From the NCBI GenBank assembly GCA_024228115.1, contig JAAETT010000054.1, forward strand, positions 12,793 to 76,792: DNA of 64,000 nt, written 5' to 3'. The notes beneath the pieces are model-generated. The model made no database searches. It saw only the letters and a program-made list of their open reading frames with translations, and was not told the DNA's origin. The stretch is from a bacterium (GTDB lineage Bacteria > Myxococcota_A > UBA9160 > UBA6930). This document shows, piece by piece, positions 1 to 64,000 of the stretch (its first letter is position 1; the number at the start of each line of letters is the position of its first letter). The translations under genes and the position numbers were made by a program.

Positions 1-537
1 GGCGAAGGGGCCCGTAGCGGGGGACGTCGCGTCGAGGTTCAAGGACATGTCGACGGTGGCCGAGACCTGCGCCGACGAGATACCTGGGATCAGCCGGATG
101 TCCGCCAACTGGCCTGTAGAGGTTCCTGTAATCGGATCGATGGTGAAACCCTGGACGTTGAAGCCTTCCTTGTCTACCAGGTAGCCCTCGTTGTCGAAGC
201 CGAACAAGCCAGCCCGGGTATAGCGACGACCACCAGCAGCATCATCCAGGATGAAGAATCCTGAGCCCTCGATCGCCATATCCGTCGGACGGTCGCTGGA
301 TTCGAAACTTCCCTGGCTATCCACGCGGATGATTCGCGCGACCCTTGCGCCGGAGCCGGTCTGCGAGAAACCGCCACCGGTTCCAATGGCCTGGCCGAGG
401 ATGTCGGAAAACTCGGCGCGGCGCTGCTTGAAGCCGGGCGTGTTGACGTTGGCGATGTTCTCACCGATCACGGAGATAGCCGTGGAGGTCGTCTCGAGAC
501 CGGTGACACTTGAAAACAGTGCGTTGGAAAGTGACAT
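1..537 (-). CDS. flgE: Flagellar hook protein FlgE, N-terminal part (gene continues past the left edge)
   Basis: Absent from the ORF track because it is open at the edge. Reverse-complement translation from ATG at 537 gives MSLSNALFSSVTGLETTSTAISVIGENIANVNTPGFKQRRAEF..., the conserved rod/hook N-terminal motif. It follows flgD as in most clusters. GAGGT lies about 11 nt upstream. Confidence 0.85.
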   Translation of the reverse strand, partial: MSLSNALFSSVTGLETTSTAISVIGENIANVNTPGFKQRRAEFSDILGQAIGTGGGFSQTGSGARVARIIRVDSQGSFESSDRPTDMAIEGSGFFILDDAAGGRRYTRAGLFGFDNEGYLVDKEGFNVQGFTIDPITGTSTGQLADIRLIPGISSAQVSATVDMSLNLDATSPATGPFA

Positions 538-673
538 GAAAATAGGACCTCAGCTGTAATGGGGGTTGGAATAGACGCCGTCGAACTCATCCGAGTGAAC
601 GGCTTCAGCGCTGCGCCGCTGTGCGGACACGGCTTCACGGAGAATCGAATGGAAAGGCGGTGCTGGAGAGAGC

Positions 674-689
674 CGCATCCAACGGGCCC
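674..689 (-). promoter_or_regulatory. Weak candidate sigma-54 promoter upstream of flgE (GGGCCC-N5-ATGCG)
   Basis: The minus strand reads GGGCCCGTTGGATGCG. GG-N10-GC spacing is correct, but the -12 element is ATGC rather than TTGC. It lies in the 215-nt flgD-flgE spacer. Confidence 0.25.
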
Positions 690-752
690 AACGGACCCGC
701 ATGCGGCCCAACCAGGTCGTCGTCCGGTGCTTCGAGAGGGTCGTCCGATGAC

Positions 753-1397
753 TCATTCCCGCACCTCCCGCACGTCGGCGAGGTTCGCCTCGGCGCGCCC
801 GAGGAAGAGCACGCCATCCTGGATGGCCGTGCCGGTCACGCGGCTCTCGACCAGCGGTCGGGCTGCCGCGCCCTCGAGCTGGTTGATGCGGACCGTGTAG
901 AGCCCCGGACCCGGCTGGCTGCTGAAGTCGTCCCAGTCGAGTTCGGTCATGCCGGCTTCCTGCAATCCGAGATCGTCGATGCGGGCGGCGACCACGCCCT
1001 TCTCATTGACGATCTCCACGCTGCGCACGTCGGCGGGCTCGGAGAGTTCGAAGGCCAGCTTCGGCTGCTGGTTCGGATCCGTGCCGATCTCGAACTGGCT
1101 GCCCTGCACGAGCACGTTCTTTCCTATCAGCCCCACGGCACCAAGGGTCTGTGCCTGAACCTGCACCGAGGCAAGCTCGTCGATCGCTTCGCGCATGCCG
1201 AGCAGCTGCTCGAGGCTCGAGAACTGAGCCAGCTGAGCCGTGAACTCGGTGCCCTCCTGGGGCTCCAGCGGATCCTGATTCTCCAACTGGGCGATCAGCA
1301 TGGTCAGAAAATCCTGCTGGCCGAGTTGGGGCTTCTCAGCGGCGGAGCCCGTGATGCTCGCCGCGGAGTTCTGTGTGATGACATCTGTAGAGATCAT
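753..1397 (-). CDS. flgD: Flagellar hook assembly/capping protein FlgD
   Basis: N-terminus ...LGQQDFLTMLIAQLENQDPLEPQEGTEFTAQLAQFSSLEQL is the FlgD signature. Located between fliK and flgE. Confidence 0.9.
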   Translation of the reverse strand: MISTDVITQNSAASITGSAAEKPQLGQQDFLTMLIAQLENQDPLEPQEGTEFTAQLAQFSSLEQLLGMREAIDELASVQVQAQTLGAVGLIGKNVLVQGSQFEIGTDPNQQPKLAFELSEPADVRSVEIVNEKGVVAARIDDLGLQEAGMTELDWDDFSSQPGPGLYTVRINQLEGAAARPLVESRVTGTAIQDGVLFLGRAEANLADVREVRE

Positions 1398-1409
1398 GAT
1401 GTTCCTTCC

Positions 1410-2786
1410 TCAGGCCAGGAGATCGATGGCGGTGTGCAAGTCGACGACGGGCGGAGGCATTGTGAGCGTCGAGCCCGGTTCGCTCCCGTCTTCCGATGCA
1501 AGCTCCTGCGAGCCTGATCGTTCGTCGCTTCCCTCGCGCTTCTCGCCGCCCGCCTTGGCCGAAGCGTCTTGCTGGGCTTGCGGGTTGGTTTGGGCGGGGC
1601 TGTCATCATTGGCTAGATCCGACTGAAGCCCCCGCACATCGAACTGGTCGATACGCAACTCGCGCATGCTGAGTGCGTCGACGAGGAGATCCCGGCTCTG
1701 GGCTGCCGCCATCTGGGCAGCGGGTTCCTGAGCGCGAATCACGATGTCGACGGCCGATCCGCGCACTTTCACCATGAGCTCGAGCTCTCCGAGTTCGGGC
1801 GGGTGCAAGGAGATGCGAGCGTTGCCGCCCTGGCGAGCCGCCAGCCACTCGACGTGAACGGGCAACACCTCCTCGGGTGCGCCAGCTCCGGGCAGCGGGG
1901 CGGCCGTGGAAGTCGTCGCCGGAGCGGTCGATGCCTGGGTGGTCTCGACGGGAGCGACTGGAACCGCGGAAGACTGCGAAGAAACCGGAGGAGCGGGAGC
2001 CGGTCGGGCCTCGTCTCGCGCTTCCAGGGCCGCCGCAAACTCGCTCCCTCTTGCCGTGGGCGGCAGCGTTTCACTTTCGACATCGGGCGCCTGACCGCGC
2101 AGAGCGGCATCCTGCGCGCCGCCGTCGGAGCCGGTCGTCATGCCGCCACCTGTCGCTCCGACCTGGAGATCGGGTGCGACCTGCGCGGCCTCGGGAAGGG
2201 CACGAGCCGACGATTCTGTAGCCGGCGGTTGCGCGACAGGCAGCTCGGCAACTGCAGCTTCAATGACTGCAGGCGTCGGGAGTTCGGCGACCGCAGGAGC
2301 CACCGCCGCTTCAGGAAGAGGCCGGATCGGGGCAGCTGAAGCCGCTTCAGATTTCTCTCCCGACAAGTTCTCTTGCAGATTCTCGCGGAGGCCTTCGCCA
2401 AGGTTCTCGATCAACGCCGCACTCCGTCCGGGTTGCTCGACTTCGGCATCCTGCAGGGCCGGTAGTGGAAGCTGGGCGCTCGAGTTCTGCACTCCCTCAT
2501 CAACCGGCAGCGGAATGTTCGGGTTGAGGCCCTGGGTCATCGGAAGGATGCGATTGTCCTGTGCCAGCTGAGTGGCGCCGACTTCCGCAGCCAGGCTCGC
2601 CAGGATCTGCCCTTCGCCTTCTTCGGCTCCGGTCTCTCCCGCGTCGCCCTGAAACTGATCTTCCTGAGTCGTTGCCTCGGCAAGCAACTCTTCGAATGCG
2701 GCTCCGTCGGCTGTCTGTTCATCGCTCTGCGATGCACCGGACGCGGGCAGTTCTGCCGGCTCGCTGATGATGGCCTGTACGTTCAT
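1410..2786 (-). CDS. fliK: Flagellar hook-length control protein FliK
   Basis: Long Pro/Ala/Gln-rich low-complexity centre. The C-terminal block (ARISLHPPELGELELMVKVRGSAVDIVIRAQEP...) is typical of the FliK C-terminal domain. Position is fliJ-fliK-flgD. Confidence 0.8.
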   Translation of the reverse strand: MNVQAIISEPAELPASGASQSDEQTADGAAFEELLAEATTQEDQFQGDAGETGAEEGEGQILASLAAEVGATQLAQDNRILPMTQGLNPNIPLPVDEGVQNSSAQLPLPALQDAEVEQPGRSAALIENLGEGLRENLQENLSGEKSEAASAAPIRPLPEAAVAPAVAELPTPAVIEAAVAELPVAQPPATESSARALPEAAQVAPDLQVGATGGGMTTGSDGGAQDAALRGQAPDVESETLPPTARGSEFAAALEARDEARPAPAPPVSSQSSAVPVAPVETTQASTAPATTSTAAPLPGAGAPEEVLPVHVEWLAARQGGNARISLHPPELGELELMVKVRGSAVDIVIRAQEPAAQMAAAQSRDLLVDALSMRELRIDQFDVRGLQSDLANDDSPAQTNPQAQQDASAKAGGEKREGSDERSGSQELASEDGSEPGSTLTMPPPVVDLHTAIDLLA

Positions 2787-2834
2787 GTCTTTCCCTTTTT
2801 CATCTTTGTCCCCGCTGGGTGGAGGGCTTCGCGG

Positions 2835-3794
2835 TCATTGGGTCGAGGGGTTTGCGGGTTCCATCGCCAACGGGTGTGCAACCCGGCGGCTCATGTCGAG
2901 TGCGCGCATTTCGGAAATCTGAGCCAGCACGGCGGCAGATTGTTTGTCTTTCATCTTCGAAACGATCTGTGTCGCGAGGCCGACCTCCAATTCCTCGAGC
3001 AACGATGCGGCTCGAGCGGGCTGGAGAGCGGCATAGATCTTCGCGAGCTTTCTCACGGCGTCGCCGTTGTCCGCTTCCCAGGCTGCGATGCGCTCCTCGA
3101 CGGTCCCCGCGAGTTCCTCCAGCTCTGTCAACTGCGCAGCGATCGCGCGCTCGAGTTCTTCGACGGCCTGCTCTCGCTCATCGAGCTCCTGCTCTCGCCG
3201 GTCGAGTACGGCCTGGCGGGCACGAATCTCCGCCAGGAGCGTGGTCACTCCGTAGTCTTGCTCTGCCGTCGTGGACGCCTTTGTCTCGCTTGCTGCCGCT
3301 TCGAACGGTGCGCCCCAGGGCACGGCCAGAATGAAAATGAACAGCCAGGCGCCGAGGCGACCTGTCGCGAAGCGGCGCAGACCGGCTTCGTCGAGACGAC
3401 GTTGTTCCTGTCGGGCCCGCTCCTGCTGCTCGCGCTGACGATGCAGGGCCTCGATGCGTTCGAGCGCCTTGACGCGTTGGCGTGCCTTCAACACCGCGTT
3501 CCGACAGATTTCGACTTCCTGCCGTGCCGTGCGGATCTCAGCGGCTGCGAAAAGCGTGTCATCGCCCAACTGAGCAATCCCGTTCGCCGCCTGACGCAAT
3601 TCACATGCGTCGAGCCCCCCTTGGAGACGATCCCGCAGGAAATCACGTTCACGATGCGCTCGAGCGCGAACCTCATCGGCAGCGCGAATCGCCCGAGCTT
3701 CCGCCCGTTCGGCTTGCGCCAGCTGATAGGCCGCCTGGTCGAGTTCGTGGCTACGAACACGCAGGACAGCGCCGAGCCGGAAACCACGTTTCAT
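2835..3794 (-). CDS. fliJ: FliJ-like export chaperone fused in frame to a YlxF/MotE-like (MgtE_N-type) module
   Basis: Residues 1 to about 145 are a FliJ-like coiled coil (MKRGFRLGAVLRVRSHELDQAAYQLAQAE...). A hydrophobic segment follows (LGAWLFIFILAVPWGAPFEAAAS), then a coiled coil, then ...VRKLAKIYAALQPARAASLLEELEVGLATQIVSKMKDKQSAAVLAQIS (MgtE-N/YlxF-like). The start overlaps the fliI stop (ATGA). No stop codon or canonical start codon occurs at the junction. Confidence 0.7.
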   Translation of the reverse strand: MKRGFRLGAVLRVRSHELDQAAYQLAQAERAEARAIRAADEVRARAHRERDFLRDRLQGGLDACELRQAANGIAQLGDDTLFAAAEIRTARQEVEICRNAVLKARQRVKALERIEALHRQREQQERARQEQRRLDEAGLRRFATGRLGAWLFIFILAVPWGAPFEAAASETKASTTAEQDYGVTTLLAEIRARQAVLDRREQELDEREQAVEELERAIAAQLTELEELAGTVEERIAAWEADNGDAVRKLAKIYAALQPARAASLLEELEVGLATQIVSKMKDKQSAAVLAQISEMRALDMSRRVAHPLAMEPANPSTQ

Positions 3795-5164
3795 ACGATG
3801 CCCTCCGGAACGGCCGGAAGCGCCGGCGCGGTCGCGAGTGCGTCCGCGAGGGCTCCGAAGCTCGTCTCCAGGTCCGCCGCCTCATCACGGCCCTGTTGGA
3901 GGAAGCGCAGTAGCGGATCGCGGAGCCTTCGGGCTTCGTCGATGGCCGGGTCGCTGCCCTCGGCGTAGGCACCGATCGAAATCAGATCTTCTGCATCCCG
4001 GTAGGTTGCGAGGAGCGCCCGGGCACGGGCGGCCTGGGCCACCACTTCGGGCGAGACGACATCAGGCATGACCCGCGAGACGCTGGCCAGGGAATCGATG
4101 GCGGGATAGTGCCCGCGTTCTGCGAGATCCCGAGACAAGACGACGTGCCCGTCCAACAGAGCCCGAGCCGAATCGGCAACCGGCTCCATCAGATCGTCAC
4201 CTTCGACGAGCACCGTGTAGATGGCCGTAATCGATCCACCGTTGGCGCCGGTTCCGGCGCGCTCGACGAGCTTGGGCAACTCGGCCCACACAGAGGGCGG
4301 ATAGCCGCGCGTTGCAGGGGGCTCGCCTGCACCCAGGCCGATTTCGCGGAGCGCGGTGCAATAGCGGGTGAGTGAATCGAAAAGAAGCAGTACGTGGCGG
4401 CCTTGATCCCGCAGCTCCTCGGCCAGGGCCGTTGCAAGGTTTGCGGCGCGCTTGCGTAGGAGCGGCGGCTCGTCGCTCGTCGCGACCACTACGGTGGAAT
4501 GCTCGAGGGCGCTCCCGAGATCGCGTTCGACGAATTCGCGCACTTCGCGCCCCCGCTCGCCGACCAGCCCGACGACCACGGCATCGGCGTGCGCCTGGCG
4601 TGCGATCTGGCCCAGGAGTGTCGACTTGCCGACCCCCGAACCGGCGAAGAGACCGATGCGCGCGCCCTGGCCAACCGTCAGCAAGGCGTTCAATGTCCTC
4701 ACGCCGAGATCCAGGGGCGTGTGGATTCGTTCGCGATCGAGCACGCGTTCCGGCCTTCGTACGAGACTTGCGCCGCCCCCCTGCGGCAGGGAATCGCCGC
4801 CGTCCAGCGGACGACCCAGGCCATCGATCACACGACCGAGGCAGCGAGCGGCCGGCGGTGCAGTGACCTTGCTGGCACGTAGCCGCAGGGGCGTTCCCGG
4901 GCGGACGCCGCTGGCGTCCGAGAGGGCCATCAGTACGGTGCGACCCTCACGAAAACCGACCACCTCTGCATCGAGCTTATGGCCTCGGACTGGTTCGAGC
5001 TCGCATAGCGAACCGATTCCGGCCGGCAGGCCAAGCGCTTCGATGGAAGGACCGACCACGCTTGTCACCCGACCCTGCAATTCGGCGCGCGAAGACGCCG
5101 CGAGACGCTCCCCACACGTGAGGAAGAACTCCTCATGAACATTCTGCGGCGCCGGGGCACTCAT
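3791..5164 (-). CDS. fliI: Flagellum-specific ATP synthase FliI
   Basis: Walker A GSGVGKSTLLGQIAR and Walker B-like LLLFDSLTRY. Full-length similarity in pattern to FliI/F1-beta ATPases. Confidence 0.97.
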   Translation of the reverse strand: MSAPAPQNVHEEFFLTCGERLAASSRAELQGRVTSVVGPSIEALGLPAGIGSLCELEPVRGHKLDAEVVGFREGRTVLMALSDASGVRPGTPLRLRASKVTAPPAARCLGRVIDGLGRPLDGGDSLPQGGGASLVRRPERVLDRERIHTPLDLGVRTLNALLTVGQGARIGLFAGSGVGKSTLLGQIARQAHADAVVVGLVGERGREVREFVERDLGSALEHSTVVVATSDEPPLLRKRAANLATALAEELRDQGRHVLLLFDSLTRYCTALREIGLGAGEPPATRGYPPSVWAELPKLVERAGTGANGGSITAIYTVLVEGDDLMEPVADSARALLDGHVVLSRDLAERGHYPAIDSLASVSRVMPDVVSPEVVAQAARARALLATYRDAEDLISIGAYAEGSDPAIDEARRLRDPLLRFLQQGRDEAADLETSFGALADALATAPALPAVPEGIV

Positions 5165-5790
5165 TGGCTTCCACCGTTCGTCGCCAGCAACTCTTCCCGA
5201 ATGCGTGCCAACGCCCGATCGAGCTCGATTTCGAGCAGGCTCTCACCGCCCTCGACGCGGGCCTGACCCGGAGCCAGCTCGTCGTCCGCAACCAGCGTCG
5301 CCCCCCAATCTCCTGCAAGCCGCTCCAGCGTCGGCGCGCCTCCCGCCCGCAGGATCTCGTAGTCGGCGGAGGAGAGATGCACCGTTGCTGGTGAATGGCC
5401 TTGCAACAGCTCGAGGGCGTCCGTGAGCTGCGCCGCCAGAGCGTCCGGATCAGCTTCGATTTCTCGAGCAAGCAGGTGGCCGGCGATGGCAAGTGCCAGA
5501 TCCACGATTGCCGTGCGCTGGCTGCGCAAGCCATCACGTTGGATCGCATCGAGCGATTCGGCTGCGGATGCCATCGCTTCCGTAGAACTGCGTAGCCGGT
5601 TCGCGTCGTCCCACGGCAACTCGGCACTTCCGGCCTGGCGGCCCTCCTCGAAAGCGGCTGCGAGTTGCTCCTCGAGCGAAGTGGCGACTGCCGCTTCCCT
5701 CGACGTGAAGCCGCCGCCCTCTCCGAAGAGCGGGTCCGCCTCGAAAGCCGTATGGCTTCCCGACGAATCGGCCTTAAACAAGGACGTCAT
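5161..5790 (-). CDS. fliH: Flagellar assembly protein FliH
   Basis: Size, acidic/Ala-rich helical composition and its position between fliG and fliI. Its stop overlaps the fliI start. Confidence 0.8.
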   Translation of the reverse strand: MTSLFKADSSGSHTAFEADPLFGEGGGFTSREAAVATSLEEQLAAAFEEGRQAGSAELPWDDANRLRSSTEAMASAAESLDAIQRDGLRSQRTAIVDLALAIAGHLLAREIEADPDALAAQLTDALELLQGHSPATVHLSSADYEILRAGGAPTLERLAGDWGATLVADDELAPGQARVEGGESLLEIELDRALARIREELLATNGGSQ

Positions 5791-6775
5791 CGGAGCCTCC
5801 GATTTCGATGGACAAGTGGCCTTCTGCCTCGAGGCGGCGAGCCACGTCCACGATCTGCTCCTGGACGGTTTCGACTTCAGCCAACTTCATGGGACCGAGC
5901 AGCTCGATCTCCTCCTTGATCTGGTCGACGGCGCGGGACGAGAGGTTCGAGAAGATCTTCTCTTGCATCTCCTCGGAAGCGGTCTTCATGGCGACGGCCA
6001 GATCTTCGGTCGATACCTCGCGAAGGAACGTCTGGAACCCGCGCTTGTCGATGTTCTGCAGGTCCTCGAACGTCAGCATGCGTTTGCGGATGTCGATTGC
6101 GACTTCCGCATCCCGCATGTCGACACCTTCGAGAATCGAAGTGCCTTCATCCTTCGGAACCCGATTCAGCATGTTGGCGGCAGCCTTCGTGCCACCCGTG
6201 CGAGTCGTCGAGACCTTCTGCCGCCGAAAGAGCTCCGCCACTCCGATCTCGAGATCGGTCATCACGTCGGTCGCAACGGGCTGCATGCTCGCCAGGCGCA
6301 GCACCACTTCGGGCTGGATCGCCTCGGGAAGCGTGTTGATCACCATGGCTCCCCGATCGGCGGGGATCTGGGAGAGAATCAACGCGATCGATTGCGGATG
6401 TTCGTCCTGGATGCGATCGCAGATGAACGTCGGATGGTAGGAGCGAAGCGTCCAATCGATGCGTTGCTCATCTTGTCCGAGCTTCTGCAGGATTCCGGTG
6501 GCGCGTCCGCCCTCGAGACCGTTTTCCACGATCGCGAGTGCCGTCTCCCGCCCGCCATTGATCGATGTGTCCTGTTGGCCGATCGATTCCTGGAACTCCC
6601 CCATGACGAGCTTTTGGATACGCGGGGCAATTTTTTCCATGCGCGAAACTGCGGACAGAGCCTTCTCCACCTCCTCATCCGAGAGCTGGGCGAGGTAGTC
6701 CGTCACTTTGTCTTTCGGCAACGAAAGGATCACGATGCCGACCTTTTCGGCGCCTGTAAGAGTCTCGAACTCCAC
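5774..6775 (-). CDS. fliG: Flagellar motor switch protein FliG
   Basis: LTGAEKVGIVILSLPKDKV..., ...MLTFEDLQNIDKRGFQTFLREVSTEDLAVAMKTASEEMQEKIFSNLSSRA... are typical FliG middle and C-terminal motifs. Confidence 0.95.
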   Translation of the reverse strand: MEFETLTGAEKVGIVILSLPKDKVTDYLAQLSDEEVEKALSAVSRMEKIAPRIQKLVMGEFQESIGQQDTSINGGRETALAIVENGLEGGRATGILQKLGQDEQRIDWTLRSYHPTFICDRIQDEHPQSIALILSQIPADRGAMVINTLPEAIQPEVVLRLASMQPVATDVMTDLEIGVAELFRRQKVSTTRTGGTKAAANMLNRVPKDEGTSILEGVDMRDAEVAIDIRKRMLTFEDLQNIDKRGFQTFLREVSTEDLAVAMKTASEEMQEKIFSNLSSRAVDQIKEEIELLGPMKLAEVETVQEQIVDVARRLEAEGHLSIEIGGSDDVLV

Positions 6776-6778
6776 TCG

Positions 6779-8338
6779 TTATTCCTGATTCAACCAGTTG
6801 CGAAGGGTCTGAACCCCTTCGTCCGTCTGAACTGCGGCAATCGGTCCTTGATCGATGGAACCCTCCGATAGCTGCCCAGCAGATGCTGGAGCGGCCAGCG
6901 CGGAGGCCTCGAAATCCGCCACCGTGGCCGGAAGCGGGGCAGGTGTCGCCGCCTCGATCGTGTCGAGCACCGGCCGTACGACCAGGCGCGCGAACAGGAG
7001 AAGCGCAAGCACGACAGCAACGACACGCACGACCGTCCCGATCAGGAAGAGGATCTGAGGTGTCAGGAGCCCATCCTCGGGAATCTCTCCCCCAGGCGTC
7101 CGGAAGGGAGCACTGCTGACGGTAATCTGGTCGCCTCGCTTCTCATCGAACCCCACAGCCTGCCGGGCCAGGCTCGTGAACAGCGCGATCGATTCGTCAT
7201 CCCAAGGCAAGGCGTCCCCGCCTGTTTCTTCCGGCAGCTTGTCTGCGATCAACACAGCGATCGAGAGGCGTTCGATCTCGCCCATCGGCTTCACCTGCCG
7301 GCTCACCTTCTTGTTGATTTCGAAGTTGATCGTCTCCGACGTGCGGTTGGAGCTTGCTTGCGAACCCCCACTGGACCCTTCGGCTCCCAGATTCGGCGTA
7401 TTCGATGCGATACCAGGGACGCCACCTTCGCTGGCGCCGCCTTCATTGGAAGTCTCGCTGCTTCGCTGCTCGCTTCGCGCGATCTGGGAATCGGGATCGA
7501 AGACCTCCTCGGTCATCTCGCGCTCGACGAAATCCATATCCGCCCGAACCCGGGCGATCACGCCACCGGGGCCGACTGTCTTGCTGAGAATCGCCTCGAT
7601 ACGATTGGCGAGATCCTTCTCTACCCGCTGTTGGTAGGCGGGAGCGCCCCCAGCCGGAAGTGCTCCTCCGGCCAGGTCTTCACCGTCTGCGGTGAGCAGA
7701 CGGCCACTGCCATCAACGATCGTCACATCCGAGGGGTCGAGGGATTCGACACTGGACGCCACGAGATGCACGATCGCACGGACCTGACCCGGCTCGAGCT
7801 GGCGGCCCGCGTGGAGCCGCGTGATCACGGCCGCACTGGGCTTTCTTTCAGCAGAAGCAAGCACGCTCTTGCGTTCGGGAATGACGACCTGCACCCGAGC
7901 TCGCTCCACAGGCTCGAGCTGCTCGATGCTGCGGGCTAACTCGCCTTGCATCGCCCGGGAGTAATTCACCCGATGCACGAAATCCGTAACACCGAAGGCC
8001 GGCTGATCAAAGAGCTCGAACCCCGCCGACCCACCATTCGGCAATCCCTTGCCAGCCGCCCGGATGCGCGCTTCGTAGACCATCGGCGCGGGGACGAGGA
8101 TGGTCGTGCCGCCTTCGCCGATCTTGTATTCGATGCGCTCCTCCCGGAGCAGCTCCGCCACCCGGGCGATCTCGCCCTCGGGAAGCCCGCGGTAGACAGC
8201 GCGATAATCCGGCGTTGCCGCGCCGTAGGCGATCCACAGGAGGAAACCCAGGGATCCGAACGCAGTTGCGCCCAACACGGCCTGCCGGCCGGACGGGAGT
8301 GCCCGGATTCCATCGATGAGATTTGTGAGCCAGTCCAT
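6779..8338 (-). CDS. fliF: Flagellar MS-ring protein FliF
   Basis: N-terminal TM segment, then ...YRAVYRGLPEGEIARVAELLREERIEYKI..., ...NYSRAMQGELARSIEQLEPVERARVQVVIPE..., and a C-terminal TM segment. Classic FliF layout. Confidence 0.95.
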   Translation of the reverse strand: MDWLTNLIDGIRALPSGRQAVLGATAFGSLGFLLWIAYGAATPDYRAVYRGLPEGEIARVAELLREERIEYKIGEGGTTILVPAPMVYEARIRAAGKGLPNGGSAGFELFDQPAFGVTDFVHRVNYSRAMQGELARSIEQLEPVERARVQVVIPERKSVLASAERKPSAAVITRLHAGRQLEPGQVRAIVHLVASSVESLDPSDVTIVDGSGRLLTADGEDLAGGALPAGGAPAYQQRVEKDLANRIEAILSKTVGPGGVIARVRADMDFVEREMTEEVFDPDSQIARSEQRSSETSNEGGASEGGVPGIASNTPNLGAEGSSGGSQASSNRTSETINFEINKKVSRQVKPMGEIERLSIAVLIADKLPEETGGDALPWDDESIALFTSLARQAVGFDEKRGDQITVSSAPFRTPGGEIPEDGLLTPQILFLIGTVVRVVAVVLALLLFARLVVRPVLDTIEAATPAPLPATVADFEASALAAPASAGQLSEGSIDQGPIAAVQTDEGVQTLRNWLNQE

Positions 8339-8353
8339 ATTGACCTTGGTTTC

Positions 8354-8659
8354 CTAGAGCTGGAGCCTCATGATCTGCTGATAGGATTCGAGCACGCGAT
8401 TTCGCATCGACACGACGTGACGAAGCGAAAGCTCGGCCTTGGAGAGAGCCATGACGGCCTCGACGATGTCACCCTTGCCTTCCGCGATTTGACGGGCCTG
8501 GGTCTCTGCCGCGGTCAATTCGCGATTGGCGTTCTCGAGCGCGGTCTTCATGTGGTCGGAGAACGGAACGGCTGTGCCGGTCGGTGTTGCCTTCGCGCTG
8601 AGCGGAGTTCCGAGCGGCGGAACCGTGAGCTGGGCGGCAGCGATGCGACTGGGGTCCAT
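8354..8659 (-). CDS. fliE: Flagellar hook-basal body complex protein FliE
   Basis: 101 aa. C-terminus ...DIVEAVMALSKAELSLRHVVSMRNRVLESYQQIMRLQL matches the FliE family pattern. Confidence 0.9.
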   Translation of the reverse strand: MDPSRIAAAQLTVPPLGTPLSAKATPTGTAVPFSDHMKTALENANRELTAAETQARQIAEGKGDIVEAVMALSKAELSLRHVVSMRNRVLESYQQIMRLQL

Positions 8660-8670
8660 GGATCGCCTTC

Positions 8671-9096
8671 CTATCCGCCGAGCTGCATGGCTGCACGGGC
8701 CATTTCACGGGCCTTTCGCAGAATCAGCAGGTTGGCCTGGTAGGAGCGGCTCGCCGACATCATGTTGGAGAGTTCCTCCACGACGTTCACGCGCGGTAGC
8801 GATACGAAACCCTCTGCGTTCGCGTCCGGATGTCCGGGGTCGAAGCGCGTAATGGCGGGTCGCTGGTCCACCGAGATCCGGGCGACGTCGACCTTGCGCA
8901 CCGCGCGGGAGAGGCGATCCGCGAAAGGCCCACCCACACCGCTCGTCTCGAAGACCGGATCCCGACGTCGATAGGGCCCGCCCTCCGCCGTGCGGGTCGT
9001 CTGAGCGTTGGCCAGGTTGGACGCGGTAGCCGCCATGCGCGCGCGCTGGGCAAGAAGGCCGGAAACGCCGATATCAACGATCTCGGAGAGCTTCAT
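8671..9096 (-). CDS. flgC: Flagellar basal-body rod protein FlgC
   Basis: ...VSGLLAQRARMAATASNLANAQTTRT... and C-terminal VNVVEELSNMMSASRSYQANLLIL are FlgC hallmarks. Confidence 0.95.
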   Translation of the reverse strand: MKLSEIVDIGVSGLLAQRARMAATASNLANAQTTRTAEGGPYRRRDPVFETSGVGGPFADRLSRAVRKVDVARISVDQRPAITRFDPGHPDANAEGFVSLPRVNVVEELSNMMSASRSYQANLLILRKAREMARAAMQLGG

Positions 9097-9133
9097 TCAC
9101 ATGCCTTCGTTGCGAGTTCCGGTTCGCGGGACA

Positions 9134-9526
9134 TCACCTGGCCTCACCTGTCACGGCGATGCGCCGCAGGATGAGCAATCTGGAGAGCACGGCCGCCTGG
9201 TCCTGGAAAGCGCCGGAATTGCGGTTCAGGGCGATCAGCTCGCTGTCGAGCTCGACACCGTTGCCATCCGGGCGCGATCCCCGCGGACCACGAGTAACCC
9301 GGTAGTCGGCATTCGAACCCGAGCCTCCCGTACCAAGATGCTTGGGATCGGTCCGTTCGAGCTTGGCCGCGGCATCGGCCAGGGCTGATTTGAATTCGAG
9401 ATCCACGCGCCGATATCCCGGCGTGTCTGCATTGGCGATGTTTCCCGCCAATGCTGCCTGACGCGCGAGTCGGAAGCGCATTGCGTCTTCCAACTGCGGC
9501 ATGGCTCCTTTCACCGGCCCGGGCAT
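9134..9526 (-). CDS. flgB: Flagellar basal-body rod protein FlgB (start trimmed from the 171-aa ORF)
   Basis: ...RFRLARQAALAGNIANADTPGYRRVDLEF... The start was moved to ATG 9526, preceded by GGGAGGAG (ATG 9502 is also possible). The longer ORF would contain the sigma-54 promoter at 9570-9585. Confidence 0.88.
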   Translation of the reverse strand: MPGPVKGAMPQLEDAMRFRLARQAALAGNIANADTPGYRRVDLEFKSALADAAAKLERTDPKHLGTGGSGSNADYRVTRGPRGSRPDGNGVELDSELIALNRNSGAFQDQAAVLSRLLILRRIAVTGEAR

Positions 9527-9569
9527 GGTCTCCTCCCGTCCCCACATGGGGATCGTCGGAGGAGACCAG

Positions 9570-9585
9570 TGCAAAGGGAGTGCCA
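9570..9585 (-). promoter_or_regulatory. Sigma-54 promoter upstream of flgB (TGGCAC-TCCCT-TTGCA)
   Basis: The minus strand reads TGGCACTCCCTTTGCA, matching every specified position of the -24/-12 core (TGGCAC-N5-TTGC). It lies about 45 nt upstream of the preferred flgB ATG. Confidence 0.7.
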
Positions 9586-9654
9586 CCGCGAGATCGCCCC
9601 TCCGACGAGCAGCGCACGTTTCGGCCCGGAAAAGCCTCCCGCGTTGCATCGTTG

Positions 9655-9670
9655 CGTTTCAGCCTGAACT
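9655..9670. promoter_or_regulatory. Candidate enhancer site E (CGTTTCA-GCC-TGAACT)
   Basis: Member of the recurrent yGTTTCA-N3-yGAAmk motif. Its centre is about 78 nt upstream of the flgB -24 GG, in the activator-flgB spacer. Confidence 0.5.
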
Positions 9671-9707
9671 GCAGGTGGGAAGTTTCTGCCGCCTGCGAAG
9701 TGCGGGT

Positions 9708-11000
9708 TCAGGCGAGTTCGTAGAGGCGAATCTTGTTGCGCAGCGTGCGCACGCTGATTCCGAGGGCCCGAGACGCCATGGTGCGATTGCCGTCGGTGAC
9801 CTCGAGAGAACGAATCACCGCAGCGCGCTCGAGTTCGCGAAGATTGAGAGAGCGCAGCTTCGGAGTCAGGGAATCCCCCGAGCTCCCGCTCGGTGAAATC
9901 AACGGATCCAGATCGATGGAACGCCCCGGATAGAGCAGAGCGGCCCGGCGCATCAGGTTTTCGAGCTCGCGGACGTTGCCGCGAAACGGACGAGAGGAAA
10001 GATCGGCAAGGGCCGCATCCTCGAGCCGTGCGGGCTCGCTGCCCGAGCTGGCAGCGAAGCGATCCAGAAACGATTGCGCGAGCAACGCAATATCCCCAGG
10101 GCGTTCGCGCAGCGGAGGAATCCTCAAGGTGACGACATCGAGCCGGTAGTACAGATCCGCCCGGAAGCGACGACTCGAGACCTCCCGTTCCAAATCTCGC
10201 TGAGTGGTCGCGATGACCCGGATATCGAGTGCCTGCGGCTTGCGTCCTCCGAGCGGGATCACCTCCCGTTCCTGCAGCGCACGCAGGAGTTTGGGTTGAA
10301 GGTCGAGCCGCAGGTCGGCGACTTCATCGAGGACCAGGGTTCCCCCGTTGGCCGCCGCCAGCTGGCCCACCCTGGATTCGACCGCACCGGAGAACGCACC
10401 CTGGGCGTGCCCGAACAGCTCGCTCTCCGCCAAGGTTGGCGTCAGCCCGGCGCAACTCATCACCACGAACGGTCCGCGACGGCGGGAACTCCCATCGTGG
10501 ACCCAACGTGCGAGAAGTTCTTTGCCCGTACCAGATTCGCCCACCAGACGAATCGTTGCCTCACTGGTCGCCACGCGGCGCAGCTGCTCCAACAATGCCC
10601 GCATGCGGGGGTCCTGGGTCAGGAAGGTCCCATCCGATGGACCATCGTGCTCCCTCCGCAAGACCTGGGCCAACGCCCGCTCCAACGAGGACACGTCGAA
10701 GGGCATGCGCAGGTAGTCGGCTGCGCCAACGCGGAATGCATCGACGACCAGGTCGACCCCCGGACGCCCACCCACGGCAACCACCCCGACATCCGGCGCG
10801 CTACGCCTGAGTTCTTCGACCAGGTGGAGGTCTGCATGACAGCTCACTTCGATGAGGGAAGCATCGATGTCACCTTCCGCTGCTCGCGCCAGCAGCACTT
10901 CATCGTCAGCACCTTCTTCTGCCGAGTAGCCGGCAGCGCGAGCAACCGCCAGCACATCCCGGCGCAGGCCTTCGTCGCGTAGACGCGCGAGCACCCTCAC
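9708..11000 (-). CDS. Sigma-54-dependent transcriptional activator (NtrC/FlbD-like) with a degenerate receiver domain
   Basis: AAA+ core VGESGTGKELLARWVH..., the sigma-54 contact loop ESELFGHAQGAFSGA, and a C-terminal Fis-type HTH (NRTMASRALGISVRTLRNKI). The start is set at GTG 11000, overlapping the upstream TGA (GTGA). By eye, the receiver has E at the phospho-Asp position (SLIEVS) and M at the conserved Lys (YLRMPFD). Confidence 0.88.
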   Translation of the reverse strand: MRVLARLRDEGLRRDVLAVARAAGYSAEEGADDEVLLARAAEGDIDASLIEVSCHADLHLVEELRRSAPDVGVVAVGGRPGVDLVVDAFRVGAADYLRMPFDVSSLERALAQVLRREHDGPSDGTFLTQDPRMRALLEQLRRVATSEATIRLVGESGTGKELLARWVHDGSSRRRGPFVVMSCAGLTPTLAESELFGHAQGAFSGAVESRVGQLAAANGGTLVLDEVADLRLDLQPKLLRALQEREVIPLGGRKPQALDIRVIATTQRDLEREVSSRRFRADLYYRLDVVTLRIPPLRERPGDIALLAQSFLDRFAASSGSEPARLEDAALADLSSRPFRGNVRELENLMRRAALLYPGRSIDLDPLISPSGSSGDSLTPKLRSLNLRELERAAVIRSLEVTDGNRTMASRALGISVRTLRNKIRLYELA

Positions 11001-11584
11001 GTGGCTTCTCCCGCGGAGAGCCAGAACACGGCGCCACTGGCGGTACTCTCCGCCTCGGTGCCACATAGAAGGGCAAGCGGTTGGAGCCGACGCAAGGCGT
11101 CCGCTGCGTTCAGATCACCCGTGATCGGCAGCTGCCAGCGTGCTTCGACACCCCAACGTCCTTTGCCGGGAACGAGCCCGACTTCGAGAGGGCCCGGCTG
11201 TGCGTGCTCGGCTGCGGCTCCGGTGAGCGCGATGACCGCTCGACGAAGCACGGCAGGATCGAGCGGTGGAGAATCTTGTGGGCTTTCCACGCGTAGATCC
11301 AGGCCTCGCGCTGCAAGCACCGGGCGAAGACGCGCTGCCACCTCTTCGAGCACGGGCGCGGATGGGCAATCACGGGGCGGACCGGGCGGAGCCAGCACAC
11401 GGAGAGCGAGCTCCAGCTGCCGATCGATCGTCGCCACAGCGTCCCGAATGGTGCAAGCAAGCTCGGCGGTGCGGGGCGTCCTGTCCTCCCGATCGAGTCG
11501 GCTGGCCGCAAGCTCGACACGCGACAACGGTGCGCGGATTTCAAGGATGGCGGAGGCCAGCTCAGCGTCGCGGGTTGCGCTCAC
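10997..11584 (-). CDS. Small histidine-kinase-like protein lacking the phospho-accepting His (pseudokinase candidate)
   Basis: The H-box-like block reads AILEIRAPLSRV, where kinases have sHELRTPL (His replaced by Leu). A DHp-like helix pair follows, then a short degenerate ATPase-like tail with no recognisable G1/G2 boxes. It is translationally coupled on both sides (ATGA upstream, GTGA downstream). Confidence 0.5.
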   Translation of the reverse strand: MSATRDAELASAILEIRAPLSRVELAASRLDREDRTPRTAELACTIRDAVATIDRQLELALRVLAPPGPPRDCPSAPVLEEVAARLRPVLAARGLDLRVESPQDSPPLDPAVLRRAVIALTGAAAEHAQPGPLEVGLVPGKGRWGVEARWQLPITGDLNAADALRRLQPLALLCGTEAESTASGAVFWLSAGEAT

Positions 11585-13728
11585 GGCGTCGCCTCTCCGC
11601 CGGGCAGGAGGGCTCGGCGTGTGGCGGAGAACCCTGGGGCCCCGATCTCTTGCCGCAGCTCGAAGGCTCGTAGCTCGAGCGTCGCCAATCGACTCCAGTG
11701 ATCTGCGCCGGCGGTGGGAACCGCGGCTCGTTCGAATTCACGGCGGCGCTGCCGGTCCTTGCTCAATCGGGCCCTTTGAAATCTGGCCCGCGCGCGCCTG
11801 GATCCATCGGGAAGAGACTCGGCCGCGAGACCGTAGTAGTAGTGGGCGCGCCCAAGCTCGCCGGCATCGGCCAATCGATCCGCCAGCACCAACGCGACGC
11901 CAGCTCGGACGGAAACCTCCGAGTCATCTGCTTTCGGGTCGGGGTCGAGCTGCCAGCGCGAGGTCTCGTCCTCGAGGAGCATCATGGCATCCTCACCCGC
12001 AACTCCTCTTGCGACCAGCTCCGCCAGCCAGCCAAGGGCGCGCAGAGGTGCGTCTCCCTGCTGGACGATCGGAAGCAGGAGTTCGGCGGCTGCCTCATCT
12101 CGCCCCTCGCGCAATGCCAGCTCGGCCTCGAAGAGCGACCAGCTATCGCCGGCCAGACCGCCAGCCGGGACGTCTTCGGATTCGCCTCCTCGAAGATGGG
12201 CGCGGAGTGCAGCTCGTACCGCTGGAAGATCACCTGCACCGAGGGAAGCCCGAGCGAGCCGAAGCGTGAGCCGTGTTGCGAGCTCCGGACCAAATGCGCG
12301 CGTGACAGCGCGATAGCTGGCCAATGCGGGCACCGGCATTCCAAGCGCGAGATAACAATCCGCCAGAGCCACGAAGGGCTCACTCACACGGGCTTGACGC
12401 AGCAGCAGCTCCCGTCTGCCCCCCAACCGGCGGACGGTGGTTGGGCAATGGGATTCGACTGCCGCGAGCAGCGCCGCATCCAGATCATCTCGATGGGTTG
12501 GTGCGAGCTCGTCGTCCGCATCTTCATAGGCGAGCCGTGCGTAGGTTTCCAACGCCTGATCGATCTCGCCTGATTGCACCTGGCGATGGAGAATCAACGC
12601 TCGAGCATGAATCGAAAGCCCCCGCTCGGGGGATCCAGCTGCTTCTCGCAGCACTTCCAACCGGTCTGCCTCCGTAGCCTCGCCCAGCTGGTGATCGGCA
12701 ATGCGAACTCTTGCCAGACGACGAACGTCCCGATCCGAGTGGACATCCGCTACCCGCTCGAGAGCGATCAGGGCATCACTGCCGCGGCCGCGTGCGACCA
12801 GGACATCCGCCTTGCGAATCACCGCAAGACCGGTCGCCAGTTCATCGCCTTCCAGATCTGCTGCCCGGGAAATATGCACGAGAGCACGACGTGAATCTCC
12901 AGCACGAAGAGCAGATTCCGTCGCGACGCGATCAAAGGCCCGCAGATCCAGATCCAGCGAGCGAGCCTCTTCGAAACGAGTGCGGAAACGCAGCCAGCCA
13001 ACCCGGGCGGGCAGCTCGTCCCCCATGCCTGCAACCAGGCGCAAGCGGGCTGCGGCGGCCAGGCGGTCGACCGTCGCGTCGGCAAGGGACTCATAGAGCG
13101 AACGTGATTCCTCGTTGCGCCTGGCGAGGAGCATCGCCTCAGCACGCAGGAACCGTGCGGCTTCCGCGCGGTCGGCGGGGAGTTCAGCACCTTCGCCCTC
13201 CCGGAGTGCCCGAAGGGCCGATGCGCTCGCTTCGGGTGCCCGGTGATTGTGCAGCTCGGCACGGCCGCGTTCGAGAAAAGCGCAGACACGAGCTTCGCTG
13301 CTCCCACCGCGACCGAGGGCCTGGTCGATAACGTGGATCGCTTCCGTCCGCCGAAGCCTCGTATCGGCGACCCGGGCGCTGACGACGGCCAGCCACAAGC
13401 GCAGTTCCGGATTCAGGCGCTCGCCTTCCTTGCGTCTCGTTTCTTCGGCCAGCTCGAGAACCCGACGCACGGCCGATTCTGAGCCGCCGCGCAGGAATGG
13501 CAGAACGGGAAGAAGGGTTGCCGGCGGCTCCTTGGGCAGACAAGGCCCGAGAGCGTCGAGCACGGGCAGCCAAGCCCGACGCGCCGAGAAGATTCGAAAC
13601 GGATCCGGAGGAACCTCGATGGCTTCGGGCGGCATCGTCTCGGCCTCGGACTCCGCGAAACCTGTTCGGCCCGGAACGATGAGCGTCAAGACTGCGCCGA
13701 CCAGGAGAATCGGGATCCGGTGGGTCAC
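11581..13728 (-). CDS. Large secreted all-alpha / TPR-like repeat protein, function unknown
   Basis: The start is set at GTG 13728, overlapping the pilZ stop (GTGA). N-terminal signal-like segment IPILLVGAVLTLIVPGRTGFAES, then about 690 aa of Ala/Leu/Arg-rich helical repeats. Confidence 0.6.
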   Translation of the reverse strand: MTHRIPILLVGAVLTLIVPGRTGFAESEAETMPPEAIEVPPDPFRIFSARRAWLPVLDALGPCLPKEPPATLLPVLPFLRGGSESAVRRVLELAEETRRKEGERLNPELRLWLAVVSARVADTRLRRTEAIHVIDQALGRGGSSEARVCAFLERGRAELHNHRAPEASASALRALREGEGAELPADRAEAARFLRAEAMLLARRNEESRSLYESLADATVDRLAAAARLRLVAGMGDELPARVGWLRFRTRFEEARSLDLDLRAFDRVATESALRAGDSRRALVHISRAADLEGDELATGLAVIRKADVLVARGRGSDALIALERVADVHSDRDVRRLARVRIADHQLGEATEADRLEVLREAAGSPERGLSIHARALILHRQVQSGEIDQALETYARLAYEDADDELAPTHRDDLDAALLAAVESHCPTTVRRLGGRRELLLRQARVSEPFVALADCYLALGMPVPALASYRAVTRAFGPELATRLTLRLARASLGAGDLPAVRAALRAHLRGGESEDVPAGGLAGDSWSLFEAELALREGRDEAAAELLLPIVQQGDAPLRALGWLAELVARGVAGEDAMMLLEDETSRWQLDPDPKADDSEVSVRAGVALVLADRLADAGELGRAHYYYGLAAESLPDGSRRARARFQRARLSKDRQRRREFERAAVPTAGADHWSRLATLELRAFELRQEIGAPGFSATRRALLPGGEATP

Positions 13729-14264
13729 TCGTCTCTCATCGCCCGCTGACGAAGCTCCGAGCGTTGGATCTCCAGCACGTGGGCAATCACCGCATCCCGA
13801 TCGCACTCGGCGATGACCCGAAACCCTGTTGCGATGGTTACGGACTTTCCCTCCGCTTCACATTCCGCGACCCGCCCAATGCTCAGAACCGTATGATTGG
13901 GTGTGCCGGGGATCGTAATCTCCATCAGTACGTCGCTGTCGAGGGCGACTTCCTCGCAGACAGGAAATCGGATCCCGGAACCGGAGAGGGTCACCTCGAG
14001 CGCCCCCTCGGAGGTCATCCAGGATTCTTCTTCGGTCTCGAAGCGGGCGAGAATCCGATCGAGCTTGGTCTCCACCCGGTCGAGCCACTCTGCGAGGCCC
14101 GGATCGACTCTCGAGACATCAGGCGCTTCGCGGGTTTGAATCTCAGATGTCAGACCCGCAATCTCGGAAGGAATCACCCGCCGGCAGCGCACGGGTAGAA
14201 AGGTGGAGACACGGTAGTAGGAACGCTGGTCCGCACCGCTGTACGACGTGTTGGGGACGTTCAA
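13725..14264 (-). CDS. PilZ-domain protein (c-di-GMP receptor)
   Basis: RxxxR motif (QRSYYRV) and a DxSxxG-like motif (TLSGSGIRF). TTG start with AGGAGG 8 nt upstream. First gene behind a consensus sigma-54 promoter. Confidence 0.8.
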   Translation of the reverse strand: MNVPNTSYSGADQRSYYRVSTFLPVRCRRVIPSEIAGLTSEIQTREAPDVSRVDPGLAEWLDRVETKLDRILARFETEEESWMTSEGALEVTLSGSGIRFPVCEEVALDSDVLMEITIPGTPNHTVLSIGRVAECEAEGKSVTIATGFRVIAECDRDAVIAHVLEIQRSELRQRAMRDE

Positions 14265-14297
14265 GAGACGATCCTCCTCGCTTCTACGAAGATCATC

Positions 14298-14313
14298 AGC
14301 AAATGACGTGCCA
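14298..14313 (-). promoter_or_regulatory. Sigma-54 promoter upstream of pilZ (TGGCACG-TCAT-TTGCT)
   Basis: The minus strand reads TGGCACGTCATTTGCT, matching every specified position of the extended consensus TGGCACG-N4-TTGCW. About 35 nt upstream of the pilZ TTG start. Confidence 0.75.
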
Positions 14314-14350
14314 GCCTGGTAGGCAAGGGGGGGACGTCCTGCGCCTCCGT

Positions 14351-14366
14351 TGTTTCATCTTGCAAG
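14351..14366. promoter_or_regulatory. Candidate enhancer site F (TGTTTCA-TCT-TGCAAG)
   Basis: Motif family member. Its centre is about 46 nt upstream of the pilZ -24 GG. Confidence 0.35.
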
Positions 14367-14474
14367 TTCGCCCATTTCATGTGCGAGCAATTGAAGCGGG
14401 TTGCGGGAACAACCACATGTGTTCTGCGACTTCCTGTAAAGCTTCGGCGGAAACACACCGACGTGTGAGAAGCC

Positions 14475-15317
14475 ATGGCTCGAAGTTCCGAATCCATACG
14501 AAGAGAGCTCGAACGCCGCTACGACGCGGGGAAGATCGAACTTCCCCTGCTTCCCGAAATCGCCCAGCAAGTCATGGAAACGGCTTCGAATCCGTTGACG
14601 GCTTCCGCCGACCTGGCAACGCTCGTACACAGCGATCAGGGCCTTGCGGCAGAAATCCTGAAAGACGCGAATTCCGCGATGCAAGCGGGCCGAGTCGCCA
14701 TCGTGTCCCTTCAGCAGGCCATCTCGCGGCTCGGCATTCAGCGCGTCGTGGAGCTCGCTGTCGCGGCGAGCGTGAGAGATGGTGTGTTCTCGGTGCCGGG
14801 CTTTCAGCAGGAACTCCGGGGGCTCTGGCGTCGCTCTCTCGGCACTGGCCTGTTCGCGAAGGAAGTGGCCCGGGCGTTACGCGAAGATGTCGAGGCCGCC
14901 TTCCTTTCTGGCCTTCTGCGAAACGTCGGCACCGCGCTCCTGATCCGTGCCCTGGCGCGTATTTGTCGTGTGAACGAACCGAACATGCGTCCCGAAGAAT
15001 TCCTGGAGCTGGACGCTGCTTTTCGCGTGCGCCTGGGACTCGATGCCGCCGAGAGCTGGGGCCTTCCTGAGCACGTTCGTGATGCCATCACGTTCGATGG
15101 ATCGGTACCACCGGAAACCGGTACGACTCATGCGAAGCTCGTCCTTCTGGCCGAGCGACTCTTCGACCTGATCGATGCCGACGATGAGAACGCTTCGAAG
15201 GAAGAGGCTCTTCGCGATGATCCGATCCTCGACGTCCTGGGAATCTACCCTGAAGACCTCGATGCTCTCCTCGAAGTGGGCAACACGGTGCGGGAGATGC
15301 TGGAGACCGGCGAGTGA
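14475..15317 (+). CDS. HDOD-domain signalling protein
   Basis: LPLLPEIAQQVMETASNPLTASADLATLVHSDQGLAAEILKDANSA... is the HDOD N-terminal pattern. Confidence 0.85.
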   Translation: MARSSESIRRELERRYDAGKIELPLLPEIAQQVMETASNPLTASADLATLVHSDQGLAAEILKDANSAMQAGRVAIVSLQQAISRLGIQRVVELAVAASVRDGVFSVPGFQQELRGLWRRSLGTGLFAKEVARALREDVEAAFLSGLLRNVGTALLIRALARICRVNEPNMRPEEFLELDAAFRVRLGLDAAESWGLPEHVRDAITFDGSVPPETGTTHAKLVLLAERLFDLIDADDENASKEEALRDDPILDVLGIYPEDLDALLEVGNTVREMLETGE

Positions 15318-16714
15318 GCGAACGCAGGACGGTCGAGATTCTCGTCATCGGAGGCGGGCCGGGTGGGCAGAAAGCGGCCGTTGCCGCCGCCAAGGCGGGG
15401 AAACACGTCGCGCTGGTTGAATCGGGAAGAGATATCGGCGGCGCCTGCGTCCACACCGGGACCATCCCCAGCAAAGCATTGCGCCAGCTCGCGGTCGAAG
15501 CCCGCGGTGGTGCCGACACAGCCGGAGAGGTCGACGATGGCCAACGGGCCCTTCCCCTGGCGGAACTGAAGGCCCGTGTCGAAGCCGTGCGGACGGGTCA
15601 TAGCCGGTTCATGCGGGCCCAGTTGGAACGCAACGGAATCGAGATCGCGCACGGCCGAGGACGATTCGAATCCGATCATGTCGTTTCGGTCACGACGCCA
15701 AGGGGCGCCGTCACGGAATACGAAGCAGAGAGCATCGTCATCGCGACCGGCTCGCGCCCGCGTGAACCCGATGAATTCTCGGTCGATCACGAACACGTCC
15801 TCGACAGCGATTCGATCCTTTCGCTCAGCTACGTCCCCGAGAGTCTGATCGTGCTGGGCGGGGGGGTCATCGCCTGCGAGTACGCCTCGGTCTTCTTGAC
15901 GCTCGGTAGCCGCGTCACGATCGTCGACCAAGCGCCCAGGCCCATGGCATTCCTCGACCCGGAGCTTTCCGTGGGCTTCATCGAAGCCTTCGAACGCCGG
16001 GGGGGAACCTACGTATCCGAGGCTCAGGCGACGGGAATCGAATGGGACGGGTTCTCTCGCAACATGGTCACGCTAGGGGATGGCAGCTTCCACGAAGCCT
16101 CGAAGGTCCTGGTGGCGCTGGGGCGGGTCGGTTGTCTTCCCGAACTCGACCTCGAACGAGCCGGCCTCGAGGCGAGTTCACGCGGCCTGCTCGAGGTGAA
16201 CGAGAATCTGCAGACCCGCGTGCCCCACATCTATGCCGTTGGCGACGTCATCGGCCCGCCGGCCCTGGCCACGACAGCGATGGAGCAGGGACGTCGCGCC
16301 GCGACCCACGCCGCAGGCGGCCAGATCGTCGAACAGGATGCGGCGCTGCCGGTCGGGATCTACACGATCCCCGATATGGCCACAGTGGGCCTCACCCAAG
16401 CGGAAGCGGAAGAGCGGGGAATCGACACCGTCGCTGGCCGCGCGCGATTCGACGAGGTCGCACGGGCGCTCATCAACCACCGCACAGAAGGCTGGCTCAA
16501 GCTCGTCGCGGATCGACACAGCGGCCGACTCCTCGGTGTGCAGATCCTTGGCGAGAACGCGACTGATCTCATTCACGTGGGGCAGGTCGCCATTCACGCC
16601 AGATGGAACGCGGACGACTTCGTCGAAAACGTGTTCAATTTCCCGACACTCACCGAAGCCTACAGGGTGGCTGCGCTCGCAGTCCTTGGTGAGCTAGGCG
16701 CCCTCAAAGCGTAG
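15314..16714 (+). CDS. sthA: Soluble pyridine nucleotide transhydrogenase-like flavoprotein (SthA family)
   Basis: FAD fold VIGGGPGG. GGACVHTGTIPSKAL has a single Cys then Thr, as in SthA, rather than the CxxxxC of lipoamide dehydrogenase. NAD fold and dimerisation domain are present. GTG start overlaps the HDOD stop (GTGA). Confidence 0.8.
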   Translation: MSERRTVEILVIGGGPGGQKAAVAAAKAGKHVALVESGRDIGGACVHTGTIPSKALRQLAVEARGGADTAGEVDDGQRALPLAELKARVEAVRTGHSRFMRAQLERNGIEIAHGRGRFESDHVVSVTTPRGAVTEYEAESIVIATGSRPREPDEFSVDHEHVLDSDSILSLSYVPESLIVLGGGVIACEYASVFLTLGSRVTIVDQAPRPMAFLDPELSVGFIEAFERRGGTYVSEAQATGIEWDGFSRNMVTLGDGSFHEASKVLVALGRVGCLPELDLERAGLEASSRGLLEVNENLQTRVPHIYAVGDVIGPPALATTAMEQGRRAATHAAGGQIVEQDAALPVGIYTIPDMATVGLTQAEAEERGIDTVAGRARFDEVARALINHRTEGWLKLVADRHSGRLLGVQILGENATDLIHVGQVAIHARWNADDFVENVFNFPTLTEAYRVAALAVLGELGALKA

Positions 16715-16772
16715 GCCCAGCTGACGAAGCTGCGATCACGGCTCATCTCGACGAGGTTCCGGGATCCTATTG

Positions 16773-17915
16773 CTAGGCGTCGGGCTCTTCGTTGGATTCT
16801 TCCCTGTCGGACGTCTTTCCGTCGATGGCGAGGGCGATTCGATCCCGCCCGAGCTCCTTGGCCTGGTACAAGGCGCGGTCGGCCCGATCGAACCAGCTTC
16901 GGGCATCTTCGCCAGATTCCAGCCGTGCAGCGCCGATCGAGACGGAGACCCGGATCGGCTCGTCCTCGCCTTCGCACACTACATCGAGCTCACGAATGGC
17001 GAATAGCAGCCGATCACCGATCTTGTTCGCTGTCTCGAGACTATCCTCGAGGATCACGGCGGAGAATTCATCCCCGCCGTAGCGCGCCAGGAAATCGCCT
17101 TTGCGCCTGAACGTATGGGCCAACGTCGACGCGACCTGACGCAACACCTCGTCGCCAGCGGCATGGCCGTACCGATCGTTGACCCACTTGAAGTGGTCCA
17201 CGTCGATCATGAACAAGATGGCTGGCTGCCCGAGCACCAGTCCGAGACTGACCACCCGGGAGACCTGTTGGTCGAGGCCTGCGCGATTGCAGATCTCGGT
17301 CAAGGCATCGACCTGGAGCTGATCCTTCACCTCGACGAGTTCGCTCGCCATATCGTCGAGTTGGCCTGAGAGCTCGTTGATCTGGCCCTGCTCGCGGAGC
17401 TTGCGGCCCTCGATGCGACTCTGGATCAACGAGATCGATGAGAGGGCCTCGCGCTTCAGTGCCTCGGTATCGTTCGAGTCCACCGCGCGGCGCAGATCGA
17501 GCAGCTTGGAGGCGACTTCACCATCCGTCTGGCGATCTTCGGTGATGGCCCGCCCGAGACTCTCGACGAACTGCCAGATGACCTGGCGAAGGTCTTCCAT
17601 GTTGCGCGTGACGTATTCATGCTCGGCCCTGCGATGCTCGCGGACGAAGCGTCCAAGCCCGGTCCAATCTTTCTTGTTGGCGGGCGGAGCCGATGGATCA
17701 TCCAGCCCTGGCCGGGGCGAGGCGAGTGCGGCGTGGCGAGCCCAGCCCTCGAAATCCTCCTGGATTTCCTCTTCTTCACGCCCTTCCAGCGCAATGGCCA
17801 TCTCACCCCAGACCCGAAGGGCTGCGACGAGCGCGTCTAGCGCGGGATCTTCATCCGTTCCTGCTGCAGACGAGTTCTTCTTCAACGGCGGTCCCACAAG
17901 CGCCTCCTTCGGCAC
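16773..17915 (-). CDS. Diguanylate cyclase (GGDEF) with an N-terminal coiled-coil sensor region
   Basis: GGDEF motif (ARYGGDEFSAVILE) with an upstream RxxD I-site (RKGD). Confidence 0.9.
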   Translation of the reverse strand: MPKEALVGPPLKKNSSAAGTDEDPALDALVAALRVWGEMAIALEGREEEEIQEDFEGWARHAALASPRPGLDDPSAPPANKKDWTGLGRFVREHRRAEHEYVTRNMEDLRQVIWQFVESLGRAITEDRQTDGEVASKLLDLRRAVDSNDTEALKREALSSISLIQSRIEGRKLREQGQINELSGQLDDMASELVEVKDQLQVDALTEICNRAGLDQQVSRVVSLGLVLGQPAILFMIDVDHFKWVNDRYGHAAGDEVLRQVASTLAHTFRRKGDFLARYGGDEFSAVILEDSLETANKIGDRLLFAIRELDVVCEGEDEPIRVSVSIGAARLESGEDARSWFDRADRALYQAKELGRDRIALAIDGKTSDREESNEEPDA

Positions 17916-18340
17916 CTGTTTCGGCTGCTTGGCGTCCGCGGAAGATCGGGCTTTTCCCCGATACTTCGCTCAGGCTCGGAGGGAGAACTCGGGAAACGCG
18001 TCTTCCCGTCGATCTCGGGACTTCCTGCGCCGATCCAGAACCACATCCAAGGGCGCGCCATCGTCTGCGACGGCGCCGAAACGCGCATGAGGACCGGCGT
18101 GAACGCTGCTCTTGCGACGTGCGGATGCCATTCCCAACTCGATGGACGTCCAGGCGACACAGGCGAGACCCGTCAAGAGAATCAGCTCCATGCAAGTGAG
18201 TGCCCGATCCGCCCGAAGAGGTGACGGCTGGGGAGAAGCCTTGAACAGGATCAGTGAAAACCCCCAGGCCCCGGGGGACTTGCTCAAGACCCGGCTGGCC
18301 GTCGACGATGGAATTCATTGGGGAGGGGCGGAGGAAGAGC

Positions 18341-18646
18341 ATGATCTCCAACGCCGCATCGGCGGGCCTTGCGGGCCTCGAAGCCGCTTCCAAACGTCTG
18401 GAAGCATCGGCGCATAACGTTGCCAACGTCAACACGCGGAACTTCCATCCCGTTGAAGTCCAACAGGCGGTCGACGCGTCTGAGCGACCTCAAGCCGTCG
18501 CGACCCGTTCCCCGGAACCGCAGGAAGTCGATCTGGCGCGTGAGGCGGTGGAGCAGATGAAGGCGTTGGTGGGCGGCCAGGCTGCCCTTCGAACGCTGGA
18601 CGCCGAGATGGAGCTGAAGGGCTCACTTCTCGATATCAAGGTCTGA
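18341..18646 (+). CDS. Mini rod-family protein (101 aa) with only the N- and C-terminal rod heptad segments
   Basis: The start is trimmed to ATG 18341, preceded by GGAGGAAG. ...LEASAHNVANVNTRNF... resembles the Flg_bb_rod N motif. ...VDLAREAVEQMKALVGGQAALRTL... resembles the FlgC-type C-terminal helix. Confidence 0.55.
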   Translation: MISNAASAGLAGLEAASKRLEASAHNVANVNTRNFHPVEVQQAVDASERPQAVATRSPEPQEVDLAREAVEQMKALVGGQAALRTLDAEMELKGSLLDIKV

Positions 18647-18668
18647 CCCGAGAGAGAGGATCCTGGCT

Positions 18669-19658
18669 TCAGGAGCGGCGAGCCGCTGCCACCGCCCTCT
18701 GGATTTCCACTAGATCGTACGGTCGAAGGACGAAGCCGCGCGCGCCTGCGCGTAGTGCGCATTCGACCATCCCGCGCGTCGCCCGCTCGTGCGCCAATAG
18801 CGCAATGGTCCCGGAAGTCTGTTCGTTGCGCACCAGATGCTCAACGAATTCGAGACCGGACCGGCCTCCCAACTCCCACGCGACGATCACTGCGTCGGCC
18901 TCTTGGATCGATTCCCGGCTGTCGTCACCGAAATCGGCAGGATCGATGGCTGCGAGCTCTTTCTCCTGCTCCTCACTGGCCTCCTCGATGCGGTCCCTTT
19001 CCTCTCCGTCCGAATCGATGATGATGACCGAGGCTTCCTCTGCCAGAGAATCCCCTGCGGCCTTTCCATCGCCCTGTCCGATCAAGATCAAGAGAGGCGC
19101 CGGGTCGAACCCCTCGACACCAAGCTCCAGATCGATGCACCACTGCGTTCCGTCACCGAGCCATGCAGTATTCGAGGAGGCGTCCTCCAGCGGACGAGCA
19201 TCTCGAAGTTGAAGATCACCGAACTCGTGGGGCTCGAGCAGACGCGTGAGCACAGCCGCAGCGAGCTTCATGACTTCACCGAAGCCTTCGGAGTGAGCGG
19301 CGAAATCACCCCCTTCGCGAGCTTCGCCGACCGCATCCCCCTCGAGGCCGGCCTGGAGAGCTGCGAGGCCGATGGCGTCCGGAGTGGGGCAAAGGAGGTG
19401 AACGTCTCGCGGTTGATCTCCTTCGCTGCGCGTCTGCTGATCGACGACAACGTCCAGGCACTCGAGGTCGGCGGCCGAGACAGACCGCGTGCCCTTGACC
19501 TCGACCGCGGCCGCGGGCCCCAGGAGCGCGCTCAGATCCTTGGAGAATGCCTCGGAGAATTGCGTGGCCACCTCAGCGAGGCTCTCCGAATCGAGTCCGT
19601 CTTCGCCAGACGCGACTTCTTCCTCCTCTTCGACCGCGTCGGCCTCTTCTTCGCTCAT
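18669..19658 (-). CDS. Acidic protein: CheC/CheX-like N-terminal region plus a receiver-like C-terminal domain (probably a pseudo-receiver)
   Basis: The N-terminal repeats (LAEVATQFSEAFSKDLSALLG..., EGFGEVMKLAAAVLTRLL) resemble CheC/CheX/FliN-type segments. C-terminus VIIIDSDGEE...DAVIVAWELGGRSGLEFVEHL...LRAGARGFVLRPYD has receiver topology, but the expected phospho-Asp position reads Ala (by-eye alignment). ATGA coupling to the upstream gene. Confidence 0.4.
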   Translation of the reverse strand: MSEEEADAVEEEEEVASGEDGLDSESLAEVATQFSEAFSKDLSALLGPAAAVEVKGTRSVSAADLECLDVVVDQQTRSEGDQPRDVHLLCPTPDAIGLAALQAGLEGDAVGEAREGGDFAAHSEGFGEVMKLAAAVLTRLLEPHEFGDLQLRDARPLEDASSNTAWLGDGTQWCIDLELGVEGFDPAPLLILIGQGDGKAAGDSLAEEASVIIIDSDGEERDRIEEASEEQEKELAAIDPADFGDDSRESIQEADAVIVAWELGGRSGLEFVEHLVRNEQTSGTIALLAHERATRGMVECALRAGARGFVLRPYDLVEIQRAVAAARRS

Positions 19659-19993
19659 GCTCGCCTACTTACGAAACGTGGTGCCTCTTTGGGGCACTTT
19701 TCAGTGACGACACGCCTTGCATGACGTATCTGCTCGAGTTCTTCCCGAATCCCGGAGAGCTGTGCGCGGGCCTGTTCCTGCACTGCGCGGTCGAGGGCGA
19801 GTACATCCTCGACGACCTGTCGGGTATCTGAATCGATGCCGTTCCGCGCCGCTGCCATGAACGCGTCGAAAGCAACCCCACGGGCCTCGAGAGCTGCCTC
19901 CATTGCTTCAGCATCCTGCCGCTCGACGGCGCCGGCAAGACCGATGGCCGCCTTGCGCAGGGCCTGGGCCCTGGCCCCGAGGGCAGCGCTCAT
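19655..19993 (-). CDS. Small helical protein downstream of fliS (FliT-like chaperone candidate)
   Basis: 112 aa and all-helical. Translationally coupled to fliS (upstream) and to the acidic protein (downstream). The assignment rests on position and composition only. Confidence 0.3.
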   Translation of the reverse strand: MSAALGARAQALRKAAIGLAGAVERQDAEAMEAALEARGVAFDAFMAAARNGIDSDTRQVVEDVLALDRAVQEQARAQLSGIREELEQIRHARRVVTEKCPKEAPRFVSRRA

Positions 19994-20364
19994 GCTGCGC
20001 CGCGCTCGCCGCGACGCGCCAGCTCGGAGAAGGCTTCCTCGAGCGTATCCAGCACCTTGAGCGCGTGGTCGATCGGCTCTCCGCTCCGACGCAGATTCGC
20101 CTCGGTCAGGCGCTCGATCACGAAATCGTAGAGCCGCTCGAGATTCGTGGCGATCTCCCCGCCGCGTTCGTGGTCGAGCGAGCTTCGAAGCTCTCCCACG
20201 ATGGCGACAGCCTTCGTGATCGAGCGTCCGCGATCCGCCGGTGAACCCTCGCCCCCGATCTCTCGCGCATTGCGCGCGTGCCGAATCGCTCCCTGAAACA
20301 ACTTCGCGACGAGCGACTCCGGTGTCGCCGTCGAAATGTCCATTTGCTGATATCGGTTTCCCAT
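19990..20364 (-). CDS. fliS: Flagellin-specific export chaperone FliS
   Basis: ...YQQMDISTATPESLVAKLFQGAIRHARNARE... and ...ATNLERLYDFVIERLTEANL... match the FliS pattern. Confidence 0.9.
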   Translation of the reverse strand: MGNRYQQMDISTATPESLVAKLFQGAIRHARNAREIGGEGSPADRGRSITKAVAIVGELRSSLDHERGGEIATNLERLYDFVIERLTEANLRRSGEPIDHALKVLDTLEEAFSELARRGERGAA

Positions 20365-20390
20365 CTCCCCCCCCGAGACGTGTAACGCCC

Positions 20391-21809
20391 CTATGACCTC
20401 GGTATGAGCAAGCTATTCAACGAGTTTCCCTGGCCCTGGAGCGCCGCGATCGAGGACTCGAGCCTCGAGAACTGGAGCACGAGCAACTCCTCACGCTTCT
20501 CGAGCCGCGCTTCGAAGCGCTCGATCTGCACGTCGAAGTTCGAGATTCTCGTATCCAGGCTGCTATCGATGTTGGCGAGAATCCCGCTGCCCGTTTCGAT
20601 GAAGACGTCGATCGCGCGTGCCACGGCCGTCGCCACGCCGTCGTCCGTGGAAACTCCCGTGCCCAGGCCGGCCAGGAACTGGCGTACCGCAAAGGGATCT
20701 TCGTCGAGCTTCTCGGTCAACTCGGTCGCGTTCAAGCTGAGCCGGCCATCCGAGCCGAGCTCGATTCCGAACTCGCCGACCGAGCGAATGGGGTTGCCCG
20801 AGAACGCATAGGGCTTCGAACTACTGCCCTGTAGAGCCGTCTGCAGGGCGAACTGAATGCCTCGCAATGTCGGGTTTCCCGAGAGGGGGCCCGCCTTGTT
20901 CGCATCCTCATCGAAACGGCTCTGGGCAGTGACGAAATCGACGACCGAGTTGTAGGCATCGACCAGGGCCTGGAATTTTTCCGTGAGCTTCTCGTCATCC
21001 CGCTGGACGTCGAGCGTCACGGGAACTCCGGGATCCGCCGTGTGGAGTTTCAGCGTCAAGCCTGGGATGACATCGGTAATGTCGTTTTCCGGGCGGTTGA
21101 TCGTGATGTTTCCGAATACGGTGATCTGCGCATCCTGTGCGGCCTGGTCGAGGGCCACGTCGACGAATGGCGAGGCTGCGGGGCCCGAGATCGTCGTCGT
21201 CGCGCTGATGTCATTCGCGGCACCTGTATTCGCGCCGGAGACGATGAGACGATAGTTGGTCCCATCGAAGAGAATGTCGGCGCGCACGTTGCCCTGGTTG
21301 TTGGCATCCGTGTTGATCGCGTCCTTCAGATCCTGGAGGGTTGCCCCGGTGGCACCGACCGTGATGTCGATATTCGCCGCTCCGCCATAGTCGATCGTCA
21401 TCGTCTCGCCCGAATTGGCGATCGTCGACGTATCGGATCCGAAGGCGGCTGAAAAGCGCCGGCCTACCGTAGCGAGCTGGTCCACCTGGACGTCGATGGT
21501 TCCCGGTGTCGCGTTTCCGGTCGCGTTCCCGGTGAGGACCACATCGTTGGAAGAGCCGACTGTGAACTCGAGCAATTCCTCATCGAGAGTCGGGCCGCTG
21601 AGCAGGCTGTTCTGATTGTCGATGGCCGCGGCTGCGTCGCGGAGTGCCTGCATCTTCGTATTGAGATCACGAAAGAGCGACTTCTGGTTTTCGACCTCGG
21701 CCTTGCGCTGTTCGACCAGCTCCAACGGCCGCCGTTCGAACTTGATGAAGGCAGAAATCAAGGCTTCCGTATCAAGCCCCGACGAAAGCCCACCGACTCG
21801 AATTCCCAT
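20391..21809 (-). CDS. fliD: Flagellar filament cap protein FliD
   Basis: N-terminus GLSSGLDTEALISAFIKFERRPLELVEQRK and C-terminus ...QFSRLESSIAALQGQGNSL are FliD N- and C-terminal domains. Confidence 0.9.
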   Translation of the reverse strand: MGIRVGGLSSGLDTEALISAFIKFERRPLELVEQRKAEVENQKSLFRDLNTKMQALRDAAAAIDNQNSLLSGPTLDEELLEFTVGSSNDVVLTGNATGNATPGTIDVQVDQLATVGRRFSAAFGSDTSTIANSGETMTIDYGGAANIDITVGATGATLQDLKDAINTDANNQGNVRADILFDGTNYRLIVSGANTGAANDISATTTISGPAASPFVDVALDQAAQDAQITVFGNITINRPENDITDVIPGLTLKLHTADPGVPVTLDVQRDDEKLTEKFQALVDAYNSVVDFVTAQSRFDEDANKAGPLSGNPTLRGIQFALQTALQGSSSKPYAFSGNPIRSVGEFGIELGSDGRLSLNATELTEKLDEDPFAVRQFLAGLGTGVSTDDGVATAVARAIDVFIETGSGILANIDSSLDTRISNFDVQIERFEARLEKREELLVLQFSRLESSIAALQGQGNSLNSLLIPRS

Positions 21810-21840
21810 CTCGCGTGTCCTTCCTCAATTGGACGCGGTG

Positions 21841-21875
21841 GCCCCGAAGGCGGGGGTCGGACCCGCCCTCGGGGC
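21841..21875 (-). terminator. GC-rich hairpin downstream of the flagellin gene
   Basis: Arms 21841-21854 and 21862-21875 pair at 13 of 14 positions around a 7-nt loop. It lies 50 nt after the flagellin stop. No clear U-tract. Confidence 0.5.
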
Positions 21876-21925
21876 TAACGAGGGGTGTGGAAAGCGACCG
21901 CGTCGCCGCTCCCCACGGAGAGGAT

Positions 21926-22750
21926 CTACTGGAGTAGCGCCAACGCGTTCTGCGTCGACACATTCGCCTGGGCGAGCACCGAAATACCGGCCTGCTGCAG
22001 AACCTGGTTCCGCGTCAGGATGGCCGTCTCGGATGCAATGTCGACGTCCCGGATCCGGGACTCAGCAGCCGCCGTGTTCTCCACCGAGACTGCGATCGAA
22101 CGGATCGTGGACTCGAGGCGATTCTGGGCGGTACCGAAACCGGCGCGCAAGGACGCGACGGTGCCGATGGCCGAGTCGATCAACGACAGGGCCGCCTGGG
22201 CGTTGGTTACCGTATCGATACCAGCCGTATCGACACCAATACCCGTGGACGTGGCATTCACACCAGTGACCGTGATCTGGTCATTGGCCGTGTTGTCCAC
22301 GCCTACCTGGAAGGTGACGCTGGCGGCAGTACCGTCCAACAGCGCCGTGCCGTTGAACTCGGTAACCTGGGCAATTCGTCCGATCTCGGACACCAGGTCG
22401 TTGAACTCATTGTCCAGCGTGGTGCGCTCGGAAGCCCCGAGGGTGCCGTTCGCGGACTGGATGGCGAGTTCGCGCAGACGCGTCAGGATGCCACTCGTTT
22501 CGTTGAGCGCTCCTTCTGCGATCTGCAGCAGCGAGATGCCGTCGTTGGCATTCCGCTGCGCCTGCTGAAGACTCCGCACCTCGGCGCGGAACCTCTCGGA
22601 GATCGCCAGACCAGCTGCATCGTCGGACGCGCGGGTGATCCGCAGGCCCGAAGAAAGCCGTTCCAACGAACGCTGCAGGTTGTTGGTCGTGTTGGCGAGG
22701 TTTCGCTGCGCGTTAAGCGAAGCGATATTGGTGTTGACTCGAAGACCCAT
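21926..22750 (-). CDS. fliC: Flagellin (short, 274 aa)
   Basis: The start is trimmed to ATG 22750, with GGAGGAA 10 nt upstream. MGLRVNTNIASLNAQRNL...LSSGLRITRASDDAAGLAISE... and C-terminal ...ETAILTRNQVLQQAGISVLAQANVSTQNALALLQ. The short central region is Ser/Thr-rich. Confidence 0.95.
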   Translation of the reverse strand: MGLRVNTNIASLNAQRNLANTTNNLQRSLERLSSGLRITRASDDAAGLAISERFRAEVRSLQQAQRNANDGISLLQIAEGALNETSGILTRLRELAIQSANGTLGASERTTLDNEFNDLVSEIGRIAQVTEFNGTALLDGTAASVTFQVGVDNTANDQITVTGVNATSTGIGVDTAGIDTVTNAQAALSLIDSAIGTVASLRAGFGTAQNRLESTIRSIAVSVENTAAAESRIRDVDIASETAILTRNQVLQQAGISVLAQANVSTQNALALLQ

Positions 22751-22761
22751 GGGGTTTTGTT

Positions 22762-22798
22762 TCCTCCGTGAACGGTCCTGGCTCACCGATCCTTGGTG
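22762..22798 (-). promoter_or_regulatory. Candidate CsrA-binding GGA motifs in the flagellin 5' leader, including the Shine-Dalgarno sequence
   Basis: The leader reads CACCAAGGATCGGTGAGCCAGGACCGTTCACGGAGGAA-N10-ATG. The first GGA sits in the loop of a CACC/GGTG hairpin, the second in a GTGA/TCAC hairpin, and the third is the SD. csrA and fliW are 2 kb away. Confidence 0.45.
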
Positions 22799-22923
22799 GG
22801 CCATTGTTGGTGACCAGCTCATTCACTCGAATGCGCCGGTGGGGGGACACCACGTGAGCACGCTCACTCGGCATCCGATCCCGGCATTTCCCCTTTTTCA
22901 ACAGCCGGAACCGCAGTCATGGC

Positions 22924-22939
22924 TGCAAGGCGGGTGCCA
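22924..22939 (-). promoter_or_regulatory. Sigma-54 promoter upstream of flagellin (TGGCAC-CCGCC-TTGCA)
   Basis: The minus strand reads TGGCACCCGCCTTGCA. About 175 nt upstream of the flagellin ATG, which implies a long leader. Confidence 0.65.
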
Positions 22940-23072
22940 TGAGCCCTGGAGGAAACGCCCGAGGCCGTCTCCTGGCTTCGCCGTCCTCCGATCAACACGC
23001 GGCCTTCCCTCGAACCATGCACGCGTGCTGCGTGTATGTGATGGCCGGCACTCCATTCTTTCGAAGCAGCGA

Positions 23073-23088
23073 CGTTTCAACTCGAAAG
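23073..23088. promoter_or_regulatory. Candidate enhancer site B (CGTTTCA-ACT-CGAAAG)
   Basis: Motif family member lying between two divergent sigma-54 promoters. Its centre is about 142 nt from the flagellin -24 GG and about 57 nt from the GNAT -24 GG. The flanks (GCGACGTTTCAA..GAAAGC) are nearly identical to site A. Confidence 0.5.
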
Positions 23089-23136
23089 CCTTGAACACAA
23101 TTCGTCGTTCCCTGGTGACGAGAATGCGCGCGAGCA

Positions 23137-23152
23137 CGGCACCGTTCTTGCG
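23137..23152 (+). promoter_or_regulatory. Sigma-54 promoter upstream of the GNAT gene (CGGCAC-CGTTC-TTGCG)
   Basis: The plus strand reads CGGCACCGTTCTTGCG. About 35 nt upstream of ATG 23186. Confidence 0.6.
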
Positions 23153-23185
23153 GGAGAAGGTTTCGATTCTTCCGGGAGTGCATTC

Positions 23186-24307
23186 ATGGTTGGGGAAAGC
23201 GATGCGGTCGGTCGCGTGACCTCCGAGCAGTGGCCTGGCGTGACGGCGTGGCTCGAGCGCGGCCTCCGCGACGGCATCCGGGGAAGACTCCAGGCGGAGT
23301 ACCCGATTTCCTTGACGCCCGAGAATGCTGGCTCCCAGAGGCTCGTTCGAAGCGGCGGCCATTCCTTGTCCCATGCCATGGTTCACCGTGTGACAGGGCG
23401 AATCGGCGACGCGAGATTGCCGCTGGGATTGATTGGCCTGGTCTATACAGAGGAGGAAGCCAGAGGCCGGGGCCTGGCGGGACGTTGTGTCGAAGCCTGC
23501 GTCGAGGACCTTCTCCGCGACGGCGTCGCGCTGGCGGTTCTGTGGAGTGATCGCCACGCCTTCTACGCACGCCTGGGGTTCCATCCTGCAGGCCGTGAAC
23601 GATTCCTGGTGCTCGACCAGAGAGTGCTGGGGCGCTTGGCCGCCTGTGACGAAAACGACCCGCTGCCTCCCGTCAGCGAACCCTTGGCCGCGCACTGGCC
23701 GGCGATCGAAGCATTGTACGAGGCGAGACGTTTTCGGGCCGATCGAAGGCCCGGCGATCTCGCTCTGCTGGCGGCGGCGCCGGAATCCGAGCTTCGGGTC
23801 GCCTGCCGTGATGGCCAACCGGTTGCGTACGCGGCCCTCGGACGCGGGAACGACTTTGCCGAGGTCGTCCACGAGTGGGCCGGTGAGGAAGCAGGGGTCA
23901 TCGCCTGCCTGAAAGCCCTCCTTGTTGGACGCCGAGCCGTAGGCTTGATGACGGGACCCGAGGATGGCGACCTCGTCGCCCGCCTGCGCACAGCCGGGGC
24001 TGCGCAACACGATGGCGTTTTTGGCCTGGTACGCCTGTTGGATCCACGCGGGCTTTGGAAGGAAGTGCGGACCCATGTCCCCGAGCTCGAGGGGATCGCG
24101 TTGGCAAGAACTCATGGCGGAGTTCGCGTCACGGGCAGTACTGGCTCCGTGGAGATTTCCGACCCGCAGGCACTCGCCCTGCTGCTCGAAGGGGATTCGC
24201 AAGCCGACCTGAGCGCTCTCAGACCCGCCCTTTCCGATCGGGAATGGCACGGGCTGGAGAAGCGCCAGCCCCTTCCCCTCTATCTCTGGGGATTCGATTC
24301 GATCTGA
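23186..24307 (+). CDS. Eis-like GNAT N-acetyltransferase (GNAT plus extended C-terminal region)
   Basis: Acetyl-CoA motif region ...LIGLVYTEEEARGRGLAGRCVEACVEDLL...YARLGF. 373 aa. The antisense 574-aa ORF (22898-24622) is treated as a shadow ORF. Confidence 0.75.
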   Translation: MVGESDAVGRVTSEQWPGVTAWLERGLRDGIRGRLQAEYPISLTPENAGSQRLVRSGGHSLSHAMVHRVTGRIGDARLPLGLIGLVYTEEEARGRGLAGRCVEACVEDLLRDGVALAVLWSDRHAFYARLGFHPAGRERFLVLDQRVLGRLAACDENDPLPPVSEPLAAHWPAIEALYEARRFRADRRPGDLALLAAAPESELRVACRDGQPVAYAALGRGNDFAEVVHEWAGEEAGVIACLKALLVGRRAVGLMTGPEDGDLVARLRTAGAAQHDGVFGLVRLLDPRGLWKEVRTHVPELEGIALARTHGGVRVTGSTGSVEISDPQALALLLEGDSQADLSALRPALSDREWHGLEKRQPLPLYLWGFDSI

Positions 24308-24774
24308 GTCGCCTCTGGAGCTGCCGAATCGCCAGGAACGGACGGAATGGGCAAGGGCTCGCGTGTGGCGTGATGGCTCCGCTCGAGGATCACCTGTGCG
24401 CCTCGACGAGCCTGTGAATTGACCAGGAGTGGCGCTGCAAGATTCAAGGTCGTCGCTGCCTCCCGAACGGTGGCAATCGCGTAGAGCTCGATGCCTTCGG
24501 TTGTCTTTGCATCGATCGATTCGAGTTGGGATCGGCTCAGGTCCGGTGCGTACTCCGGAAAGAACTGGCGCGGGTCGGTTACGACGAATGCCAGGTCCGC
24601 CCGGTCCAGGCTCACGAGCCATAGGAAGGCCGAGTCACGATCGTGACGCAGCAGGGCGAAACGGCGCACGTCCGCGAAGCCGGGCAATCCGTCGAACGCC
24701 AGCACCTGGTCGGCCGGGATCTCGAGTCGCCCGAAGCGTTGGTGATCCATGGTTACGTCGTCTGCTCCGCTCAC
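24280..24774 (-). CDS. fliW: Flagellar assembly factor FliW
   Basis: ...[29 protein letters not shown]...[23 protein letters not shown]... is the FliW pattern. GTG 24774 overlaps the csrA stop. ATG 24750 is an alternative start. Confidence 0.9.
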
Positions 24775-25025
24775 TTGCCGGCTCCCTTGGCATTTCCATG
24801 GGCTGCCGTAGCGGGCAGCCAGCGCTCCAGATCTTCCGTCTCGACAGATGCCGCCTCGACGTTGGCCGCGACGATCCGGTCGAAGACTTCTTCGCGGTGG
24901 ACGGCAACTCGCCCAGGCGCCTCGATCCCGATGCGCACCTGTCCTCCCGCTGAACTGATCACGGTGATCCGGATCTCGGAACCGATCCGAACACTCTCTC
25001 CGGCTCGGCGGGTCAAGACCAGCAT
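24771..25025 (-). CDS. csrA: Carbon storage regulator CsrA (flagellar, FliW-partnered type)
   Basis: [47 protein letters not shown] is the canonical CsrA fold sequence. It has a C-terminal extension and sits immediately upstream of fliW. Confidence 0.95.
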
Positions 25026-25027
25026 GG

Positions 25028-25972
25028 CTAACCGATGAAATCCAGCAGGGTGCCCTGGATCAAGCGGCCGTTGGCCTGGAGAGACGCCTGCAAGGCAACC
25101 TCCTGGCTGGCGAGGTCCGAGAAGACCTTCAGGGAGTCTGCGTCCTGGGTATCCGAAAGGCGTGTGGTGAGATCGACGAAACGATCGTCGAGGCGCCTCT
25201 CGAACGTGTCGAGTTGGGTGAGCGATGCGCCGAAGCGGGTGCGCTCGACAGAGATCTGACTGATCGCGGTATCGATCCTCGGGATCGCGGCATTGATCTG
25301 GGCAACGTTGTCTGTCGCCAGACCGTCGCGAAGATCCGCAAGCATCTGGAAGATGTCCTCGCGTCCGGCATCCACCACGCCGTTGCCGTCTCCGTCGCCC
25401 ATGAATACGCGTTGGCCATTGGAGGTAGCACGCGTGCGAACGGCTTCGTCGATCTGGATCTCGATCTCGTTCGTGTCCCCCGCGAAGGACACAGTTGGCG
25501 ATGAGGGCGGCACGTCCACGAAGGGACCGGAAGAGACGAAGGGTGCGGTATCGGTGGTGTAACCGCCGAACAGCGCGCCACCAGCGATCCGGCTATTCCC
25601 CTCGGCAAGCATGCTCGCGTGAAGGCCCTCGATCTCCTGGGCGATCTGTGCGCGCGATGCTGCATTCTGGGTACCGTTCGCGCCCTGGATTGCGAGCTCT
25701 TTCGCACGGACCAGCAGGTCGGTCGCATTCGCCAGCGAATTCTCGCCCGCCGCCAGACGCGTACGGGTCTGGCTGATGTTGCGTTGATATTGGGAGGTCG
25801 CTTCGAGACCTGATTTCAAGAGCATCGCGGCAGACGTCCCGACCGGATCGTCGGAAGGGCGATTGATGCGCAAGCCGCTTGCCGCCTGCTCCTGGGTGCG
25901 CGCCAGCCGGACGCGCGCGCGATTCAGATCTGCGAGTGCAGAGCGGATGATCATCGATTGGGTGACACGCAT
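25028..25972 (-). CDS. flgL: Flagellar hook-associated protein 3 FlgL
   Basis: [45 protein letters not shown]... is a flagellin-like N-terminus. It follows flgK. Confidence 0.9.
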
Positions 25973-25984
25973 CGCCGCCCCCGC

Positions 25985-27433
25985 CTAGAGGATGTTGACC
26001 AGGTCATCGAGCAGCCGCTGCACGACACTGATCACCCTTGAATTTGCCTGGAATGCGGCTTGAAGCTTGATCAGATCCGTCACCTGCTCGTCGATCGAAA
26101 CCCCGGAAACTTCCTCGCGTCGATCCTCGAGGCTCTCGACGATCTTCTCCTGTTGCATCAGGGAGGAGGTCATGCTCTGGGCTTGTTGGCCGACATCGAC
26201 CGCGACTGCGACCGCATGTTCGATCATGCTCCGACTCGGCCCGCTCGCCGGTCCGGGCGGATCTCCTGGCAGGAAGAGAGGTGATTTCTGATCTCGTAGC
26301 GCAGCCAGAGCAAGGGCGTTCTGGTTGTCTCCTGCGGCGGAGGTGATGCCGGCCGCGATGTCGTCGGGGTTCGCGAGTATATTGGCGGCGATCGTCAGAT
26401 CGCGGGCCGCATCTTCAACCACCGGAAGCGACGTGAAGAAATCTCCCGTTACGCCAGTGAGCCCCTGCCCGGCGTTATGCACAGCATTCACGCTGGTCGT
26501 CAGGTTGTACGCCACTGTATCGAGGGATCGGATCGCTCCAGGCAGGATCGTATCGCGCGCTCGCAACAGGCCGCCGAGCTCTCCAGCGCCGACCTCGGCC
26601 GTAATGTTGCGAGTGCTCGACTGGTCCTGTAGCTCGATCCGGACGAACCCGGCGCTGAAGGGATTCGCCGGGTCTGGAACCGTACCCAACGTTCTTGCTC
26701 GTCCACCCTCGACCAGTGCCGCGCCGCTCATCATGGTGACGGAAATACTGCCGTTCGGACTCTCGAGATACGTGATATCGAGAATGCCAGAAAGCTCCCG
26801 AAGCAACCCGTCGCGTTGGTCGCGCAGGTCATTCGCCGGGGTGGCGACATTGATCTCCGTGCGTGTGATCTCGCCGTTCAAGGTGTTGATCGTGGCCAGG
26901 ATGTCGTTGACCCGAGGGATGATGGCCTCGATTCCATTGTTGGTGGAGGTCATCAGATCGCGCAGCCGATTGTCGGTTCCGTTGATGGTATCGACCACTG
27001 CCTGGGTCGACGCGACGAGCGCCGCTCGCTCGGCGGGTGCGCCAGGAGCGGAAGACGTCGCGAGATCGTCGATGGCATCGTAGAACTGTCCGAGAGCTGC
27101 GGTGATACCGCCCGAATCCTGCTCGTTCAGGATCTCCTCGACGAGAGAAAGCACCCCGGCCTGAGCATCGGCAGATGCCGCCGCGCCACGTTGGCGAACG
27201 AGCTGTGCCTGCACGAACGGATCCGTGATCCGCTGCACACCCGAGGAAATCACGCCGGTCCCCAGCAGGCCTACGCCGGTACGGATGGGGAAATCTGCCG
27301 CTTGCAACAGCCTTTGCTGGGTGTACCCCGGTGTATTGGCGTTGGCGATGTTGTGGCCGGCCACGCGTACGCCCGCCTGGGTGACGATCAACCCCTTTCG
27401 AGCGACATCCAGTGCACCGAAGATACCGGTCAT
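25985..27433 (-). CDS. flgK: Flagellar hook-associated protein 1 FlgK
   Basis: ...GLIVTQAGVRVAGHNIANANTPGYTQQR... and C-terminal ...GVSIDEQVTDLIKLQAAFQANSRVISVV. Confidence 0.93.
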   Translation of the reverse strand: MTGIFGALDVARKGLIVTQAGVRVAGHNIANANTPGYTQQRLLQAADFPIRTGVGLLGTGVISSGVQRITDPFVQAQLVRQRGAAASADAQAGVLSLVEEILNEQDSGGITAALGQFYDAIDDLATSSAPGAPAERAALVASTQAVVDTINGTDNRLRDLMTSTNNGIEAIIPRVNDILATINTLNGEITRTEINVATPANDLRDQRDGLLRELSGILDITYLESPNGSISVTMMSGAALVEGGRARTLGTVPDPANPFSAGFVRIELQDQSSTRNITAEVGAGELGGLLRARDTILPGAIRSLDTVAYNLTTSVNAVHNAGQGLTGVTGDFFTSLPVVEDAARDLTIAANILANPDDIAAGITSAAGDNQNALALAALRDQKSPLFLPGDPPGPASGPSRSMIEHAVAVAVDVGQQAQSMTSSLMQQEKIVESLEDRREEVSGVSIDEQVTDLIKLQAAFQANSRVISVVQRLLDDLVNIL

Positions 27434-27442
27434 GACGACCTT

Positions 27443-27952
27443 CTAGGCCATCCGCCGAACGAGCTGACCCACGCCACCTCGCCCCGCTTGGCTGCCATCT
27501 GCAATCGAATCCGGTGCGTAGGTGACTTCGAAGGGCACGAGACCTCCGAGCAGACGCAATGTTCCGCGAACCTGGGAGAGCGCGTCTCCAGCGAGAATAT
27601 TGTTGGCGTCCATCAGCTCGCGCACCACGCTGACCAATACGACGAGGCGTGTATGTGCCTCTCGTAGATCACGGCCTTCCGGGCCAATCCGCTCGCAGAT
27701 CGCGGATAGGCGCGGCCGAACTTCTTCGAACCCGAGCTCTCGGGTCATCGCCTCACATAGCGACATTCTCGTCTCTTCGACCAGACGGCCTTCATCGGCC
27801 AGCTCTTCTTTCCGCCTGGCAACGGATTCGAGGCCTTCGGCGTCGAGGGTCACCATCAAGCCATGCTCCTCTTGGAGCAAATCCCGTAGTTCGACGTAGA
27901 GCTTTTCCTCGGCATCGAGAACGGCCGTCAGGCCTTCGATCCCGGCCGCCAT
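27443..27952 (-). CDS. flgN: FlgN-like export chaperone
   Basis: The start is trimmed to ATG 27952. LTAVLDAEEKLYVELRDLLQEEHGLMVTLDAEGLESVARRKEEL is the FlgN-type helical pattern. It sits immediately upstream of flgK. Confidence 0.7.
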   Translation of the reverse strand: MAAGIEGLTAVLDAEEKLYVELRDLLQEEHGLMVTLDAEGLESVARRKEELADEGRLVEETRMSLCEAMTRELGFEEVRPRLSAICERIGPEGRDLREAHTRLVVLVSVVRELMDANNILAGDALSQVRGTLRLLGGLVPFEVTYAPDSIADGSQAGRGGVGQLVRRMA

Positions 27953-27960
27953 GTTCAGGG

Positions 27961-28260
27961 TCACTCTTCTTCCTCCGCATCGGTACGCGTCGCGCCAAGC
28001 TCCCGCTCCACTGCCTCGGCGATGCCAAAGCTTCCTCCGCCTTCGCGGACGATCTGGTCCAGGAACATCTCCTGCCACATGCGTCCAGCCGAGCCGCCCG
28101 AGAGCATGCTTTCACCTAGCATGGGTTTTCCGGCCTGCTTCATCATCTCGCCTACCAGCAGGGCTTCGAATTCCCGTGCCACCTTCTGAAGGGCGGCGGG
28201 ATCCTTTCGTTCGGCTTCTGCTCCGAGGCTTCGCAAGCCTTCGAGACTGGCGGGCTCCAC
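27961..28260 (-). CDS. flgJ: Rod-binding protein (FlgJ N-terminal domain only, no muramidase domain)
   Basis: ...AAEFEALLVGEMMKQAGKPMLGESMLSGGSAGRMWQEMFLDQI... is the Rod-binding family pattern. Only 99 aa. Confidence 0.85.
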   Translation of the reverse strand: MEPASLEGLRSLGAEAERKDPAALQKVAREFEALLVGEMMKQAGKPMLGESMLSGGSAGRMWQEMFLDQIVREGGGSFGIAEAVERELGATRTDAEEEE

Positions 28261-29354
28261 TACATCACCTGGATTTCGGCCGAGAGAGCACCGGCGGCCT
28301 TGATCGCCTGGAGGATCGAAATCAGATCACGCGGCGTGACACCCATCGCGTTCAACCCCCGCACCAGCTCGTCGATCGTCACCGGCCCGTCGATCACCGT
28401 CAGCCGAGCATCCTCCTCGACAGCCGTGATCTCGTCGTTCACGATCTCGGTCGTCTCACCGTCGGAGAAGGGCAGAGGTTGGGAGACATCGTTCTGGATG
28501 CGAATCGTCACCGAGAGCGAGCCGTGGGAGATTGCGACCTTGGAGATCGAGACGTTCTGGCCCATCACGACCGTTCCCGTGCGTTCGTTCAGGACGACAC
28601 GGGCGGCGTGGTCAGGATCGATGTCGACGGCTTCAACCGCCGCCAGGAAGCCCACGACATCCGTACGATAGTGGGCCGGAACCCTGACGCGGACGGTCCC
28701 CGGATCTGGCGCGACAGCAACGTCTTCACCGAGCTCTCGGTTGATGGATCGTGCGATTCGCCGCGCCGTCGTAAAGTCGGCCTCTGCCAGTGCCACATCG
28801 AAGGCATCCTTGCGATCGATCTCGTAGGCCAGTTCGCGCTCGACCGTCGCGCCTCCAGCCAAGCGACCCACGGTCGTGTGATTCTTCGAGACAGACGAAC
28901 CCCCTCCGCCGCCTGCTGAAAACCCGCCCACGGAAATGGATCCCTGGGCGATTGCATAGACCTCTCCATCCGCACCGAAGAGCGGTGTCATGATGAGGGT
29001 GCCGCCTTCCAGGCTGGTGGCATCGCCGAGCGAGGAGACCGTCGAGTCGATCCGTGAGCCGGTCCTGGAGAACGCAGGAAGCGATGCCGTAACCACGACC
29101 GCGGCGACGTTCTTCACCTGGATCTGGTCAGCATCGACACCGATGCCCATGCGGGCCAGGACACTCGCGAGCGAGCGCACCGTGAACTCGGTTCCGTTCT
29201 TGTCACCGGTCCCTTTCAGCCCAACGACCAACCCGTAGCCGGTCAACTGATTCGCACGCACGCCCCGAAACGAAGCGATGTCCTTCAGGCGAACGCTCGC
29301 CGCAGGCGCGGCAAGGAGAGTGATCAGGATCGATGCTGCGAAGAATCGGAACAT
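28260..29354 (-). CDS. flgI: Flagellar P-ring protein FlgI
   Basis: The start is trimmed to ATG 29354 (TGATG junction with flgH). Signal peptide MFRFFAASILITLLAAPAAS, then VRLKDIASFRGVRANQLTGYGLVVGLKGTGD. Confidence 0.95.
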   Translation of the reverse strand: MFRFFAASILITLLAAPAASVRLKDIASFRGVRANQLTGYGLVVGLKGTGDKNGTEFTVRSLASVLARMGIGVDADQIQVKNVAAVVVTASLPAFSRTGSRIDSTVSSLGDATSLEGGTLIMTPLFGADGEVYAIAQGSISVGGFSAGGGGGSSVSKNHTTVGRLAGGATVERELAYEIDRKDAFDVALAEADFTTARRIARSINRELGEDVAVAPDPGTVRVRVPAHYRTDVVGFLAAVEAVDIDPDHAARVVLNERTGTVVMGQNVSISKVAISHGSLSVTIRIQNDVSQPLPFSDGETTEIVNDEITAVEEDARLTVIDGPVTIDELVRGLNAMGVTPRDLISILQAIKAAGALSAEIQVM

Positions 29355-30124
29355 CAGAACGGATAGACCCAATTGAGTACCCTCGAAATCAACGGCGGCC
29401 TCTGTTTGTCGTCGATCACGCCAATCCCGTCATAGGTGAGCTTGGCGTCCGCGAGCACCGAGGATGGCGCCGTGTTGTCGATGCTGATGTCTTCGCGACG
29501 CAAGAGGCCCTCGACGGTGATCCATTGCAGATCGTGGTTGACCGCGATCTGGCGTTGACCGAAGACATGAAAGACGCCGCCGGGCAACACATCCACGACA
29601 CGACAGGTCACGATGGCGGTGAACTGACCGCTTCGGACGGTCTTTCCGTCGCCGTCGAACTGGCTACCGCCGCTCCCGCTGATGACATTCACGGTCTCGC
29701 CCGGTGCGGCGGTGCCTCCGGCTCCGTCGACACCGAGCACCTTGAAGAGTTCGGCTGCCCCGAGTTGAAGCAACTGGGTAAAGCCCACATCGGAAGTCAA
29801 ATTGGCGTTATACGTCGTCGTGTGATCGAGTTCGGTACTGGCTGTGCCGGTCGCAGAGGGATTCTCGGCAACCAGGACGGTGACGAGATCTCCCACACCG
29901 CGTGCCTTGCGGTCGAAATAGAGGAACGATCCGCCCGCTGTACCGCCGCTCCAGATGGCGCCTTCGGTCGGAGGCGTCTTCGGCCCCTGGGGCGGCACCG
30001 GGTAGCGTCGCGGCATGGACATGTCGCGTAGCGACGATTCGACGCAGCCCAGCTGAGCCATCGACAACAGGACGACGAGGACAGCAAGCCAACAACCTCT
30101 AGAATTCCACATGAACGGCTCCAT
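29354..30124 (-). CDS. flgH: Flagellar L-ring lipoprotein FlgH
   Basis: Lipobox ...LSMAQLGC. ...SLYFDRKARGVGDLVTVLVAEN... and ...GQRQIAVNHDLQWITVEGLLRREDI... are FlgH motifs. Confidence 0.95.
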   Translation of the reverse strand: MEPFMWNSRGCWLAVLVVLLSMAQLGCVESSLRDMSMPRRYPVPPQGPKTPPTEGAIWSGGTAGGSFLYFDRKARGVGDLVTVLVAENPSATGTASTELDHTTTYNANLTSDVGFTQLLQLGAAELFKVLGVDGAGGTAAPGETVNVISGSGGSQFDGDGKTVRSGQFTAIVTCRVVDVLPGGVFHVFGQRQIAVNHDLQWITVEGLLRREDISIDNTAPSSVLADAKLTYDGIGVIDDKQRPPLISRVLNWVYPF

Positions 30125-30809
30125 CCGGTTCGACCCGACCGAGTAGCTCGCGTTTGGAATCGGCGTTCACCACCCGAATCCACTCACCCGCCCGGGCGTC
30201 CTTGCGAACCACGCCTTTTCCCTCGATACGCAGGCGACCGTGCACCAGCAGCAGGCGCACCAACTCTCCGCGCTTCACGACCGGGGGTGTCTCTGCCCAG
30301 GATCTCTGCCACATCACGCCCGGTGCGACCCGACGCCGGGCTCGCTGGCCGATCAACTCGGTGGGATCAGCGAGCCAGTCACTGCCGAGGTCAGAAACGT
30401 CCCGGCTCTCCATTTTCAAATCCTCGGCGCGAATCCTCTGTCCGCGCTGGACTGGCGCTGCAGCAACGACGACCGCAACGTCTGCGTGTACCTGGGCATT
30501 GACCACGCCCCTACGCAGAATGCGGCCACTGGAGACCAGCGTCACGGTCACCGGCACTCGCCCAAGCCGCGGTGCCTTGGGATGGGAGCTCAACTCGATG
30601 TCGACATCCGCATCGGAGAGCCCCGGCACGAAGAAGCTCGCCAACGGCGGCACTTCGATGCTTCGGGGCGGCATGGGCGCTCGCTCCTCCAGATACGTGA
30701 TGATCGCCTCGCGAACACCGAACGGAGAGCTCGAAGGCGTCGCCAGGGCCACCCGATCAGGCGCACTGACGAGGACCAGAGCGAAAGCCAACGACAGGAA
30801 CCAACGCAT
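30099..30809 (-). CDS. flgA: Flagellar P-ring assembly chaperone FlgA
   Basis: Signal peptide, then a SAF-like C-terminal region (...VKRGELVRLLLVHGRLRIEGKGVVRKDARAGEWIRVVNADSKREL). Confidence 0.85.
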   Translation of the reverse strand: MRWFLSLAFALVLVSAPDRVALATPSSSPFGVREAIITYLEERAPMPPRSIEVPPLASFFVPGLSDADVDIELSSHPKAPRLGRVPVTVTLVSSGRILRRGVVNAQVHADVAVVVAAAPVQRGQRIRAEDLKMESRDVSDLGSDWLADPTELIGQRARRRVAPGVMWQRSWAETPPVVKRGELVRLLLVHGRLRIEGKGVVRKDARAGEWIRVVNADSKRELLGRVEPDGAVHVEF

Positions 30810-31588
30810 CAGATATTCGCTGCGGTCTGGAGCATCTCGTCACCGGCCTGGATCACTCGGCTGTTCACCTCGAAGGCTCGCTGGGCGAGGATCATCTTCA
30901 CCAGCTCCTCTGCCATGTTGACGTTGGAGGATTCCAGGAAGCCCTGGCTTATCGTGCCGAAACCCGTGCTGGCAGGCGCCCCGGTCTCTGCATCTCCCGA
31001 CGACTCGCTCGGCACGAACAGGTTTCCACCGACTGCGCGCAGTCCGGAAGGATTGGCGAAGCGGGCGATTTCAATCTGGCCGAGTTCCTGGGGAGCTGTC
31101 TGACCTGCAATCAGTGCCGAAACGCTCCCATCCTGGAGCACGGTCACCTGCAGGGCGTCGATCGGGATCTGGATGTTGGGATCCAGCAGATTCCCCTGGT
31201 CATTCACCAGGTTTCCGTCGGAATCCAGATGAAAGGAGCCATCTCGGGTGTAGAGAACTTCGCCGCCGGTATCCGTGATCTGGAAGAAACCGTCACCGTC
31301 GATCGAGAGATCGAAATCCCGGCCCGTGTTGGTTCCCTGGCCTTGGCTGAAGACGCGGTTCATGCCGCCGAGCTTCACGCCGTGGCCCACCTGGGCACCG
31401 GTAGGCAGGGTTGCGCCGTCTGCCGATTGAGCGCCCGGAGCTTGAAGGGTCTCGTAGTAGAGATCCTGGAACTCGGCGCGATTTTTCTTGAAGCCTGTCG
31501 TCGAAACATTCGCAAGGTTATTCGCGATCGTATCGATGCGCAGCTGCTGGGCGTCCATGCCGGTCGCCGCTGTAAACATTGCCCTCAT
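30809..31588 (-). CDS. flgG: Flagellar distal rod protein FlgG
   Basis: MRAMFTAATGMDAQQLRIDTIANNLANVSTTGFKKNRAEFQDL... and C-terminal ...ESSNVNMAEELVKMILAQRAFEVNSRVIQ. Confidence 0.95.
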   Translation of the reverse strand: MRAMFTAATGMDAQQLRIDTIANNLANVSTTGFKKNRAEFQDLYYETLQAPGAQSADGATLPTGAQVGHGVKLGGMNRVFSQGQGTNTGRDFDLSIDGDGFFQITDTGGEVLYTRDGSFHLDSDGNLVNDQGNLLDPNIQIPIDALQVTVLQDGSVSALIAGQTAPQELGQIEIARFANPSGLRAVGGNLFVPSESSGDAETGAPASTGFGTISQGFLESSNVNMAEELVKMILAQRAFEVNSRVIQAGDEMLQTAANI

Positions 31589-32325
31589 TGTCCGAACTCC
31601 CGGATCAGCTGATCTGTTGAATTGTCATCCGCCCTCATGACTTGCATGCTGGCGTCGAACTGGCGTTGCAGGATCATCATCGTTGCCAACTCCTCAACGG
31701 CCTTGACGTTCGACCGCTCCACCGAGCGGGGCAGCACGTGGACCGTTTCTGCTGGAATACCGACTGCGTTCGGGGGCGCGCGGAAGAGGTTGGCGCCCTC
31801 CTTCTGGAGCATGCGCGGATCGTCGAATACTTCGACCCGCAGCTGACCCAACACATCTCCCTGGCTGTCCACGACCTCTCCGCTGGGACGGATTTCGGCC
31901 TGGGTGGTTCCCACCTGAATCGGCCCGCCGTCTCCGAGCACAGGCCGGCCATCGAGCGTCGAGAGTGTGCCGTTTGGATCCACGATGAAGGAACCCGCGC
32001 GCGTGTAGCGGATGCCGCCAGGGGTCTCGACGGCGAAGAAGCCGGGGCCTTCGATGGCCGCATCGAGCGCTCGGCCCGTGCCCGCGATGCTGCCCGCCTT
32101 GTGATCGCTCGTCACTCCAGCCAGTGCCACGAAAGAACGGGCCGGCTCCCCCGAAGCTGCCTCCCCAGCGCCATTCAAGATCTGCGACTCGAGAGCAGCC
32201 TGGAATTGGGGCCGATCGGCCTTGTAACCGAGAGTGTCCACATTTGCCAGATTGTTGGCCGTGAACTCGAGCTGCTGGAGACGAGCGATGGCTCCGGATG
32301 TCGAAACGTAGAGCTCGGTACCCAA
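31585..32325 (-). CDS. flgF: Flagellar proximal rod protein FlgF
   Basis: ...ARLQQLEFTANNLANVDTLGYKADR... and ...ERSNVKAVEELATMMILQRQFDASMQVM. TTG start with AGGAGG 6 nt upstream. Confidence 0.9.
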   Translation of the reverse strand: MGTELYVSTSGAIARLQQLEFTANNLANVDTLGYKADRPQFQAALESQILNGAGEAASGEPARSFVALAGVTSDHKAGSIAGTGRALDAAIEGPGFFAVETPGGIRYTRAGSFIVDPNGTLSTLDGRPVLGDGGPIQVGTTQAEIRPSGEVVDSQGDVLGQLRVEVFDDPRMLQKEGANLFRAPPNAVGIPAETVHVLPRSVERSNVKAVEELATMMILQRQFDASMQVMRADDNSTDQLIREFGQ

Positions 32326-32363
32326 CTCGGGCCTCCTGGAAGGGAAACGTCGAGGACCGAAAG

Positions 32364-32379
32364 AGCAAGACTCATGCCA
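32364..32379 (-). promoter_or_regulatory. Sigma-54 promoter upstream of flgF (TGGCAT-GAGTC-TTGCT)
   Basis: The minus strand reads TGGCATGAGTCTTGCT, one mismatch to the consensus core. About 39 nt upstream of the flgF start. Confidence 0.7.
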
Positions 32380-32411
32380 CTTGTTAGTGGGAAGAAGTTG
32401 CCAGGTGAGGC

Positions 32412-32442
32412 CCGTCTAACCCTGTTTCGAATCGTTAGACGG
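32412..32442 (-). terminator. Small hairpin between the flhA-side operon and the flgF promoter
   Basis: 9-bp stem CCGTCTAAC/GTTAGACGG with a 13-nt loop. It lies just upstream of the flgF promoter. No U-tract. Confidence 0.3.
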
Positions 32443-32490
32443 CTCCGGAGCACGGACGGGGAGGACCAGGCGGCAAGTATGCCCCTCGAT

Positions 32491-32517
32491 CGTTTCACGA
32501 GCGTTTCAGCTTGAACC
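32491..32517. promoter_or_regulatory. Candidate enhancer site D (CGTTTCA half-site plus CGTTTCA-GCT-TGAACC)
   Basis: The full site is 32502-32517, with an extra half-site at 32491-32497. Its centre is about 131 nt upstream of the flgF -24 GG. 16 of 18 nt are identical to site E. Confidence 0.5.
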
Positions 32518-32524
32518 GCAGAAA

Positions 32525-32809
32525 TCAAATCCGGATGTCGAGGCGTCGGCCGCGGACATCATGAACCGAATCCTCGGCATCGACTTCGCGAGACGGCTCG
32601 TCTTCGAGCCCTGCTTTGGCCTTACGAGCATCCTGCGAAAGGCGGAGCTCCGCGTCGGGGTTTTCACCCTCCTCATCGACGTGACTACGACGGAAGGCCT
32701 TGCGCCGTTCTTCGTCGAATCGACGACGGCCAGGTTGTCGTTCGCCGGGTTTCCGCACCTGGGAAACGGCGGCCGTAGGCGGTCGAGGGGTGATCGAACT
32801 GCTCTCCAT
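32525..32809 (-). CDS. Possible small, highly charged, disordered protein (94 aa); the coding frame is ambiguous
   Basis: Internal ATG at 32809 of the 135-aa ORF. The composition is Arg/Glu/Asp-rich, which allows a FlgM-like disordered protein. However, third-position GC is low for this genome, and two other frames are also open across 32509-32838. Confidence 0.25.
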   Translation of the reverse strand: MESSSITPRPPTAAVSQVRKPGERQPGRRRFDEERRKAFRRSHVDEEGENPDAELRLSQDARKAKAGLEDEPSREVDAEDSVHDVRGRRLDIRI

Positions 32810-32838
32810 GACGAGCCTCCCGTGGGATGGGGCGAAAT

Positions 32839-33693
32839 TCAGCCGAAGAGACCTTCTGCGTTCTTCGCCTCCTCCTCGACGAGTTCGAGGATGGGATCCA
32901 TGTCGGCGGCACCGAGATCCAGATAGCTCCATGCGGGGAGTTCCATGACGTCGATCGCTTCGATCGCGCCGCGCCTCCCATAGCCGAGGCGGCTGCAGCA
33001 GCGGGTCACGACGGCGGTCAGCGCGATCAATCGACCGGCCTCCGGGGGCCCGTCCGGATAGTCCGCGGGATCGTGGTGATGAAAGCGAATCGCATCAACC
33101 AACTTCTCCGGCAGTTTCCATTTTTCGCCTACCAGAGCACCCAGTTCCGCGTGGTCGAAGCCGAATTCTTCCTGTTCCGCATCTCGGAAGGCAATGCCCT
33201 CGTTGTAGGTGCGCATGATGATCGTGCTGTATTGCTCGCGGGCCGTATTCGCCAGGGCGATCTTCCCGAGATCGTGAAGCAAGCCCGCGGTGAAGGCCGA
33301 TTCGCGCTCGACATCGATGAGTCCGTAGCTCGAGAGGCGCGCCGCCACCGAGCCGGCAAGCGTCGAGTGCTCCCAAAGGAGCTTCTCGGAGAGCCCGAAG
33401 TTCTGGAACACATCGCGCAACGATGCAGCCATCACCAGATTCTCCACGGTTCGAAAACCGAGCAGGGCGATCGCATGCCGCAGGGTCTCGATCCCCCGCG
33501 AAAATGCGTAGAGCGACGAGTTCGCGACCTTCAAGATGCGCGCAGCAAGAGCGGGATCCGTTTCGATCACCGTGCGAAGATCGTCCGCGCTCGTGTTGGG
33601 GTCGGCGGCTGCCGTCATCACCTTGCTGGCGACGGCGGGGATTCCGGGAAGATCTCCGACGACAGCGAGATAGGGCTTGAGTCGCTCGTTCAT
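32839..33693 (-). CDS. HDOD-domain protein (occupies the slot after flhG)
   Basis: ...LPGIPAVASKVMTAAADPNTSADDLRTVIETDPALAARILKVANSSLYAFSRGIETLRHAIALLGF... plus HD-like ...AGLLHDLGK. Confidence 0.85.
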   Translation of the reverse strand: MNERLKPYLAVVGDLPGIPAVASKVMTAAADPNTSADDLRTVIETDPALAARILKVANSSLYAFSRGIETLRHAIALLGFRTVENLVMAASLRDVFQNFGLSEKLLWEHSTLAGSVAARLSSYGLIDVERESAFTAGLLHDLGKIALANTAREQYSTIIMRTYNEGIAFRDAEQEEFGFDHAELGALVGEKWKLPEKLVDAIRFHHHDPADYPDGPPEAGRLIALTAVVTRCCSRLGYGRRGAIEAIDVMELPAWSYLDLGAADMDPILELVEEEAKNAEGLFG

Positions 33694-33701
33694 GGTGTCC
33701 C

Positions 33702-34508
33702 TCAGGATGCGGGGGAAATCGGGTTCGTTGTGAGCAAGGGCCGCTCCCCGCGTCTGGCGGGGTCGAGGCCGGCCAACAAGTGTCGCGCCAGCCGGTCGAT
33801 CTTCTCGGAAGAAGGCGCGCCAGGGAAGACTTCGACCACTGCTTGTTGGCGAGCGGCAGCCTCGGCGAGCCTTGGATCCTGCGGCAGGTATCCGCGGTAG
33901 TGCGGGCTCTTGCCCAGGAAGCGCGTCGACACGCGCTCGAGGCGTTCGTGAATTCCACGCGCCTCGAGTTCACCGCGAACTTGATTGACAACGACTTCGA
34001 CAGGCAAGGCTGGCGCCTCGCGATCCAGCACTTTCAGCGTGGCGTAGGCATCGGCCAGGCTGGTCGGATCGCGGGTAACGAGAAGAAGCGCTCGGTCGCA
34101 GGCGGCAGCGAGGGTCACGACGGCCGGGCCCACCCCTGCACCTCCATCGACCAACACCAGATCGAATTGCTCCGTGGCCTCGAACAGCGGAATCAGAAGT
34201 CCGGCCAGGGCGTCGGGACGATAGGCCGGTAGATCCATCCGGCCGGATGCCGCGGGCATCAGCTTGATTCCGCGAGGCCCCGAGATCAAAGCCTCCTCGA
34301 AGCTACAGCCGCCCTCCAGCACGTCGGCCACTGTCCGAAGTGGAGTAAGGCCCAGCAGGACGTCTACGTTGGCAAGGCCCAGGTCTCCATCAACAACCAA
34401 TACGCGCGCACCGAGGCCCGCAGCGGCCACAGCCAGGTTCGCCACGAGGTTGGTCTTGCCGACCCCGCCTTTTCCACTGACGACCGAAATCAATTTTCCC
34501 TGCGTCAC
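33702..34508 (-). CDS. flhG: Flagellar number/placement ATPase FlhG (MinD/FleN family)
   Basis: Deviant Walker A SGKGGVGKTNLVANLA, and DGDLGLANVDVLLG. Follows flhF. Confidence 0.92.
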   Translation of the reverse strand: MTQGKLISVVSGKGGVGKTNLVANLAVAAAGLGARVLVVDGDLGLANVDVLLGLTPLRTVADVLEGGCSFEEALISGPRGIKLMPAASGRMDLPAYRPDALAGLLIPLFEATEQFDLVLVDGGAGVGPAVVTLAAACDRALLLVTRDPTSLADAYATLKVLDREAPALPVEVVVNQVRGELEARGIHERLERVSTRFLGKSPHYRGYLPQDPRLAEAAARQQAVVEVFPGAPSSEKIDRLARHLLAGLDPARRGERPLLTTNPISPAS

Positions 34509-35665
34509 GCGGCTGCTCCGAGCAGGCCTTCAGCAAGCTCCAACGGATCTGGAACGCGAAGATCCCCGGGGACTTTCTGGCCGACGCCGAGCCACGAAAG
34601 CGGCGGCGCTTCATCATCGAGAAGGAGATTCACGACGTTCGCGAGGCCCGAGCTCTCGTCTGTCTTGCTCACGATCAACCCGTCAGGGGCCAAGGGGCCA
34701 TACCGTGCGACCTGCGCGCGCAAATCCTCTTCCTTCGTCGTGGCGGAAATCACGAGCTGGACCCGTGCTTCATCGGGCAACGCATTTCGAAGAGCTCGAA
34801 GTTCCGGGATACAGCTCGTATCGCCGGGGCTCCGACCGGCGGTATCGATGAATACATGGCGCTTCGCGAACTGCTTGGAGCGCTCAGCGAGCGATTCCGG
34901 CGAGACGGCCACATCGAACGGGACCTCGAGATCGCGTGAAAAGCGGCGAAGTAGAAGCTCGGCGCCGTAGCGATGGGCATCCGTCGTCACGACGGCGAGA
35001 TCGCGCTTGGAAGCGCAACGCAATCCTGCCACTTTGGCCAGACTCGTCGTCTTTCCGACTCCGGTCGGTCCGACGACCATCGTGATTCTCGGATCGTCGT
35101 CCCGTTCCGGCCGAAGGCGAGCCTCGATGCGGGACGCCAGACTCCACACACATGCTTCATGGGCAGGGATGTTCTCCTTGCATTGGGCCTCAGCCGCCAG
35201 AGCAAAGGCGTGACGCGGCTCGAGCCCGGCCGCCAGGAACACGTTCAGATACGGGCGCGCACCGGCCATATTGGGGCGCTTCAAGTCCGCCACCATCTGG
35301 CGGAGTTCGGCGACCTCGGCCGCGATCGTCAGTGGTTCTCCGCCGCCAATCGTCAGCGCATCGACCGTCTTGCGTACGGCCTTCACCTCGGCTTCGATGG
35401 GCCCGATCAGAGTCCGAGCGACCTGGATCTCGCGCCACCCCTGCTCTTGCCTGGCCCCCTCCTGTACCACGCCACGACTCTCAGCTGCGAACTGCTCGCG
35501 GTCCACTGCCGCCGTCACCTCGACCACCGGCTTTGCGAGCATGCCGAACACACCCTCGCGACGAATCTGTCGGGTTTGAAGGATCAACGCCTCGGAGCCC
35601 AGCTCCTTGCGAATCTGTGCGATCGCCTCCGGCATCGTCGGCGCTTCGAAGCGCTTGATGTGCAT
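34505..35665 (-). CDS. flhF: Flagellar biosynthesis GTPase FlhF (SRP family)
   Basis: MHIKRFEAPTMPEAIAQIRKELGSEALIL..., G1 VGPTGVGKTTSLAK, DTAGRS, and ...TKTDES. Confidence 0.92.
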   Translation of the reverse strand: MHIKRFEAPTMPEAIAQIRKELGSEALILQTRQIRREGVFGMLAKPVVEVTAAVDREQFAAESRGVVQEGARQEQGWREIQVARTLIGPIEAEVKAVRKTVDALTIGGGEPLTIAAEVAELRQMVADLKRPNMAGARPYLNVFLAAGLEPRHAFALAAEAQCKENIPAHEACVWSLASRIEARLRPERDDDPRITMVVGPTGVGKTTSLAKVAGLRCASKRDLAVVTTDAHRYGAELLLRRFSRDLEVPFDVAVSPESLAERSKQFAKRHVFIDTAGRSPGDTSCIPELRALRNALPDEARVQLVISATTKEEDLRAQVARYGPLAPDGLIVSKTDESSGLANVVNLLLDDEAPPLSWLGVGQKVPGDLRVPDPLELAEGLLGAAA

Positions 35666-35721
35666 CGCTTACCCCCTCTCCTTCGAGAAGCACTCAGACA
35701 GCATCATTCGAGCTCCCTTCT

Positions 35722-37794
35722 TCAGAGCAGACCCGCGGCCTCGGCCAACTCCACCTGCCCAGTCGCAACGATCCGAACGTCCGGAGGAAGCTCGTTATGG
35801 GAAACCACAGCCACCCGCGGTGCACTCCGGCTCAGAAGCTGCCGTAGGGGGGAGCGCAGCTGCTGCGGAGAAAGCAGAACGGGACCGGTATCGCCGGAAG
35901 CGGGAAGCCCGTGGACTTGTGCCTCGACGCCGCGCACCAACCGATCCAATGTGCTCGGATCGACGGCCAGATATGACCCACCCTGGGAACGCTGGACGCC
36001 GTTCTTCAACGTCTCCTCGAGACCCGGTTCGAGGGTAATCACGTTCAGCGTCCCCTCCGAATCGAGGAAGGGCCTGGTAATCGTCCGACCCAGGCGCTCG
36101 CGCACCAGATCGGTCAGCAGGTCCGGATCTTCGATCTTTCCCGAGTACTCGGCCAATGTCTCCAGGATCGATCCGATGTCGCGAACCGAGACCCCTTCTT
36201 CGAGCAGTTGGCGCAAAGTGCGATGCAGAACGGAGACGCTCACCAACGCGGGCACGATCTCCTCCACCACCTTCGGCGATTGACGCGAGAATGCATCGAG
36301 CAGCTCCATCACATTGGCGCGCGTGAGTAGCTCCGGAGCGAACCGACGGATCGTCTCCGCCAGATGCGTCGCCAGGGCCGAGGCTGAATCGACGACTGCA
36401 TAGCCAGCGGTGGTCGCCCGCTCCTTGTCCCGATCCTGAATCCAGACGGCGGGCAAGCCGAAGGCCGGATCCTTGGTGGCAATACCGGGGATCTCCGGCG
36501 CTCCTTCTCCGGGCTGGATCGCAAGCAATCTTCCCGGCGGGATGCGCGAACGCGCCACCTGGTTTCCACGCACGAGCACGGCGTACTCGCCGGGTTCGAG
36601 CTGGAGGTTGTCTCGAATGTGGATCAGCGGGATGACGAAGCCGAGCTCCGTTGCCAGCTGTTTGCGCATCGCCCGCACCCGTGGCAACAGGTCACCTCCG
36701 CGGTCCGGGTCGACCAACGGAATCAGGCCGTAGCCGATCTCCAGCTCCAGATCATCGAGCGCAAGGGCTCCCCGCACCTCTTCCTCCTCGGAAACTTCAG
36801 GTTCCACTGTCTTGAATTCCTGCTCAACGGGTTCGGCGTTCTTCTGTGTCTCGGTAATCGTCCGGGCGAAGTACGCGGCTCCCGCTGCGAGCCCGGCAAA
36901 CGGCAGAAACGGAAAGCCGGGGATCATCGCCATGACGCCCAGCATCCCGGCCGCCCCGTAGACCGCGCGCGGCTGCGCCATGATCTGGGTTCCGAGTTCG
37001 GCCGAAAGCGTGTCTCCGGCTGCGGCGCGGGTCACGACCATGCCGGCAGCGGTCGATACGACCAGAGCGGGGACCTGACCGACCAATCCGTCACCCACCG
37101 TCAGCAGGGTGTAGGTTTCGATCGCGTCCGTCACGCCCATCCCACCCTGGATGACTCCCACGGCCAACCCGCCCAGGATGTTGACGGCCATGATCACGAG
37201 CCCGGCGATGGCATCACCCTTGACGAATTTGCTGGCACCGTCCATCGCGCCGTAGAAATCGGCTTCGCGTTGGATGTCCTTGCGGCGCTGCTTCGCCTCG
37301 GCCTCGTCGAGAATGCCTTGATTGAGGTCCGCGTCGATCGCCATCTGCTTGCCAGGCATCGCGTCGAGGGTGAAACGCGCCGCAACCTCGGCGATGCGGC
37401 CCGAACCTTTCGAGATGACCACGAAGTTGATCGTCACGAAGATCAGGAAGAGGATGATCCCGACCAGGTAGTTTCCACCAACGGCGATATCCCCGAAGGC
37501 CTGGATGACACGGCCAGCCGCGTCGGGGCCATCCGCGCCCCCGATCAGGATCAGGCGGGTGCTGGCCACGTTCAGGCCGAGACGGGTGAGCGTCACGATC
37601 AGCAGCAAGGATGGGAAGACTGAAAAATCGAGCGGCTTCTCGACGTAGAGCGCCACCAGCAGGATCAGCAACGAAACGGTGATGGAGAGCGCAAAAAAGA
37701 AATCAAGAAGCGTTGGCGGAAGCGGTATGACCAGCAGCGCCAGGATTCCGAAGAACGTCGTCCCCAGGAGTATTTCGCTCCGCTGAGCGTTCAT
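35722..37794 (-). CDS. flhA: Flagellar export gate protein FlhA
   Basis: The start is set at ATG 37794, overlapping the flhB stop (ATGA). ...FPSLLLIVTLTRLGLNVASTRLIL..., ...RIAEVAARFTLDAMPGKQMAIDADL..., and the cytoplasmic domain are typical. Confidence 0.97.
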   Translation of the reverse strand: MNAQRSEILLGTTFFGILALLVIPLPPTLLDFFFALSITVSLLILLVALYVEKPLDFSVFPSLLLIVTLTRLGLNVASTRLILIGGADGPDAAGRVIQAFGDIAVGGNYLVGIILFLIFVTINFVVISKGSGRIAEVAARFTLDAMPGKQMAIDADLNQGILDEAEAKQRRKDIQREADFYGAMDGASKFVKGDAIAGLVIMAVNILGGLAVGVIQGGMGVTDAIETYTLLTVGDGLVGQVPALVVSTAAGMVVTRAAAGDTLSAELGTQIMAQPRAVYGAAGMLGVMAMIPGFPFLPFAGLAAGAAYFARTITETQKNAEPVEQEFKTVEPEVSEEEEVRGALALDDLELEIGYGLIPLVDPDRGGDLLPRVRAMRKQLATELGFVIPLIHIRDNLQLEPGEYAVLVRGNQVARSRIPPGRLLAIQPGEGAPEIPGIATKDPAFGLPAVWIQDRDKERATTAGYAVVDSASALATHLAETIRRFAPELLTRANVMELLDAFSRQSPKVVEEIVPALVSVSVLHRTLRQLLEEGVSVRDIGSILETLAEYSGKIEDPDLLTDLVRERLGRTITRPFLDSEGTLNVITLEPGLEETLKNGVQRSQGGSYLAVDPSTLDRLVRGVEAQVHGLPASGDTGPVLLSPQQLRSPLRQLLSRSAPRVAVVSHNELPPDVRIVATGQVELAEAAGLL

Positions 37795-38879
37795 GAGTTC
37801 GCGCCCCACGACACCGCCCTACGAGGATCCAGCCGGTAGATGTAGGCCAGCACTTCTGCAACGGCCTGGAAGAGGTTGTCCGGCACGGGGCTCCCGACTT
37901 CTGTCGTCTGATGGAGCATCCGAGCCAGGGGCGGGTTCTCGACGATCGGAACGTCAGCGTCCTTGGCCGCTTCCCGGATACGTTTGGCGACGTGCCCGCG
38001 GCCCTTGGCCACGACCTCCGGTGCTCCCATCTTCTCCCGCTCGTAGCGCAGCGCGACGGCGAAATGCGTCGGATTGGTGATCACCACATCCGCGTCTGCC
38101 ACCGCGGTGATCATTCGTGAACGCGAGAGATCGCGCTGCATCTGGCGGAAGCGGCTGCGTACGTGAGGGTTCCCCTCGCGTTGCTTGACTTCTTCGCGAA
38201 CCTCTCGCTTGCTCATACGAAGGCGCTTCTCGTAGCGCCATCGTTGGTAGAAGAGGTCCCCAGCCGCCATCAAGGCCAAGACGGCAAGGACGGCGATCGC
38301 CAACTGCCGGGAGAGAAGTCCGATCGTGCCGAGCCCGGGGCCGATGCCCGTATCCGCGAGGCCGACCACCTGGTCCATCTCTCCGCCGATCACCCACCAG
38401 CCAACGATGCCGACAATGCTCACCTTGATGATTGCCTTCACCAGATCGAACAAGCGATCAGGGCTGAGCATGCGCTTGGCACCCTGAAGTGGACTCATCC
38501 GGTTCGCCTTGAAAGCCAAAGCCTCACTGCTGAGCAGCGGGCCAGTCTGGAAAACCTGTGAGGCTGTGCCGACCGCAGCGAAGAGCAACATGATCGGCAG
38601 TACCGCAAATGCCGGGCGGCTCGCGTGGCTCAGCAACAACATGCGGTAGTCCGCGAGGGTCTCCGGCGGAGCTGCGATCGCTGTCCAGGCGGAACGCGCC
38701 ACCTCGGCCAACGCGGTCAAGACCCCGATGCCCAATGACGAGCCGAAGGCCATGACCGCAGCCGAGAGAATCACGACGTGTTGGATCTCGCGGCTCTGGG
38801 CCACCTCACCCTTGCGCCGGGCTTCTTCGCGGCGCTTTGGAGTCGCCGTCTCGGTCTTTTCGGCTTCTTCTTCAGCCAC
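37791..38879 (-). CDS. flhB: Flagellar export switch protein FlhB
   Basis: ...EKTETATPKRREEARRKGEVAQSREI... and the autocleavage region ...VVITNPTHFAVALRY (NPTH). Confidence 0.95.
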   Translation of the reverse strand: MAEEEAEKTETATPKRREEARRKGEVAQSREIQHVVILSAAVMAFGSSLGIGVLTALAEVARSAWTAIAAPPETLADYRMLLLSHASRPAFAVLPIMLLFAAVGTASQVFQTGPLLSSEALAFKANRMSPLQGAKRMLSPDRLFDLVKAIIKVSIVGIVGWWVIGGEMDQVVGLADTGIGPGLGTIGLLSRQLAIAVLAVLALMAAGDLFYQRWRYEKRLRMSKREVREEVKQREGNPHVRSRFRQMQRDLSRSRMITAVADADVVITNPTHFAVALRYEREKMGAPEVVAKGRGHVAKRIREAAKDADVPIVENPPLARMLHQTTEVGSPVPDNLFQAVAEVLAYIYRLDPRRAVSWGANS

Positions 38880-39650
38880 CTAACGTACTCCCAGTACGGC
38901 CTGGATGGCCTCACCGGTAAAACCCTGGATCGTTCGTGCCATCACGTCCGATAGGGGCCCCGCACCGAGGCCCAGAATCAACAGCGTCGTGCCGACGTGG
39001 GCGGGGAGCTGCAGCGCCATCAGGTTCAGCTGCGGGATGGCCCGACCCAGGATTCCCACGGCGACGTTGGAGATGATCATGGCTGCCGTCACCGGCGCTG
39101 CGAGGTGGACGGCCACACGAAAGATCACACCGCCGAGCTTGACGACGGATTCGAAGGCTTCGAGGTGGAACGTCATCTGCCCGACCGGGAAAACGGAGAA
39201 CGAGAGGGCCAGGCCGCGGAGGACTTCATGATGCCCTTCGATCGCGAGGAAGATCAACACCCCGAAGAGCTGGATCATCGATGTGAGTACGACCGAAGAC
39301 GAACCGCTGGTCGGATCCAGCACGGTCGCCGCGCCGAGCCCTCCCTGGATGGAAGCGAACTCACCCATCAATGCGAGGCCGCTGAATACCAGCCCGGTAG
39401 CGAAACCCAGCATCGCGCCGACCAGGACTTCCCTTGCGACCAGCCCCCAGAGGCTGGCGGCGCCGAGAAGCATCGGGTCCGGCGCGGTTCCGAATCGGGT
39501 GCCCGCGGCCATGGCGATGCCCAGGGCAAGACCCACGCGCACGCGCATGGGAATCGACTGATGGCTGAAGAACGGTGCCGTCAGGGTAAGCGCCAGGATG
39601 CGCACCATGACCAGACCGAACGTCCAGGCCTCATCCAGCGGGAGTGTCAC
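38880..39650 (-). CDS. fliR: Flagellar export apparatus protein FliR
   Basis: Polytopic membrane protein in the fliQ-fliR-flhB order. The N-terminal pattern is typical of FliR. Confidence 0.93.
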   Translation of the reverse strand: MTLPLDEAWTFGLVMVRILALTLTAPFFSHQSIPMRVRVGLALGIAMAAGTRFGTAPDPMLLGAASLWGLVAREVLVGAMLGFATGLVFSGLALMGEFASIQGGLGAATVLDPTSGSSSVVLTSMIQLFGVLIFLAIEGHHEVLRGLALSFSVFPVGQMTFHLEAFESVVKLGGVIFRVAVHLAAPVTAAMIISNVAVGILGRAIPQLNLMALQLPAHVGTTLLILGLGAGPLSDVMARTIQGFTGEAIQAVLGVR

Positions 39651-39916
39651 GGGCCACCGACCGCCACCTGGCCCATCAGCCGGGTTCCGAAATCGACCAG
39701 GCTCGACATCAGCCAGGGAAACGTGAACGCAAAGACGCTGAGTGTCAGCACGATCTTCGGCACGAACGAGAGGGTTTGTTCATTGATCTGGGTTGCGGCC
39801 TGGAAGATCGATACGGCCAACCCCGAGAGCAATGCGGTTGCCAGGATCGGCGCCGAGAGCATCAGAGACATCCGGATGGTCTCCTGGAGGAGTGCGCTTA
39901 CTTGTCCGACGTCCAT
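39647..39916 (-). CDS. fliQ: Flagellar export apparatus protein FliQ
   Basis: 89 aa with two TM segments. ...MSLMLSAPILATALLSGLAVSIFQAATQINEQTLSFVPKI... is the FliQ signature. Confidence 0.95.
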   Translation of the reverse strand: MDVGQVSALLQETIRMSLMLSAPILATALLSGLAVSIFQAATQINEQTLSFVPKIVLTLSVFAFTFPWLMSSLVDFGTRLMGQVAVGGP

Positions 39917-39926
39917 TTCCGCTCCT

Positions 39927-40973
39927 TCACCGAAGCCCGCTGATCAGCGAGCCAAGCACGAGATTCCAGCCATCCAGCAGCACGAAGAGCATCAACTTGA
40001 ATGGAAGTGAAATGACGATTGGCGGGAGGACGATCATTCCCATCGAGATCAGCATCGAGGCGATCACGAGATCGACCACGAGGAATGGCAGATAGATCAT
40101 GAATCCGATCTCGAATGCCGTCCTCAGCTCGCTCAACATGTAGGAGGGAAGCAGGGTGGTGAAGGGCACGTCCGCCAGATCCTCGACTTCGCCGGTTCCC
40201 GAGATCTCGAGGAAGAGAGTGAGATCCTTCTCTTTGGTCGATTGGAGGAGGAATTTTCGAATCGGCCCGATCGCCAGTTCGGCCGCTTCCGAGGCTTCGA
40301 TTTCCTGCGCGACGTAGGGCTCGTAGGCATCGACTCGGATCTGATCTCCGAGAGGTGCCATCACGAACATCGTGGTGAAGAGCGCAAGGCCCACCAACAC
40401 CTGGTTCGGCGGCAGATGCTGCACGCCGATGGCCTGGCGCAAGAAAGCCAGCACGATCACGATCCTCGTGAAGCTGGTGGCCATGAGCAGGATGGAAGGA
40501 GCGACGCCCACCAATGTGAAGAACGCGACCATCTCGAGCGTCGAGTTCAGCTGCTCCGGATCCTGGAGCCCGTCGAGCTTGATCGTGAGACCGCTCTCTG
40601 CGAATGCGGGATCCCCGACCAGCATCGACGCCAGGAAGATCAGGCTCAGCGAGCCAACCCCTTGGAGCAGGCGCCGAAAGGTATGGGGGCCGGCAGGTGC
40701 CTCTTTTTCCTGGACCGGCTCCGTTTCTGCGACAGGGTTCTCCGGAAGGTGGTGCAGCATCGCCAGCCCGCTTTCGCTCGAGCCGACGAGCAGGCGTTCG
40801 CCCTCGACTTCGACGACATGCAAGCGCTTGCGCGAACCCAGGGCGCATGTCTCGACGACCCGTAAGCTCCCGCGCTTTGCGCCGACACCGGCCAATCCTG
40901 TCCACTGAAGTGCCACGCGCAGAAGCGCGAGACATCCCAGCACCACCAGTAGTGCGGATCCTGTTTCGACCAA
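39927..40973 (-). CDS. fliP: FliO-FliP in one reading frame (natural fusion, or a nested fliP)
   Basis: N-terminal FliO-like module: a TM segment (SALLVVLGCLALL), then ...LRVVETCALGSRKRLHVVEVEGERLLVGSSESGLAML. A FliP signal peptide follows (LSLIFLASMLVGDPAFAES), then mature FliP (...LMATSFTRIVIVLAFLRQAIG...). No stop between the modules. The start is proposed at TTG 40973 after GAGGAGG. The tracked ORF start at 41099 would overlap fliN by 95 nt. Confidence 0.85.
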   Translation of the reverse strand: MVETGSALLVVLGCLALLRVALQWTGLAGVGAKRGSLRVVETCALGSRKRLHVVEVEGERLLVGSSESGLAMLHHLPENPVAETEPVQEKEAPAGPHTFRRLLQGVGSLSLIFLASMLVGDPAFAESGLTIKLDGLQDPEQLNSTLEMVAFFTLVGVAPSILLMATSFTRIVIVLAFLRQAIGVQHLPPNQVLVGLALFTTMFVMAPLGDQIRVDAYEPYVAQEIEASEAAELAIGPIRKFLLQSTKEKDLTLFLEISGTGEVEDLADVPFTTLLPSYMLSELRTAFEIGFMIYLPFLVVDLVIASMLISMGMIVLPPIVISLPFKLMLFVLLDGWNLVLGSLISGLR

Positions 40974-41004
40974 CGCTTCCCCTCCTCGCGCCGGCCTACC
41001 TGGC

Positions 41005-41316
41005 TCAAGAGCCGGGCGGCTCGACCAACATCTCCACGATGCGAACGGCGAGACGATCGTCTTCGACCGTGACCTCACCTCGGGCCAACAAGCGCCCATT
41101 CACCAAGACATCCGCCGGTTCGCCGGCGGCGCGATCGAGCTCGATCACGGAGCCCTTGCTGAACTGAAGGACCTCGCGAACGAGCATGGATGCAGAACCC
41201 ACCTCGACGGTGACCCGCAAGGGCACATCGATCACGAGATCCAGAGAGCCGCTTGCAGTGGCAGCCGTCGTAGCCTCCACCATGCCCTCGTCCGGTTTCT
41301 CCTGCTCCATTCCCAT
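41005..41316 (-). CDS. fliN: Flagellar motor switch protein FliN
   Basis: ...LVIDVPLRVTVEVGSASMLVREVLQFSKGSVIELDRAAGEPADVLVNGRLLARGEVTVEDDRLAVRIVE is the SpoA/FliN domain. Confidence 0.93.
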   Translation of the reverse strand: MGMEQEKPDEGMVEATTAATASGSLDLVIDVPLRVTVEVGSASMLVREVLQFSKGSVIELDRAAGEPADVLVNGRLLARGEVTVEDDRLAVRIVEMLVEPPGS

Positions 41317-41322
41317 CCTCTC

Positions 41323-42243
41323 CTAGAGGCTCTTGACCAGTTGAACGGCAAGCTGCGCACCAACCGCGCCACGCACCGCTACGTATTTCGGCTCTTCTTC
41401 CACTCTTACGAGGAGGCCTTGGCTATCGCTGCGCTCGAGCGGGATCACGTCTCCTACCTGCAGCGCGGCTACCTGTTGGAGCGGCACGTCTGCATGGCCG
41501 GCTTCGACACGAACGGAGACGGGCATCTCCAATACTTCGTTTCGCATTCCCTCCGCGATCCCGATACGTTCGACCTGATCGACCGGCTCTTCGGCCTCTT
41601 CTCCATCCGCCGCATACAGAGCATGGTCGACCAACACCCTCAGTCGGCAGAGATCGCCGAGGCCGTCGACCTCGAAGCTGGCAAGCGCCCACTTCGATGA
41701 GCCCTGCGGAAGGAATTCGGGATCCAGGAGATCCACGATCTTGATCTCGACCGGGCTGCGAAAACTCCACGCGGCCTCGAGGTGGCGAACAACCTCCACC
41801 GCAGCGCGCCGCATGAAACGTTCTTCGATCCGGGTGAAGTGACGGTCGGGAACGGGGATGACCGGCGTGCTCTCCTTCGCACCGAAGGCGAGTGCCAGCC
41901 AGGCGAACAGAAAGGAACGCCCGATCAGCATGTAGATACAATGTCCACCGGGTTCGAGCCGAAGCTGGATGACACGATCGACCGGGAGCAGCGTCGCTGC
42001 GAACTCGCGCATCGACACTTCCGCTACGTCCAGGATGCCCAGCACGATGCTGCGCTGGTGCAGAGTCGAAAGTGCCCTGGATTGACTGTCTGCGAATTCA
42101 CCGAGAAGGCGGGTGAGGGGCACAAGGCGCCCGCTCGAGCTTTCCGGGAAGGCATTCGCCGTTCCCGCGCCCGCGCGCAGCTCATCCAGGAGAGCGGCGA
42201 GCTCTTCCCGGCTGAGCAGCTCTTTGGTCTCGGTTTCACTCAT
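41323..42243 (-). CDS. fliM: Flagellar motor switch protein FliM
   Basis: N-terminus LSREELAALLD (CheY-binding-like). The middle domain and a C-terminal SpoA-like domain are present (...VGDVIPLERSDSQGLLVRVEEEPKYVAVRG). Confidence 0.93.
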   Translation of the reverse strand: MSETETKELLSREELAALLDELRAGAGTANAFPESSSGRLVPLTRLLGEFADSQSRALSTLHQRSIVLGILDVAEVSMREFAATLLPVDRVIQLRLEPGGHCIYMLIGRSFLFAWLALAFGAKESTPVIPVPDRHFTRIEERFMRRAAVEVVRHLEAAWSFRSPVEIKIVDLLDPEFLPQGSSKWALASFEVDGLGDLCRLRVLVDHALYAADGEEAEEPVDQVERIGIAEGMRNEVLEMPVSVRVEAGHADVPLQQVAALQVGDVIPLERSDSQGLLVRVEEEPKYVAVRGAVGAQLAVQLVKSL

Positions 42244-42246
42244 CGT

Positions 42247-42765
42247 CTATTGCACCACGAACTCGGTGAAGAGCACGGATTCGACCCGCCCATTCTTGAG
42301 CAGGGAATTCACCCGATCCCGTAGATCGTCTTTCAGCAACGCCTTGCCCTCGAAATCGCTGATGTCGGAGAGGCGTTTGCTGGAAAGCAACAAGATGGTC
42401 GTGTCTCGCACCTGGGCTACCCGGCTTTCGATCTCCAGCTTTCCCTCAGAGGTGTTCATCTCGAAGGCAACCTGCATCTTCAGATATCGCGGATAGCCCT
42501 CGCCGGTGACATTCACGACGAAGGGATCCAGGGAGAAGACACGCTCCTTGAACTCGATGTCGGGCTCGATGGGTTCGGGTTCTCCGTCTTCTGATGCGAC
42601 TTCGGTCCCGCTCGCGGCCGGCTCGTTGCCACCCAACATGAAGAACGTCCCGCCCGCACCGATCCCCAATGCAACCAATGCTGCGATGATGATCAGCAAC
42701 CAGGGCTTGCCGGCTTTTTCGCCGTCGCCCTCTACGGTCGTCTCGTCGGTTTCTTCGTCTGCCAT
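42247..42765 (-). CDS. fliL: Flagellar basal body-associated protein FliL
   Basis: A single N-terminal TM segment, then ...FSLDPFVVNVTGEGYPRYLKMQVAFEM...RVAQVRDTTILLLSSK... is the FliL pattern. Confidence 0.85.
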   Translation of the reverse strand: MADEETDETTVEGDGEKAGKPWLLIIIAALVALGIGAGGTFFMLGGNEPAASGTEVASEDGEPEPIEPDIEFKERVFSLDPFVVNVTGEGYPRYLKMQVAFEMNTSEGKLEIESRVAQVRDTTILLLSSKRLSDISDFEGKALLKDDLRDRVNSLLKNGRVESVLFTEFVVQ

Positions 42766-42790
42766 GCTTTCTCCCTACCGTCCGATCACT

Positions 42791-44221
42791 TCAACCGTTC
42801 AACGGCAAGCGGCTGGCGCGCACGTGGGCGTCGCTCTCGATTCCGAATTCTTTCAGGCGTCGCCACAGAGTCGTCGTTGAGATCTGCAGCAGCTCAGCGG
42901 CTCGCTTCCGATTCCATCCGACCTTGTCGAGTGTCTCCAGGATGTGGCGGCGCTCGATACCTGGAAGGCTCTGGATTCCCGTATCCAGGACGAGCCGCTT
43001 CGGCTCGCGAACATGAAGCGGAAGGTCATCCACCTCGATCCGACCCGTGCGACACAATGCAACGGCGCGCTCGATCGCGTTCTCGAGCTCTCGCACGTTG
43101 CCCGGCCATCGATATCCCGCGAGCCGATCCATCGCGGCGTCGTCGATATCCTCGACCGGGAAGCTGGTCTTGTCCGCCATCTGGCCGAGGAAGTGTCGTG
43201 CCAGAAGCGGAATATCTTCCAATCGCTCGCGAAGCGGCGGAACATGCACCGGAATCACGGCAAGGCGGTAGTAGAGGTCTTCTCGGAAGCGACCTTCGGC
43301 TACCTCGGTTTCGAGATCCTTGTTGGTGGCCGTGACGAGCCGGACATCGACATAACGCGTGACCTCCTCGCCCACGGGCCGGATTTCACCGGTCTGCAGG
43401 AAGCGCAGTAGTTTCGCCTGCATGGAGAGCGGCATCTCTGCTACTTCGTCCAGGAAGACGGTGCCTCGATCGGCGTGCTCGAAAAGGCCCTTGCTGTTCG
43501 AAGAAGCTCCGGTGAACGCTCCGCGGCGGTGTCCGAAGAGCTCACTCTCCAGAAGCGTTTCGGGAAATGCTGCGGAGTTCACGGCCGAAAAGACCCTCTC
43601 GCCACGGCGACTCGCGTCGTGAATCGCTCGCCCGATCAGTTCCTTTCCGGTTCCGGTTTCGCCGGTGATCAAAGCCGTGCTGTCGGTCTCGGCGACCTTG
43701 CGGACCAGTTCGAGAAGCTCTCGCATGGCCAGGGATTCGCCGATGATTCCGGGGAAGCGATGTTTCCAACCGGTCGAGGTTGGCAACGTTCGGGTCGGCT
43801 CCGGCTCCTCGATGATCTTGGGCAGCCGGGCGACGACCTCTTCCAGCGCTTCCGCGTCCCAGGGCTTGCCCAGGAAATAGGAAACGCCGGCCTGATTGAT
43901 GGCAAGCTGGGCAATATGCGGATCATCCGAGCCAGTGATCAGCACGCGACTGATCTCCGGCCAGGTATCCCGCACGGTCGTGAGCAACTCCACGCCGGAG
44001 CCGGTCGTGAGCCGCTGGTCGGCGATCACGCCCTGAATGCGCTCGGCGTGAAGCAAGGCCATGGCCTGGGCCATGTCGCCGGCTTCGATCGGTCGAACGT
44101 CGAGTCGTTTCAATGCCCGCGCGAGGGCGCGGCGCACCAAAGGCTCGTCGTCGACGACCAATACAGTCGGCAGCGATGCGTTCACTTGCCGCCTGTCCTT
44201 TTCTTCCCACCGTCCGTTCAT
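42791..44221 (-). CDS. Sigma-54-dependent response regulator (NtrC/FleQ-FleR class) with a canonical receiver
   Basis: The start is trimmed to ATG 44221. The receiver has VLVVDDE, VIADQRL, LITG and LGKPW. AAA+ ITGETGTGKELIGRAIH, ESELFGHRRGAFTGA. HTH RKRAAELLQISTTTLWRRLKE. Confidence 0.92.
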   Translation of the reverse strand: MNGRWEEKDRRQVNASLPTVLVVDDEPLVRRALARALKRLDVRPIEAGDMAQAMALLHAERIQGVIADQRLTTGSGVELLTTVRDTWPEISRVLITGSDDPHIAQLAINQAGVSYFLGKPWDAEALEEVVARLPKIIEEPEPTRTLPTSTGWKHRFPGIIGESLAMRELLELVRKVAETDSTALITGETGTGKELIGRAIHDASRRGERVFSAVNSAAFPETLLESELFGHRRGAFTGASSNSKGLFEHADRGTVFLDEVAEMPLSMQAKLLRFLQTGEIRPVGEEVTRYVDVRLVTATNKDLETEVAEGRFREDLYYRLAVIPVHVPPLRERLEDIPLLARHFLGQMADKTSFPVEDIDDAAMDRLAGYRWPGNVRELENAIERAVALCRTGRIEVDDLPLHVREPKRLVLDTGIQSLPGIERRHILETLDKVGWNRKRAAELLQISTTTLWRRLKEFGIESDAHVRASRLPLNG

Positions 44222-44404
44222 TTTGGAGCCACCCCGCTCGCGTTTCCGCGAATAACTGCCGGCGGCAGAGACAGTGCCGGCTGCGATCATGGGCTCATGG
44301 ATCGGCGGGGGAACGGGCCACCTTGACGATATTCTTGGACTTTTCCGTCCTGACTGGATCTCGGGAGAGGCCTTTTGTTGGCCTTTCGCCCCTTTTCAGC
44401 CAAT

Positions 44405-44429
44405 CGTTTCAGGTGTTTCAAGGAGAAAG
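44405..44429. promoter_or_regulatory. Motif-like site C (CGTTTCA-GGT-GTTTCA-AGG-AGAAAG) upstream of the canonical activator gene
   Basis: Two direct GTTTCA half-sites. They abut a weak sigma-54-like element (minus strand TGGCTGAAAAGGGGCG, 44387-44402) and overlap a weak sigma-70-like TTGAAA-N17-TGAAAA. Confidence 0.25.
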
Positions 44430-44451
44430 GTCGGGCGGAAAGAATTTCCCC

Positions 44452-45198
44452 CTAACCGCCCGTCGGCTCCTGATTGTGGAGGAAGGTGAACTCCACGCGG
44501 CGGTTCCTTGCTCGGCCTTCGGCATCTTCGTTCGAGGCGATGGGCCTGGTATCGGCGAAGCCGGTGACCTGCAGACGAGCCGGATCCACCCGAGCCACGT
44601 CCACGAGAAATTCGAGTGTCGCTACCGCGCGAGACGTCGAGATCTGCCAGTTGTTGGTGGTCGAGGAAGAGGGCGAGGAATCCGTGTGGCCCTCGATCGC
44701 GACGGTATCGGGCGTGCCGTTGATGAGGCTGGCCACTTCCTGGAGAAAGACCAGGGATTCGACCCGGAGCTCGGTGGAGCCGGAAGTGAACATCAACTCT
44801 CCGGGAACACGGATCACGACGCCCCTGGCCGTCTCGTCCACTTCGATCAGACGATCCATGCGTTTCGCCGCGATGCTGGCCTTGATGCGCTGGGCAAGCC
44901 TCTTGGTCGCGATTTGCTGGCGTGTCTTGGCGTCGATGACGCTGAGATGCGAGGACATCGGGCGATCGTTGAGGCTGATCATGTCGTCCGCCATGGCCTC
45001 GAACTTCCCTGGGACCACCAACTGGACTCCGAAAGCATCTCGCACGGAGCCGCTGACCTCAGCGAAGCGTTGAGCGTCCATGCTGGCGAACGAGAGCAAC
45101 AGGATGAAGAAGGTGAGCAGGAGGCTCATCAAGTCGCCGAAGGTCGCCATCCAAGCTGGGGCCGTCGGCTCCTCATAGGCGTCTTCGTCGTCGCTCAT
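44452..45198 (-). CDS. motB: Flagellar stator protein MotB (OmpA-like peptidoglycan-binding domain)
   Basis: N-terminus ...PAWMATFGDLMSLLLTFFILL (plug/TM with the conserved Asp) and C-terminus ...IEGHTDS...NWQISTSRAVATLEFL...GFADTRP...NRRVEF. Confidence 0.9.
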   Translation of the reverse strand: MSDDEDAYEEPTAPAWMATFGDLMSLLLTFFILLLSFASMDAQRFAEVSGSVRDAFGVQLVVPGKFEAMADDMISLNDRPMSSHLSVIDAKTRQQIATKRLAQRIKASIAAKRMDRLIEVDETARGVVIRVPGELMFTSGSTELRVESLVFLQEVASLINGTPDTVAIEGHTDSSPSSSTTNNWQISTSRAVATLEFLVDVARVDPARLQVTGFADTRPIASNEDAEGRARNRRVEFTFLHNQEPTGG

Positions 45199-45962
45199 TT
45201 CTCAGCGGCCTTCGCTTCCCGATCCGCTGGCGACAGGTAGGCATCGAGCTTCGACTGGATGACCATCGAGTTGTCGCCCTTCAAGATGGATTCGACACCG
45301 ATGATGGCGAGCGTCTTGTGAGCGACTTCGCTCTTCGTACGTGTCTCGAGCTTCGAAGCAATGGGCGCGAACAGGACGAATGCGAGAATGGCGCCATACA
45401 ATGTCGTGAGCAGCGCGACGGCCATGGCGGGGCCGATCGCGGCGGGATCTTCCATCGCCTGGAGCATCTGTACGAGGCCGATCAGCGTTCCGATCATCCC
45501 CATGGCCGGTGCGGTCGAGGCCATGAATTTGAAGACGGCCTGAGAGCGACCATGGCGGCTCTTCAACGTCTTGAGCTCGCCCTCGAGGATTCCGTTGATG
45601 ATCTCCGGTGCGAGACCATCCACGCCCAGCTGGACCCCGCGAGCCAGGAACGGATCCGGGATATCCTCGCCCTCCAGCGAAACGAGCCCTTCCTTGCGAG
45701 CCTTCGCTGCCAGGTCCACCACCTTGTCGATCAGCTCGGTCGCGGAAGGCGCTTTTTCGAAGAACGCCTGGACATAGACCTTCGCCGCACCAGCGACCAG
45801 GCCCATCGATTCATTGATCAGTGTGGCGGCAATCGTACCGCCAACCACGATCAAGAGGCCTGGCGCGTTCACGAACGCCATGATCGAACCGCCTAGCAGC
45901 ATCGCCCCTATGATCAGGCCGATGCCAAGGACGATTCCGATCAGCGTTGCAAGATCCATCAC
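45195..45962 (-). CDS. motA: Flagellar stator protein MotA/PomA
   Basis: Four-TM layout. ...MASTAPAMGMIGTLIGLVQML...GPAMAVALLTTLYGAILAFVLFAPIASKL is the MotA/TolQ/ExbB channel motif. Confidence 0.92.
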   Translation of the reverse strand: MMDLATLIGIVLGIGLIIGAMLLGGSIMAFVNAPGLLIVVGGTIAATLINESMGLVAGAAKVYVQAFFEKAPSATELIDKVVDLAAKARKEGLVSLEGEDIPDPFLARGVQLGVDGLAPEIINGILEGELKTLKSRHGRSQAVFKFMASTAPAMGMIGTLIGLVQMLQAMEDPAAIGPAMAVALLTTLYGAILAFVLFAPIASKLETRTKSEVAHKTLAIIGVESILKGDNSMVIQSKLDAYLSPADREAKAAEK

Positions 45963-46094
45963 AGCCCACCGGAGCGAAATCCACTTCGATTACCCGTGCG
46001 CGGAGCCCGCTCCTGCTACCGCACCTCTACGCAGATATCGGATCTTCCGCGTCGCAGATCGATCCGGGGAAGCATGGAATCCTGCCCGGGGCGT

Positions 46095-46688
46095 CTACCC
46101 CAGAGCATCGGGGTGATCGATCGTGGCGATCTTGCCCCGAGTCTCGCCTAGCACGGGCGCGATCTCGTATTCCAGGTAGTCCGCGACACGAATCCAGTCC
46201 TGGGCTTGCTGGGCATCCGCTACGGAATCCAACCAGGGCTGCACCCGAATCCCGATCTCCTCCACGGGTTGCGCCTTCGGCCCGAGATGCTCCGCAGCTG
46301 CTTGAAGTGTGAACAACAAGACCGACATGGCGTCGATGGCCTCGACGAAATGATCGCTCGCCACCTCCGGCCGATCCGCTCGCATCAGCTGCGCCGTCTC
46401 GAGGAGCGCATCGCGGACGCGATCCGCGTACTCCCCGGCGCTCGCCAGGCTCTTCCATGCCACGTCGCGGACCGATGCCGTCTCGACTTCGACCCGCTCG
46501 CATTCGCCCAGAGCGACCTCGGAGAGATCTCCGAGTTCTAATGCGGGTACTTCCTCCCCGTCGAGAGACAAGCGGAGCACGACCCGAGCCTCGGCCTCGG
46601 ACGGAGCCAGGAACGGGAGAAGCAGGGCTTCCGCGTTCGAAAACTTGCCTTCGACTTCCGCCTCCTGGCCGTCCTGGATCAAGCGCAT
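46095..46688 (-). CDS. Hypothetical 197-aa protein, first gene of the motAB transcription unit
   Basis: The start is trimmed to ATG 46688, with AAGGAGG 4 nt upstream. No recognisable motif. The N-terminal half looks beta-rich and the C-terminal half is helical. It lies directly downstream of a sigma-54 promoter. Confidence 0.5.
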   Translation of the reverse strand: MRLIQDGQEAEVEGKFSNAEALLLPFLAPSEAEARVVLRLSLDGEEVPALELGDLSEVALGECERVEVETASVRDVAWKSLASAGEYADRVRDALLETAQLMRADRPEVASDHFVEAIDAMSVLLFTLQAAAEHLGPKAQPVEEIGIRVQPWLDSVADAQQAQDWIRVADYLEYEIAPVLGETRGKIATIDHPDALG

Positions 46689-46734
46689 GGAACCTCCTTG
46701 CCGCAGTTTTCTTGCTGGCGTAGCCGGACGAAGA

Positions 46735-46750
46735 TGCAAGCGGCGCGCCA
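46735..46750 (-). promoter_or_regulatory. Sigma-54 promoter for hypothetical-motA-motB (TGGCGC-GCCGC-TTGCA)
   Basis: The minus strand reads TGGCGCGCCGCTTGCA, one mismatch to the core. About 47 nt upstream of ATG 46688. Confidence 0.65.
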
Positions 46751-46766
46751 GGGCACGGGTCTTGCT
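46751..46766 (+). promoter_or_regulatory. Sigma-54 promoter for the plus-strand glycosylation operon (GGGCAC-GGGTC-TTGCT)
   Basis: The plus strand reads GGGCACGGGTCTTGCT. It directly abuts the divergent minus-strand promoter. About 105 nt upstream of ATG 46872. Confidence 0.6.
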
Positions 46767-46842
46767 CTTGTGTCTCTTCGCAGCCTTCCCTTGGCCTTTG
46801 CGCCAAGGAGAGGGTCGCTCGGGTTCCCGATCGAAACCGCGA

Positions 46843-46858
46843 CGTTTCAATTTGAAAG
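46843..46858. promoter_or_regulatory. Candidate enhancer site A (CGTTTCA-ATT-TGAAAG)
   Basis: The best palindrome of the family. Its centre is about 101 nt upstream of the motAB-side -24 GG, and it lies 78-93 nt downstream of the plus-strand -12 element. Confidence 0.5.
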
Positions 46859-46871
46859 CAAGGCGGAAAGA

Positions 46872-47576
46872 ATGCACACCGGTGCAGAACGCATGAACAG
46901 CCAGACGGAACTCCGAATGCGTTGGAACGATCTCCACGCGAAGCAACGATATTGCCCGCGCTACCCGGATGAAGCCGTCGTGCGTTGGGCACTCACTTCG
47001 TTTCCCGGGCGGGAAGATGGAACGGCACGTGCCCTCGACCTGGGCTGCGGGGCTGGCCGGCACGCGATCTTCCTCGCACAGGAGGGTTTCGAGACGTCCG
47101 TCGTAGATCTCTCCCAGAAAGGACTCGACGCGACGACACAACGCGCCGCTTCGGAGGGCCTCCAGATCGATGCCCAGCTAGCAGCCGTCGATACGTTCGA
47201 CTTTCCTCCTGGCTTCTTCGACGCCGTGCTCTCGTACAGCGTGTACTGCTATGCGCCTCTCGAGCGGATCGGCGCATCCATCGCGCGCGTCGCCGATTCA
47301 TTGAAGCCCGGCGGGCGCTTCCTCTGCTTTACTCGAACGACCGCGGATTGGCGTAGAGGCTTTGGAACGCCGACAGGCCCGGAGCGCTGCCGAATCAATG
47401 CTCTAGATGGCACACCCGCGGATGCCGAGGCGGGCCTCGAACTCACCTTTCTCGAAGAGCCGACATTGAGGCGGCTTTTCGAGCCCTTTCATCGTATCGA
47501 GGTGAACCGCCGCAGCGTCAGCCGCCAGGACGGTCACTTCATCGACGATGATTGGTTGGTGACGGCGGTGCGATGA
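46872..47576 (+). CDS. Class I SAM-dependent methyltransferase
   Basis: The start is trimmed to ATG 46872. Motif I ALDLGCGAGRHAIFLAQEG, post-I VVDLS, motif II ...FDAVLSYSV. Confidence 0.8.
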   Translation: MHTGAERMNSQTELRMRWNDLHAKQRYCPRYPDEAVVRWALTSFPGREDGTARALDLGCGAGRHAIFLAQEGFETSVVDLSQKGLDATTQRAASEGLQIDAQLAAVDTFDFPPGFFDAVLSYSVYCYAPLERIGASIARVADSLKPGGRFLCFTRTTADWRRGFGTPTGPERCRINALDGTPADAEAGLELTFLEEPTLRRLFEPFHRIEVNRRSVSRQDGHFIDDDWLVTAVR

Positions 47577-47577
47577 C

Positions 47578-48564
47578 GTGATGCTCCGTGAGGCGCGAAA
47601 GATCCTCCTCCGGGTGGAGGCAAATGCCGAGATCGGCCGGGGCCACGCCGTGAGGTCGGCTGCCCTGGTCGATGCACTGGCTTCGGACGAGCCGCTGATC
47701 GTCGTGGGCGAAGGGGCGGAGCTGCGATCACTCTTCCCCAACGCAGAAATCGAGCCGTCCGAACGATTTGCTGAGCTCGCCGCCGAGGCCAGCGTCACCA
47801 TCATCGATCATCCGAACCCCCGTGTCGCGGACCTCGAAATCCCGGGGCTGAAGGTGGTGATCGACGATGGGGGCGACATTGCTTCCGCGGATATCGTGGT
47901 CGCCGGTGGTGGCCCCCCTTCTCGCTACGCCTACCCGAAGCTCGGTGAAGGCGTCCTTCGGTTGTGTGGGCCCCAGTACGCTCTCTTGCGTCCGGCCTTC
48001 TCGAAGGAACGACGGATCAGGGATGAACGATCCAAGCCCGGATTGCTTCTAGCGGCTGGCTCGGGAGGCAACGCTGCGCGTTGGTTGATAGGCGTACTCG
48101 AGGTTGCGTCTGGGATTTCCGGCCAACCATCCATCGACGTCGTCGTCGGAGCCTCGTTCGCAGAACACGACCGGCTCCGGATTCTCTGCGAAGAAGGAGG
48201 CCACTGGCTCGGCTGCAACCTCTCGGGCTCTGCCCTCGCCAACCGGCTAGCCACGGCTTCCGTCGCCGTCGTCACCGGAGGCATGATCGTGCCGGAGGTT
48301 CTGGCACTCGGTACCCCATGCGTAGCGTTTCCGAACGAAAGGGACCTCGTCGAGGAAATCGCCTGGTTGGATGAGCTGGACGCTCTTTGCGGGCTCGATC
48401 CACGCGGCGCCCCGGAAGAAACCTGGCTTCGCGTCGGAGAGCTCCTCTCGGATGTTCGGCAGGCCGAGGCGTTGGCGGCTTCGGGCATGCGCCTGTTCGA
48501 TGGACGCGGCGCCGATCGCGTTGCGGCAGCCATCGAAGAACGGCTCTCCGGAGCGAACCGCTGA
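47578..48564 (+). CDS. pseG: PseG-like UDP-sugar hydrolase (GT28-like fold), pseudaminic acid pathway
   Basis: N-terminus ILLRVEANAEIGRGHAVRSAALVDAL matches the PseG RxDxxxxIGxGHxxR pattern. The C-terminal ...VVTGGMIVPEVLALGTPCVAF is GT-B-like. Confidence 0.72.
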   Translation: MMLREARKILLRVEANAEIGRGHAVRSAALVDALASDEPLIVVGEGAELRSLFPNAEIEPSERFAELAAEASVTIIDHPNPRVADLEIPGLKVVIDDGGDIASADIVVAGGGPPSRYAYPKLGEGVLRLCGPQYALLRPAFSKERRIRDERSKPGLLLAAGSGGNAARWLIGVLEVASGISGQPSIDVVVGASFAEHDRLRILCEEGGHWLGCNLSGSALANRLATASVAVVTGGMIVPEVLALGTPCVAFPNERDLVEEIAWLDELDALCGLDPRGAPEETWLRVGELLSDVRQAEALAASGMRLFDGRGADRVAAAIEERLSGANR

Positions 48565-49289
48565 TGCGTTTGGCCATCATGCAGCCAACCTACCTGCCCT
48601 GGTCTGGATACCTCGATCTCGCCGATCAGGTAGATGTCTTCGTCTTCCTCGATGACGCCAGCTTTGCGCATCGCAGCTGGCAGCAGCGCAATCGAATCGT
48701 CGCGGCCGGAGCCCTGCAATGGCTCACGGTTCCGGTTCGGGTAAAAGGCCTGCGCGGCCAGACGATCCGGGATGTCGAGATCGAGCGCCCCGACTTCTGG
48801 CGCAAACATCTGCGCGCGTTGGCACATGCCTACGCGAAGGCGCCGTTCTTCGACGAGTACTGCCCCAGGCTCGAAGCCATCTTGTCTCGGCCCGAAGGTT
48901 GGACTGGGCTCGCGGAACTGAACCTGGCCCTCATAGAATGGCTCTTTGGCGAATTCGCCATCGAGGTCCCAACCCACCTCTCTTCCCGACTCAAAGCCGG
49001 GAGTCGCCGCGGCGAGCGGTTGGCCGCGCTCTGCCAGGAACTCGGAGCCGACCAATACGTTTCTGCCCCGGGTACCGAGGCATACCTCCCCGAAGACCAG
49101 GAGCCGTTCCGCGGCCGCGGAATCGACGTTTCGATCCAATCCTTCGAGCTGCCCGTGTACAGGCAGAGCTGCGACGGCTTTGTTGCCCAGGCCAGTGCCA
49201 TCGATCTGCTGTTCAATGAAGGACCGGGGGCGCTCGACATCCTGCGGCGTGGGCGTCGCCCTGCTCGACCACTCGGTGCTGCACCGTGA
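48564..49289 (+). CDS. WbqC-family protein
   Basis: The start is trimmed to ATG 48564 (TGATG junction with pseG). MRLAIMQPTYLPWSGYLDLADQVDVFVFLDDASFAHRSWQQRNRI is the WbqC signature. Confidence 0.8.
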   Translation: MRLAIMQPTYLPWSGYLDLADQVDVFVFLDDASFAHRSWQQRNRIVAAGALQWLTVPVRVKGLRGQTIRDVEIERPDFWRKHLRALAHAYAKAPFFDEYCPRLEAILSRPEGWTGLAELNLALIEWLFGEFAIEVPTHLSSRLKAGSRRGERLAALCQELGADQYVSAPGTEAYLPEDQEPFRGRGIDVSIQSFELPVYRQSCDGFVAQASAIDLLFNEGPGALDILRRGRRPARPLGAAP

Positions 49290-50341
49290 ACGGCTTTCAT
49301 CTCGAAGGGCGTGCGATCGGAGGCAACGCTCCCCCGTATGTGGTTGCGGAACTTTCCGCCAACCACCTTGGCCGGCTCGACCGCGCCCTCGCCATCGTCG
49401 ATGCGGCCCACGGTGTCGGAGCGGACGCGATCAAGCTTCAGACCTACACCGCGGACAGCATGACGCTGGATCTTGCAGGGCCGGGCTTCTCGATCAAAGA
49501 GGGACCTTGGAGTGGACGGAACCTCTTCGAGCTCTACGCTGAAGCGGAGACTCCCGCCGCTTGGCATCTCGAACTCTTTGAACGGGCACGCAGGCTGGGC
49601 ATGGCGGTCTTCAGCTCGCCCTTCGACCCTGCCGCTGTCGATTTCCTGGAGAGCCTGGACGCACCTGCCTACAAGATTGCGTCCTTCGAGCTCGGCGACC
49701 ATGAGCTGATTGCTCGCTCGGCCGACACGGGAAAGCCACTCATCCTTTCCACCGGAATGGCCCAGCAGGACGATATCCAGCGCGCTCTCGATGTCGCGCG
49801 AAATGCGGGTGCCTCGGACCTCGCCTTGCTGCATTGCGTGAGCGGCTACCCGACTCCACCCGACGAAATGAATCTTCGCCGCGTCGCTACGCTCGCCGCC
49901 GAGTTCGACGTCGTCACGGGCCTCTCGGATCATAGCCTGACGGCCGCTGCGCCGGTCGCCGCAGTCGCCCTTGGTGCAAGCGTGATCGAAAAGCATCTCA
50001 CGCTCTGTCGGGCCGATGGTGGGCCCGACGCGGGTTTCAGCCTCGAGCCTGACGAGTTTGCAACGATGGTTCGCGACGTGAGAGAAGCGTGGAGCGGCCT
50101 GGGCACCGGCCACTGTGCGAGCGCACCTAGCGAAGACAGCAGCCGGATCTATCGGCGCTCCCTGTACATCGTGCGCGATGTGGCCGCGGGCGACCGGATC
50201 ACCCGCGAAACCATTCGGGCCATCCGGCCTGCGCTTGGCCTGGAGCCGCGTCATCTCGAGAACGTATTGGGACGCCCCGCATTGCGTGCCTTGAAGCGCG
50301 GGGAACCCCTCGCCTGGGAGCAGCTCGGGGAGCCATCATGA
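49286..50341 (+). CDS. pseI: Pseudaminic/N-acetylneuraminic acid synthase (NeuB/PseI family)
   Basis: ...PYVVAELSANHLGRLDRALAIVDAAHGVGADAIKLQTY..., ...KIASFELGDHELI..., and a C-terminal SAF domain. GTGA coupling to the WbqC gene. Confidence 0.88.
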   Translation: MNGFHLEGRAIGGNAPPYVVAELSANHLGRLDRALAIVDAAHGVGADAIKLQTYTADSMTLDLAGPGFSIKEGPWSGRNLFELYAEAETPAAWHLELFERARRLGMAVFSSPFDPAAVDFLESLDAPAYKIASFELGDHELIARSADTGKPLILSTGMAQQDDIQRALDVARNAGASDLALLHCVSGYPTPPDEMNLRRVATLAAEFDVVTGLSDHSLTAAAPVAAVALGASVIEKHLTLCRADGGPDAGFSLEPDEFATMVRDVREAWSGLGTGHCASAPSEDSSRIYRRSLYIVRDVAAGDRITRETIRAIRPALGLEPRHLENVLGRPALRALKRGEPLAWEQLGEPS

Positions 50342-51078
50342 GCGGGCCCGTCGTCGCCATCCTGCAGGCACGGGCAACCTCCACGCGCCTACCGGGAAAG
50401 GTCTGCTTGCCGCTGGCAGGTGCGCCTCTCCTCTCTCGCGTGATCGAACGCGTGGCACGAACCCCGGGCGTCGACGAGATCTGCGTAGCCATTCCGGATG
50501 GAGAGGTCCAGAATCCTGTTGCCGATGTGGTCGCCCTGCATCCGGGGGTTCGTCTCGTCCGGGGCCCGGAGGACGACGTACTCGCGCGTACGGCGATCGC
50601 GATCCGGGAGACCGGGGCGTCGGTCGTGCTCCGCGTGACGTCCGACTGCCCGCTCTACGATCCGGCTGTTGGAGCCTCGGTGCTGGAGATGCGTTCGCAC
50701 CTCCAGGTCGTTCTGGCTTCGACCGCCCTCGAATCGGGATTTCCGATCGGGTTGGATGCCGAAGCCATCGCCGGCGATGCGCTTCTACATGCCGATCGCG
50801 AAGCCCGGGACCCCTATGAACGCGAACATGTCACGCCGTGGTTGTGGCGGGGCTCGGCGCACGGCGCCGTAGCCTTCCTCGATCGGAGCCCCGACCGACG
50901 TGCCTGGAGATTGGCTGTCGATACTGCCGACGACTACCGGCTCGTTTCCGCAGTCTTCGACGAACTCCACGAACGCGATCCGGCCTTCGGCTTCGATGCC
51001 ATCGAGCGATGTCTTTCGGCCCACCCAGAATGGGTCGGCTGGAACGCGCACGTACCCCAGACACCCTATCAGTGGTGA
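50338..51078 (+). CDS. Cytidylyltransferase of the SpsF/PseF type (CMP-nonulosonate synthetase candidate)
   Basis: VVAILQARATSTRLPGKVCLPLAGAPLL is the SpsF/acylneuraminate cytidylyltransferase N-terminal motif. ATGA coupling to pseI. Confidence 0.72.
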   Translation: MSGPVVAILQARATSTRLPGKVCLPLAGAPLLSRVIERVARTPGVDEICVAIPDGEVQNPVADVVALHPGVRLVRGPEDDVLARTAIAIRETGASVVLRVTSDCPLYDPAVGASVLEMRSHLQVVLASTALESGFPIGLDAEAIAGDALLHADREARDPYEREHVTPWLWRGSAHGAVAFLDRSPDRRAWRLAVDTADDYRLVSAVFDELHERDPAFGFDAIERCLSAHPEWVGWNAHVPQTPYQW

Positions 51079-51088
51079 GGAACATTCC

Positions 51089-52564
51089 ATGCGTCTTCTC
51101 TTCGTGAATCCGAACCTGCGGCCCGGCCACTCGACACGATACCTCCCGGTGGGCCTGGCCTACGTGATGACGACGGTTCGTGAAGCGGGTTACGACGTGG
51201 AGGTGCTGGACATCGGCCTGCACGACCAGGCTGATGCGGAGGTGGAAAGATTCCTCGCCGAGGACCGCTGGGACGCGATTCTCACCGGCTCGATCGTTAC
51301 GCACTATAAGTGGATGAAGGCGTTCACGCGGATGGCGAGGAAGAATGCGCCTCATGCGAAGCAGATCGTAGGCAACTCCGTCGCAGGCTCCGTGCCGGAA
51401 CTCTTCTTGCGCAACTCCGAAGCGGATGTCGTGGTCGTGGGTGAGGGCGAGCTGACGACCGTCGCCGTGCTTGACGCGCTCCACAATGGAAGCTCTCTAG
51501 AGGAAGTCGAGGGCATCGTGCTCCGCGGTGCAGGTGGCAAACCCGTCCACACGCCGCGGCGACGAGCGGCGCGTGTCGACCAGTTTCCGATGCCCGATTG
51601 GGACCTCTTCGAGATCGGTACCTACTTTGGCCAGACCGATGCCCCCTCGGCCTGGGGAATCGGCGAGGGCCCGGAGACCTGGCGAACGATGCCCGTGGCT
51701 ACGGCTCGCGGCTGTGTCTTCAAATGCACGTTCTGTCACATCGTCTACAAGCACGATCCCTATCGGCACCGCTGCGCGGAAGGAATCCTCCAGGAGGTCC
51801 GCCGGAACATCGAGCGCTACGGCGCGAACTACATCAACTTCTGGGACGATCTCACATTCTACAAGCTCTCCCAGGCCGAGAAGATGATCGACGCCATTCT
51901 CGACTCGGGCCTTCGTTTTGCCTGGAGTGCTTCCGTGCGTACGGATCTGTTCGGGAATCCCGAGATCCCTTTCGAGCGCAGGCTGGCCGTCGCCGAAAAA
52001 TTCCGTGAGGCCGGATGCCGAACGCTCGGCTACTCGCTCGAATCTGGGAATGCCGGGATCCTCGAGATGATGAACAAGCGTGTCCGCGTCGAGTATTTCG
52101 AGGAGCAGGTCCGCATCCTGCGGCAGGCCGGGATCACGTCGAATACGAGCGTCGTGCTCGGATACCCGATCGAAACCCTCGACACGATTCGCGAAACCTT
52201 CGACCTGTGCGAACGAAACGGGGTCTACCCCAGCGTCGGTTTTCTGCTGCCGCTACCGGACACGGAGATGTACACCTACGCCCTGCGCCAGGGCCTCATC
52301 CGAGATGAGGATGCCTACCTGGATTCCATCACCGAGCGACAGGACATCTGCCTGAACATGACCGAACTCGAAGACCAGCAGATCCTCGATGAGATCCAGG
52401 CCGGCTGTTCGAGACTGAACGATCGACTGGACCTGGGCCTCTCAGACGATCAATTCATTCGCACCGGCGGCTACAAGAAGCACACGCCGAAATCTGCGGA
52501 AGCCCGCCGCCGAAACCAGAACGACACGAGCTTCAGCTATTCCAAGCAAGCCTTCGAGCAATGA
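51089..52564 (+). CDS. B12-binding-domain radical SAM enzyme
   Basis: The start is trimmed to ATG 51089, with GAGGAA upstream. N-terminal cobalamin-binding-like region (LLFVNPNL...LPVGLAYVMTTVREAGYDVEVLDIG) and a CxxxCxxC cluster (ARGCVFKCTFCH). Confidence 0.85.
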   Translation: MRLLFVNPNLRPGHSTRYLPVGLAYVMTTVREAGYDVEVLDIGLHDQADAEVERFLAEDRWDAILTGSIVTHYKWMKAFTRMARKNAPHAKQIVGNSVAGSVPELFLRNSEADVVVVGEGELTTVAVLDALHNGSSLEEVEGIVLRGAGGKPVHTPRRRAARVDQFPMPDWDLFEIGTYFGQTDAPSAWGIGEGPETWRTMPVATARGCVFKCTFCHIVYKHDPYRHRCAEGILQEVRRNIERYGANYINFWDDLTFYKLSQAEKMIDAILDSGLRFAWSASVRTDLFGNPEIPFERRLAVAEKFREAGCRTLGYSLESGNAGILEMMNKRVRVEYFEEQVRILRQAGITSNTSVVLGYPIETLDTIRETFDLCERNGVYPSVGFLLPLPDTEMYTYALRQGLIRDEDAYLDSITERQDICLNMTELEDQQILDEIQAGCSRLNDRLDLGLSDDQFIRTGGYKKHTPKSAEARRRNQNDTSFSYSKQAFEQ

Positions 52565-52645
52565 GTCAACCAGCGGGGACGGAGTTTACAATTGACTTTT
52601 CAGAGGAAAGTCAATTGTAAACTCCGTCCCCGCTGGTTGACTCAT
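52561..52645. repeat. Perfect 39-bp inverted repeat (7-nt loop) between convergent genes; probable bidirectional terminator or palindromic element
   Basis: Arms 52561-52599 (ATGAGTCAACCAGCGGGGACGGAGTTTACAATTGACTTT) and 52607-52645 are exact reverse complements. The loop is TCAGAGG. The TGA stops of both flanking genes lie at arm positions 2-4. Confidence 0.9.
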
Positions 52646-54549
52646 TCGATGTCGGTGATCTCGCGTTCCAGGATGTCGATCAGGTCGGCCGTGCGGCGAA
52701 TGGCTTTCTGGGTGGCTTCGAGCAGGAGTTCTGCTTCCGAAGTGATCATTTCGGGATCGGGTTTGACGGAACTGAGCTTGCCCAGCTCCCGGCGTACCTC
52801 ATGCAGTTCTCTCTGGACCACCGCATCCAGGAGCATGATCTGGGAGACCAACTTTTCGATCTTCCTTTCGCTCTTCGCGACGAGACGGAGAAGCTCCACT
52901 TGACGCGAGCCTTCGGCTCCGCGCCCGATTTCACGACGTGCCTTTCGGGCGCGGTCGAGACCCCGACCACACTCCCGGTCGAGTTCCCGAAGCTCACGAC
53001 GAACGTTCACGAACGCGGCATCGAAACTGGCCACCGATGCAGGAAGGAAGCTATTCGACACTTCCGAAAGCACCCCGGCAACGTGGCATCGCTTGCGGGC
53101 GTATTCATCCAGGAACTGCTGGAACGGAGAGTGGATCAGGCCTGGGATCCGGGCGCCGCCCTCGGTGCAGTTCACCAGGGTCACGCCCTGGCCGGCGAAG
53201 AAGGGACTGATATCCCTGTAGTGATCGAGGAAGGAAGCGTAGGCCTTATTCGTGGGCACCGGGTCTCCGTCCCATCCTTCGACCCAGATGAGCTCACCCC
53301 CCATCTTCTGTTGTGGATTCGCTCGACCTAGAGCTTCGAGTTTTCCTCGAAGATTGGTGTACTCATAGCTGCCGTCCTCGAGCGTGCGAAAACCGACATC
53401 ATGATAGGCGGATCCATCCGCGTAGAGCCTGCCGCCCGTGAAGGCCAGATCCTGCCCGATCAATGCCACCGGATTGCAACCGAGCACACGGGCCAGATGC
53501 AGGCCGCATTGGGCGACGGTTCCGGAAGAAGGCAGGAAATCGCGTTCGCCGAGCTGATGTGCGATCCAACATCCAAACGGATTCGTAGATTGGAAGGCGA
53601 CCCAATGCTGCTGGACGGGAAGCGAAAAAAGCGAAGGATGTGCCTGGGGCGGCAGAACGAGTTGGACATTCCCGATATCGCCCGCCTCGGTGAGCTGGTG
53701 GGCAACGTCCTGACTCTCGACCACGTGAACGAAATCCGGCTCGATGCCTGCCCTGCGAAGGCTGCGAAGGCTCTGACCGATGGCGATCACGATGACGCGA
53801 TCGCGTACCGCCGCGAGCTTTGGAAGCTGCTGGTCGAGCGAGGGCCCGGCGGCACAGACGACCGCGGGTGCACCGGCCAACGAACCCGCCAGGCTCGAGA
53901 TGCTTGGATTGCCGATCAAGTGGCGGGCATTGGCGATCGTACCGCGAGCCCAATCCGCCATCATCACCCGACGTGTGTTGGAGACGAGATCGATCGAGTC
54001 CTTCACCCGAGCAACCCGCTCGATTGCCTCGCGAACCGCGTCGGGTGACAGGCGCAGAAGCGATGGATGCGGAAAGACCTTGATTCGCAGGCCCGACGTG
54101 TAGCGAGCAGCGATCAGGTTCCTCAGTTCCTCGGGATCGTCCGTCAAGTGGACGTCGTCCTCGTCGAGGAGCTTCAGGTCGGGACGCGCGGAGAGCGCGG
54201 CCCGCAAGCGTGCGAGCTTGGGCTCGTAGACGATGACCGGGCAGGGATTGCGCGCACGAAAAGCCTCGATGTGATGGCCCAGGCCGAAGCCCACAGCGAT
54301 CAGCAGGTCCGCGGGTGCATCCGCCATATCCGCCGCCAGGCGTGCGCCCTCCCGGGCCGGGTCATAGGCCGACGCGAGAAGCGTGCCCTGGTCGGAAACG
54401 GTGTGGATGCCCTTCGGCCCATCGACCACCTCGACGCCGCCCTCATCTGCGTCCAGGATGGCCTGGGCCAAGGCAGGTTGGCGGCTCCGGAGGCGTGCCA
54501 CATTCGTTCGGAGCGCGCGCTGGCGGAGATCCGGCATCGCAGTGCTCAT
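52642..54549 (-). CDS. maf: Motility accessory factor (Maf-type flagellin nonulosonate glycosyltransferase, MptE-like/DUF115 core)
   Basis: The start is trimmed to ATG 54549 (ATGA overlap with the pseC stop, GAGGGAAGG upstream). Central ...AVVCAAGPSLDQQLPKLAAVRDRVIVIAIGQSLRSLRRAGIEPDFVHVVESQD... matches the Maf/DUF115 pattern. Confidence 0.78.
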   Translation of the reverse strand: MSTAMPDLRQRALRTNVARLRSRQPALAQAILDADEGGVEVVDGPKGIHTVSDQGTLLASAYDPAREGARLAADMADAPADLLIAVGFGLGHHIEAFRARNPCPVIVYEPKLARLRAALSARPDLKLLDEDDVHLTDDPEELRNLIAARYTSGLRIKVFPHPSLLRLSPDAVREAIERVARVKDSIDLVSNTRRVMMADWARGTIANARHLIGNPSISSLAGSLAGAPAVVCAAGPSLDQQLPKLAAVRDRVIVIAIGQSLRSLRRAGIEPDFVHVVESQDVAHQLTEAGDIGNVQLVLPPQAHPSLFSLPVQQHWVAFQSTNPFGCWIAHQLGERDFLPSSGTVAQCGLHLARVLGCNPVALIGQDLAFTGGRLYADGSAYHDVGFRTLEDGSYEYTNLRGKLEALGRANPQQKMGGELIWVEGWDGDPVPTNKAYASFLDHYRDISPFFAGQGVTLVNCTEGGARIPGLIHSPFQQFLDEYARKRCHVAGVLSEVSNSFLPASVASFDAAFVNVRRELRELDRECGRGLDRARKARREIGRGAEGSRQVELLRLVAKSERKIEKLVSQIMLLDAVVQRELHEVRRELGKLSSVKPDPEMITSEAELLLEATQKAIRRTADLIDILEREITDIE

Positions 54550-55739
54550 CCTTCCCTCACTTCCAAGGCACAGCGCAGTGCGTCGACCACCCGGTAGGTG
54601 TCCTCTTCGCTCATGTCTGGAAAGAGGGGCAGGGAGAGGAGCTGCAGATACGCCGCTTCCGCGGCGGGACAATCTCCGTACGCCGAACCGAGAGCGTGCC
54701 GGTAGTACGGTTGGAGGTGGACCGGGATGTAGTGGACCTGAACACCGATGCCGACGGCGCGCAGGCGCTGGTAGACCTTCCCGCGGCCGCTCTTCCTGGC
54801 GGTGATCCGGATGGGATAGAGATGCCATGCAGAGCGAGCGCCGGCAGTTTCTTGCGGGCATGCGACACCTTCCAGCGGAGCCAACGCATCATGATACGCC
54901 TCGGCAAGAACGCGACGCCGCCGGAGCAGATCTGCAGCGCGGGTCAGCTGGCTGCGTCCGAGGGCAGCCTGCATTTCGGACATCCTGTGGTTGGAGCCGC
55001 AACCCTGCTGTTCGTAGACCCATGGGCCAAGTGCATCGGCCTCCAGATCGCTCGGAAAATCGAATCCCTCGAAGAGCGCCGGGTCACGTACGAGACCATG
55101 TTCACGAAACATGCGAGCGCGACCATTCAAGAAGCTGGAGTCCGTCGTCATCGCGCCGCCTTCACCGGTAGCGATGAGCTTGGCCGGATGAAACGAGAAA
55201 CATGCTGCGTCACCGAGTGATCCCACTGCGCGCCCACCTAGCGTAGCGCCAAGAGCATGTGCGGCGTCTTCGAGCACGAAGCGTTCGCTACCCAGCACCG
55301 TGCGCAGTGCAGGCACGTCCGCGGGGTTTCCGGCGAAGTGCACCGGGATGGCGCCAGCGGTTCGCTCGTTGACACAAGGTGCCAATGTTTCCGCGGAGAG
55401 ATTGAGAGTGATCGGATCCACGTCCGCAAAGACAGGCGTCGCTCCGAAGGAACGGACCGCATTGGCAGTCGCAACGAAGGTAAGCGTCGGAACGACCACT
55501 TGATCTCCGGGGCCGACACCCAACGCTGCGAGCGCCATCTCCAAGGCGGTGGTCCCACTCGAGGTCGCCACCCCGTGACGGGTACCGGCTAGATCGGCGA
55601 TTCCCGCTTCGAAATCCTGAGCGATCGGGCCCTGGGCAATGGACCCGCTCTGGAGCGCCCTCCGAACGGCCTGTAGATCGTCCTCGGTCAGCGTGTGACG
55701 GGTGTACGGAAGATCCGGCCGATCGCCAACCTCAGCCAC
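54546..55739 (-). CDS. pseC: DegT/PseC-type PLP aminotransferase
   Basis: ...ATSSGTTALEMAL..., ...VVVPTLTFVATANAV..., ...FSFHPAKLIATGEGGAMTT (Schiff-base Lys region). Confidence 0.9.
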   Translation of the reverse strand: MAEVGDRPDLPYTRHTLTEDDLQAVRRALQSGSIAQGPIAQDFEAGIADLAGTRHGVATSSGTTALEMALAALGVGPGDQVVVPTLTFVATANAVRSFGATPVFADVDPITLNLSAETLAPCVNERTAGAIPVHFAGNPADVPALRTVLGSERFVLEDAAHALGATLGGRAVGSLGDAACFSFHPAKLIATGEGGAMTTDSSFLNGRARMFREHGLVRDPALFEGFDFPSDLEADALGPWVYEQQGCGSNHRMSEMQAALGRSQLTRAADLLRRRRVLAEAYHDALAPLEGVACPQETAGARSAWHLYPIRITARKSGRGKVYQRLRAVGIGVQVHYIPVHLQPYYRHALGSAYGDCPAAEAAYLQLLSLPLFPDMSEEDTYRVVDALRCALEVREG

Positions 55740-56700
55740 GATCGGCCTTCCATGTCTGGATCAACTCCGCGAGTCGATCAACCGTGAGCCAGAGCGAGTT
55801 CTGATCGCTCGAATAGACCAGACCCTCCGGAATCTCGCGCCCCCCCTTGGGATCTCCGCCAATCACGAAATGGGTATCGAACTCCCGTGAGTCACGAGCT
55901 TCGTCCTCGGTGAGCAGTACCTCGTGAAGCTTCTCTCCGGGACGGATGCCGATTTCCTTGATCAGCGCATCCGGGCGGATGGCTTTGGCAAGGTCGAGAA
56001 TTCGCATGCTGGGAATCTTCGGAACGAAGATCTCTTCTCCCTGCATATCGCCCAGGGCCTGGAGGACCAGATCCACGGCCTGCTCGAGCGAAATCCAGAA
56101 CCGGGTCATGCGCACATCCGTGAGGGTCATGACGCCCGTATCCGCCTGCTCCAGAAAGAGAGGAATGACGCTGCCGCGGCTTCCCACGACATTGCCGTAG
56201 CGCACGACCGCGAAGCGCGTATCCGTCCCACCGGCATAGGCGTTGCCGTGGATGAACAGCTTCTCCATACAGAGCTTGGTGGCACCGTAGATGTTGACCG
56301 GATTGACGGCCTTGTCCGTAGAGAGCGCGATCGCCTTCGGCACGCCTGCGTCCAGGCTGCACTCCAGGATGTTCATCCCGCCCATCACATTCGTCTTGAC
56401 GGCCTCGGCCGGATTGTATTCGCAGACCGGCACCTGCTTCATCGCTGCAGCATGAACCACCGCGTCCACGCCGCTCATGGCTCTGCGAAGCCTGACGCGA
56501 TCCCGGATATCTCCGATGAAGAACCGCAACCGCTCGTCATCCCCGAAACGACGAAGCATCTCGACCTGCTTCAGCTCGTCCCGGCTGTAGATCCGAATCA
56601 TGCAATCGTCTCGCTCGGCGAGCATTCTGCGTACGAACGCGTGCCCAAATGATCCGGTACCGCCTGTGAGAAGAATCTGATGCACGTTCCCTCCTGCCAA
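55732..56700 (-). CDS. pseB: UDP-GlcNAc 4,6-dehydratase (inverting), PseB/FlaA1 type
   Basis: ILLTGGTGSFGHAFVRRML, ...STDKAVNPVNIYGATKLCMEKLF... (SDR YxxxK). The start is TTG 56700 or GTG 56685 (after AGGAGGG). Confidence 0.9.
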   Translation of the reverse strand: MAGGNVHQILLTGGTGSFGHAFVRRMLAERDDCMIRIYSRDELKQVEMLRRFGDDERLRFFIGDIRDRVRLRRAMSGVDAVVHAAAMKQVPVCEYNPAEAVKTNVMGGMNILECSLDAGVPKAIALSTDKAVNPVNIYGATKLCMEKLFIHGNAYAGGTDTRFAVVRYGNVVGSRGSVIPLFLEQADTGVMTLTDVRMTRFWISLEQAVDLVLQALGDMQGEEIFVPKIPSMRILDLAKAIRPDALIKEIGIRPGEKLHEVLLTEDEARDSREFDTHFVIGGDPKGGREIPEGLVYSSDQNSLWLTVDRLAELIQTWKADRG

Positions 56701-56759
56701 TCGGCTCTTCTGAATCCACGTGCGTCGGCACTTCGGCGCTCGCGAATGTGCAAGACGAA

Positions 56760-56775
56760 CGCAAGATCGATGCCC
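56760..56775 (-). promoter_or_regulatory. Sigma-54 promoter upstream of pseB-pseC-maf (GGGCAT-CGATC-TTGCG)
   Basis: The minus strand reads GGGCATCGATCTTGCG. 60-75 nt upstream of the pseB start candidates. Confidence 0.55.
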
Positions 56776-56831
56776 GTTCTATCCACGGATCGCGCTCCGT
56801 CATGGGCGGAGGCTCCCAGAACGCAGCCCTA

Positions 56832-56847
56832 CATTTCAACTCGAATG
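56832..56847. promoter_or_regulatory. Candidate enhancer site G (CATTTCA-ACT-CGAATG)
   Basis: 16 of 18 nt are identical to site B. Its centre is about 65 nt upstream of the pseB -24 GG. Confidence 0.4.
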
Positions 56848-56853
56848 CCGCGA

Positions 56854-57609
56854 ATGGAGAAATCTGCCGCTTGGTTCCATTCACCCTCGGGCTTTCGCTT
56901 CACTTCGCTTTGCATTGATCCCCCGATCAACTTCGAAGCTTCGACCGCCGAACCAATCTTCGTGGACACCGTGTTGCCGACACTGTCGACCGGGAGTCGA
57001 CTGCTCCTGATCGGGGATTCTGACGGGGTTCCCCGTGCGACGATCGTCGTCCGGGTGAGCGACGGTTTGATCTGGATCAGCGGTGTCGATGAGCCGGGTC
57101 GACCCGGCGAACAGTTGGATATGCTGTACGTGGTACCCGGAGATGCTCAGTATCAGGCGCCCGCACGCGTAGAACTCGTACCACCGGAGACACTTGCGTT
57201 GCGCCGGATCGGCGAGTGGCGACGTAGCCAGCGCCGGACCGAGGTCCGCCTCACGACACACGGTGTTCAGCTCGAGGTAGAACGCCCTCCGGAGGGCAGC
57301 GAATCCGCCAGCGTCGAGAAGCTGAAGATGGTCGACGTCAGCGCAGGCGGCGCCGCAGCCCGGGGTGTCTCATCCCTCTCCTCGGGAGATGACGTGCATT
57401 GCGGCTTCCAGCTACCAGGCCGAGGGGTCTTCCGGATCGGCGCGAAGGTCGTACGCGTTCAGCCAAAAGGAAGAGGGCGCGTTTTGGGTTTTGAGTTCGT
57501 CGGTGCCACCCCCGAGGAACAGGCAGCGCTCAGGCGGTGGATCTACCGGGAGGAATCCCGGCGCCATCGCCAATCGAAACTTGGAAGTTCGGAGGATCCC
57601 AGCGAGTGA
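56854..57609 (+). CDS. YcgR-like PilZ protein (PilZN-like N-terminal domain plus PilZ); start uncertain
   Basis: RxxxR (RRSQRRTEVR) and DxSxxG (MVDVSAGGAA), then ...GAKVVRVQPKGRGRVLGFEFV. No good RBS was seen for ATG 56845 or 56854. Confidence 0.68.
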   Translation: MEKSAAWFHSPSGFRFTSLCIDPPINFEASTAEPIFVDTVLPTLSTGSRLLLIGDSDGVPRATIVVRVSDGLIWISGVDEPGRPGEQLDMLYVVPGDAQYQAPARVELVPPETLALRRIGEWRRSQRRTEVRLTTHGVQLEVERPPEGSESASVEKLKMVDVSAGGAAARGVSSLSSGDDVHCGFQLPGRGVFRIGAKVVRVQPKGRGRVLGFEFVGATPEEQAALRRWIYREESRRHRQSKLGSSEDPSE

Positions 57610-58604
57610 AAGACAGGACGATCGGAAGCGTGATCGCGCAGGATTTCGTGAGTATCGCCCCAGACGATTCCCTCGTCAGTGTTCTGGATCGGATGCGCGA
57701 TGGGCGGCTGTCCTGTGTTCCAGTCGTCGAGGGCGGGCTCCCCGTTGGCGTGATCAGTGAACGTGACATCCTCTGCCTTCTCGCGAAGAAACTGAACGGG
57801 GAGTCCTTTCCTGCCACGGCGCGAGGGGTGATGTCCGGCCCACCGATCACGATCCATGCCCATGCCTCGGTCGATGCCGCGATTCGCCTCCAGCACCGGC
57901 GAAGAATTCGGCGCCTGTTGGTCGTCGATGACGATGGGCGGTTGGTCGGAATCCTGACCCAATCGGATCTGATAGACGCGCAGACCCAGGCGCTTCGAGC
58001 CGACCGAGATCAATTGGAGGTCTATGTCTGCGAGCGCACAGAGGAGCTGAGGCTCGCGAATGAACGGCTGGAGCACATGTCCATGATCGATCCGATGCTC
58101 GGCACAGGCAACCGTCGGGCCATGGATCAGCACCTCACCCGTCTCAAGGATCTTTCGGAACATTTCGGGCGAGGGTTTGCAGTCCTGATGCTCGACATCG
58201 ACGACTTCAAGTCGTTCAACGACCACTACGGGCACTCCGAAGCAGACGCTGCATTGGGCGACATGGTTTCAGCCGTGCAAAGTGCGATTCGGTCCTGCGA
58301 TGTCCTCTTCCGCTTCGGTGGTGAAGAGTTCGTCGTCACACTTCCCGAAACCGATGAGGACAGCGCTGTCGAAGCCGCCGAACGCATTCGCGGCGCAGTA
58401 GAGGCCCTGCAGATTCCGCATGAGCTCTCGAGCCACGCTGTCATGACCGTGAGTCTTGGCGTGCATGTCATCGGCCCGGAAACGGGGAACGTCGACATCT
58501 CCTCCGTGATCCGCGCGGCGGATGTTTCCCTCTACGATGCCAAAGAGAACGGGCGCAACAGAACGGGAAAAGCCGTCAGCTCCGAGAACGCGTTCTCCGG
58601 CTGA
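57606..58604 (+). CDS. CBS-pair / GGDEF diguanylate cyclase
   Basis: The start is set at GTG 57606 (GTGA overlap with the PilZ stop, GGAGGA 9 nt upstream). Two CBS motifs (...VPVVEGGLPVGVISERDIL..., ...LLVVDDDGRLVGILTQSDLI). GGEEF with an RxxD I-site (RSCD). Confidence 0.88.
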   Translation: MKDRTIGSVIAQDFVSIAPDDSLVSVLDRMRDGRLSCVPVVEGGLPVGVISERDILCLLAKKLNGESFPATARGVMSGPPITIHAHASVDAAIRLQHRRRIRRLLVVDDDGRLVGILTQSDLIDAQTQALRADRDQLEVYVCERTEELRLANERLEHMSMIDPMLGTGNRRAMDQHLTRLKDLSEHFGRGFAVLMLDIDDFKSFNDHYGHSEADAALGDMVSAVQSAIRSCDVLFRFGGEEFVVTLPETDEDSAVEAAERIRGAVEALQIPHELSSHAVMTVSLGVHVIGPETGNVDISSVIRAADVSLYDAKENGRNRTGKAVSSENAFSG

Positions 58605-59118
58605 ACTGCCACGCGCCCGCCAACGTCAAGGCGGGAAGCCACACCCATTGCACCTCGCGCCACAAGACGACTCCGGCGCGATCCACGAACGATCCGACGC
58701 CGATCGGCGACACGATGAGCGGGCGCCACGGAAAGAAGATGCGCTCCGCATCGAACGGGATGAAAAAACCCACTCCCTTTCCGCCATCGGTGAAGGCGTC
58801 GAGAAAGCCGTGGGAGATGCAAGCCAGAGCTGCCGCCGCCGTGATTCGCCACCAGCTCGAACCGAAACGGCGCACACGAGGGAACACCAGGCTCGTCGCC
58901 AGGGGCGCAAGCGCCAACCCAAAAGGAATCGAATGCGTGATGCCTCGATGACCGAGCGGGTGGGCGTATGGAATTCCAACGACGAAAGCCAGTACGTCGA
59001 TATCGGGCAACACCGAGACCGCTGCGAGGAAACAGAACAGCCTCGCCCGAGACAACTCGACCCGCGTCGGCCCTACGAGCAGCCCGCCGACCAACGCATG
59101 GGTGAAGACCGTCGGCAT
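58576..59118 (-). CDS. Membrane-bound metal-dependent hydrolase, YdjM/DUF457 family
   Basis: MPTVFTHALVGGLL..., ...VLPDIDVL..., ...HRGITHS... are the family His/Asp motifs. Confidence 0.72.
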   Translation of the reverse strand: MPTVFTHALVGGLLVGPTRVELSRARLFCFLAAVSVLPDIDVLAFVVGIPYAHPLGHRGITHSIPFGLALAPLATSLVFPRVRRFGSSWWRITAAAALACISHGFLDAFTDGGKGVGFFIPFDAERIFFPWRPLIVSPIGVGSFVDRAGVVLWREVQWVWLPALTLAGAWQFSRRTRSRS

Positions 59119-59127
59119 GGATTGCGA

Positions 59128-59646
59128 CTAAGGCGTGGAAGGGCGGTCTGCCCTTTCGCTCTCTCCCAACGCCTCACGAATGGCAGTCGCTGCTTCCTCG
59201 AGCCCCTGCTCCACGGCTTCCCCAATCGCGCCGGCACTGTCGTTGAAGGCGTCGCGGAGGTCGGCGAGGGAATCCTCGACGATGGCCTCTCGGAGTCCCC
59301 GGCTCGTGGCAGCTGCGTCCACTCGCCAGCCCCCGTCGTAGCGGCGTAGCTGGGTAGCGAAAATCACGGTCGCACCGGATTCGCGGATGAGGGTGGTCTC
59401 CACTTCCGCCGCGTCGTCGCGGGTGAGGACCGGGCCAACCTCCACATCCTTGATCTCGTGACGATCCGCCAGGCGCCCGAGACGGCGAAGATCCACTTCG
59501 GTCGACAGGGCCTTGGCATCCTCGATCTCGCCGTCAGCGAGCGCCTGCCAGAAGTTCTCTGCAACCCGGTCGGGACCCGGGGCGACGAGCCCACACGCAG
59601 GAAGGACGAGAGCGAGCACCAGGAGAATGATGGGAAGGGGCCGCAT
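59128..59646 (-). CDS. Lipoprotein of unknown function
   Basis: Signal peptide with lipobox LVLPAC. Small alpha+beta domain with no functional motif. Confidence 0.6.
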   Translation of the reverse strand: MRPLPIILLVLALVLPACGLVAPGPDRVAENFWQALADGEIEDAKALSTEVDLRRLGRLADRHEIKDVEVGPVLTRDDAAEVETTLIRESGATVIFATQLRRYDGGWRVDAAATSRGLREAIVEDSLADLRDAFNDSAGAIGEAVEQGLEEAATAIREALGESERADRPSTP

Positions 59647-59771
59647 GCTGTAGGCAGCATGCCATTCGTCGCCGCGCCCGGCCAGAGGCCCGAAAACGCT
59701 TGGGGGAGTTTTCCAGTGGAACTCAAGACCCCACCCGAGCCCTCCGAAGACTCCCCCAGGAGGTGAGGGAG

Positions 59772-60302
59772 ATGGGGGTCGAAGCCCAACGCTATCCGAG
59801 GTTCAAGAAGCGGGTCCCCTGCCGGGTCACCGTATCTGGAGAATCGACGGCAGCCGTCGTGCTGAATGTCTCCCAGGCCGGTCTGTTCGTTCAAACGGGC
59901 GCCACGGCCCAGCCCGGCGACCAGGTCACGATTCGCCTGAGCCCGGCCCATACGGCTGAGCCGATCGCGATCGATGCCAAGGTCGTTTGGCGCCGAAAGG
60001 TTGCCTCTCATCTGCGAACGATCGTGAAGGGTGGAATGGGGCTGGCGATCCGCAGCGCACCGTCGTCGTACTTCGAATTCTTGACAGGTGCTCTACCGAA
60101 CACGGCCCCACGCGCGGCGGCCACTGCAAACGAAGCGGCCTCTGATTCGCCCGAAAAAACCTTTCTCATGCGCGTGCGTCAGGACGGCGGCCCGCGCACC
60201 CGCAAGCTGTACGTGCAGGCCGCAGACCAGGCCGATGCGTCCCGCCGCGTCCTCGCGCGCTTTGGATCGGGCTGGACGGTCATCCTGGCGGAACAAGCCT
60301 GA
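59772..60302 (+). CDS. PilZ-domain protein with a C-terminal extension
   Basis: The start is trimmed to ATG 59772, after GGAGGTGAGGGAG. RFKKR (RxxxR) and NVSQAGLFV (DxSxxG type). Confidence 0.7.
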   Translation: MGVEAQRYPRFKKRVPCRVTVSGESTAAVVLNVSQAGLFVQTGATAQPGDQVTIRLSPAHTAEPIAIDAKVVWRRKVASHLRTIVKGGMGLAIRSAPSSYFEFLTGALPNTAPRAAATANEAASDSPEKTFLMRVRQDGGPRTRKLYVQAADQADASRRVLARFGSGWTVILAEQA

Positions 60303-60358
60303 GCACACGGTCAGCGCGTCCATCGATGGGGCACGCATAGCTGGAGAGCGGCGCCTTC

Positions 60359-60604
60359 TCAGTCGTTTCGAACGCGGCGGCTTCGCCTCGAGAGATTCTG
60401 CCGAATGCCGTGCACCATCATCGCGATGGCCCCGAACACTCCAACGAGCAGGATCACGAACAGCAAGACGAAGCCCATCCACCAGAAGATGACCAGCAAG
60501 GGGCGAGCATCTCGATGCCAAGCAGACAAACCGAGAATCAGCCCTCCTCCGATCACCCACACCCAGTGCCAGGAACGAACGAAACGCTGAAGCGTGGGGC
60601 TCAA
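60359..60604 (-). CDS. Small two-TM membrane protein
   Basis: 81 aa with two hydrophobic helices. The start overlaps the DJ-1 gene stop (translational coupling). Confidence 0.5.
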   Translation of the reverse strand: MSPTLQRFVRSWHWVWVIGGGLILGLSAWHRDARPLLVIFWWMGFVLLFVILLVGVFGAIAMMVHGIRQNLSRRSRRVRND

Positions 60605-61257
60605 GATCCTGTGCTCCCGTTGGACGTGAGCTGGAACTCGCCGGCTCGGTTCAGGTACTTCGCGAAGGGATCACGGCTCGGATCATTCTGCCATTCGTAT
60701 TCGGTCAGAACCGCCACCTGCTCAGCGCGATCTCTCCCGAACAATTTCTCGATCACGGCCAACGACATATCGGTCCCTGCAGAAACGCCCGAAGACGTGA
60801 CGAAGGGCCCGTCCTCGACCCAACGCGCTTCCGTGACCCACTCGACCGCGTCGCTCTGGCCGCGGGCAAGATCGAAGAACAATTTGTTGGAAGTCGCGCG
60901 TCGGCCATCGAGTACGCCGGCTTTCGCAAGCAACGCCGAACCCGAGCAGACCGACATCACCTTCTCAGCCTTCGGACAGCGTTCGCGTAGGAAATCTTGA
61001 ATGGCCGGATTGGCGAGTTGAGCCACGGTTCCGATCCCGCCTGGAAGAAGCAGGATATCCAACGGCGGGCAATCGCCGAAATCATATTCTGCCACCGTGC
61101 AGGGACCGGGTGTCGATTTCACCGGACCCGTCCGCTCCGCGACGGTGAGGATACGTACGTCCGCACCGAGGGACCCGAACATCTCCAACGGACCGTAGAA
61201 ATCCAGGAGTTCGAAGTCTTCGTGAAGAATGGCACCGAGGGTGCGGGGGGACGTCAT
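60601..61257 (-). CDS. DJ-1/PfpI/ThiJ-family protein
   Basis: Nucleophile elbow ...VMSVCSGSALLAKAGVLDGRRATSNK... is typical of DJ-1/isonitrile-hydratase-type proteins. Confidence 0.85.
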   Translation of the reverse strand: MTSPRTLGAILHEDFELLDFYGPLEMFGSLGADVRILTVAERTGPVKSTPGPCTVAEYDFGDCPPLDILLLPGGIGTVAQLANPAIQDFLRERCPKAEKVMSVCSGSALLAKAGVLDGRRATSNKLFFDLARGQSDAVEWVTEARWVEDGPFVTSSGVSAGTDMSLAVIEKLFGRDRAEQVAVLTEYEWQNDPSRDPFAKYLNRAGEFQLTSNGSTGS

Positions 61258-61292
61258 CGCGGGAGCTTACCACTCCTGCGACGCCTTCCAGG

Positions 61293-61796
61293 CTACAGAG
61301 CACCCAGGATGCGAGCGGCTGCAAAGATGCCGAGCATCGAGAACGCCAGGGCAAGCTTGGCAGCAGCTCCAAGGACGAGCCCGAAGGAAGCGCCCATCCC
61401 GGCACGCCCTGCTTCGTCCAGGCGGCGCCGACCCGAAAGCTCGCCCAATACGGCGCCGACGAACGGCCCGAGCAGAATACCCGGAATACCGAAGAAGAGC
61501 CCGATCAAGGCACCTAGTGCCGCACCTACCATTCCACGCTGCGTCGCGCCGAAGCGCCGAGCGCCGAAGGCGCCCGCCGCCAAATCGACCGCGTAGGTGA
61601 GAAGCACGAGCAAGCCGAGCACGGTCAACGTCCCGTAGCCCACGTAGGCGAAATCTTCGGCCCATGCCGCAATCACCAGCCCAGCCAGCAGCACAGGTGC
61701 TCCGGGAATGACGGGCAACATCATGCCCGCCAGGCCCACCCCCACCAGCACTGCAGAGAGAGCGAAGAGCGCCCAGGTGGCGGCTTCGAATTCCAT
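61293..61796 (-). CDS. DUF456-family membrane protein
   Basis: ...LPVIPGAPVLLAGLVIAAW..., four TM segments, and Gly-rich C-terminal helices. Confidence 0.7.
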   Translation of the reverse strand: MEFEAATWALFALSAVLVGVGLAGMMLPVIPGAPVLLAGLVIAAWAEDFAYVGYGTLTVLGLLVLLTYAVDLAAGAFGARRFGATQRGMVGAALGALIGLFFGIPGILLGPFVGAVLGELSGRRRLDEAGRAGMGASFGLVLGAAAKLALAFSMLGIFAAARILGAL

Positions 61797-61803
61797 CCGA
61801 GGC

Positions 61804-62460
61804 CTACGCTCGCCGGCGGCGTGCGTGGAGCACGCCCATGCGTTCTTTCCACTCCGGCGCCAACGCGTGCATTGCCTGCACCCGTTCCAGGATCTCCAGA
61901 TCCCCGGCGTGGTCGCGCATCCAGATATGGAGATCGACGAGGCTCACGTCATCCTGGCCAACCTCCACGCGCGAGATTTCATCCCCGACCTGGATCTCTC
62001 CGGGTTCGAGTACGCGCAGGTACCATCCACAGAGCGCATCGCGCACGACCCGCTTCATGATGAGTGGCGCGCCAGCCAGTCGCCCGGGGTGTGCACAACG
62101 CTCGGTCGGCATCGTCACCTGGAGATGCGCGGTACCGATCTGCCATACGTCTCCGACCCGAACCTGCGCCTCGGTCATTCCCCGAAGCGTGATGTTCTCG
62201 CCGAAACAAGGAATGGGCAGGGAATGGCTCGCGATCTCCTCGAACACCGGGTAGTGCTCGATGGGGTAGACGTGGAGCGCACGGTTCGGGCCTCCGTGGC
62301 CGTGATGGTGCACCTGATCGCCAGGCAGGCCCGCCAGCGTAAGAGCAACGGGCTGCGCCTGCGGGCGCTTGCGGATGGCGCTCTGGATTTCCCCACCATC
62401 GGCGAAACGCACGGCCTCGACACCACCGAGGTTCAGCGATTCGATGCGCACCTCAGCCAC
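61804..62460 (-). CDS. MOSC-domain protein (YiiM-like)
   Basis: ...GLPGDQVHHHGHGGPNRALHVYPIEHY..., ...FGENITLRGMTEAQVRVGDVWQIGTAHLQVTMPTERC. Confidence 0.8.
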   Translation of the reverse strand: MAEVRIESLNLGGVEAVRFADGGEIQSAIRKRPQAQPVALTLAGLPGDQVHHHGHGGPNRALHVYPIEHYPVFEEIASHSLPIPCFGENITLRGMTEAQVRVGDVWQIGTAHLQVTMPTERCAHPGRLAGAPLIMKRVVRDALCGWYLRVLEPGEIQVGDEISRVEVGQDDVSLVDLHIWMRDHAGDLEILERVQAMHALAPEWKERMGVLHARRRRA

Positions 62461-62549
62461 CGAGAAGCGCTGCGTAGAGGGCGGTGCTGGCTACGAGCAT
62501 GGGCATTGTGTCTCCTGGGGGGCCAGCGAGTTCTGGTGTTCGTCGTGCT

Positions 62550-63014
62550 TCATGCTGGATTGGTCCGTGGAGCGTAGACGACTTCCAGCTTCATGCCGTC
62601 TGGGTCGGCAAAGAAGACGGCGTAGTAGCCCTCGCTGTAACCCGCCTGGCCGGAGTAGTCGACCGGCGGATCCAGGATGGTTGCGCCCATCTCATGCATC
62701 GCCTGGAAGACCCCGTCCACGCACTCCCGCGAATCCGCGTGGAATGCCATGTGATGCAAGCCCGGCGCATAGCGATCATGAAGCTGGCCTCGGCTCTCGC
62801 CGCTGGCGGGCCGGACCTCGATACCGAACCACGCACCGCCGGGCATTCGCGTTGCCCACGCGGCGCGCTCGGGTCGCTCACCGGCGAAACCCGGATGCTC
62901 GATCCGAAGCCGCTCGTAGCCAAGGCTGGTGAAGAACGTTTCGTAGAACGGAATCGAGCGCTCTGGATCGCGAATCGAGAGATCCATGTGATCGAGCGGC
63001 CCGCGGATCGTCAT
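62550..63014 (-). CDS. VOC/glyoxalase-family protein
   Basis: ...LDHMDLSIRDPERSIPFYE... and ...GLHHMAFHADS...DPDGMKLEVVY. Confidence 0.85.
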   Translation of the reverse strand: MTIRGPLDHMDLSIRDPERSIPFYETFFTSLGYERLRIEHPGFAGERPERAAWATRMPGGAWFGIEVRPASGESRGQLHDRYAPGLHHMAFHADSRECVDGVFQAMHEMGATILDPPVDYSGQAGYSEGYYAVFFADPDGMKLEVVYAPRTNPA

Positions 63015-63030
63015 ACGTGTTCCTCCGGGC

Positions 63031-63405
63031 TCAGCCCCGACGAACGACCATCACTTCGTAACGCCCGCTCGAGCCGATGAAAGAAGAACCGATCCAGCTC
63101 GTCAAGCTTACGACCAGGGAGCCGATCAATGCGGCTCCCAGACTCGCGATCTGGAAATCCTGGAGCATCCACGCCACCAGCCCGAGCATTCCGGCGTTCA
63201 CCACCCACAGGAACAGACCAAGCGTCACCAGGGTGATCGGGAAGGTCAGGAAGATGGCGATTGGCCGGACGAAGGCATTCACGAAACCCAACAGGAGGGC
63301 CGCCAGGGCAAGCGTGGCGTCAGGCGTGATCTGGATGCCCGGAACGAGACGCGCAGCCAGCCACAGGCCGAAGGCCGTGATCGCCATTCGAATCAAGAAT
63401 CCCAT
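63031..63405 (-). CDS. Phage-holin-4_2 / DUF360 (YvlD-like) membrane protein
   Basis: The start is trimmed to ATG 63405. MGFLIRMAITAFGLWLAARLVPGIQI...FVNAFVRPIAIFLTFPITLVTLGLFLWVVNAGML. Confidence 0.7.
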   Translation of the reverse strand: MGFLIRMAITAFGLWLAARLVPGIQITPDATLALAALLLGFVNAFVRPIAIFLTFPITLVTLGLFLWVVNAGMLGLVAWMLQDFQIASLGAALIGSLVVSLTSWIGSSFIGSSGRYEVMVVRRG

Positions 63406-63460
63406 GCATACCTCTTTCCAGGCGCGCCAGGCTCCAAACATGGCGCCCGATGGGCCGACG

Positions 63461-63967
63461 TCAAGCAGCCCGGATACGGTACCGATTGCGGTCGAGTTCA
63501 GGCACGAAGCCTACCAGCCGGAAGCCCGCCTTTTCGAGCACCCGCAGCGAGGCATGATTCGCGGGCATCGCGAAGGCATCGACCATCGGCAGGCCGAGCT
63601 CTCCGAATGCGAGGGCCAGGGAGGCTGCCACGATCTCGCTGGCGTAGCCCTTGCCCCAGGCGTGAGGCGCTACGAAGTAGCTCACCTCGACGCCCCAGCC
63701 AGGATCCATTGGATCCCGATTGAGTCCGCCCCAGCCGACCACCCGATCTTCCTGGCGGGAGAGCGCTGTCCACGGGGCGAAACCATCCTTGGCAAAACCC
63801 GCCGCGTAGGCCTCGAGCCGCTGCTGGGCCTCCGCCAGGCTCGGCGCGCACCAGGTGTATCGCATGGCATCGGGATCTCGCTGAATCTGGAACAACGGCT
63901 CCGCGTCGCTCGGCCGATAGGCGCGCAGCTCGAGCTGGAGCGTTTCGATGGTAGGCGGTCCGCTCAC
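63461..63967 (-). CDS. GNAT N-acetyltransferase (RimJ/RimL-like)
   Basis: ...LELRAYRPSDAEPLFQIQRDPDAMRY..., ...WGKGYASEIVAASLALAF..., ...NHASLRVLEKAGF. Confidence 0.85.
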   Translation of the reverse strand: MSGPPTIETLQLELRAYRPSDAEPLFQIQRDPDAMRYTWCAPSLAEAQQRLEAYAAGFAKDGFAPWTALSRQEDRVVGWGGLNRDPMDPGWGVEVSYFVAPHAWGKGYASEIVAASLALAFGELGLPMVDAFAMPANHASLRVLEKAGFRLVGFVPELDRNRYRIRAA

Positions 63968-64000
63968 GCCACGAGTGTACTTCGCCGGGGACGGACGGGC

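Follow-up and report, generated by a model that had tools for sequence, protein, structure and literature searches.

In the FleQ/FleT system of Rhodobacter (Cereibacter) sphaeroides, a first activator switches on the operon of the second and the two then act jointly at flagellar sigma-54 promoters used later; FleT is not known to have a DNA-binding domain. For Desulfovibrio vulgaris, 33 sigma-54 activator motifs have been catalogued (Kazakov 2015, PMC4641369). The FlbD ftr consensus is CCCGGCA-N5-TGCCGGG (PMC3333781), the DVU1063 sites of Desulfovibrio read GGCA-N5-TGCC (PMC4641369, supplement), and the FleQ/FlrA box of Pseudomonas, Vibrio and DVU2894 has the consensus GTCA-N6-TGAC (PMC4641369). 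At Vibrio qrr1, a LuxO upstream activating sequence (UAS; TTGCAWWWTGCAA) is found together with a SypG UAS (TTCTCANNNTGMDWN) (PMC10162802).

We analyzed a 64,000-nucleotide window (~64 kb) of a genome from an uncultured Myxococcota-like lineage that is represented solely by metagenome-assembled genomes. In this window a 16-bp near-palindrome, here termed M1, recurs (consensus in promoter orientation, cTTTCaAgnTGAAACG; core TTTCA-N3-TGAAA, a 5-3-5 geometry). Its ideal dyad, GTTTCAA-N-TTGAAAC, is present at site A of the window and in the related locus L039. Our preferred reading, to which we give a probability of about 75%, is that M1 is the UAS (enhancer) of the flagellar sigma-54 regulon of this lineage and that its binder is most probably activator 2, one of two sigma-54 activators encoded in the window. 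Conservation in related genomes and confinement to one helix face make it very probable that a sigma-54 activator protein binds M1.

The initial annotation had listed seven copies, all intergenic and in one orientation, and this description holds: the coordinates and sequences of sites E, F, B, D, A, and G are exact, all M1 sites are intergenic on a gene map that was verified against Pfam and against the genes called in syntenic loci, and their orientation relative to the downstream promoter is identical. The likeness of sites D and E and of sites B and G, which share 16 of 18 nt in each pair, was confirmed by direct reading. Site C does contain the two GTTTCA half-sites reported for 44405-44429, but its best boundaries are 44414-44429 (TGTTTCAAGGAGAAAG), the CGTTTCA at 44405 being additional. 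At F, D, C, and A, copies or half-sites of M1 are spaced 11, 21-22 or ~31 bp. Sites E, D, and C directly follow stop codons, and F, B, A, and G sit in divergent promoter regions, where no gene ends upstream of them.

The heptamer CGTTTCA occurs 12 times on both strands of the window (nine times on the plus strand) against 6.7 expected, and 2 of 100 shuffles reached this count; the overall excess noted previously is thus modest. The real signal is its location more than its number, in that intergenic DNA makes up 4.9% of the window yet holds 6 of the 12 copies (p = 7e-6). In an unbiased k-mer scan, CGTTTCA and GTTTCA were the top intergenic-enriched 7-mer and 6-mer, respectively, the latter with 8 of 21 copies in the same 4.9% (p = 2.8e-6). 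Moreover, when a matrix built solely from five orthologous flgB-upstream sites was scanned over 128,000 positions, D ranked 2nd, A 3rd, B 5th, G ~11th, and F 14th, and all five matches were intergenic and in promoter orientation.

Table 1 Coordinates of the predicted activator sites (M1, M2), sigma-54 promoters, and sigma-54 activator genes in the window. Distances are to the sigma-54 promoter named.
Feature	Sequence	Position	Strand	Context	Related loci
M1 site E	AGTTCAGGCTGAAACG (promoter orientation)	9655-9670	-	starts 85 nt upstream of flgB promoter	kept in L001-L004 (alignment A1), at 85/86/97 nt
M1 site F	CTTGCAAGATGAAACA, plus second half-site TGAAATG 22 nt further upstream	14351-14379 (F proper 14351-14366)	-	53 nt upstream of PilZ-like/TPR/195-aa/activator-1 operon promoter; left half reads TTGCA	kept in L001 and L002, at 53/52 nt; left half TTGCA in orthologues
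M1 site B	CTTTCGAGTTGAAACG	23073-23088	-	149 nt upstream of flagellin promoter; 49 nt upstream of divergent GNAT promoter	kept in L032 (150 nt) and L041 (138 nt)
M1 site D	GGTTCAAGCTGAAACG, plus extra half-site TGAAACG 11 nt downstream	32491-32517 (D proper 32502-32517)	-	138 nt upstream of flgF promoter	kept in L032, L033, L040, L041, at 139/139/128/119 nt
M1 site C	CTTTCTCCTTGAAACA, plus TGAAACG half-site	44405-44429	-	between motB and activator-2 gene	kept in L034, L036, L014
M1 site A1	CTTTCAAATTGAAACG	46843-46858	-	108 nt upstream of DUF8042-motAB promoter	core invariant in six genomes (alignment A3)
M1 site A2	GGTTTCGATCGGGAACC	46822-46838	-	centre ~21 bp from A1 centre	core invariant in six genomes (alignment A3); A1-A2 spacing ~10 bp larger in L039 and L014
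M1 site G	CATTCGAGTTGAAATG	56832-56847	-	~72-73 nt upstream of pseB promoter	perfect palindrome GTTTCAAGCTGAAACG in L039; present in L038 and L014; degenerate in L037
M2 site	GGCAGAAACTTCC	9678-9690	-	centre 21 bp upstream of site E centre	kept in L001, L003, L004; imperfect in L002 (GGCACGAACGTCC)
M2 site	GGCAACTTCTTCC	32390-32402	-	11 nt upstream of flgF promoter -24 element	kept in L032, L033, L040; abuts promoter in L041
M2 site	GGAAATTCTTTCC	44437-44449	-	centre 21 bp from site C centre	perfect palindrome GCGGAAGGATCTTCCGC in L036
M2 site, degenerate	GGCAGATTTCTCC	56856-56868	-	centre 22 bp from site G centre	perfect palindrome GCGGAAGATCCTTCCGC in L039
Promoter, flgB-flgC-fliE-fliF... 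operon	TGGCACTCCCTTTGCA	9570-9585	-		alignment A1
Promoter, PilZ-like/TPR/195-aa/activator-1 operon	TGGCACGTCATTTGCT	14298-14313	-		
Promoter, flagellin gene	TGGCACCCGCCTTGCA	22924-22939	-		
Promoter (sigma-54-like, weaker), GNAT gene	CGGCACCGTTCTTGCG	23137-23152	+	9/12 consensus	kept in L032
Promoter, flgF-flgG-flgA-flgH-flgI...	TGGCATGAGTCTTGCT	32364-32379	-		
Promoter, DUF8042-motAB	TGGCGCGCCGCTTGCA	46735-46750	-	back-to-back with divergent plus-strand promoter	nearly invariant in six genomes
Promoter facing methyltransferase and pseudaminic-acid genes	GGGCACGGGTCTTGCT	46751-46766	+	divergent pair 46735-46766	nearly invariant in six genomes
Promoter, pseB-pseC-maf	GGGCATCGATCTTGCG	56759-56775	-	8/12 consensus, weak in window	kept and stronger; TGGCACTCTTCTTGCG in L039 and L014
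Activator 1 (EBP1), FlbD-like sigma-54 activator		9708-11066	-	start codon uncertain	
Activator 2 (EBP2), sigma-54 activator: receiver-AAA+-HTH response regulator		42791-44221	-		

M1 is closely associated with sigma-54 promoters (Table 1). All six intergenic promoters that match at least 11 of 12 consensus positions lie beside a high-scoring M1; five have M1 (score at least 20) 53-149 nt upstream, and for the sixth, on the plus strand at 46751, the neighbouring M1 is the shared site A, located downstream. The three consensus matches inside coding sequence are all without M1. While these six promoters deserve to be called strong, as the initial annotation had described all of them, the term overstates those of pseB and GNAT. 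Measured from the start of M1 to the promoter TGG, the distances are 53-150 nt for six window promoters and their orthologues; the previously given 46-142 nt to the -24 GG is correct from the motif centre, but from the motif edge the range is 39-135 nt, the 39 nt of site F being short for DNA looping. In 256 kb of related loci, 12 of 21 matrix matches were at most 260 nt upstream of a sigma-54 match, a zone comprising 1.9% of positions (binomial p = 5e-16, optimistic as are all our p-values based on relatives because orthologous sites are not statistically independent); M1 is, accordingly, commoner upstream of sigma-54 promoters than elsewhere. Of the nine other matches, two are site C orthologues and four are the same palindromes read on the other strand.

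Orthologous promoters in as many as 14 related metagenomic genomes retain M1, even where FlgF identity has fallen to 55%, and M1 leaves a phylogenetic footprint at all seven positions. In alignments A1, A2, and A3, where mean column identity is 55-63%, the blocks that stand out as conserved are M1, a second motif (M2, below), the promoters, and the ribosome-binding region. M1 also stays on one helix face relative to its promoter, as DNA looping requires: orthologous distances are the same or shifted by approximately one or two helical turns (85 to 97; 138 to 128 to 119; 149 to 138; 108 to 126/129; 73 to 96/97), orthologues gain or lose DNA in steps of ~10-11 bp, and the distances have a best period of 10.7 bp (R = 0.83 in a 6-16 bp scan) with permutation p-values of 5e-5 for 14 distance classes, to which the same caveat applies, and 0.015 for the window alone. 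The earlier proposal that M1 is an enhancer of a flagellar and glycosylation sigma-54 regulon, a prediction, is therefore supported by promoter co-occurrence, cross-validation, enrichment in the 256 kb, footprints, and phasing.

Site C differs from the others. A sigma-28 (FliA) promoter consists of a TAAA/TCAAG -35 and a GCCGATAA -10 element at a fixed spacing of ~13-15 nt, and site C precedes a sigma-28-like element, TCAAG-N15-GCCGATCC. Because this element, and no sigma-54 promoter, lies downstream of site C, M1 cannot be a classical sigma-54 enhancer here. The element (44297-44326) is the only intergenic one of its kind in the window and lies apart from M1; a second match, at 63102, is inside a gene. 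CGAT, recalling the sigma-28 -10 element, follows near sites D and C. As a group, the M1 sites have no -10 element at a constant spacing and do not qualify as sigma-28 promoters.

The second conserved motif, M2, reads GG(C/A)A-N5-T(G/T)CC and matches the FlbD ftr consensus as well as the DVU1063 sites. At flgB, at pseB, and upstream of the activator-2 gene it is two helical turns from M1, and the promoters of the PilZ-like operon, flagellin, and motAB have M1 without M2. The initial annotation had placed rod/hook, stator, flagellin, and glycosylation genes under one enhancer code; M1 is indeed common to these promoters, but the description is incomplete because M2 appears to be a second, FlbD/ftr-type code conserved at a subset of them.

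Both activators reported for the window are genuine and carry HTH_8, but they are not equally likely binders of M1 as had been suggested. Activator 1 has a degenerate receiver domain, a GAFSGA loop, and Sigma54_activat and HTH_8 domains (…GISVRTLRNKIRLY), and its best NCBIfam match is FlbD (349 bits, full length). In locus L005, from a Desulfobacterales metagenome-assembled genome, an activator with the same GISVRTLRNK helix occurs with CCGGAAAAATTTTCCG upstream of a sigma-54 promoter; a FleQ/FlrA-type box is also visible in this locus. Based on the ftr type of M2, the FlbD match, and this pairing of the helix with an M2-type site, activator 1 most probably binds M2. Activator 2 has a GAFTGA loop and Sigma54_activat and HTH_8 domains (…ISTTTLWRRLKEFGI); its receiver is a good Pfam match and looks phosphorylatable, inspection by eye showing the usual acidic, Thr, and Lys residues. 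Because activator 1 is FlbD-like and fits M2, activator 2 is by elimination and regulatory logic the likeliest candidate for binding M1. Counted toward this assignment were that the activator-1 operon carries M1 only, that M1 lies upstream of the activator-2 gene in four genomes, that M1 is old in the clade (present at 55% FlgF identity) and the HTH of activator 2 unchanged, being identical across the 54 best-scoring homologues listed, down to ~56% identity, and that the 5-3-5 geometry of M1 is that of the LuxO site. A third activator, or a protein of another kind, may nevertheless take this role if it is encoded in the genome outside the ~64 kb analyzed.

In our working model, a dimeric HTH_8 sigma-54 activator, most probably activator 2, would bind M1 and oligomerize there, often with the aid of another M1 copy or half-site at a distance of one to three helical turns. 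It would reach sigma-54 RNA polymerase at a -24/-12 promoter 50-150 bp downstream via DNA looping, and ATP hydrolysis would open the promoter; contact with polymerase through looping would explain why M1 is kept on one helix face. Predicted targets are flgB-fliE-fliF..., flgF-flgG..., flagellin, DUF8042-motAB, pseB-pseC-maf, and the operon ending in activator 1, with GNAT and the divergent pseudaminic-acid genes as further probable targets. Activator 1 would most probably act through M2, which accompanies M1 at flgB, flgF, and pseB and upstream of the activator-2 gene. With separate activators for M1 and M2, we infer a two-tier cascade with dual-input enhancers.

The pairing of activators and motifs could be different: the FlbD-like activator 1, alone or together with activator 2, might bind M1, leaving M2 to activator 2 or another protein. 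Activator 1 is encoded directly upstream of site E and last in the site-F operon, making positive autoregulation possible; furthermore, DVU1063 binds an M2-like site with a recognition helix (LSRVSIQKMVARY) dissimilar to that of activator 1 (ISVRTLRNKIRLY), so that HTH sequence similarity is a weak guide to DNA specificity and an assignment based on it unreliable. However, the motif that fits the FlbD ftr consensus and the DVU1063 sites is M2 and not M1, the FlbD model is the best match for activator 1, L005 pairs the GISVRTLRNK helix with an M2-type site, and an operon that is purely self-activating without other input would be unusual. We consider this pairing unlikely. Still less probable is that M1 is the site of a protein encoded outside the window that is not a sigma-54 activator (a bending or architectural factor, a repressor or a co-regulator, for example a c-di-GMP-responsive one) and that modulates the sigma-54 promoters, whose true enhancer would be M2 or another element. 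A bending or accessory factor would also be compatible with the helical phasing and the fixed M1-M2 spacing, genes for c-di-GMP functions (GGDEF, PilZ, HDOD) abound in the cluster, and M1 is found at site C, where no sigma-54 promoter follows. Nevertheless, the three promoters that have M1 without M2 argue against it, because a sigma-54 promoter needs an activator site or an activator from solution, and the size, dyad symmetry, tandem arrangement, and distance range of M1 are typical of the activator sites in PMC4641369. Direct comparison also separates M1 from an IHF site: by eye, on both strands, the seven sites have at least three mismatches at defined positions of the IHF consensus (WATCAANNNNTTR).

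We give very little weight to the idea that M1 is non-functional as an enhancer, being a chance AT-rich word, a repeat leftover or an element such as a terminator, a sigma-28 promoter or an RNA motif. AT-rich words are generally enriched between genes, where the DNA has a higher AT content, and the stop codons before E, D, and C, and CGAT near D and C, would fit a terminator and a sigma-28 -10 element, respectively. But the seven orthologous positions are conserved while flanking DNA diverges, M1 cross-validates between promoters and is helically phased, and the spacing from TCAAG-like to CGAT-like elements differs between sites. We rejected an intrinsic terminator, repeat or structured RNA because a 6-nt AT-rich arm with a 1-3 nt loop forms no stable hairpin, a search of the window gave zero Rfam matches, no terminator-like structure was present in the motB/activator-2 gap around site C (the one region scanned), and four sites, F, B, A, and G, have nothing upstream to terminate.

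M1 is very probably a sigma-54 UAS and so adds a new case to a well-known class of control element. Like the UASs of HTH_8 activators in D. vulgaris (PMC4641369), it is a dyad in the 13-17 bp range with an AT-rich core, is often in tandem, and lies mostly within ~100-150 nt upstream of a TGGCAC-N5-TTGC promoter, and an HTH_8 activator is encoded nearby whose gene is, as predicted here, autoregulated. Unlike these systems, a single motif spans nearly all of the flagellar hierarchy, with flagellin, stator, and glycosylation genes among its members, and GTTTCAA-N-TTGAAAC is absent from the motifs listed in PMC4641369, the nearest in form being those of DVU3334 (GTTACA-N3-TGTAAC, CTTTCATTTTGATAC) and DVU2827 (…AAAAATGAAAC). 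The LuxO UAS has the same 5-3-5 inverted-repeat geometry, but the central base of each half-site is G/C in LuxO versus T/A in M1; with its TTTCA-N3-TGAAA core, M1 is not a LuxO UAS (TTGCAWWWTGCAA), and only site F has a left half reading TTGCA. qrr1 is a precedent for two activators at adjacent or overlapping sites of one sigma-54 promoter (PMC10162802), although its sites overlap and serve a quorum-sensing regulon, whereas M1 and M2 are separate, two helical turns apart, and in a flagellar regulon.

The ftr sites of Caulobacter crescentus FlbD and the DVU1063 sites of Desulfovibrio are flagellar sigma-54 enhancers, the role we propose for M1. In sequence, M2 is of this type (e.g. CCGGCAGGAATTGCCCGG in L004 and GCGGAAGGATCTTCCGC in L036), and activator 1 shares the degenerate receiver domain reported for FlbD and DVU1063; M1 is not, because its half-site differs and its arrangement is opposite (TTTC…GAAA versus GGAA…TTCC). 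The FleQ/FlrA box has the role proposed for M1, the site of a top-level flagellar sigma-54 activator that also lies upstream of the activator's own gene, but direct comparison shows that M1 differs from GTCA-N6-TGAC in spacing and half-site, and activator 2 has a receiver domain and a ISTTTLWRRLKEF helix instead of the FleQ-type N-terminal domain and KRTTLVEK helix of FleQ. Finally, the order of action that we propose resembles the FleQ/FleT cascade of R. sphaeroides, with the difference that both activators here have HTH_8 and each apparently its own conserved site.

Each of the seven copies of M1, the 16-bp near-palindrome that the initial annotation proposed as a sigma-54 enhancer, was found in the sequence at its listed position, except that site C, although present, is better placed a few nucleotides along, with the first of its half-sites as an extra element (coordinates in the table). 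All seven lie in intergenic DNA, which makes up 4.9% of the window in our map. The claimed excess of the heptamer CGTTTCA held only in part: overall the excess is modest, with 12 copies versus 6.7 expected, but placement is strongly biased, 6 of the 12 being intergenic. In an unbiased test comparing intergenic with total window sequence for all k-mers, this heptamer ranked first among 7-mers for intergenic enrichment, and GTTTCA/TGAAAC ranked first among 6-mers (8 of 21 copies intergenic, p = 2.8e-6). In the orientation of the gene that follows it, M1 has the sequence cTTTCaAgnTGAAACG, built around a palindromic core, TTTCAA-N-TTGAAA, to which site A conforms perfectly; the promoter-proximal half, TGAAACG, is the better conserved. 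Because the M1 sites of one related locus, L039, are perfect dyads (GTTTCAAGCTGAAACG and GTTTCAATTTGAAAC), we argue that the M1 binder would be a dimeric helix-turn-helix protein. CAATTG and GGGGACGG were considered as further motifs and rejected, because their intergenic enrichment stems mostly from an inverted repeat, together with a hairpin in the flgB leader. This repeat is long and nearly perfect (CAGCGGGGACGGAGTTTACAATTGAC…GTCAATTGTAAACTCCGTCCCCGCTG); located where the convergent radical-SAM and maf genes meet, it is probably a bidirectional terminator.

The 64-kb window has a G+C content of 63% and carries a near-complete flagellar gene set, almost all on the minus strand. Genes were mapped by codon-usage log-odds, Pfam checks and the gene calls of syntenic loci, with the order taken from Pfam and NCBIfam searches and the same gene calls; GC3-based calling did not discriminate genes and was dropped. 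From high to low coordinates, the order is CBS-GGDEF and PilZ genes (plus strand); pseB-pseC-maf; radical-SAM, pseF-like, NeuB, WbqC, a hypothetical gene and a methyltransferase (plus strand); DUF8042-motA-motB; activator 2, fliL-fliM-fliN-fliOP-fliQ-fliR-flhB-flhA-flhF-flhG, an HDOD gene and a small ORF; flgF-flgG-flgA-flgH-flgI, a rod-binding gene and flgN-flgK-flgL-csrA-fliW; GNAT (plus strand); flagellin, fliD-fliS and further genes; a PilZ-like gene, genes for proteins of 741 and 195 aa, and activator 1; and flgB-flgC-fliE-fliF-fliG-fliH-fliI-fliJ-fliK-flgD. The gene heading the activator-1 operon, originally named pilZ, had no Pfam or NCBIfam match at E <= 0.001 and is at best PilZ-like, with RxxxR (RSYYR) and SGSG-type motifs recognizable by eye; the 741-aa and 195-aa proteins had no family matches. 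Downstream of the flgB promoter, the flgB leader contains a hairpin and a Shine-Dalgarno block (CCGACGATCCCCATGTGGGGACGGGAGGA) conserved in five genomes, and because csrA and fliW are both present in the window, post-transcriptional control of this leader by CsrA is conceivable.

Syntenic loci were gathered via FliG, MotA and homologues of FlgF, activator 2 and PseB. The nearest relatives (FliG identity 85-91%) are metagenome-assembled genomes (MAGs) labelled "Myxococcota bacterium", "Deltaproteobacteria bacterium" or "bacterium". An exact look-up of the window MotA gave no match, probably because of a different annotated start codon, and an attempt to place locus L041 gave an FlhA identity of ~73% to every group. 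In the complete chromosome OZ245002.1 (locus L033, 18765-19793), fliW is separated from the GNAT gene by an inserted DDE_3 transposase gene and 166-aa ORF, which break the GNAT/flagellin arrangement found in the window.

Regulatory sites and associated features in the window. Distances run from the start of M1 to the promoter TGG, with values across genomes; scores are matches to the sigma-54 consensus.
Feature	Gene or operon	Position	Strand	Score or conservation	Distance (nt)
M1 site E	flgB	9655-9670		four genomes (alignment A1)	85, 85, 86, 86, 97
M1 site F	PilZ-like operon	14351-14366		two genomes	53, 53, 52
M1 site B	flagellin/GNAT	23073-23088		two genomes	149, 150, 138
M1 site D	flgF	32502-32517		four genomes, to 55% FlgF identity (alignment A2)	138, 139, 139, 128, 119
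M1 site C	upstream of activator 2	44414-44429; extra half-site at 44405		three genomes	
M1 site A	DUF8042-motAB	46843-46858		five genomes (alignment A3)	108, 108, 108, 106, 126, 129
M1 site G	pseB	56832-56847		three genomes; degenerate in a fourth	about 73, 96, 97
Sigma-54 promoter	flgB	9570-9585		at least 11/12	
Sigma-54 promoter	PilZ-like operon	14298-14313		at least 11/12	
Sigma-54 promoter	flagellin	22924-22939		at least 11/12	
Sigma-54 promoter	flgF	32364-32379		at least 11/12	
Sigma-54 promoter	DUF8042-motAB	46735-46750		at least 11/12	
Sigma-54 promoter, divergent	toward methyltransferase/pseudaminic-acid genes	46751-46766	plus	at least 11/12	
M2	flgB	9678-9690			
M2	flgF, 11 nt upstream of the -24 element	32390-32402			
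M2	upstream of activator 2	44437-44449			
M2, degenerate	pseB	56856-56868			
Sigma-28-like element	just upstream of activator 2	44297-44326	minus	L034, L036	
flgB leader	flgB	about 9525-9560	minus	five genomes	
Gene	activator 1	9708-11066			
Gene	PilZ-like	13725-14264	minus		
Gene	fliW	24280-24774			
Gene	csrA	24771-25025			
Gene	HDOD	32839-33693			
Gene	activator 2	42791-44221			
Inverted repeat	radical-SAM/maf	52565-52641			

Scanning the window for sigma-54 promoters with TGGCACG-N4-TTGCW (GG and GC obligatory, 12 scored positions) gave six matches of at least 11/12, all of them intergenic. Five of the six have an M1 scoring at least 20 bits at 53-149 nt upstream, while three 10/12 matches within genes have none. 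For the sixth, the nearby M1 is site A, on its downstream side: the two sigma-54 promoters at 46735-46766 are placed back to back, one per strand, and both are almost unchanged in six genomes; site A, upstream of the DUF8042-motAB promoter, is a candidate enhancer common to both. The pseB promoter, initially described as strong, is weak in the window (GGGCATCGATCTTGCG), though conserved, and reads TGGCACTCTTCTTGCG in two relatives. As a guard against circular reasoning, a matrix was built from only the five orthologous flgB-upstream sites; among 128,000 positions it ranked sites D second, A third, B fifth, G about eleventh and F fourteenth, in every case in promoter orientation. Conversely, scanning 256 kb of related loci with a matrix from the window sites gave 21 matches scoring 16 bits or more, and 12 of them lay no further than 260 nt upstream from a sigma-54 match, in a zone that covers 1.9% of positions (binomial p = 5e-16); the other nine include four on the opposite strand of the same palindromic sites and two orthologues of site C. 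This is our closest approach to a genome-wide scan, and it does not refute the proposed concentration of M1 upstream of sigma-54 promoters.

M1 is kept at the orthologous position for all seven sites, and in alignments with a mean column identity of 55-63% conservation is concentrated in M1, in a further motif, M2 (see below), in the -24/-12 elements and in the ribosome-binding region. Between orthologues, the distance from M1 to the promoter shifts by approximately one or two helical turns. Among periods of 6-16 bp, the best was 10.7 bp (R = 0.83); permutation gave p = 5e-5 for 14 distance classes, an optimistic value because orthologous distances are partly non-independent, and p = 0.015 for the six window promoters alone. 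Additional M1 copies or half-sites also lie at whole helical turns, with spacings of 11 bp (flgF) and about 21-22 bp (PilZ-like operon, motAB); an insertion of ~10 bp lengthens the motAB spacing to about 31 bp in L039 and L014. This phasing is the pattern expected of enhancer-promoter contact via DNA looping.

M2, GG(C/A)A-N5-T(G/T)CC, was absent from the initial annotation and is often extended to CCGGCA… or GCGGAAG-N3-CTTCCGC. Its bare pattern is not enriched in the window (8 matches versus 5.4 expected, three of the eight intergenic); nevertheless, intergenic placement, conservation and a fixed spacing to M1 support it, the centres lying 20-22 bp apart in 12 instances (flgB, activator 2 and pseB loci; ten genomes). 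M2 is of the same type as the ftr site of Caulobacter FlbD, CCCGGCA-N5-TGCCGGG, and the similar sites of the Desulfovibrio flagellar regulator DVU1063 (PMC3333781; site lists in the supplement of PMC4641369). Activator 1, one of two HTH_8 sigma-54 activators encoded here, has FlbD as its best NCBIfam match (NF050807; a full-length match of 349 bits, short of the equivalog cut-off, 750) and a degenerate receiver domain, as reported for FlbD and DVU1063 (PMC3333781). Moreover, one of the activators of L005, a locus from an unrelated Desulfobacterales MAG, shares the GISVRTLRNK recognition helix of activator 1, and the locus carries CCGGAAAAATTTTCCG ~130 nt upstream of a sigma-54 promoter. Because of the FlbD match, the degenerate receiver and this pairing of helix and site, we assign M2 with fair confidence to activator 1 as its predicted binder. 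L005 also has, in regions at about 3000-3130 and about 14550-14700, a FleQ/FlrA-type box (GATGTCAAAATAATGACAT) upstream of one sigma-54 promoter and the ftr-type site upstream of another; the two box types match its two activators (helices KRTTLVEK and GISVRTLRNK).

With M2 assigned to activator 1, activator 2 is the sole activator remaining in the window and is therefore our putative binder of M1. Its receiver is a good Pfam match with the usual acidic, Thr and Lys residues by eye, it has a GAFTGA loop, and its HTH (…VGWNRKRAAELLQISTTTLWRRLKEFGI) is identical in the best-scoring 54 homologues listed, to about 56% identity, which fits M1 being old in the clade. Because the window is only part of the genome, M1 may instead be bound by another protein encoded elsewhere. 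Assigning the binder by HTH likeness to Desulfovibrio activators or solved structures (the nearest being Aquifex NtrC1) was tried and abandoned: DVU1063 and activator 1 have different recognition helices and similar sites, making HTH similarity a poor predictor. In favour of activator 2, the 5-3-5 geometry of M1 is that of the LuxO site TTGCAWWWTGCAA, and in Vibrio fischeri one sigma-54 promoter, that of qrr1, is served by two activators (PMC10162802).

Two further points favour activator 2 as the M1 binder. The sigma-54 promoter of the activator-1 operon has M1 and lacks M2, which makes a cascade natural: the putative M1 binder would turn on activator 1, and both would then act at flgB, flgF and pseB. 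In addition, M1 and M2 are both present upstream of the activator-2 gene in four genomes, which suggests feedback. We consider that the two activators probably form such a cascade. A more speculative reading, to which we give a probability of roughly 0.3, is that the flgB, flgF and pseB enhancers are two-activator AND-gates. With M2 occupied by the FlbD-type activator and M1 by activator 2, which is specific to the clade, the two proteins would then share one DNA face at a distance of two helical turns and co-assemble, perhaps into a mixed AAA+ ring, so as to fire the promoter, while the M1-only promoters (activator-1 operon, flagellin, motAB) would need activator 2 alone. As part of the same reading, sigma-54 with this dual code would have taken over late genes (those for flagellin, stator and flagellin glycosylation), which a sister clade still appears to transcribe from sigma-28-like promoters.

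Site C has no sigma-54 promoter downstream, and scanning the gap between motB and the activator-2 gene revealed neither a sigma-70 consensus promoter nor a terminator. The gap does contain TCAAG-N15-GCCGATCC, which resembles FliA promoters. M1 and M2 at site C may therefore feed back on a non-sigma-54 promoter, much as FlbD represses fliF through ftr sites; alternatively, activator 2 may be transcribed by read-through from the motAB promoter. No fliA gene was seen in the window, and the HDOD gene follows flhF-flhG, the position of fliA in Pseudomonas and Vibrio. In the related loci L017-L031 (MotA 59-66% identity), several of the longer ones have two or three sigma-28-like promoters around motAB. 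These loci could not test M1 because they lack strong sigma-54 matches (none at 11/12, three at 10/12). In L017-L031, CCGATCGTTGAAATGTTCG was considered as a divergent copy of M1 but fits better as the -10 part of a sigma-28-like promoter, TCAAG-N14-GCCGATC. Those longer loci also have in common a conserved palindrome, TGCAAATTTGCA, and, where the gene following motB begins, an ftr-like GGCAGAAATTTCC. The comparison hints that late flagellar genes were rewired between clades and that the window lineage moved them to sigma-54.

M1 lies outside the ftr, FleQ/FlrA-box, LuxO and IHF site families; it is neither a sigma-28 promoter nor a terminator, and an Rfam search of the window gave no matches. 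In the searchable literature, which is incomplete, we found no description of M1 or of flagellar regulation in these Myxococcota-like MAGs, and the cultured members of the phylum are, to our knowledge, non-flagellated gliders. The analysis provides a concrete wiring diagram for flagellar control in a flagellated Myxococcota-like lineage known only from metagenomes, with one candidate enhancer word, M1, at the rod, hook-associated, flagellin, stator and pseudaminic-acid glycosylation operons, a FlbD-type second word, M2, at a subset of these, and strict helical phasing. Turned into matrices, both motifs can serve to delineate the sigma-54 flagellar regulon of OZ245002.1 and of similar genomes. 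Distance, dyad symmetry, tandem copies, phasing and a cognate activator nearby, all the sequence-level hallmarks of an enhancer that we tested, are found for M1, and by these it would be functionally an ordinary bacterial enhancer. The understanding of sigma-54 enhancers is unchanged; rather, their catalogue is extended by a clear natural case of composite enhancers whose spacing is fixed and of divergent sigma-54 promoters placed back to back with a common enhancer.

Follow-up and report, generated by a model that had tools for sequence, protein, structure and literature searches.

The stretch of DNA analysed here, 64,000 nucleotides in length and hereafter called the window, carries on its minus strand a four-gene operon encoding a PilZ-like protein, a 715-aa repeat protein, a 195-aa protein that resembles a histidine kinase, and a sigma-54 activator, and flgB follows on the same strand (Table 1). 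Stop and start codons overlap as GTGA at all three junctions of the operon; the TGA of the kinase-like gene and the GTG of the activator gene overlap in ACGTGAGG. A mechanical list of open reading frames offers a longer activator frame from ATG 11066, which we disfavour because ortholog N-termini and the conserved 4-bp overlap point to GTG 11000. Counting the window and 13 related loci, 9 of 14 sequences share the 4-bp overlap between the two genes, and three further ones overlap by 13-16 bp. A preliminary description of this DNA had stated that the two genes are translationally coupled and lie directly upstream of flgB in one same-strand gene string, and both statements hold. As judged from this arrangement, the two proteins are made in fixed proportion through the 4-bp overlap. 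GC3-based gene calling did not discriminate at the GC content of 63%.

Table 1. Features of the operon and of the adjoining flgB region, with positions in the window.
Feature	Position	Strand	Remarks
Perfect sigma-54 -24/-12 element, TGGCACGTCATTTGC	14299..14313	-	35 bp upstream of the PilZ-like gene; heads the four-gene operon
PilZ-like protein, 179 aa	13725..14264	-	First gene of the operon; RxxxR (RSYYR) kept, variant xLSGxG motif
TPR-like all-helical repeat protein, 715 aa (predicted)	11581..13728	-	GTGA overlap with both neighbours
Stand-alone histidine pseudokinase, 195 aa, without sensor domain (predicted)	10997..11584	-	Based on AF2, Foldseek, family profile and dN/dS
Degenerate H-box, ILEIRAPL	11525..11548	-	Leu14 at the phospho-acceptor His position, Ala18 at the H+4 Thr/Asn position
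CA-like domain, ATP lid deleted	11015..11362	-	Lacks the N-box Asn and the G1, F and G2 boxes
flgB-proximal activator, FlbD-like sigma-54 enhancer-binding protein, 430 aa	9708..11000	-	GTG start overlaps the pseudokinase stop
Pseudo-receiver domain, aa 1-112	10665..11000	-	R8/D9, E51, G77 and M99 at the DD, D, T and K positions
Glu51 codon, GAA	10848..10850	-	Phospho-acceptor position
AAA+ sigma-54 interaction module	9897..10625	-	Walker A/B, GAFSGA loop (10383-10400), arginine-finger and sensor II motifs
Fis-type HTH_8 DNA-binding domain, aa 387-425	9726..9842	-	
Perfect sigma-54 -24/-12 element, TGGCACTCCCTTTGC	9571..9585	-	123 bp past the activator stop, 45-70 bp before the flgB start
flgB	9134..9526	-	First of the flgB-flgC-fliE-fliF-fliG-fliH-fliI string

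The 195-aa protein consists of a DHp-like hairpin (aa 3-64) followed by a CA-like alpha/beta domain (aa 75-190), and only 12 residues precede its H-box. Its AF2 model has a pLDDT of 83.8, and the top 50 matches of this model in a Foldseek search of the PDB are all kinase cores (E ~1e-7 to 5e-6, TM up to 0.70), RetS and DivL among them. A plain phmmer search of the protein against the PDB gave no match, and the kinase core was detected by the family profile and the predicted structure only. Searched with that profile, the PDB yielded ZraS, the kinase of a sigma-54 activator and the closest solved relative by sequence profile, over DHp and CA (E=6.8e-9). The Pfam HisKA model scored 13.4 bits, below its gathering threshold of 26.9, and Pfam gave no HATPase_c match in the protein.

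These alignments agree on what has been lost. Family position 14, a leucine in the window protein, aligns with the His of 'AHEIRNPL' in ZraS; Leu14 also lies opposite the His of EnvZ and, in BLASTP alignments, opposite that of genuine kinases with SHELRTPL, SHDLRNPL and VHEIRNPL. The replacement of His by Leu, previously read from the H-box by eye, is thereby confirmed, and profile alignment recovered no catalytic His; H127, the only His of the protein, is not conserved. The earlier remark that the ATPase-like tail has no obvious G boxes was likewise correct: in the alignment of the family profile to PDB kinases both N-box Asn residues fall on Ala, the G1 box 'DSGKG' falls on non-Gly residues and the F/G2-box region coincides with a 15-residue deletion. 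Alignments and model together indicate that the protein is a histidine-kinase core without phospho-acceptor His, ATP-binding boxes or sensor domain.

A search of 1.84 billion representatives returned 138 matching proteins, nearly all of ~200 aa and all from uncultured organisms. They form a previously undescribed family without a Pfam or NCBIfam model. Among the 132 short members that we aligned, only one has His at the acceptor site, and no His is conserved anywhere in the family. The most conserved stretch is R17-P-L-S/A-R-I/V-E-L-A-A-S-x-L-x-R-E, which spans H+3 to H+19, the region that serves as the regulator-docking surface in real kinases; Arg at H+3 is present in 92% of members, and Pro at H+5 and Leu at H+6 are kept. 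In all 13 distinct related loci, which come from uncultured Myxococcota-like genomes, the pseudokinase gene is immediately followed by a gene for this type of activator, at the front of the flgB operon; a metagenome scan with a 24-sequence family alignment contributed four further loci. Loci with as little as ~30% identity still show intact reading frames and conserved synteny. The long matches included no natural pseudokinase-activator fusion; those with a readable H-box are genuine kinases with His. Compared with three orthologs, dN/dS is 0.12-0.29 for the kinase-like gene, 0.06-0.19 for its DHp part and 0.055-0.17 for the receiver of the activator, values similar to those of the AAA+ domain. 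Purifying selection acts on both 'dead' modules.

The N-terminal domain of the activator scores 20.6 bits with the Pfam Response_reg model, below the cutoff of 30.2, and when a large protein collection was searched with this domain alone it gave no match, though orthologs exist. A profile built from seven orthologs nevertheless matched NtrC, CheY and Spo0F over ~110 residues (E=7e-15 to 1e-13, with the NtrC receiver at E=7e-15), which points to (beta-alpha)5 receiver homology. In the profile alignment to NtrC, E51 corresponds to D54, G77 to T82, M99 to K104 and R8/D9 to D11/D12. The register is fixed by distant orthologs, in which the very columns of E51, G77 and M99 hold D, S/T and K. A phmmer alignment of the single activator with NtrC1 had placed Ser48 at the Asp position, a three-residue register shift that the ortholog profile and the Asp-bearing orthologs correct to Glu51. 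The preliminary description had assigned Glu, Gly and Met to the Asp, Thr and Lys positions and called the acidic pocket incomplete, exactly as the profile now places them. With Glu51, Gly77 and Met99 at these sites, the receiver is predicted to be unable to accept a phosphoryl group.

The remainder of the activator looks intact, as had been supposed. It matches Sigma54_activat (8e-60), AAA_lid_14 and HTH_8 (1.7e-9), and contains Walker A GESGTGKE, GAFSGA (a Thr-to-Ser variant), Walker B LVLDEV, FRADLYYRL and GNVRELEN. Across orthologs the HTH is its most conserved part (GISVRTLRNKIR). The best NCBIfam match is Caulobacter FlbD (NF050807, 349.5 bits, below the equivalog cutoff of 750), and no match to the FleQ domain was seen in the activator with Pfam.

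At loci L006-L010, L012 and L014, a member of the family is paired with a receiver that keeps Asp, Ser/Thr and Lys. Because the family-wide loss of His includes the partners of these receivers, the pseudokinase must have died first, and because dead-kinase relatives still have live receivers, the receiver lost Asp, Thr and Lys later and only in the clade of the window. The earlier proposal that both partners lost phosphotransfer while keeping their pairing is therefore right as regards the missing residues and the conserved pairing but not as a co-degeneration. The family instead forms a graded series, in which the receiver is live or dead, the AAA+ loop is live or dead, and the kinase partner is the same and dead.

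The window contains three perfect TGGCAC-N5-TTGC sites where 0.10 would be expected, a number that none of 100 shuffles reached. Two are listed in Table 1 and the third precedes a flagellin gene; we found no convincing activator-binding motif shared upstream of the three promoters. The position equivalent to the operon-heading site is occupied in the orthologous loci that cover that region, and the flgB site recurs at the same relative position in all 8 related loci with DNA reaching far enough. Conservation of these promoters extends to relatives in which the paired activator has lost the GAFTGA loop, and at least in those relatives another activator must fire them. The window itself encodes a second sigma-54 response regulator (42791-44290) that is fully canonical, with DD/D/T/K and GAFTGA. 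For both reasons the paired activator is no more than a candidate for acting at flgB. None of the ~50 window proteins scanned contains a kinase domain or matches FliX, and rpoN is absent from the window.

The two upstream genes encode candidate input proteins. The PilZ-like protein matches Pfam PilZ with E=0.019, its ortholog in locus L008 has a PF07238 match on record, and among orthologs that cover the motifs RxxxR is present in 10 and xLSGxG in 11. The 715-aa repeat protein, which has an ortholog in every related locus, starts with a signal-peptide-like segment (MTHRIPILLVGAVLTLIVPGRTGFA/ESE), and its single-sequence AF2 model is all-alpha with low confidence (pLDDT 54.8). In sequence searches of the PDB, both proteins gave matches at chance level only. 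The window also encodes FlhF and FlhG, and genes for GGDEF and HDOD proteins lie nearby.

Because the kinase lacks its His and ATP site and the receiver is not phosphorylatable, the pair most likely signals by mutual binding, and we take control via protein-protein contact to be the most reasonable inference. The best explanation, which we hold at about even confidence on the basis of sequence, model and analogy, is that stoichiometric binding of pseudokinase and activator controls sigma-54 transcription without phosphotransfer. A pseudokinase dimer would bind the activator stoichiometrically and control its assembly into the active AAA+ ring, which would gate transcription of the flgB operon and of the pseudokinase's own operon. 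Docking might use the ancestral interface, with DHp helix 1 below the former His contacting receiver helix 1, or the DHp and CA-like domains might capture the AAA+ domain in the way of NifL. The input would probably come through the PilZ-like protein (c-di-GMP), the putatively exported repeat protein or the state of flagellar assembly. Glu51 may bias the receiver to the 'on' conformation, and if so the partner would chiefly restrain the activator, as an anti-activator. A role of Glu51 as a phosphomimic, already suggested in the preliminary description, is plausible by analogy, as D54E activates the NtrC-like regulator NmpR (PMC6211767). Glu is, however, thought to mimic phospho-Asp through Thr and Lys (PMC12632262), and because these residues are also gone here, the canonical phosphomimic logic may not apply.

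By analogy, NifL-NifA rather than FliX appears to be the closest mechanistic precedent. NifL of Azotobacter and Klebsiella is a kinase-homologous anti-activator that binds its sigma-54 activator stoichiometrically without phosphotransfer; its DH+GHKL core is sufficient for binding the AAA+ domain of NifA, and the 2:2 complex depends on stoichiometric expression, the two genes being expressed together at matching levels (PMC12998190). The 195-aa protein consists wholly of this type of two-domain core and is likewise co-expressed with a sigma-54 activator, whereas in NifL two PAS domains serve as sensors and the GHKL domain binds ADP/ATP, at a nucleotide site that is destroyed here. NifA has a GAF domain in place of the receiver, and the regulon is nif rather than flagellar. 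Neither the top 50 structural matches nor the top 60 sequence matches listed for the protein and its family included NifL.

FliX, to which the preliminary description had likened the partner, is not known to have a kinase fold. In Caulobacter crescentus it controls, without phosphorylation, the flagellar sigma-54 activator FlbD, whose divergent receiver is missing key phosphorylation residues (PMC3096577, PMC7064773); the former study demonstrates no kinase activity of FliX. The activator resembles FlbD as a flagellar sigma-54 activator without phosphorylation residues in its receiver, and FlbD is its best NCBIfam match, though far below the equivalog cutoff; its partner here is kinase-derived and translationally coupled. 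Caulobacter FlbD also acts on later class III rod and hook genes, whereas here a sigma-54 promoter precedes flgB-fliF. In FlgS-FlgR, FlrB-FlrC and FleS-FleR of polar flagellates, a cytoplasmic kinase and a sigma-54 activator drive rod and hook genes (PMC7064773). The window shares the pairing of a kinase-type gene with a sigma-54 activator, as well as FlhF and FlhG, but the His, working HATPase_c and acceptor Asp of those systems are all absent from its pair.

Other relatives share single features. FleQ/FlrA, a flagellar sigma-54 master regulator with a non-phosphorylatable receiver-like N-domain, answers to a protein partner and to c-di-GMP (PMC12632262). The window likewise encodes a flagellar sigma-54 regulator with a non-phosphorylatable receiver and has PilZ-like, GGDEF, HDOD and FlhG genes nearby, but FleN (FlhG) is a MinD-type ATPase rather than a kinase homolog, and FleQ binds c-di-GMP itself. 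DivL and RetS reuse the kinase-core fold for protein binding instead of phosphotransfer (PMC4211667). Unlike the 195-aa protein, both are large, multi-domain and sensor-bearing and have no paired sigma-54 activator, and DivL, with a Tyr where the His would be, recognises the phosphorylated form of a genuine receiver. ZraS, among the best structural matches (TM 0.70), resembles the window protein in its H-box ('HEIRNPL' against 'LEIRAPL') and in its sigma-54 activator partner, but has the His, the N, G1, F and G2 boxes and the periplasmic sensor domain that the 195-aa protein lacks.

The true target of the pseudokinase could instead be another two-component protein, so that two flagellar tiers are cross-wired, either by a DHp heterodimer with a genuine kinase, as in RetS-GacS, or by docking to the phosphorylated receiver of a second sigma-54 regulator, as in DivL-DivK. 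The canonical regulator at 42791-44290, the lack of a kinase domain in the ~50 scanned window proteins and the persistence of sigma-54 promoters beside activators without GAFTGA would all suit this arrangement, although a kinase could be encoded elsewhere. RetS and DivL do appear among the structural matches, but these matches reflect a common kinase fold and not a common function. Because the pseudokinase gene strictly adjoins the FlbD-like activator gene in 13/13 loci and is translationally coupled to it, this reading is unlikely. Alternatively, the activator may be constitutive owing to Glu51 and controlled solely by its amount, through a sigma-54-driven, possibly autoregulated operon; the pseudokinase would then be a basal-body scaffold, like FlgS with FliF/FliG, and would not regulate the activator directly. 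Glu is the commonest replacement of the acceptor, and constitutive activity is frequent among pseudo-receivers (PMC12632262). The operon is preceded by a sigma-54 promoter of its own, and FlgS, with little recognisable sensor region, senses MS-ring/rotor assembly by direct contact (PMC7064773). The tight translational coupling argues rather for a 1:1 complex, and the pseudokinase is equally conserved beside Asp-bearing receivers and beside activators without the AAA+ loop, so that we regard a constitutive activator as quite unlikely.

Residual phospho-chemistry is much less probable than either. The protein would be a phosphatase that has lost its kinase activity, or would pass on phosphoryl groups through an unconventional residue, and elsewhere in the family it could dephosphorylate the Asp-bearing receivers. 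HisKA phosphatases (EnvZ-type kinases) need E/D at H+1 and T/N at H+4, whereas the His and the CA domain are not strictly needed. The family keeps the Arg, Pro and Leu residues mentioned above (H+3, H+5 and H+6), and some members have E/D and T/N at the two positions. The full E/DxxT/N motif is, however, complete in only 33 of 132 members, no more than the single-position frequencies predict, and we therefore rejected phosphatase activity alone as the general function of the family. In the window protein H+4 is occupied by Ala, its partner offers no Asp to dephosphorylate, and conserved His and ATP-binding boxes are both lacking. Least credible of all is that the two 'dead' modules are functionless, decaying remnants. 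Both lack catalytic residues, as this would predict, but dN/dS of 0.06-0.29, comparable to the AAA+ domain, intact frames, synteny down to ~30% identity and 138 matching proteins of nearly uniform length (~200 aa) stand against it; selection and conservation already contradict this reading.

Stoichiometric binding can be extended to a larger reading, which we offer tentatively and hold to be less likely than not. The PilZ-like c-di-GMP reader, the exported repeat protein, the pseudokinase and the FlbD-like activator, linked by 4-bp overlaps, might form an undescribed flagellar checkpoint module of flagellated Myxococcota-type bacteria, in which a fossil docking interface has become a stoichiometric on/off switch; kinase, receiver and AAA+ loop would have been lost independently by lineage, with the pairing always kept.

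Pseudo-receivers are common, yet according to a 2025 review how they switch is still largely unknown (PMC12632262). Most characterised ones are orphans without a kinase-like partner, and the window pair is a natural case of a pseudo-receiver permanently coupled to a pseudokinase. The graded series makes it testable whether a phosphate-free signal passes through the kinase-regulator docking interface or through NifL-like capture of the AAA+ domain. Such control would be a third way to couple sigma-54 flagellar transcription to the state of the cell, beside FlgSR-type phosphorylation and FliX-FlbD. As all members come from uncultured organisms, work on them will have to be heterologous or in vitro. 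The finding defines an unannotated protein family, which at present goes by 'histidine kinase' in some annotation sources.

The 195-aa pseudokinase scored 13.4 bits against Pfam HisKA (cutoff 26.9) and had no HATPase_c match, and a plain sequence search of the PDB with this protein alone gave no match. Its AlphaFold2 model, built with 24 homologs as input, is confident (pLDDT 83.8): residues 3-64 form a helical hairpin, and an alpha/beta domain spans 75-189. When this model was compared with the PDB using Foldseek, all of the best 50 matches were histidine-kinase cores (E ~1e-7 to 5e-6, TM <=0.70), including ZraS, CpxA, EnvZ, RetS, DivL, and HK853. A sequence profile of the family matched ZraS over both domains (E=6.8e-9) and placed the His of ZraS AHEIRNPL opposite family position 14, which is Leu14 in the window. 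In the same alignment, both Asn of the ZraS N-box lie opposite Ala, residues other than glycine stand against the G1 box DSGKG, and the F/G2 lid is gone through a 15-residue deletion. Genuine kinases that came up together with the family members (SHELRTPL, SHDLRNPL, and VHEIRNPL) confirmed Leu14 when aligned by BLASTP. The His-to-Leu exchange and the missing G boxes proposed in the preliminary description thus hold, and the profile alignment recovered no catalytic His. As judged from these alignments, the protein lacks the defining features of a histidine kinase, the His and the ATP boxes. Its only His, H127, is not conserved, and since just 12 residues precede the H-box, it has no sensor domain.

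When 1.84 billion representative proteins were searched exhaustively, 138 matched at E <1e-3, nearly all of them ~200 aa long; the family members all come from uncultured organisms. None has a recorded Pfam domain, and the source names, where given, are generic ("HAMP domain-containing histidine kinase", "hypothetical protein"). Among 132 aligned short members, the His position is occupied by Leu (59), Val (27), Ala (16), Ile (6), and once by His, and the residues that follow are conserved, with Arg at H+3 in 92%, Pro at H+5 in 76%, and Leu at H+6 in 97%. The most conserved stretch, RxPL(S/A)R(I/V)ELAASxLxRE, runs from H+3 to H+19, which in real kinases is the receiver-docking surface. The sole near-invariant residue is Asp54 on helix 2 (131/132); from the hairpin geometry it is expected to lie level with the conserved Arg17 (H+3), adjoining the former His site, and the two possibly form a salt bridge with a structural role, or a functional site. 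The lone member with a His at the H-box position, P0082 (AHAMRSAL), also lacks the ATP lid, so that its His is probably incidental. Neither the ~200-aa family nor a conserved operon of pseudokinase and pseudo-receiver was found described in the literature searched; the family adds another example to pseudokinases such as DivL and RetS.

The AAA+ and HTH modules of the activator are intact, as had been noticed: Pfam detects Sigma54_activat at 8e-60 and clear AAA_lid_14 and HTH_8 domains, and Walker A (GESGTGKE), GAFSGA, Walker B (LVLDEV), FRADLYYRL, and GNVRELEN are all present. GAFSGA differs from the GAFTGA loop by a Thr-to-Ser change, which PspF tolerates. The protein thus has the sequence features of a sigma-54 enhancer-binding protein. 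Caulobacter FlbD is its best NCBIfam family, but at 349.5 bits, far under the equivalog cutoff of 750, it is not a FlbD equivalog by score. The receiver stays below the Response_reg threshold (20.6 vs 30.2 bits). A profile of the N-domains of seven orthologs matched the NtrC receiver (E=7e-15) and aligned Glu51 with D54, Gly77 with T82, Met99 with K104, and Arg8/Asp9 with D11/D12, in agreement with the three substitutions and the incomplete acidic pocket read earlier by eye. This register is settled because distant orthologs carry Asp, Ser/Thr, and Lys in the same columns; one taken from a single-sequence alignment to NtrC1 was three residues off and was corrected by the orthologs. The receiver accordingly lacks the D, T, and K of a phosphorylatable one, and its DD pair is incomplete. 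Its helix 1 shows the pattern L(R/Q)xxLxxxVRxAG(Y/F) across orthologs.

Pseudokinase and activator are the last two genes of a four-gene string that begins with those for a PilZ-like and a 715-aa protein, and all three of its junctions read GTGA. The proposed coupling of the pair recurs as a 4-bp start/stop overlap in 9 of 14 sequences compared (window plus 13 related loci), and three more overlap by 13-16 bp. An activator start at ATG 11066, taken from a mechanical ORF list, was rejected, as ortholog N-termini match the GTG position. On the same strand, flgB, flgC, fliE, fliF, fliG, fliH, and fliI follow, confirming the location directly upstream of flgB. The PilZ-like protein and its orthologs conserve RxxxR, have Thr/Val/Leu in xLSGxG where D/N is normal, and carry a long helical insert between the two motifs. 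Translational coupling joins the 715-aa protein to a cytoplasmic protein on either side; database matching gave nothing informative for it, and it is possibly a periplasmic flagellar scaffold or sensor.

Features of the operon and its surroundings (window coordinates)
Feature	Position	Strand	Remark
sigma-54 element	9571-9585	minus	123 bp past activator stop, 45-70 bp before flgB
Activator	9708-11000	minus	GTG start overlaps upstream TGA as GTGA (ACGTGAGG)
Pseudokinase, 195 aa	10997-11584	minus
All-helical repeat protein, 715 aa	11581-13728	minus	signal-peptide-like N-terminus
PilZ-like protein	13725-14264	minus	first gene of operon
sigma-54 element	14299-14313	minus	35 bp before PilZ-like gene
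HDOD protein	14475-15317	plus	divergent from operon
Pyridine-nucleotide disulphide oxidoreductase	15314-16714	plus	divergent from operon
GGDEF diguanylate cyclase	16773-17915	minus	adjoins HDOD/oxidoreductase pair
329-aa protein	18669-19658	minus	after fliS and fliT-like gene
574-aa ORF	22898-24622
sigma-54 element	22925-22939	minus	~100 bp upstream of flagellin gene 21926-22822
Second sigma-54 activator	42791-44290	minus	between motAB and fliL
PseG-like hydrolase	47578-48564	plus
B12-binding radical SAM protein	50900-52564	plus
MptE-like (Maf-type) protein	52642-54861	minus
PseB-like dehydratase	55732-56700	minus

In all 13 distinct related loci, the pseudokinase gene lies directly upstream of the same activator type and the helical-repeat protein is encoded upstream; the PilZ-like protein is present in most, and flgB-flgC-fliE-fliF-fliG follow wherever a locus reaches that far. 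These loci belong to metagenome-assembled genomes labelled Myxococcota, Myxococcaceae, 'Deltaproteobacteria', and in one case Spirochaetales. Comparison of the window genes with three orthologs gave dN/dS values of 0.12-0.29 for the whole pseudokinase, 0.06-0.19 for its DHp part, 0.055-0.17 for the receiver, and 0.06-0.11 for the AAA+ domain, so the features of pseudokinase and receiver are real and under purifying selection.

The receivers of the window, L001-L003, and L005 have Glu, Gly or Ser, and Met at the D/T/K positions, and the truncated locus L011 shares the Glu and Gly. L007 and L012 keep Asp/Ser/Lys together with a GAFTGA-type loop (GSFTGV, GAFTGA), and L013 has Asp/Gly/Met and a degenerate loop. 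L006, L008, L009, L010, and L014 keep Asp and Lys with Ser/Thr at the T position (ambiguous in L014), but their GAFTGA loop is deleted and Walker B altered while the HTH is kept (e.g., L008 7612-8856); such homologs may act as repressors or as partners of another activator. The kinase-like partner is dead family-wide, the receiver only in the window's clade. The three catalytic layers of kinase, receiver, and AAA+ loop were therefore lost in a mosaic pattern. The earlier interpretation is therefore partly supported: both partners lack the phosphotransfer residues and remain paired, but the mosaic of losses means that no phosphotransfer pair decayed jointly here in recent history. Despite these losses, all lineages keep the two proteins physically paired, the folds of receiver and AAA+ domain, and a highly conserved HTH. 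The conserved core would therefore be DNA binding and contact between the proteins.

The case for the pair is solid at the sequence level, whereas its function we wholly infer. Our overall reading, to which we give about even weight for and against, is that pseudokinase and activator form a stoichiometric complex, by which the pseudokinase would gate assembly of the activator into the active ring. Docking could use the ancestral DHp-receiver interface; in its favour, DHp helix 1 is extremely conserved below the former His, and receiver helix 1 has its own conserved pattern. Alternatively, the DHp and CA-like domains could capture the AAA+ domain as in NifL; the NifL(269-519):NifA(188-445) complex, which required matched expression, is a precedent (PMC12998190). 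Both modes fit the data. In mode of working, NifL-NifA and FliX-FlbD are proposed as the closest systems, although NifL has PAS domains and a nucleotide site that the pseudokinase lacks; FlgSR, FlrBC, and FleSR occupy the same genomic and regulatory niche. Glu is the commonest acceptor replacement in pseudo-receivers (PMC12632262) and activates NtrC-type regulators at this site, as in NmpR D54E (PMC6211767) and in Klose et al. 1993, as cited in PMC4395418, but the Thr and Lys which Glu is thought to engage are absent here. If the receiver were biased 'on', the pseudokinase would be a brake.

A constitutive activator, with the pseudokinase as a basal-body scaffold, we regard as unlikely. Action of the pseudokinase on another kinase or on a second canonical regulator is unlikely as well. 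No recognisable kinase gene was found among the ~50 window proteins scanned. The window does encode a second sigma-54 activator with GAFTGA, HTH, and a fully canonical DD/D/T/K receiver (VVDDEP, VIADQRL, LITGSDD, LGKPWD), so that either activator may fire a given promoter. Surviving cryptic phosphatase or phosphotransfer chemistry is very improbable; only 33 of 132 members carry the whole phosphatase motif E/DxxT/N, which does not exceed the chance level. That both modules are functionless remnants is contradicted by the dN/dS values and hardly credible.

For the gating by the pseudokinase, candidate inputs would be the PilZ-like protein with its conserved RxxxR and xLSGxG, the exported repeat protein, or basal-body assembly, which is the input of FlgS (PMC7064773). 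The HDOD, oxidoreductase, and GGDEF neighbours recur in the related loci L001 and L002, which suggests a c-di-GMP input to the operon locus. FlhF and FlhG are also encoded in the window, which as a whole is one large flagellar cluster. Its perfect TGGCAC-N5-TTGC elements number exactly three where 0.10 would be expected, and three were reached in 0/100 shuffles. Those before flgB and the PilZ-like gene recur with at most one mismatch at the same positions in the related loci covering them, including loci whose paired activator lacks GAFTGA. Together, the related loci offer an attractive graded comparative series.

The element near the flagellin gene sits within the 3' end of the 574-aa ORF, which has no match in Pfam or NCBIfam. 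The 329-aa protein, conserved in L001 and L002, joins an unassigned N-terminal part to a C-terminal receiver (31.3 bits, just over the Pfam threshold). Beside the motility genes, the PseG-like, radical SAM, MptE-like, and PseB-like genes look like a flagellin-glycosylation island.

Follow-up and report, generated by a model that had tools for sequence, protein, structure and literature searches.

A predicted pair of abutting, divergent sigma-54 promoters between stator and flagellin-sugar operons in a Myxococcota-like flagellar cluster

Divergent sigma-54 promoters and the layout of the locus

A sigma-54 promoter fires only after an ATPase bound at an enhancer has remodelled its closed complex, and how promoter, enhancer and activator are placed relative to one another is central to its control. 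Divergent sigma-54 pairs under one activator are already known, as are enhancers within transcribed leaders. In Caulobacter crescentus, the divergent flagellar units flaN-flbG reportedly carry ftr elements (ftr2/ftr3), and a Caulobacter flagellin promoter is said to have a 3'-enhancer. The flaN and flbG promoters are separated, not abutting. In E. coli, the hyc-hyp region reportedly holds divergent NtrA-dependent promoters served by FhlA (Lutz et al. 1990), and in Pseudomonas the sigma-54 RNA polymerase of dmpR/dmp is said to control a divergent, non-overlapping sigma-70 promoter (Johansson et al. 2008), both by title as cited in PMC3844500. In E. coli and Salmonella, zraP-zraSR has divergent sigma-54 promoters under one activator, ZraR (PMC4987338). 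The FlrC sites of Vibrio cholerae lie downstream of the start and are still true enhancers (PMC6504787).

The stretch of DNA analysed here, 64,000 nucleotides in full and called the window throughout, is overall a flagellar cluster. Two of its operons diverge from a spacer of 183 bp that holds two predicted sigma-54 promoters, named F (facing the DUF8042 gene) and R (facing the sugar genes):

46735..46750, minus strand: F, predicted sigma-54 promoter, TGGCGCGCCGCTTGCA (plus-strand reading of these positions, TGCAAGCGGCGCGCCA); GG at 46749-46748, GC at 46737-46736
46751..46766, plus strand: R, predicted sigma-54 promoter, GGGCACGGGTCTTGCT; GG at 46752-46753, GC at 46764-46765
46693..46699, minus strand: ribosome-binding site of the DUF8042 gene, AAGGAGG, kept in relatives
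46095..46688, minus strand: DUF8042 gene, 197 aa, first gene of the F operon
45195..45962, minus strand: motA (MotA_ExbB, 9e-28)
44452..45198, minus strand: motB (MotB_plug, OmpA)
46872..52564, plus strand: R operon of six genes (methyltransferase, PseG-like, WbqC, NeuB/PseI, CMP-sugar cytidylyltransferase, B12-binding radical SAM)
46872-47576, plus strand: methyltransferase, first gene of the R operon

Each motif departs from TGGCAC-N5-TTGCW at one position, with GG and GC intact and the correct spacing of 10 bp. A preliminary description had placed the two side by side with zero spacing, and in the sequence they abut exactly at those positions; the divergent gene directions it gave (hypothetical-motA-motB against methyltransferase-pseG-wbqC-pseI-cytidylyltransferase-radical SAM) are as annotated. 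F lies 47 nt from the ATG of the DUF8042 gene and R 106 nt from that of the methyltransferase, and both genes have plausible ribosome-binding sites. Transcription from F would start at about 46724, giving a 36-nt leader to DUF8042-motA-motB, and that from R at about 46777, giving a 95-nt leader to the methyltransferase/pse operon. No sigma-70-like promoter for either operon was found in 46000-47000, and a search of 46000-47400 for known RNA families returned nothing meaningful. The 32-mer (46735-46766) had also been called a quasi-palindrome: 20 of its 32 positions are indeed self-complementary, but only consensus positions take part and the two motif spacers are asymmetric, so the term amounts to no more than the same motif occurring twice.

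On the transcribed side of R, the spacer also holds a putative enhancer made of two dyads:

46844..46858: dyad 1 (site A), GTTTCAATTTGAAAG; centre at -127 from the F start and +74 from the R start
46823..46837: dyad 2, GTTCCCGATCGAAAC; centre at -106 from the F start and +53 from the R start

Both dyads match GTTTC-N5-GAAAC, their centres are 21 bp apart and therefore on the same helix face, and dyad 1 ends 13 nt ahead of the methyltransferase ATG. The preliminary description knew a single enhancer-like site at 46843-46858. That site exists (46844-46858), upstream of F and inside the R leader, but it is one of two. An IHF-like site between the enhancer and the promoters was absent at two or fewer mismatches.

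Like zraP-zraSR, this locus sets two opposed sigma-54 promoters in one intergenic region. At zraP/zraSR of E. coli K-12, 139 bp separate the motif matches and enclose a long inverted repeat, taken as the ZraR site; there the enhancer lies between the promoters and upstream of both, whereas here no gap separates the -24 elements and the enhancer flanks the pair on one side. To judge by the titles of the reports (Mullin & Newton 1993; Gober & Shapiro 1992; cited in PMC3096577), the locus resembles Caulobacter flaN-flbG in being flagellar, sigma-54-dependent and divergent, with an FlbD-type activator and elements downstream of the start; the window encodes an FlbD-like protein. The FlrC enhancers are placed as the dyads are with respect to the pse promoter (+53 and +74), but they serve single promoters and are not shared with an abutting divergent partner. 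The hyc-hyp pair is likewise a divergent pair of sigma-54 operons with one activator, and the FhlA site CATTTCGTACGAAATG loosely resembles the TTTC...GAAA dyads, although its half-sites are spaced by N4 as against N5 here and the function of hyc-hyp is unrelated to the flagellar and sugar operons. At dmpR/dmp, occupancy by sigma-54 holoenzyme reportedly influences a neighbouring divergent promoter, but that partner is a non-overlapping sigma-70 promoter, whereas here both predicted promoters are of the sigma-54 type and abut.

A literature search for abutting or bidirectional sigma-54 promoters returned no description within the literature searched, which is absence of evidence only; what was not found described there is the direct abutment of two -24 elements with the enhancer to one side. 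The layout, which related uncultured bacteria share, is genuine, yet it departs only moderately from a known type of bacterial gene switch.

A sigma-54 flagellar regulon beside a nonulosonic-acid locus

The window is rich in sigma-54 motifs: it has 8 matches to TGGCAC-N5-TTGCW with at most one mismatch, against 1.23 +/- 1.09 expected from 100 dinucleotide-preserving shuffles, none of which reached 8. Six of the eight are intergenic, each ahead of a flagellar operon. The window also encodes two sigma-54 activators that are candidate binders of the dyads:

9570-9585: perfect sigma-54 motif ahead of flgB
14298-14313: perfect sigma-54 motif ahead of the operon that ends in the FlbD-like activator gene
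22924-22939: perfect sigma-54 motif ahead of flagellin
32364-32379: sigma-54 motif with one mismatch ahead of flgF
42791..44290, minus strand: NtrC-type response-regulator sigma-54 activator (Sigma54_activat), candidate dyad binder
9708..11000, minus strand: FlbD-like sigma-54 activator (Sigma54_activat; best NCBIfam match FlbD, 349 bits, below the cut-off), candidate dyad binder

Leftward past motB come the NtrC-type activator gene, fliL, fliM, fliN, fliOP, fliQ, fliR, flhB, flhA, flhF and a MinD-like gene. The spacer between motB and the activator gene has a dyad-like site and no acceptable sigma-54 motif. No gene of RpoN size or domain content occurs in the 64-kb window.

The dyads recur across this cluster. 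Upstream of the flagellin promoter stands a near-identical array, CTTTCGAGTTGAAAC-GTCGCT-GCTTCGA, which shares with the present one the pattern CTTTC-N5-GAAAC-GTCGC-GnTTCGA; the flgF and flgB promoters are also preceded by similar dyads. Since the same dyad type is found at all these promoters, one activator probably runs this flagellar regulon, with the FlbD-like or the NtrC-type protein as the candidate.

The genes of the R operon are tightly spaced or overlapping, and the operon converges on pseB-pseC-maf on the opposite strand. It carries the nonulosonic-acid markers NeuB (2.6e-83) and CTP_transf_3, and the window also has Polysacc_synt_2, DegT and MptE-like matches, for PseB/PseC-type enzymes and a Maf-type transferase. 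The PseG and PseD models score under their cut-offs, so the locus is described as pse-like and no exact sugar is assigned to it. By gene content, the R operon and its neighbours qualify as a flagellin glycosylation locus of the pseudaminic/legionaminic type beside flagellar genes. On the other side of the spacer, the DUF8042 gene tracks glycosylation genes more faithfully than it tracks motAB in the loci of relatives. The DUF8042 fold was modelled with confidence (pLDDT 90) and had no PDB match at E < 0.001.

Together, these elements suggest the following mechanism. The 32 bp at 46735-46766 would act as a bidirectional sigma-54 core promoter, in which one holoenzyme site fires leftward into DUF8042-motA-motB and the other rightward into the six-gene nonulosonic-acid (flagellin glycosylation) operon. 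One tandem-dyad enhancer (46823-46858) would serve both promoters, and a flagellar enhancer-binding protein, FlbD-like or an NtrC-type response regulator, may bind its dyads. Since the same dyad type stands ahead of flagellin, flgF and flgB, the stator, flagellin-sugar and filament genes would answer to one signal. Most likely only one of the two sites would be engaged at any moment, which would put the operons in competition for initiation.

Conservation of the pair among relatives

Related loci, about 20 in number, were gathered from the contigs of DUF8042 homologues, which are few, and from scans of genome and metagenome collections; one lies on a 5.8-Mb chromosome labelled Myxococcota bacterium (OZ245002.1), and others are labelled Deltaproteobacteria. 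F is conserved in 16 distinct related loci, with variation mostly within the motif spacer. The F/R pair is present in 13 distinct loci, the window included, and in nine of them the abutment is exact (window, L001, L002, L004, L011, L024, L023, L008 and L019). These abutting cases fall in both major clades of a DUF8042 distance tree. The pairs that do not abut are separated by 9 bp in L016 and by 52-66 bp in L012, L013 and L018 (gaps of 52, 59 and 66).

Sequence identity, as the mean of pairwise values among seven close loci, is 0.89 in the 32-bp core and 0.70 in the enhancer block; it is 0.56 in the rest of the spacer, 0.52 in the DUF8042 leader and 0.47 at third codon positions of the DUF8042 gene. 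Conservation of both motifs thus greatly exceeds the neutral background; they lie in a flagellar cluster that is rich in sigma-54 motifs and encodes two activators, and so behave as real sigma-54 promoters. R is nearly invariant, its spacer included (GGGTC or GGCTC), even where it lies 9-66 bp away from F; its conservation is therefore its own and no by-product of that of F. The gene that R faces belongs to the nonulosonic-acid set (methyltransferase, B12-rSAM or PseI) in 12 of the 13 loci, all but L008.

The enhancer keeps its place as well. Within the close clade, the distance of the dyads to F is constant (94 and 115 bp from the C of the -12 element), and they are located upstream of F, on the side that R would transcribe, with no locus showing the opposite arrangement. 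A second enhancer on the DUF8042 side, able to serve R from upstream, was sought in the close loci, and none of them has a dyad there. A position downstream of the start, as the dyads have relative to R, is atypical for an enhancer, and the use of the dyads by R is assumed.

The predicted R leader folds into a hairpin (46780..46818, plus strand; core CCTTGGC at 46789-46795 and GCCAAGG at 46802-46808). This is the 7-bp hairpin previously noted at about 46788-46808, and it is present with its start one base off (46789). Over the 60 nt at the start of this leader, RNAfold gives -29 kcal/mol (z = -4). In single-sequence folds, a comparable 5' hairpin appears in the window, L001, L002 and L008, and not in L004, L011 or the distant loci. 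RNAalifold on six leaders returned no consensus structure and no shared helix at the hairpin. A conserved RNA structure in the pse leader was rejected on these grounds, the hairpin being lineage-specific.

From the motifs, their setting and their conservation, we judge it probable that the locus holds two real sigma-54 promoters with a shared tandem enhancer that couples the stator and flagellin-sugar operons. The preliminary description had proposed such coupling by back-to-back promoters. The coupling itself gains from the motifs, the cluster context, the conservation of the core (0.89 versus 0.47-0.56) and the orientation of R towards sugar genes; the abutment, however, is not needed for it, as relatives with 9-66 bp between the promoters indicate.

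Occupancy of the abutting sites and alternative readings

Whether the two sites can be engaged together depends on the DNA just upstream of each -24 element. With the C of GC set at -12, each 16-mer spans -26 to -11, and the GGCAC of the partner falls at -28 to -32. In the cryo-EM model of the closed complex, the DNA spans about -33 to -5/-9 (PMC5505868). In the PspF/nifH system, the activator cross-links through its L1 loop to DNA at -30 to -27, directly before the consensus GG, and removal of the DNA from -30 to -27 lowers activator-dependent open-complex formation 35-fold (PMC3467059). At each promoter of the pair, this contact stretch includes the GG of the partner. The activator at work on one promoter and the sigma-54 bound at the other would therefore compete for shared base pairs, from which we infer engagement one at a time. 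Published contact data thus make interference between F and R likely, and mutually exclusive engagement is plausible. The data on contact at -29 were obtained with PspF at the nifH promoter and may not hold for this locus.

The best-surviving alternative accepts both promoters as real and treats them as independent: two holoenzymes would sit back to back simultaneously, and the zero spacing would be compaction without regulatory consequence. Each holoenzyme extends downstream from its -24 element, which forms its upstream edge, and the TGGCAC-type hexamers are centred 6 bp apart, which by geometry would put them on roughly opposite faces of the helix; the same pair also occurs in relatives at gaps of 9, 52, 59 and 66 bp. 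Against this, the ordered DNA of the closed complex reaches to about -33 (PMC5505868), the stretch from -30 to -27 contacted by the activator is here the GG of the partner (PMC3467059), and the spacing is exactly zero in nine lineages from both major clades, which suggests that it does not drift freely. Independent firing is possible, if on the doubtful side.

Somewhat less probable still, and put forward only tentatively, is the strictest form of exclusive engagement, in which the 32-bp element is an obligate one-at-a-time switch that a single holoenzyme occupies in either orientation and that one enhancer-bound activator fires. Relatives whose promoters lie 9-66 bp apart indicate that the pair can do without abutment, and exclusivity may therefore serve no selected role.

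Another reading leaves only F working. R would then be a non-productive sigma-54 site, either a decoy or brake that tunes F or a relic, and transcription of the pse operon would come from a promoter not recognised here. A sigma-54 site that overlaps a second promoter or lies next to it may either repress or activate that promoter (PMC3844500), and the sole detectable enhancer lies downstream of the R start; yet leader enhancers have precedent, the spacer has no sigma-70-like promoter, and R points at nonulosonic-acid genes almost throughout. Where it is displaced by 9-66 bp, R still faces sugar genes and could not be a steric brake.

Natural losses bear on the same question. L007 and L008 both lack the six-gene operon; upstream they have pseC-maf, oriented in the same direction as the DUF8042 gene. 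L007, which has no divergent operon, has a decayed R (CCGCAC, spacer 4) beside an intact F and enhancer. R has also gone from L006, by a deletion that took about 34 bp with it; F and the enhancer remain, and the contig stops 191 nt upstream. In L015 and L025, DUF8042-motAB follows about 30 nt behind maf, and neither promoter nor enhancer is present. These losses favour the view that the purpose of R is to drive the sugar operon and that F cannot do without the enhancer. L008, however, has a perfect R although the upstream maf is co-directional and no ORF follows R, so R can persist without an operon to drive, and the decoy reading retains some force. In L023, the sister of L008, the divergent methyltransferase is still present, and the rearrangement in L008 therefore looks recent. 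Overall, a locus in which F alone is productive appears improbable.

That a dimeric regulator instead binds the 32 bp, or that two motif matches fell together by chance, is scarcely credible: 20 of 32 positions are self-complementary, but the symmetry is confined to sigma-54 consensus positions, the motif occurs singly at the flgB, flagellin and flgF promoters, the halves separate in L012, L013, L016 and L018, F stands alone in L006 and L007, and a second match with at most one mismatch at one given position has a chance of about 1e-5.

The reading preferred here, two sigma-54 promoters coupled through one enhancer, gives the locus its wider interest. It would be a natural, conserved case of two promoters that share their upstream edges and one enhancer, and it could serve as a test bed for several questions of sigma-54 geometry: how near two closed complexes can sit, whether activator contact at about -29 is needed in vivo, and whether an enhancer in a transcribed leader serves both directions. 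If the one-at-a-time switch were true, stator production and flagellin glycosylation would share out one flagellar signal, from cell to cell or from event to event; it would be a regulatory logic not described for sigma-54 and kept by selection in two deep clades. The coupling overturns nothing known; it would tie stator supply to flagellin glycosylation in unstudied flagellated Myxococcota-like bacteria.

The putative sigma-54 regulon and the flagellin/GNAT spacer

Four flagellar operons of the window (flgB; PilZ-like/715-aa/FlbD-like; flagellin; flgF) carry consensus sigma-54 promoters, and GTTTC-N5-GAAAC-type dyads, putative activator-binding sites, lie 65-170 bp upstream of each. These promoters and dyads appear to constitute a sigma-54 flagellar regulon.

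Sigma-54 promoters and dyads of the putative regulon and the flagellin/GNAT spacer
9570-9585, flgB promoter
14298-14313, promoter of the PilZ-like/715-aa/FlbD-like operon
22924-22939, minus, flagellin-facing sigma-54 motif TGGCACCCGCCTTGCA
32364-32379, flgF promoter
9618-32, 9656-70, 14352-66, 23074-88 and 32503-17, regulon dyads
23137-52, plus, GNAT-gene-facing sigma-54 motif CGGCACCGTTCTTGCG, weaker

The flagellin/GNAT spacer (22924-23152) resembles an ordinary divergent sigma-54 pair. Its dyads, at 23074-88 and at a site close by, form an array between the two motifs, in contrast to the directly abutting promoters at 46735-66. The spacer between motB and the activator gene (44291-44451) contains a dyad-like site (GTTTCAAGGAGAAAG, 44415-44429) and a short GGCC hairpin; no acceptable sigma-54 motif was found there.

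DUF8042 operons across lineages

In the distant clade, the DUF8042 gene is followed by genes for a PilZ-like protein (about 180 aa) and an about 715-aa protein, not by motAB (related loci L012, 4603-7232, and L018, 3605-6267). Both proteins share 30-33% identity with the products of window genes 13725-14264 and 11581-13728 (within 11581-14264), a homology indicating that the window's clade broke up the ancestral operon and gave it a new head. In two lineages, L015 (2258-2280) and L025 (94-129), DUF8042-motA-motB lies about 30 nt downstream of pseC-maf, with no promoter or enhancer between them. This arrangement points to co-transcription as the predicted coupling of stator and glycosylation genes there, in place of the divergent promoter pair. 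In L008 (2724-2931), an orphan copy of the sugar-operon-facing promoter motif is perfectly conserved (AGGCACGGGTCTTGCT); it points antisense into the maf 3' end, has no downstream ORF, and precedes a hairpin of very high stability (-38 kcal/mol, z = -6.4).

The DUF8042 protein

DUF8042 tracks flagellin-glycosylation genes more closely than it does stators. Its C-terminal motif DWIRVADYLEYEI also occurs in a small ORF of Aeromonas dhakensis (L014, about 3850-4105), flanked by maf-like and methyltransferase-like ORFs. AlphaFold confidently predicts (pLDDT 90) a long helical bundle with a small N-terminal alpha/beta domain; no PDB fold matched this model at E < 0.001. Precomputed tables assign PF26154 (DUF8042) to all homologues, and the Pfam-A scan gave no family for the window protein (46095-46688), so the scanned Pfam-A copy probably lacks that model.

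Flagellar cluster and sugar chemistry

The window encodes a complete flagellar system, L- and P-ring genes included. The nearest complete genome to its lineage is labelled Myxococcota, a phylum noted for gliding motility more than for swimming. Cyclic-di-GMP-related genes are interspersed in the cluster: two HDOD, two GGDEF (one with CBS domains) and one PilZ.

Cyclic-di-GMP-related genes (HDOD, GGDEF, PilZ)
14475-15317
16773-17915
32839-33693
57537-58604
59700-60302

The sugar operon includes a SAM methyltransferase (46872-47576) and a B12-binding radical-SAM enzyme (51089-52564), whose best NCBIfam matches, all below cut-off, include several B12-dependent radical-SAM methyltransferases. Together, these two enzymes hint that the flagellin nonulosonic acid may be methylated or otherwise elaborated.
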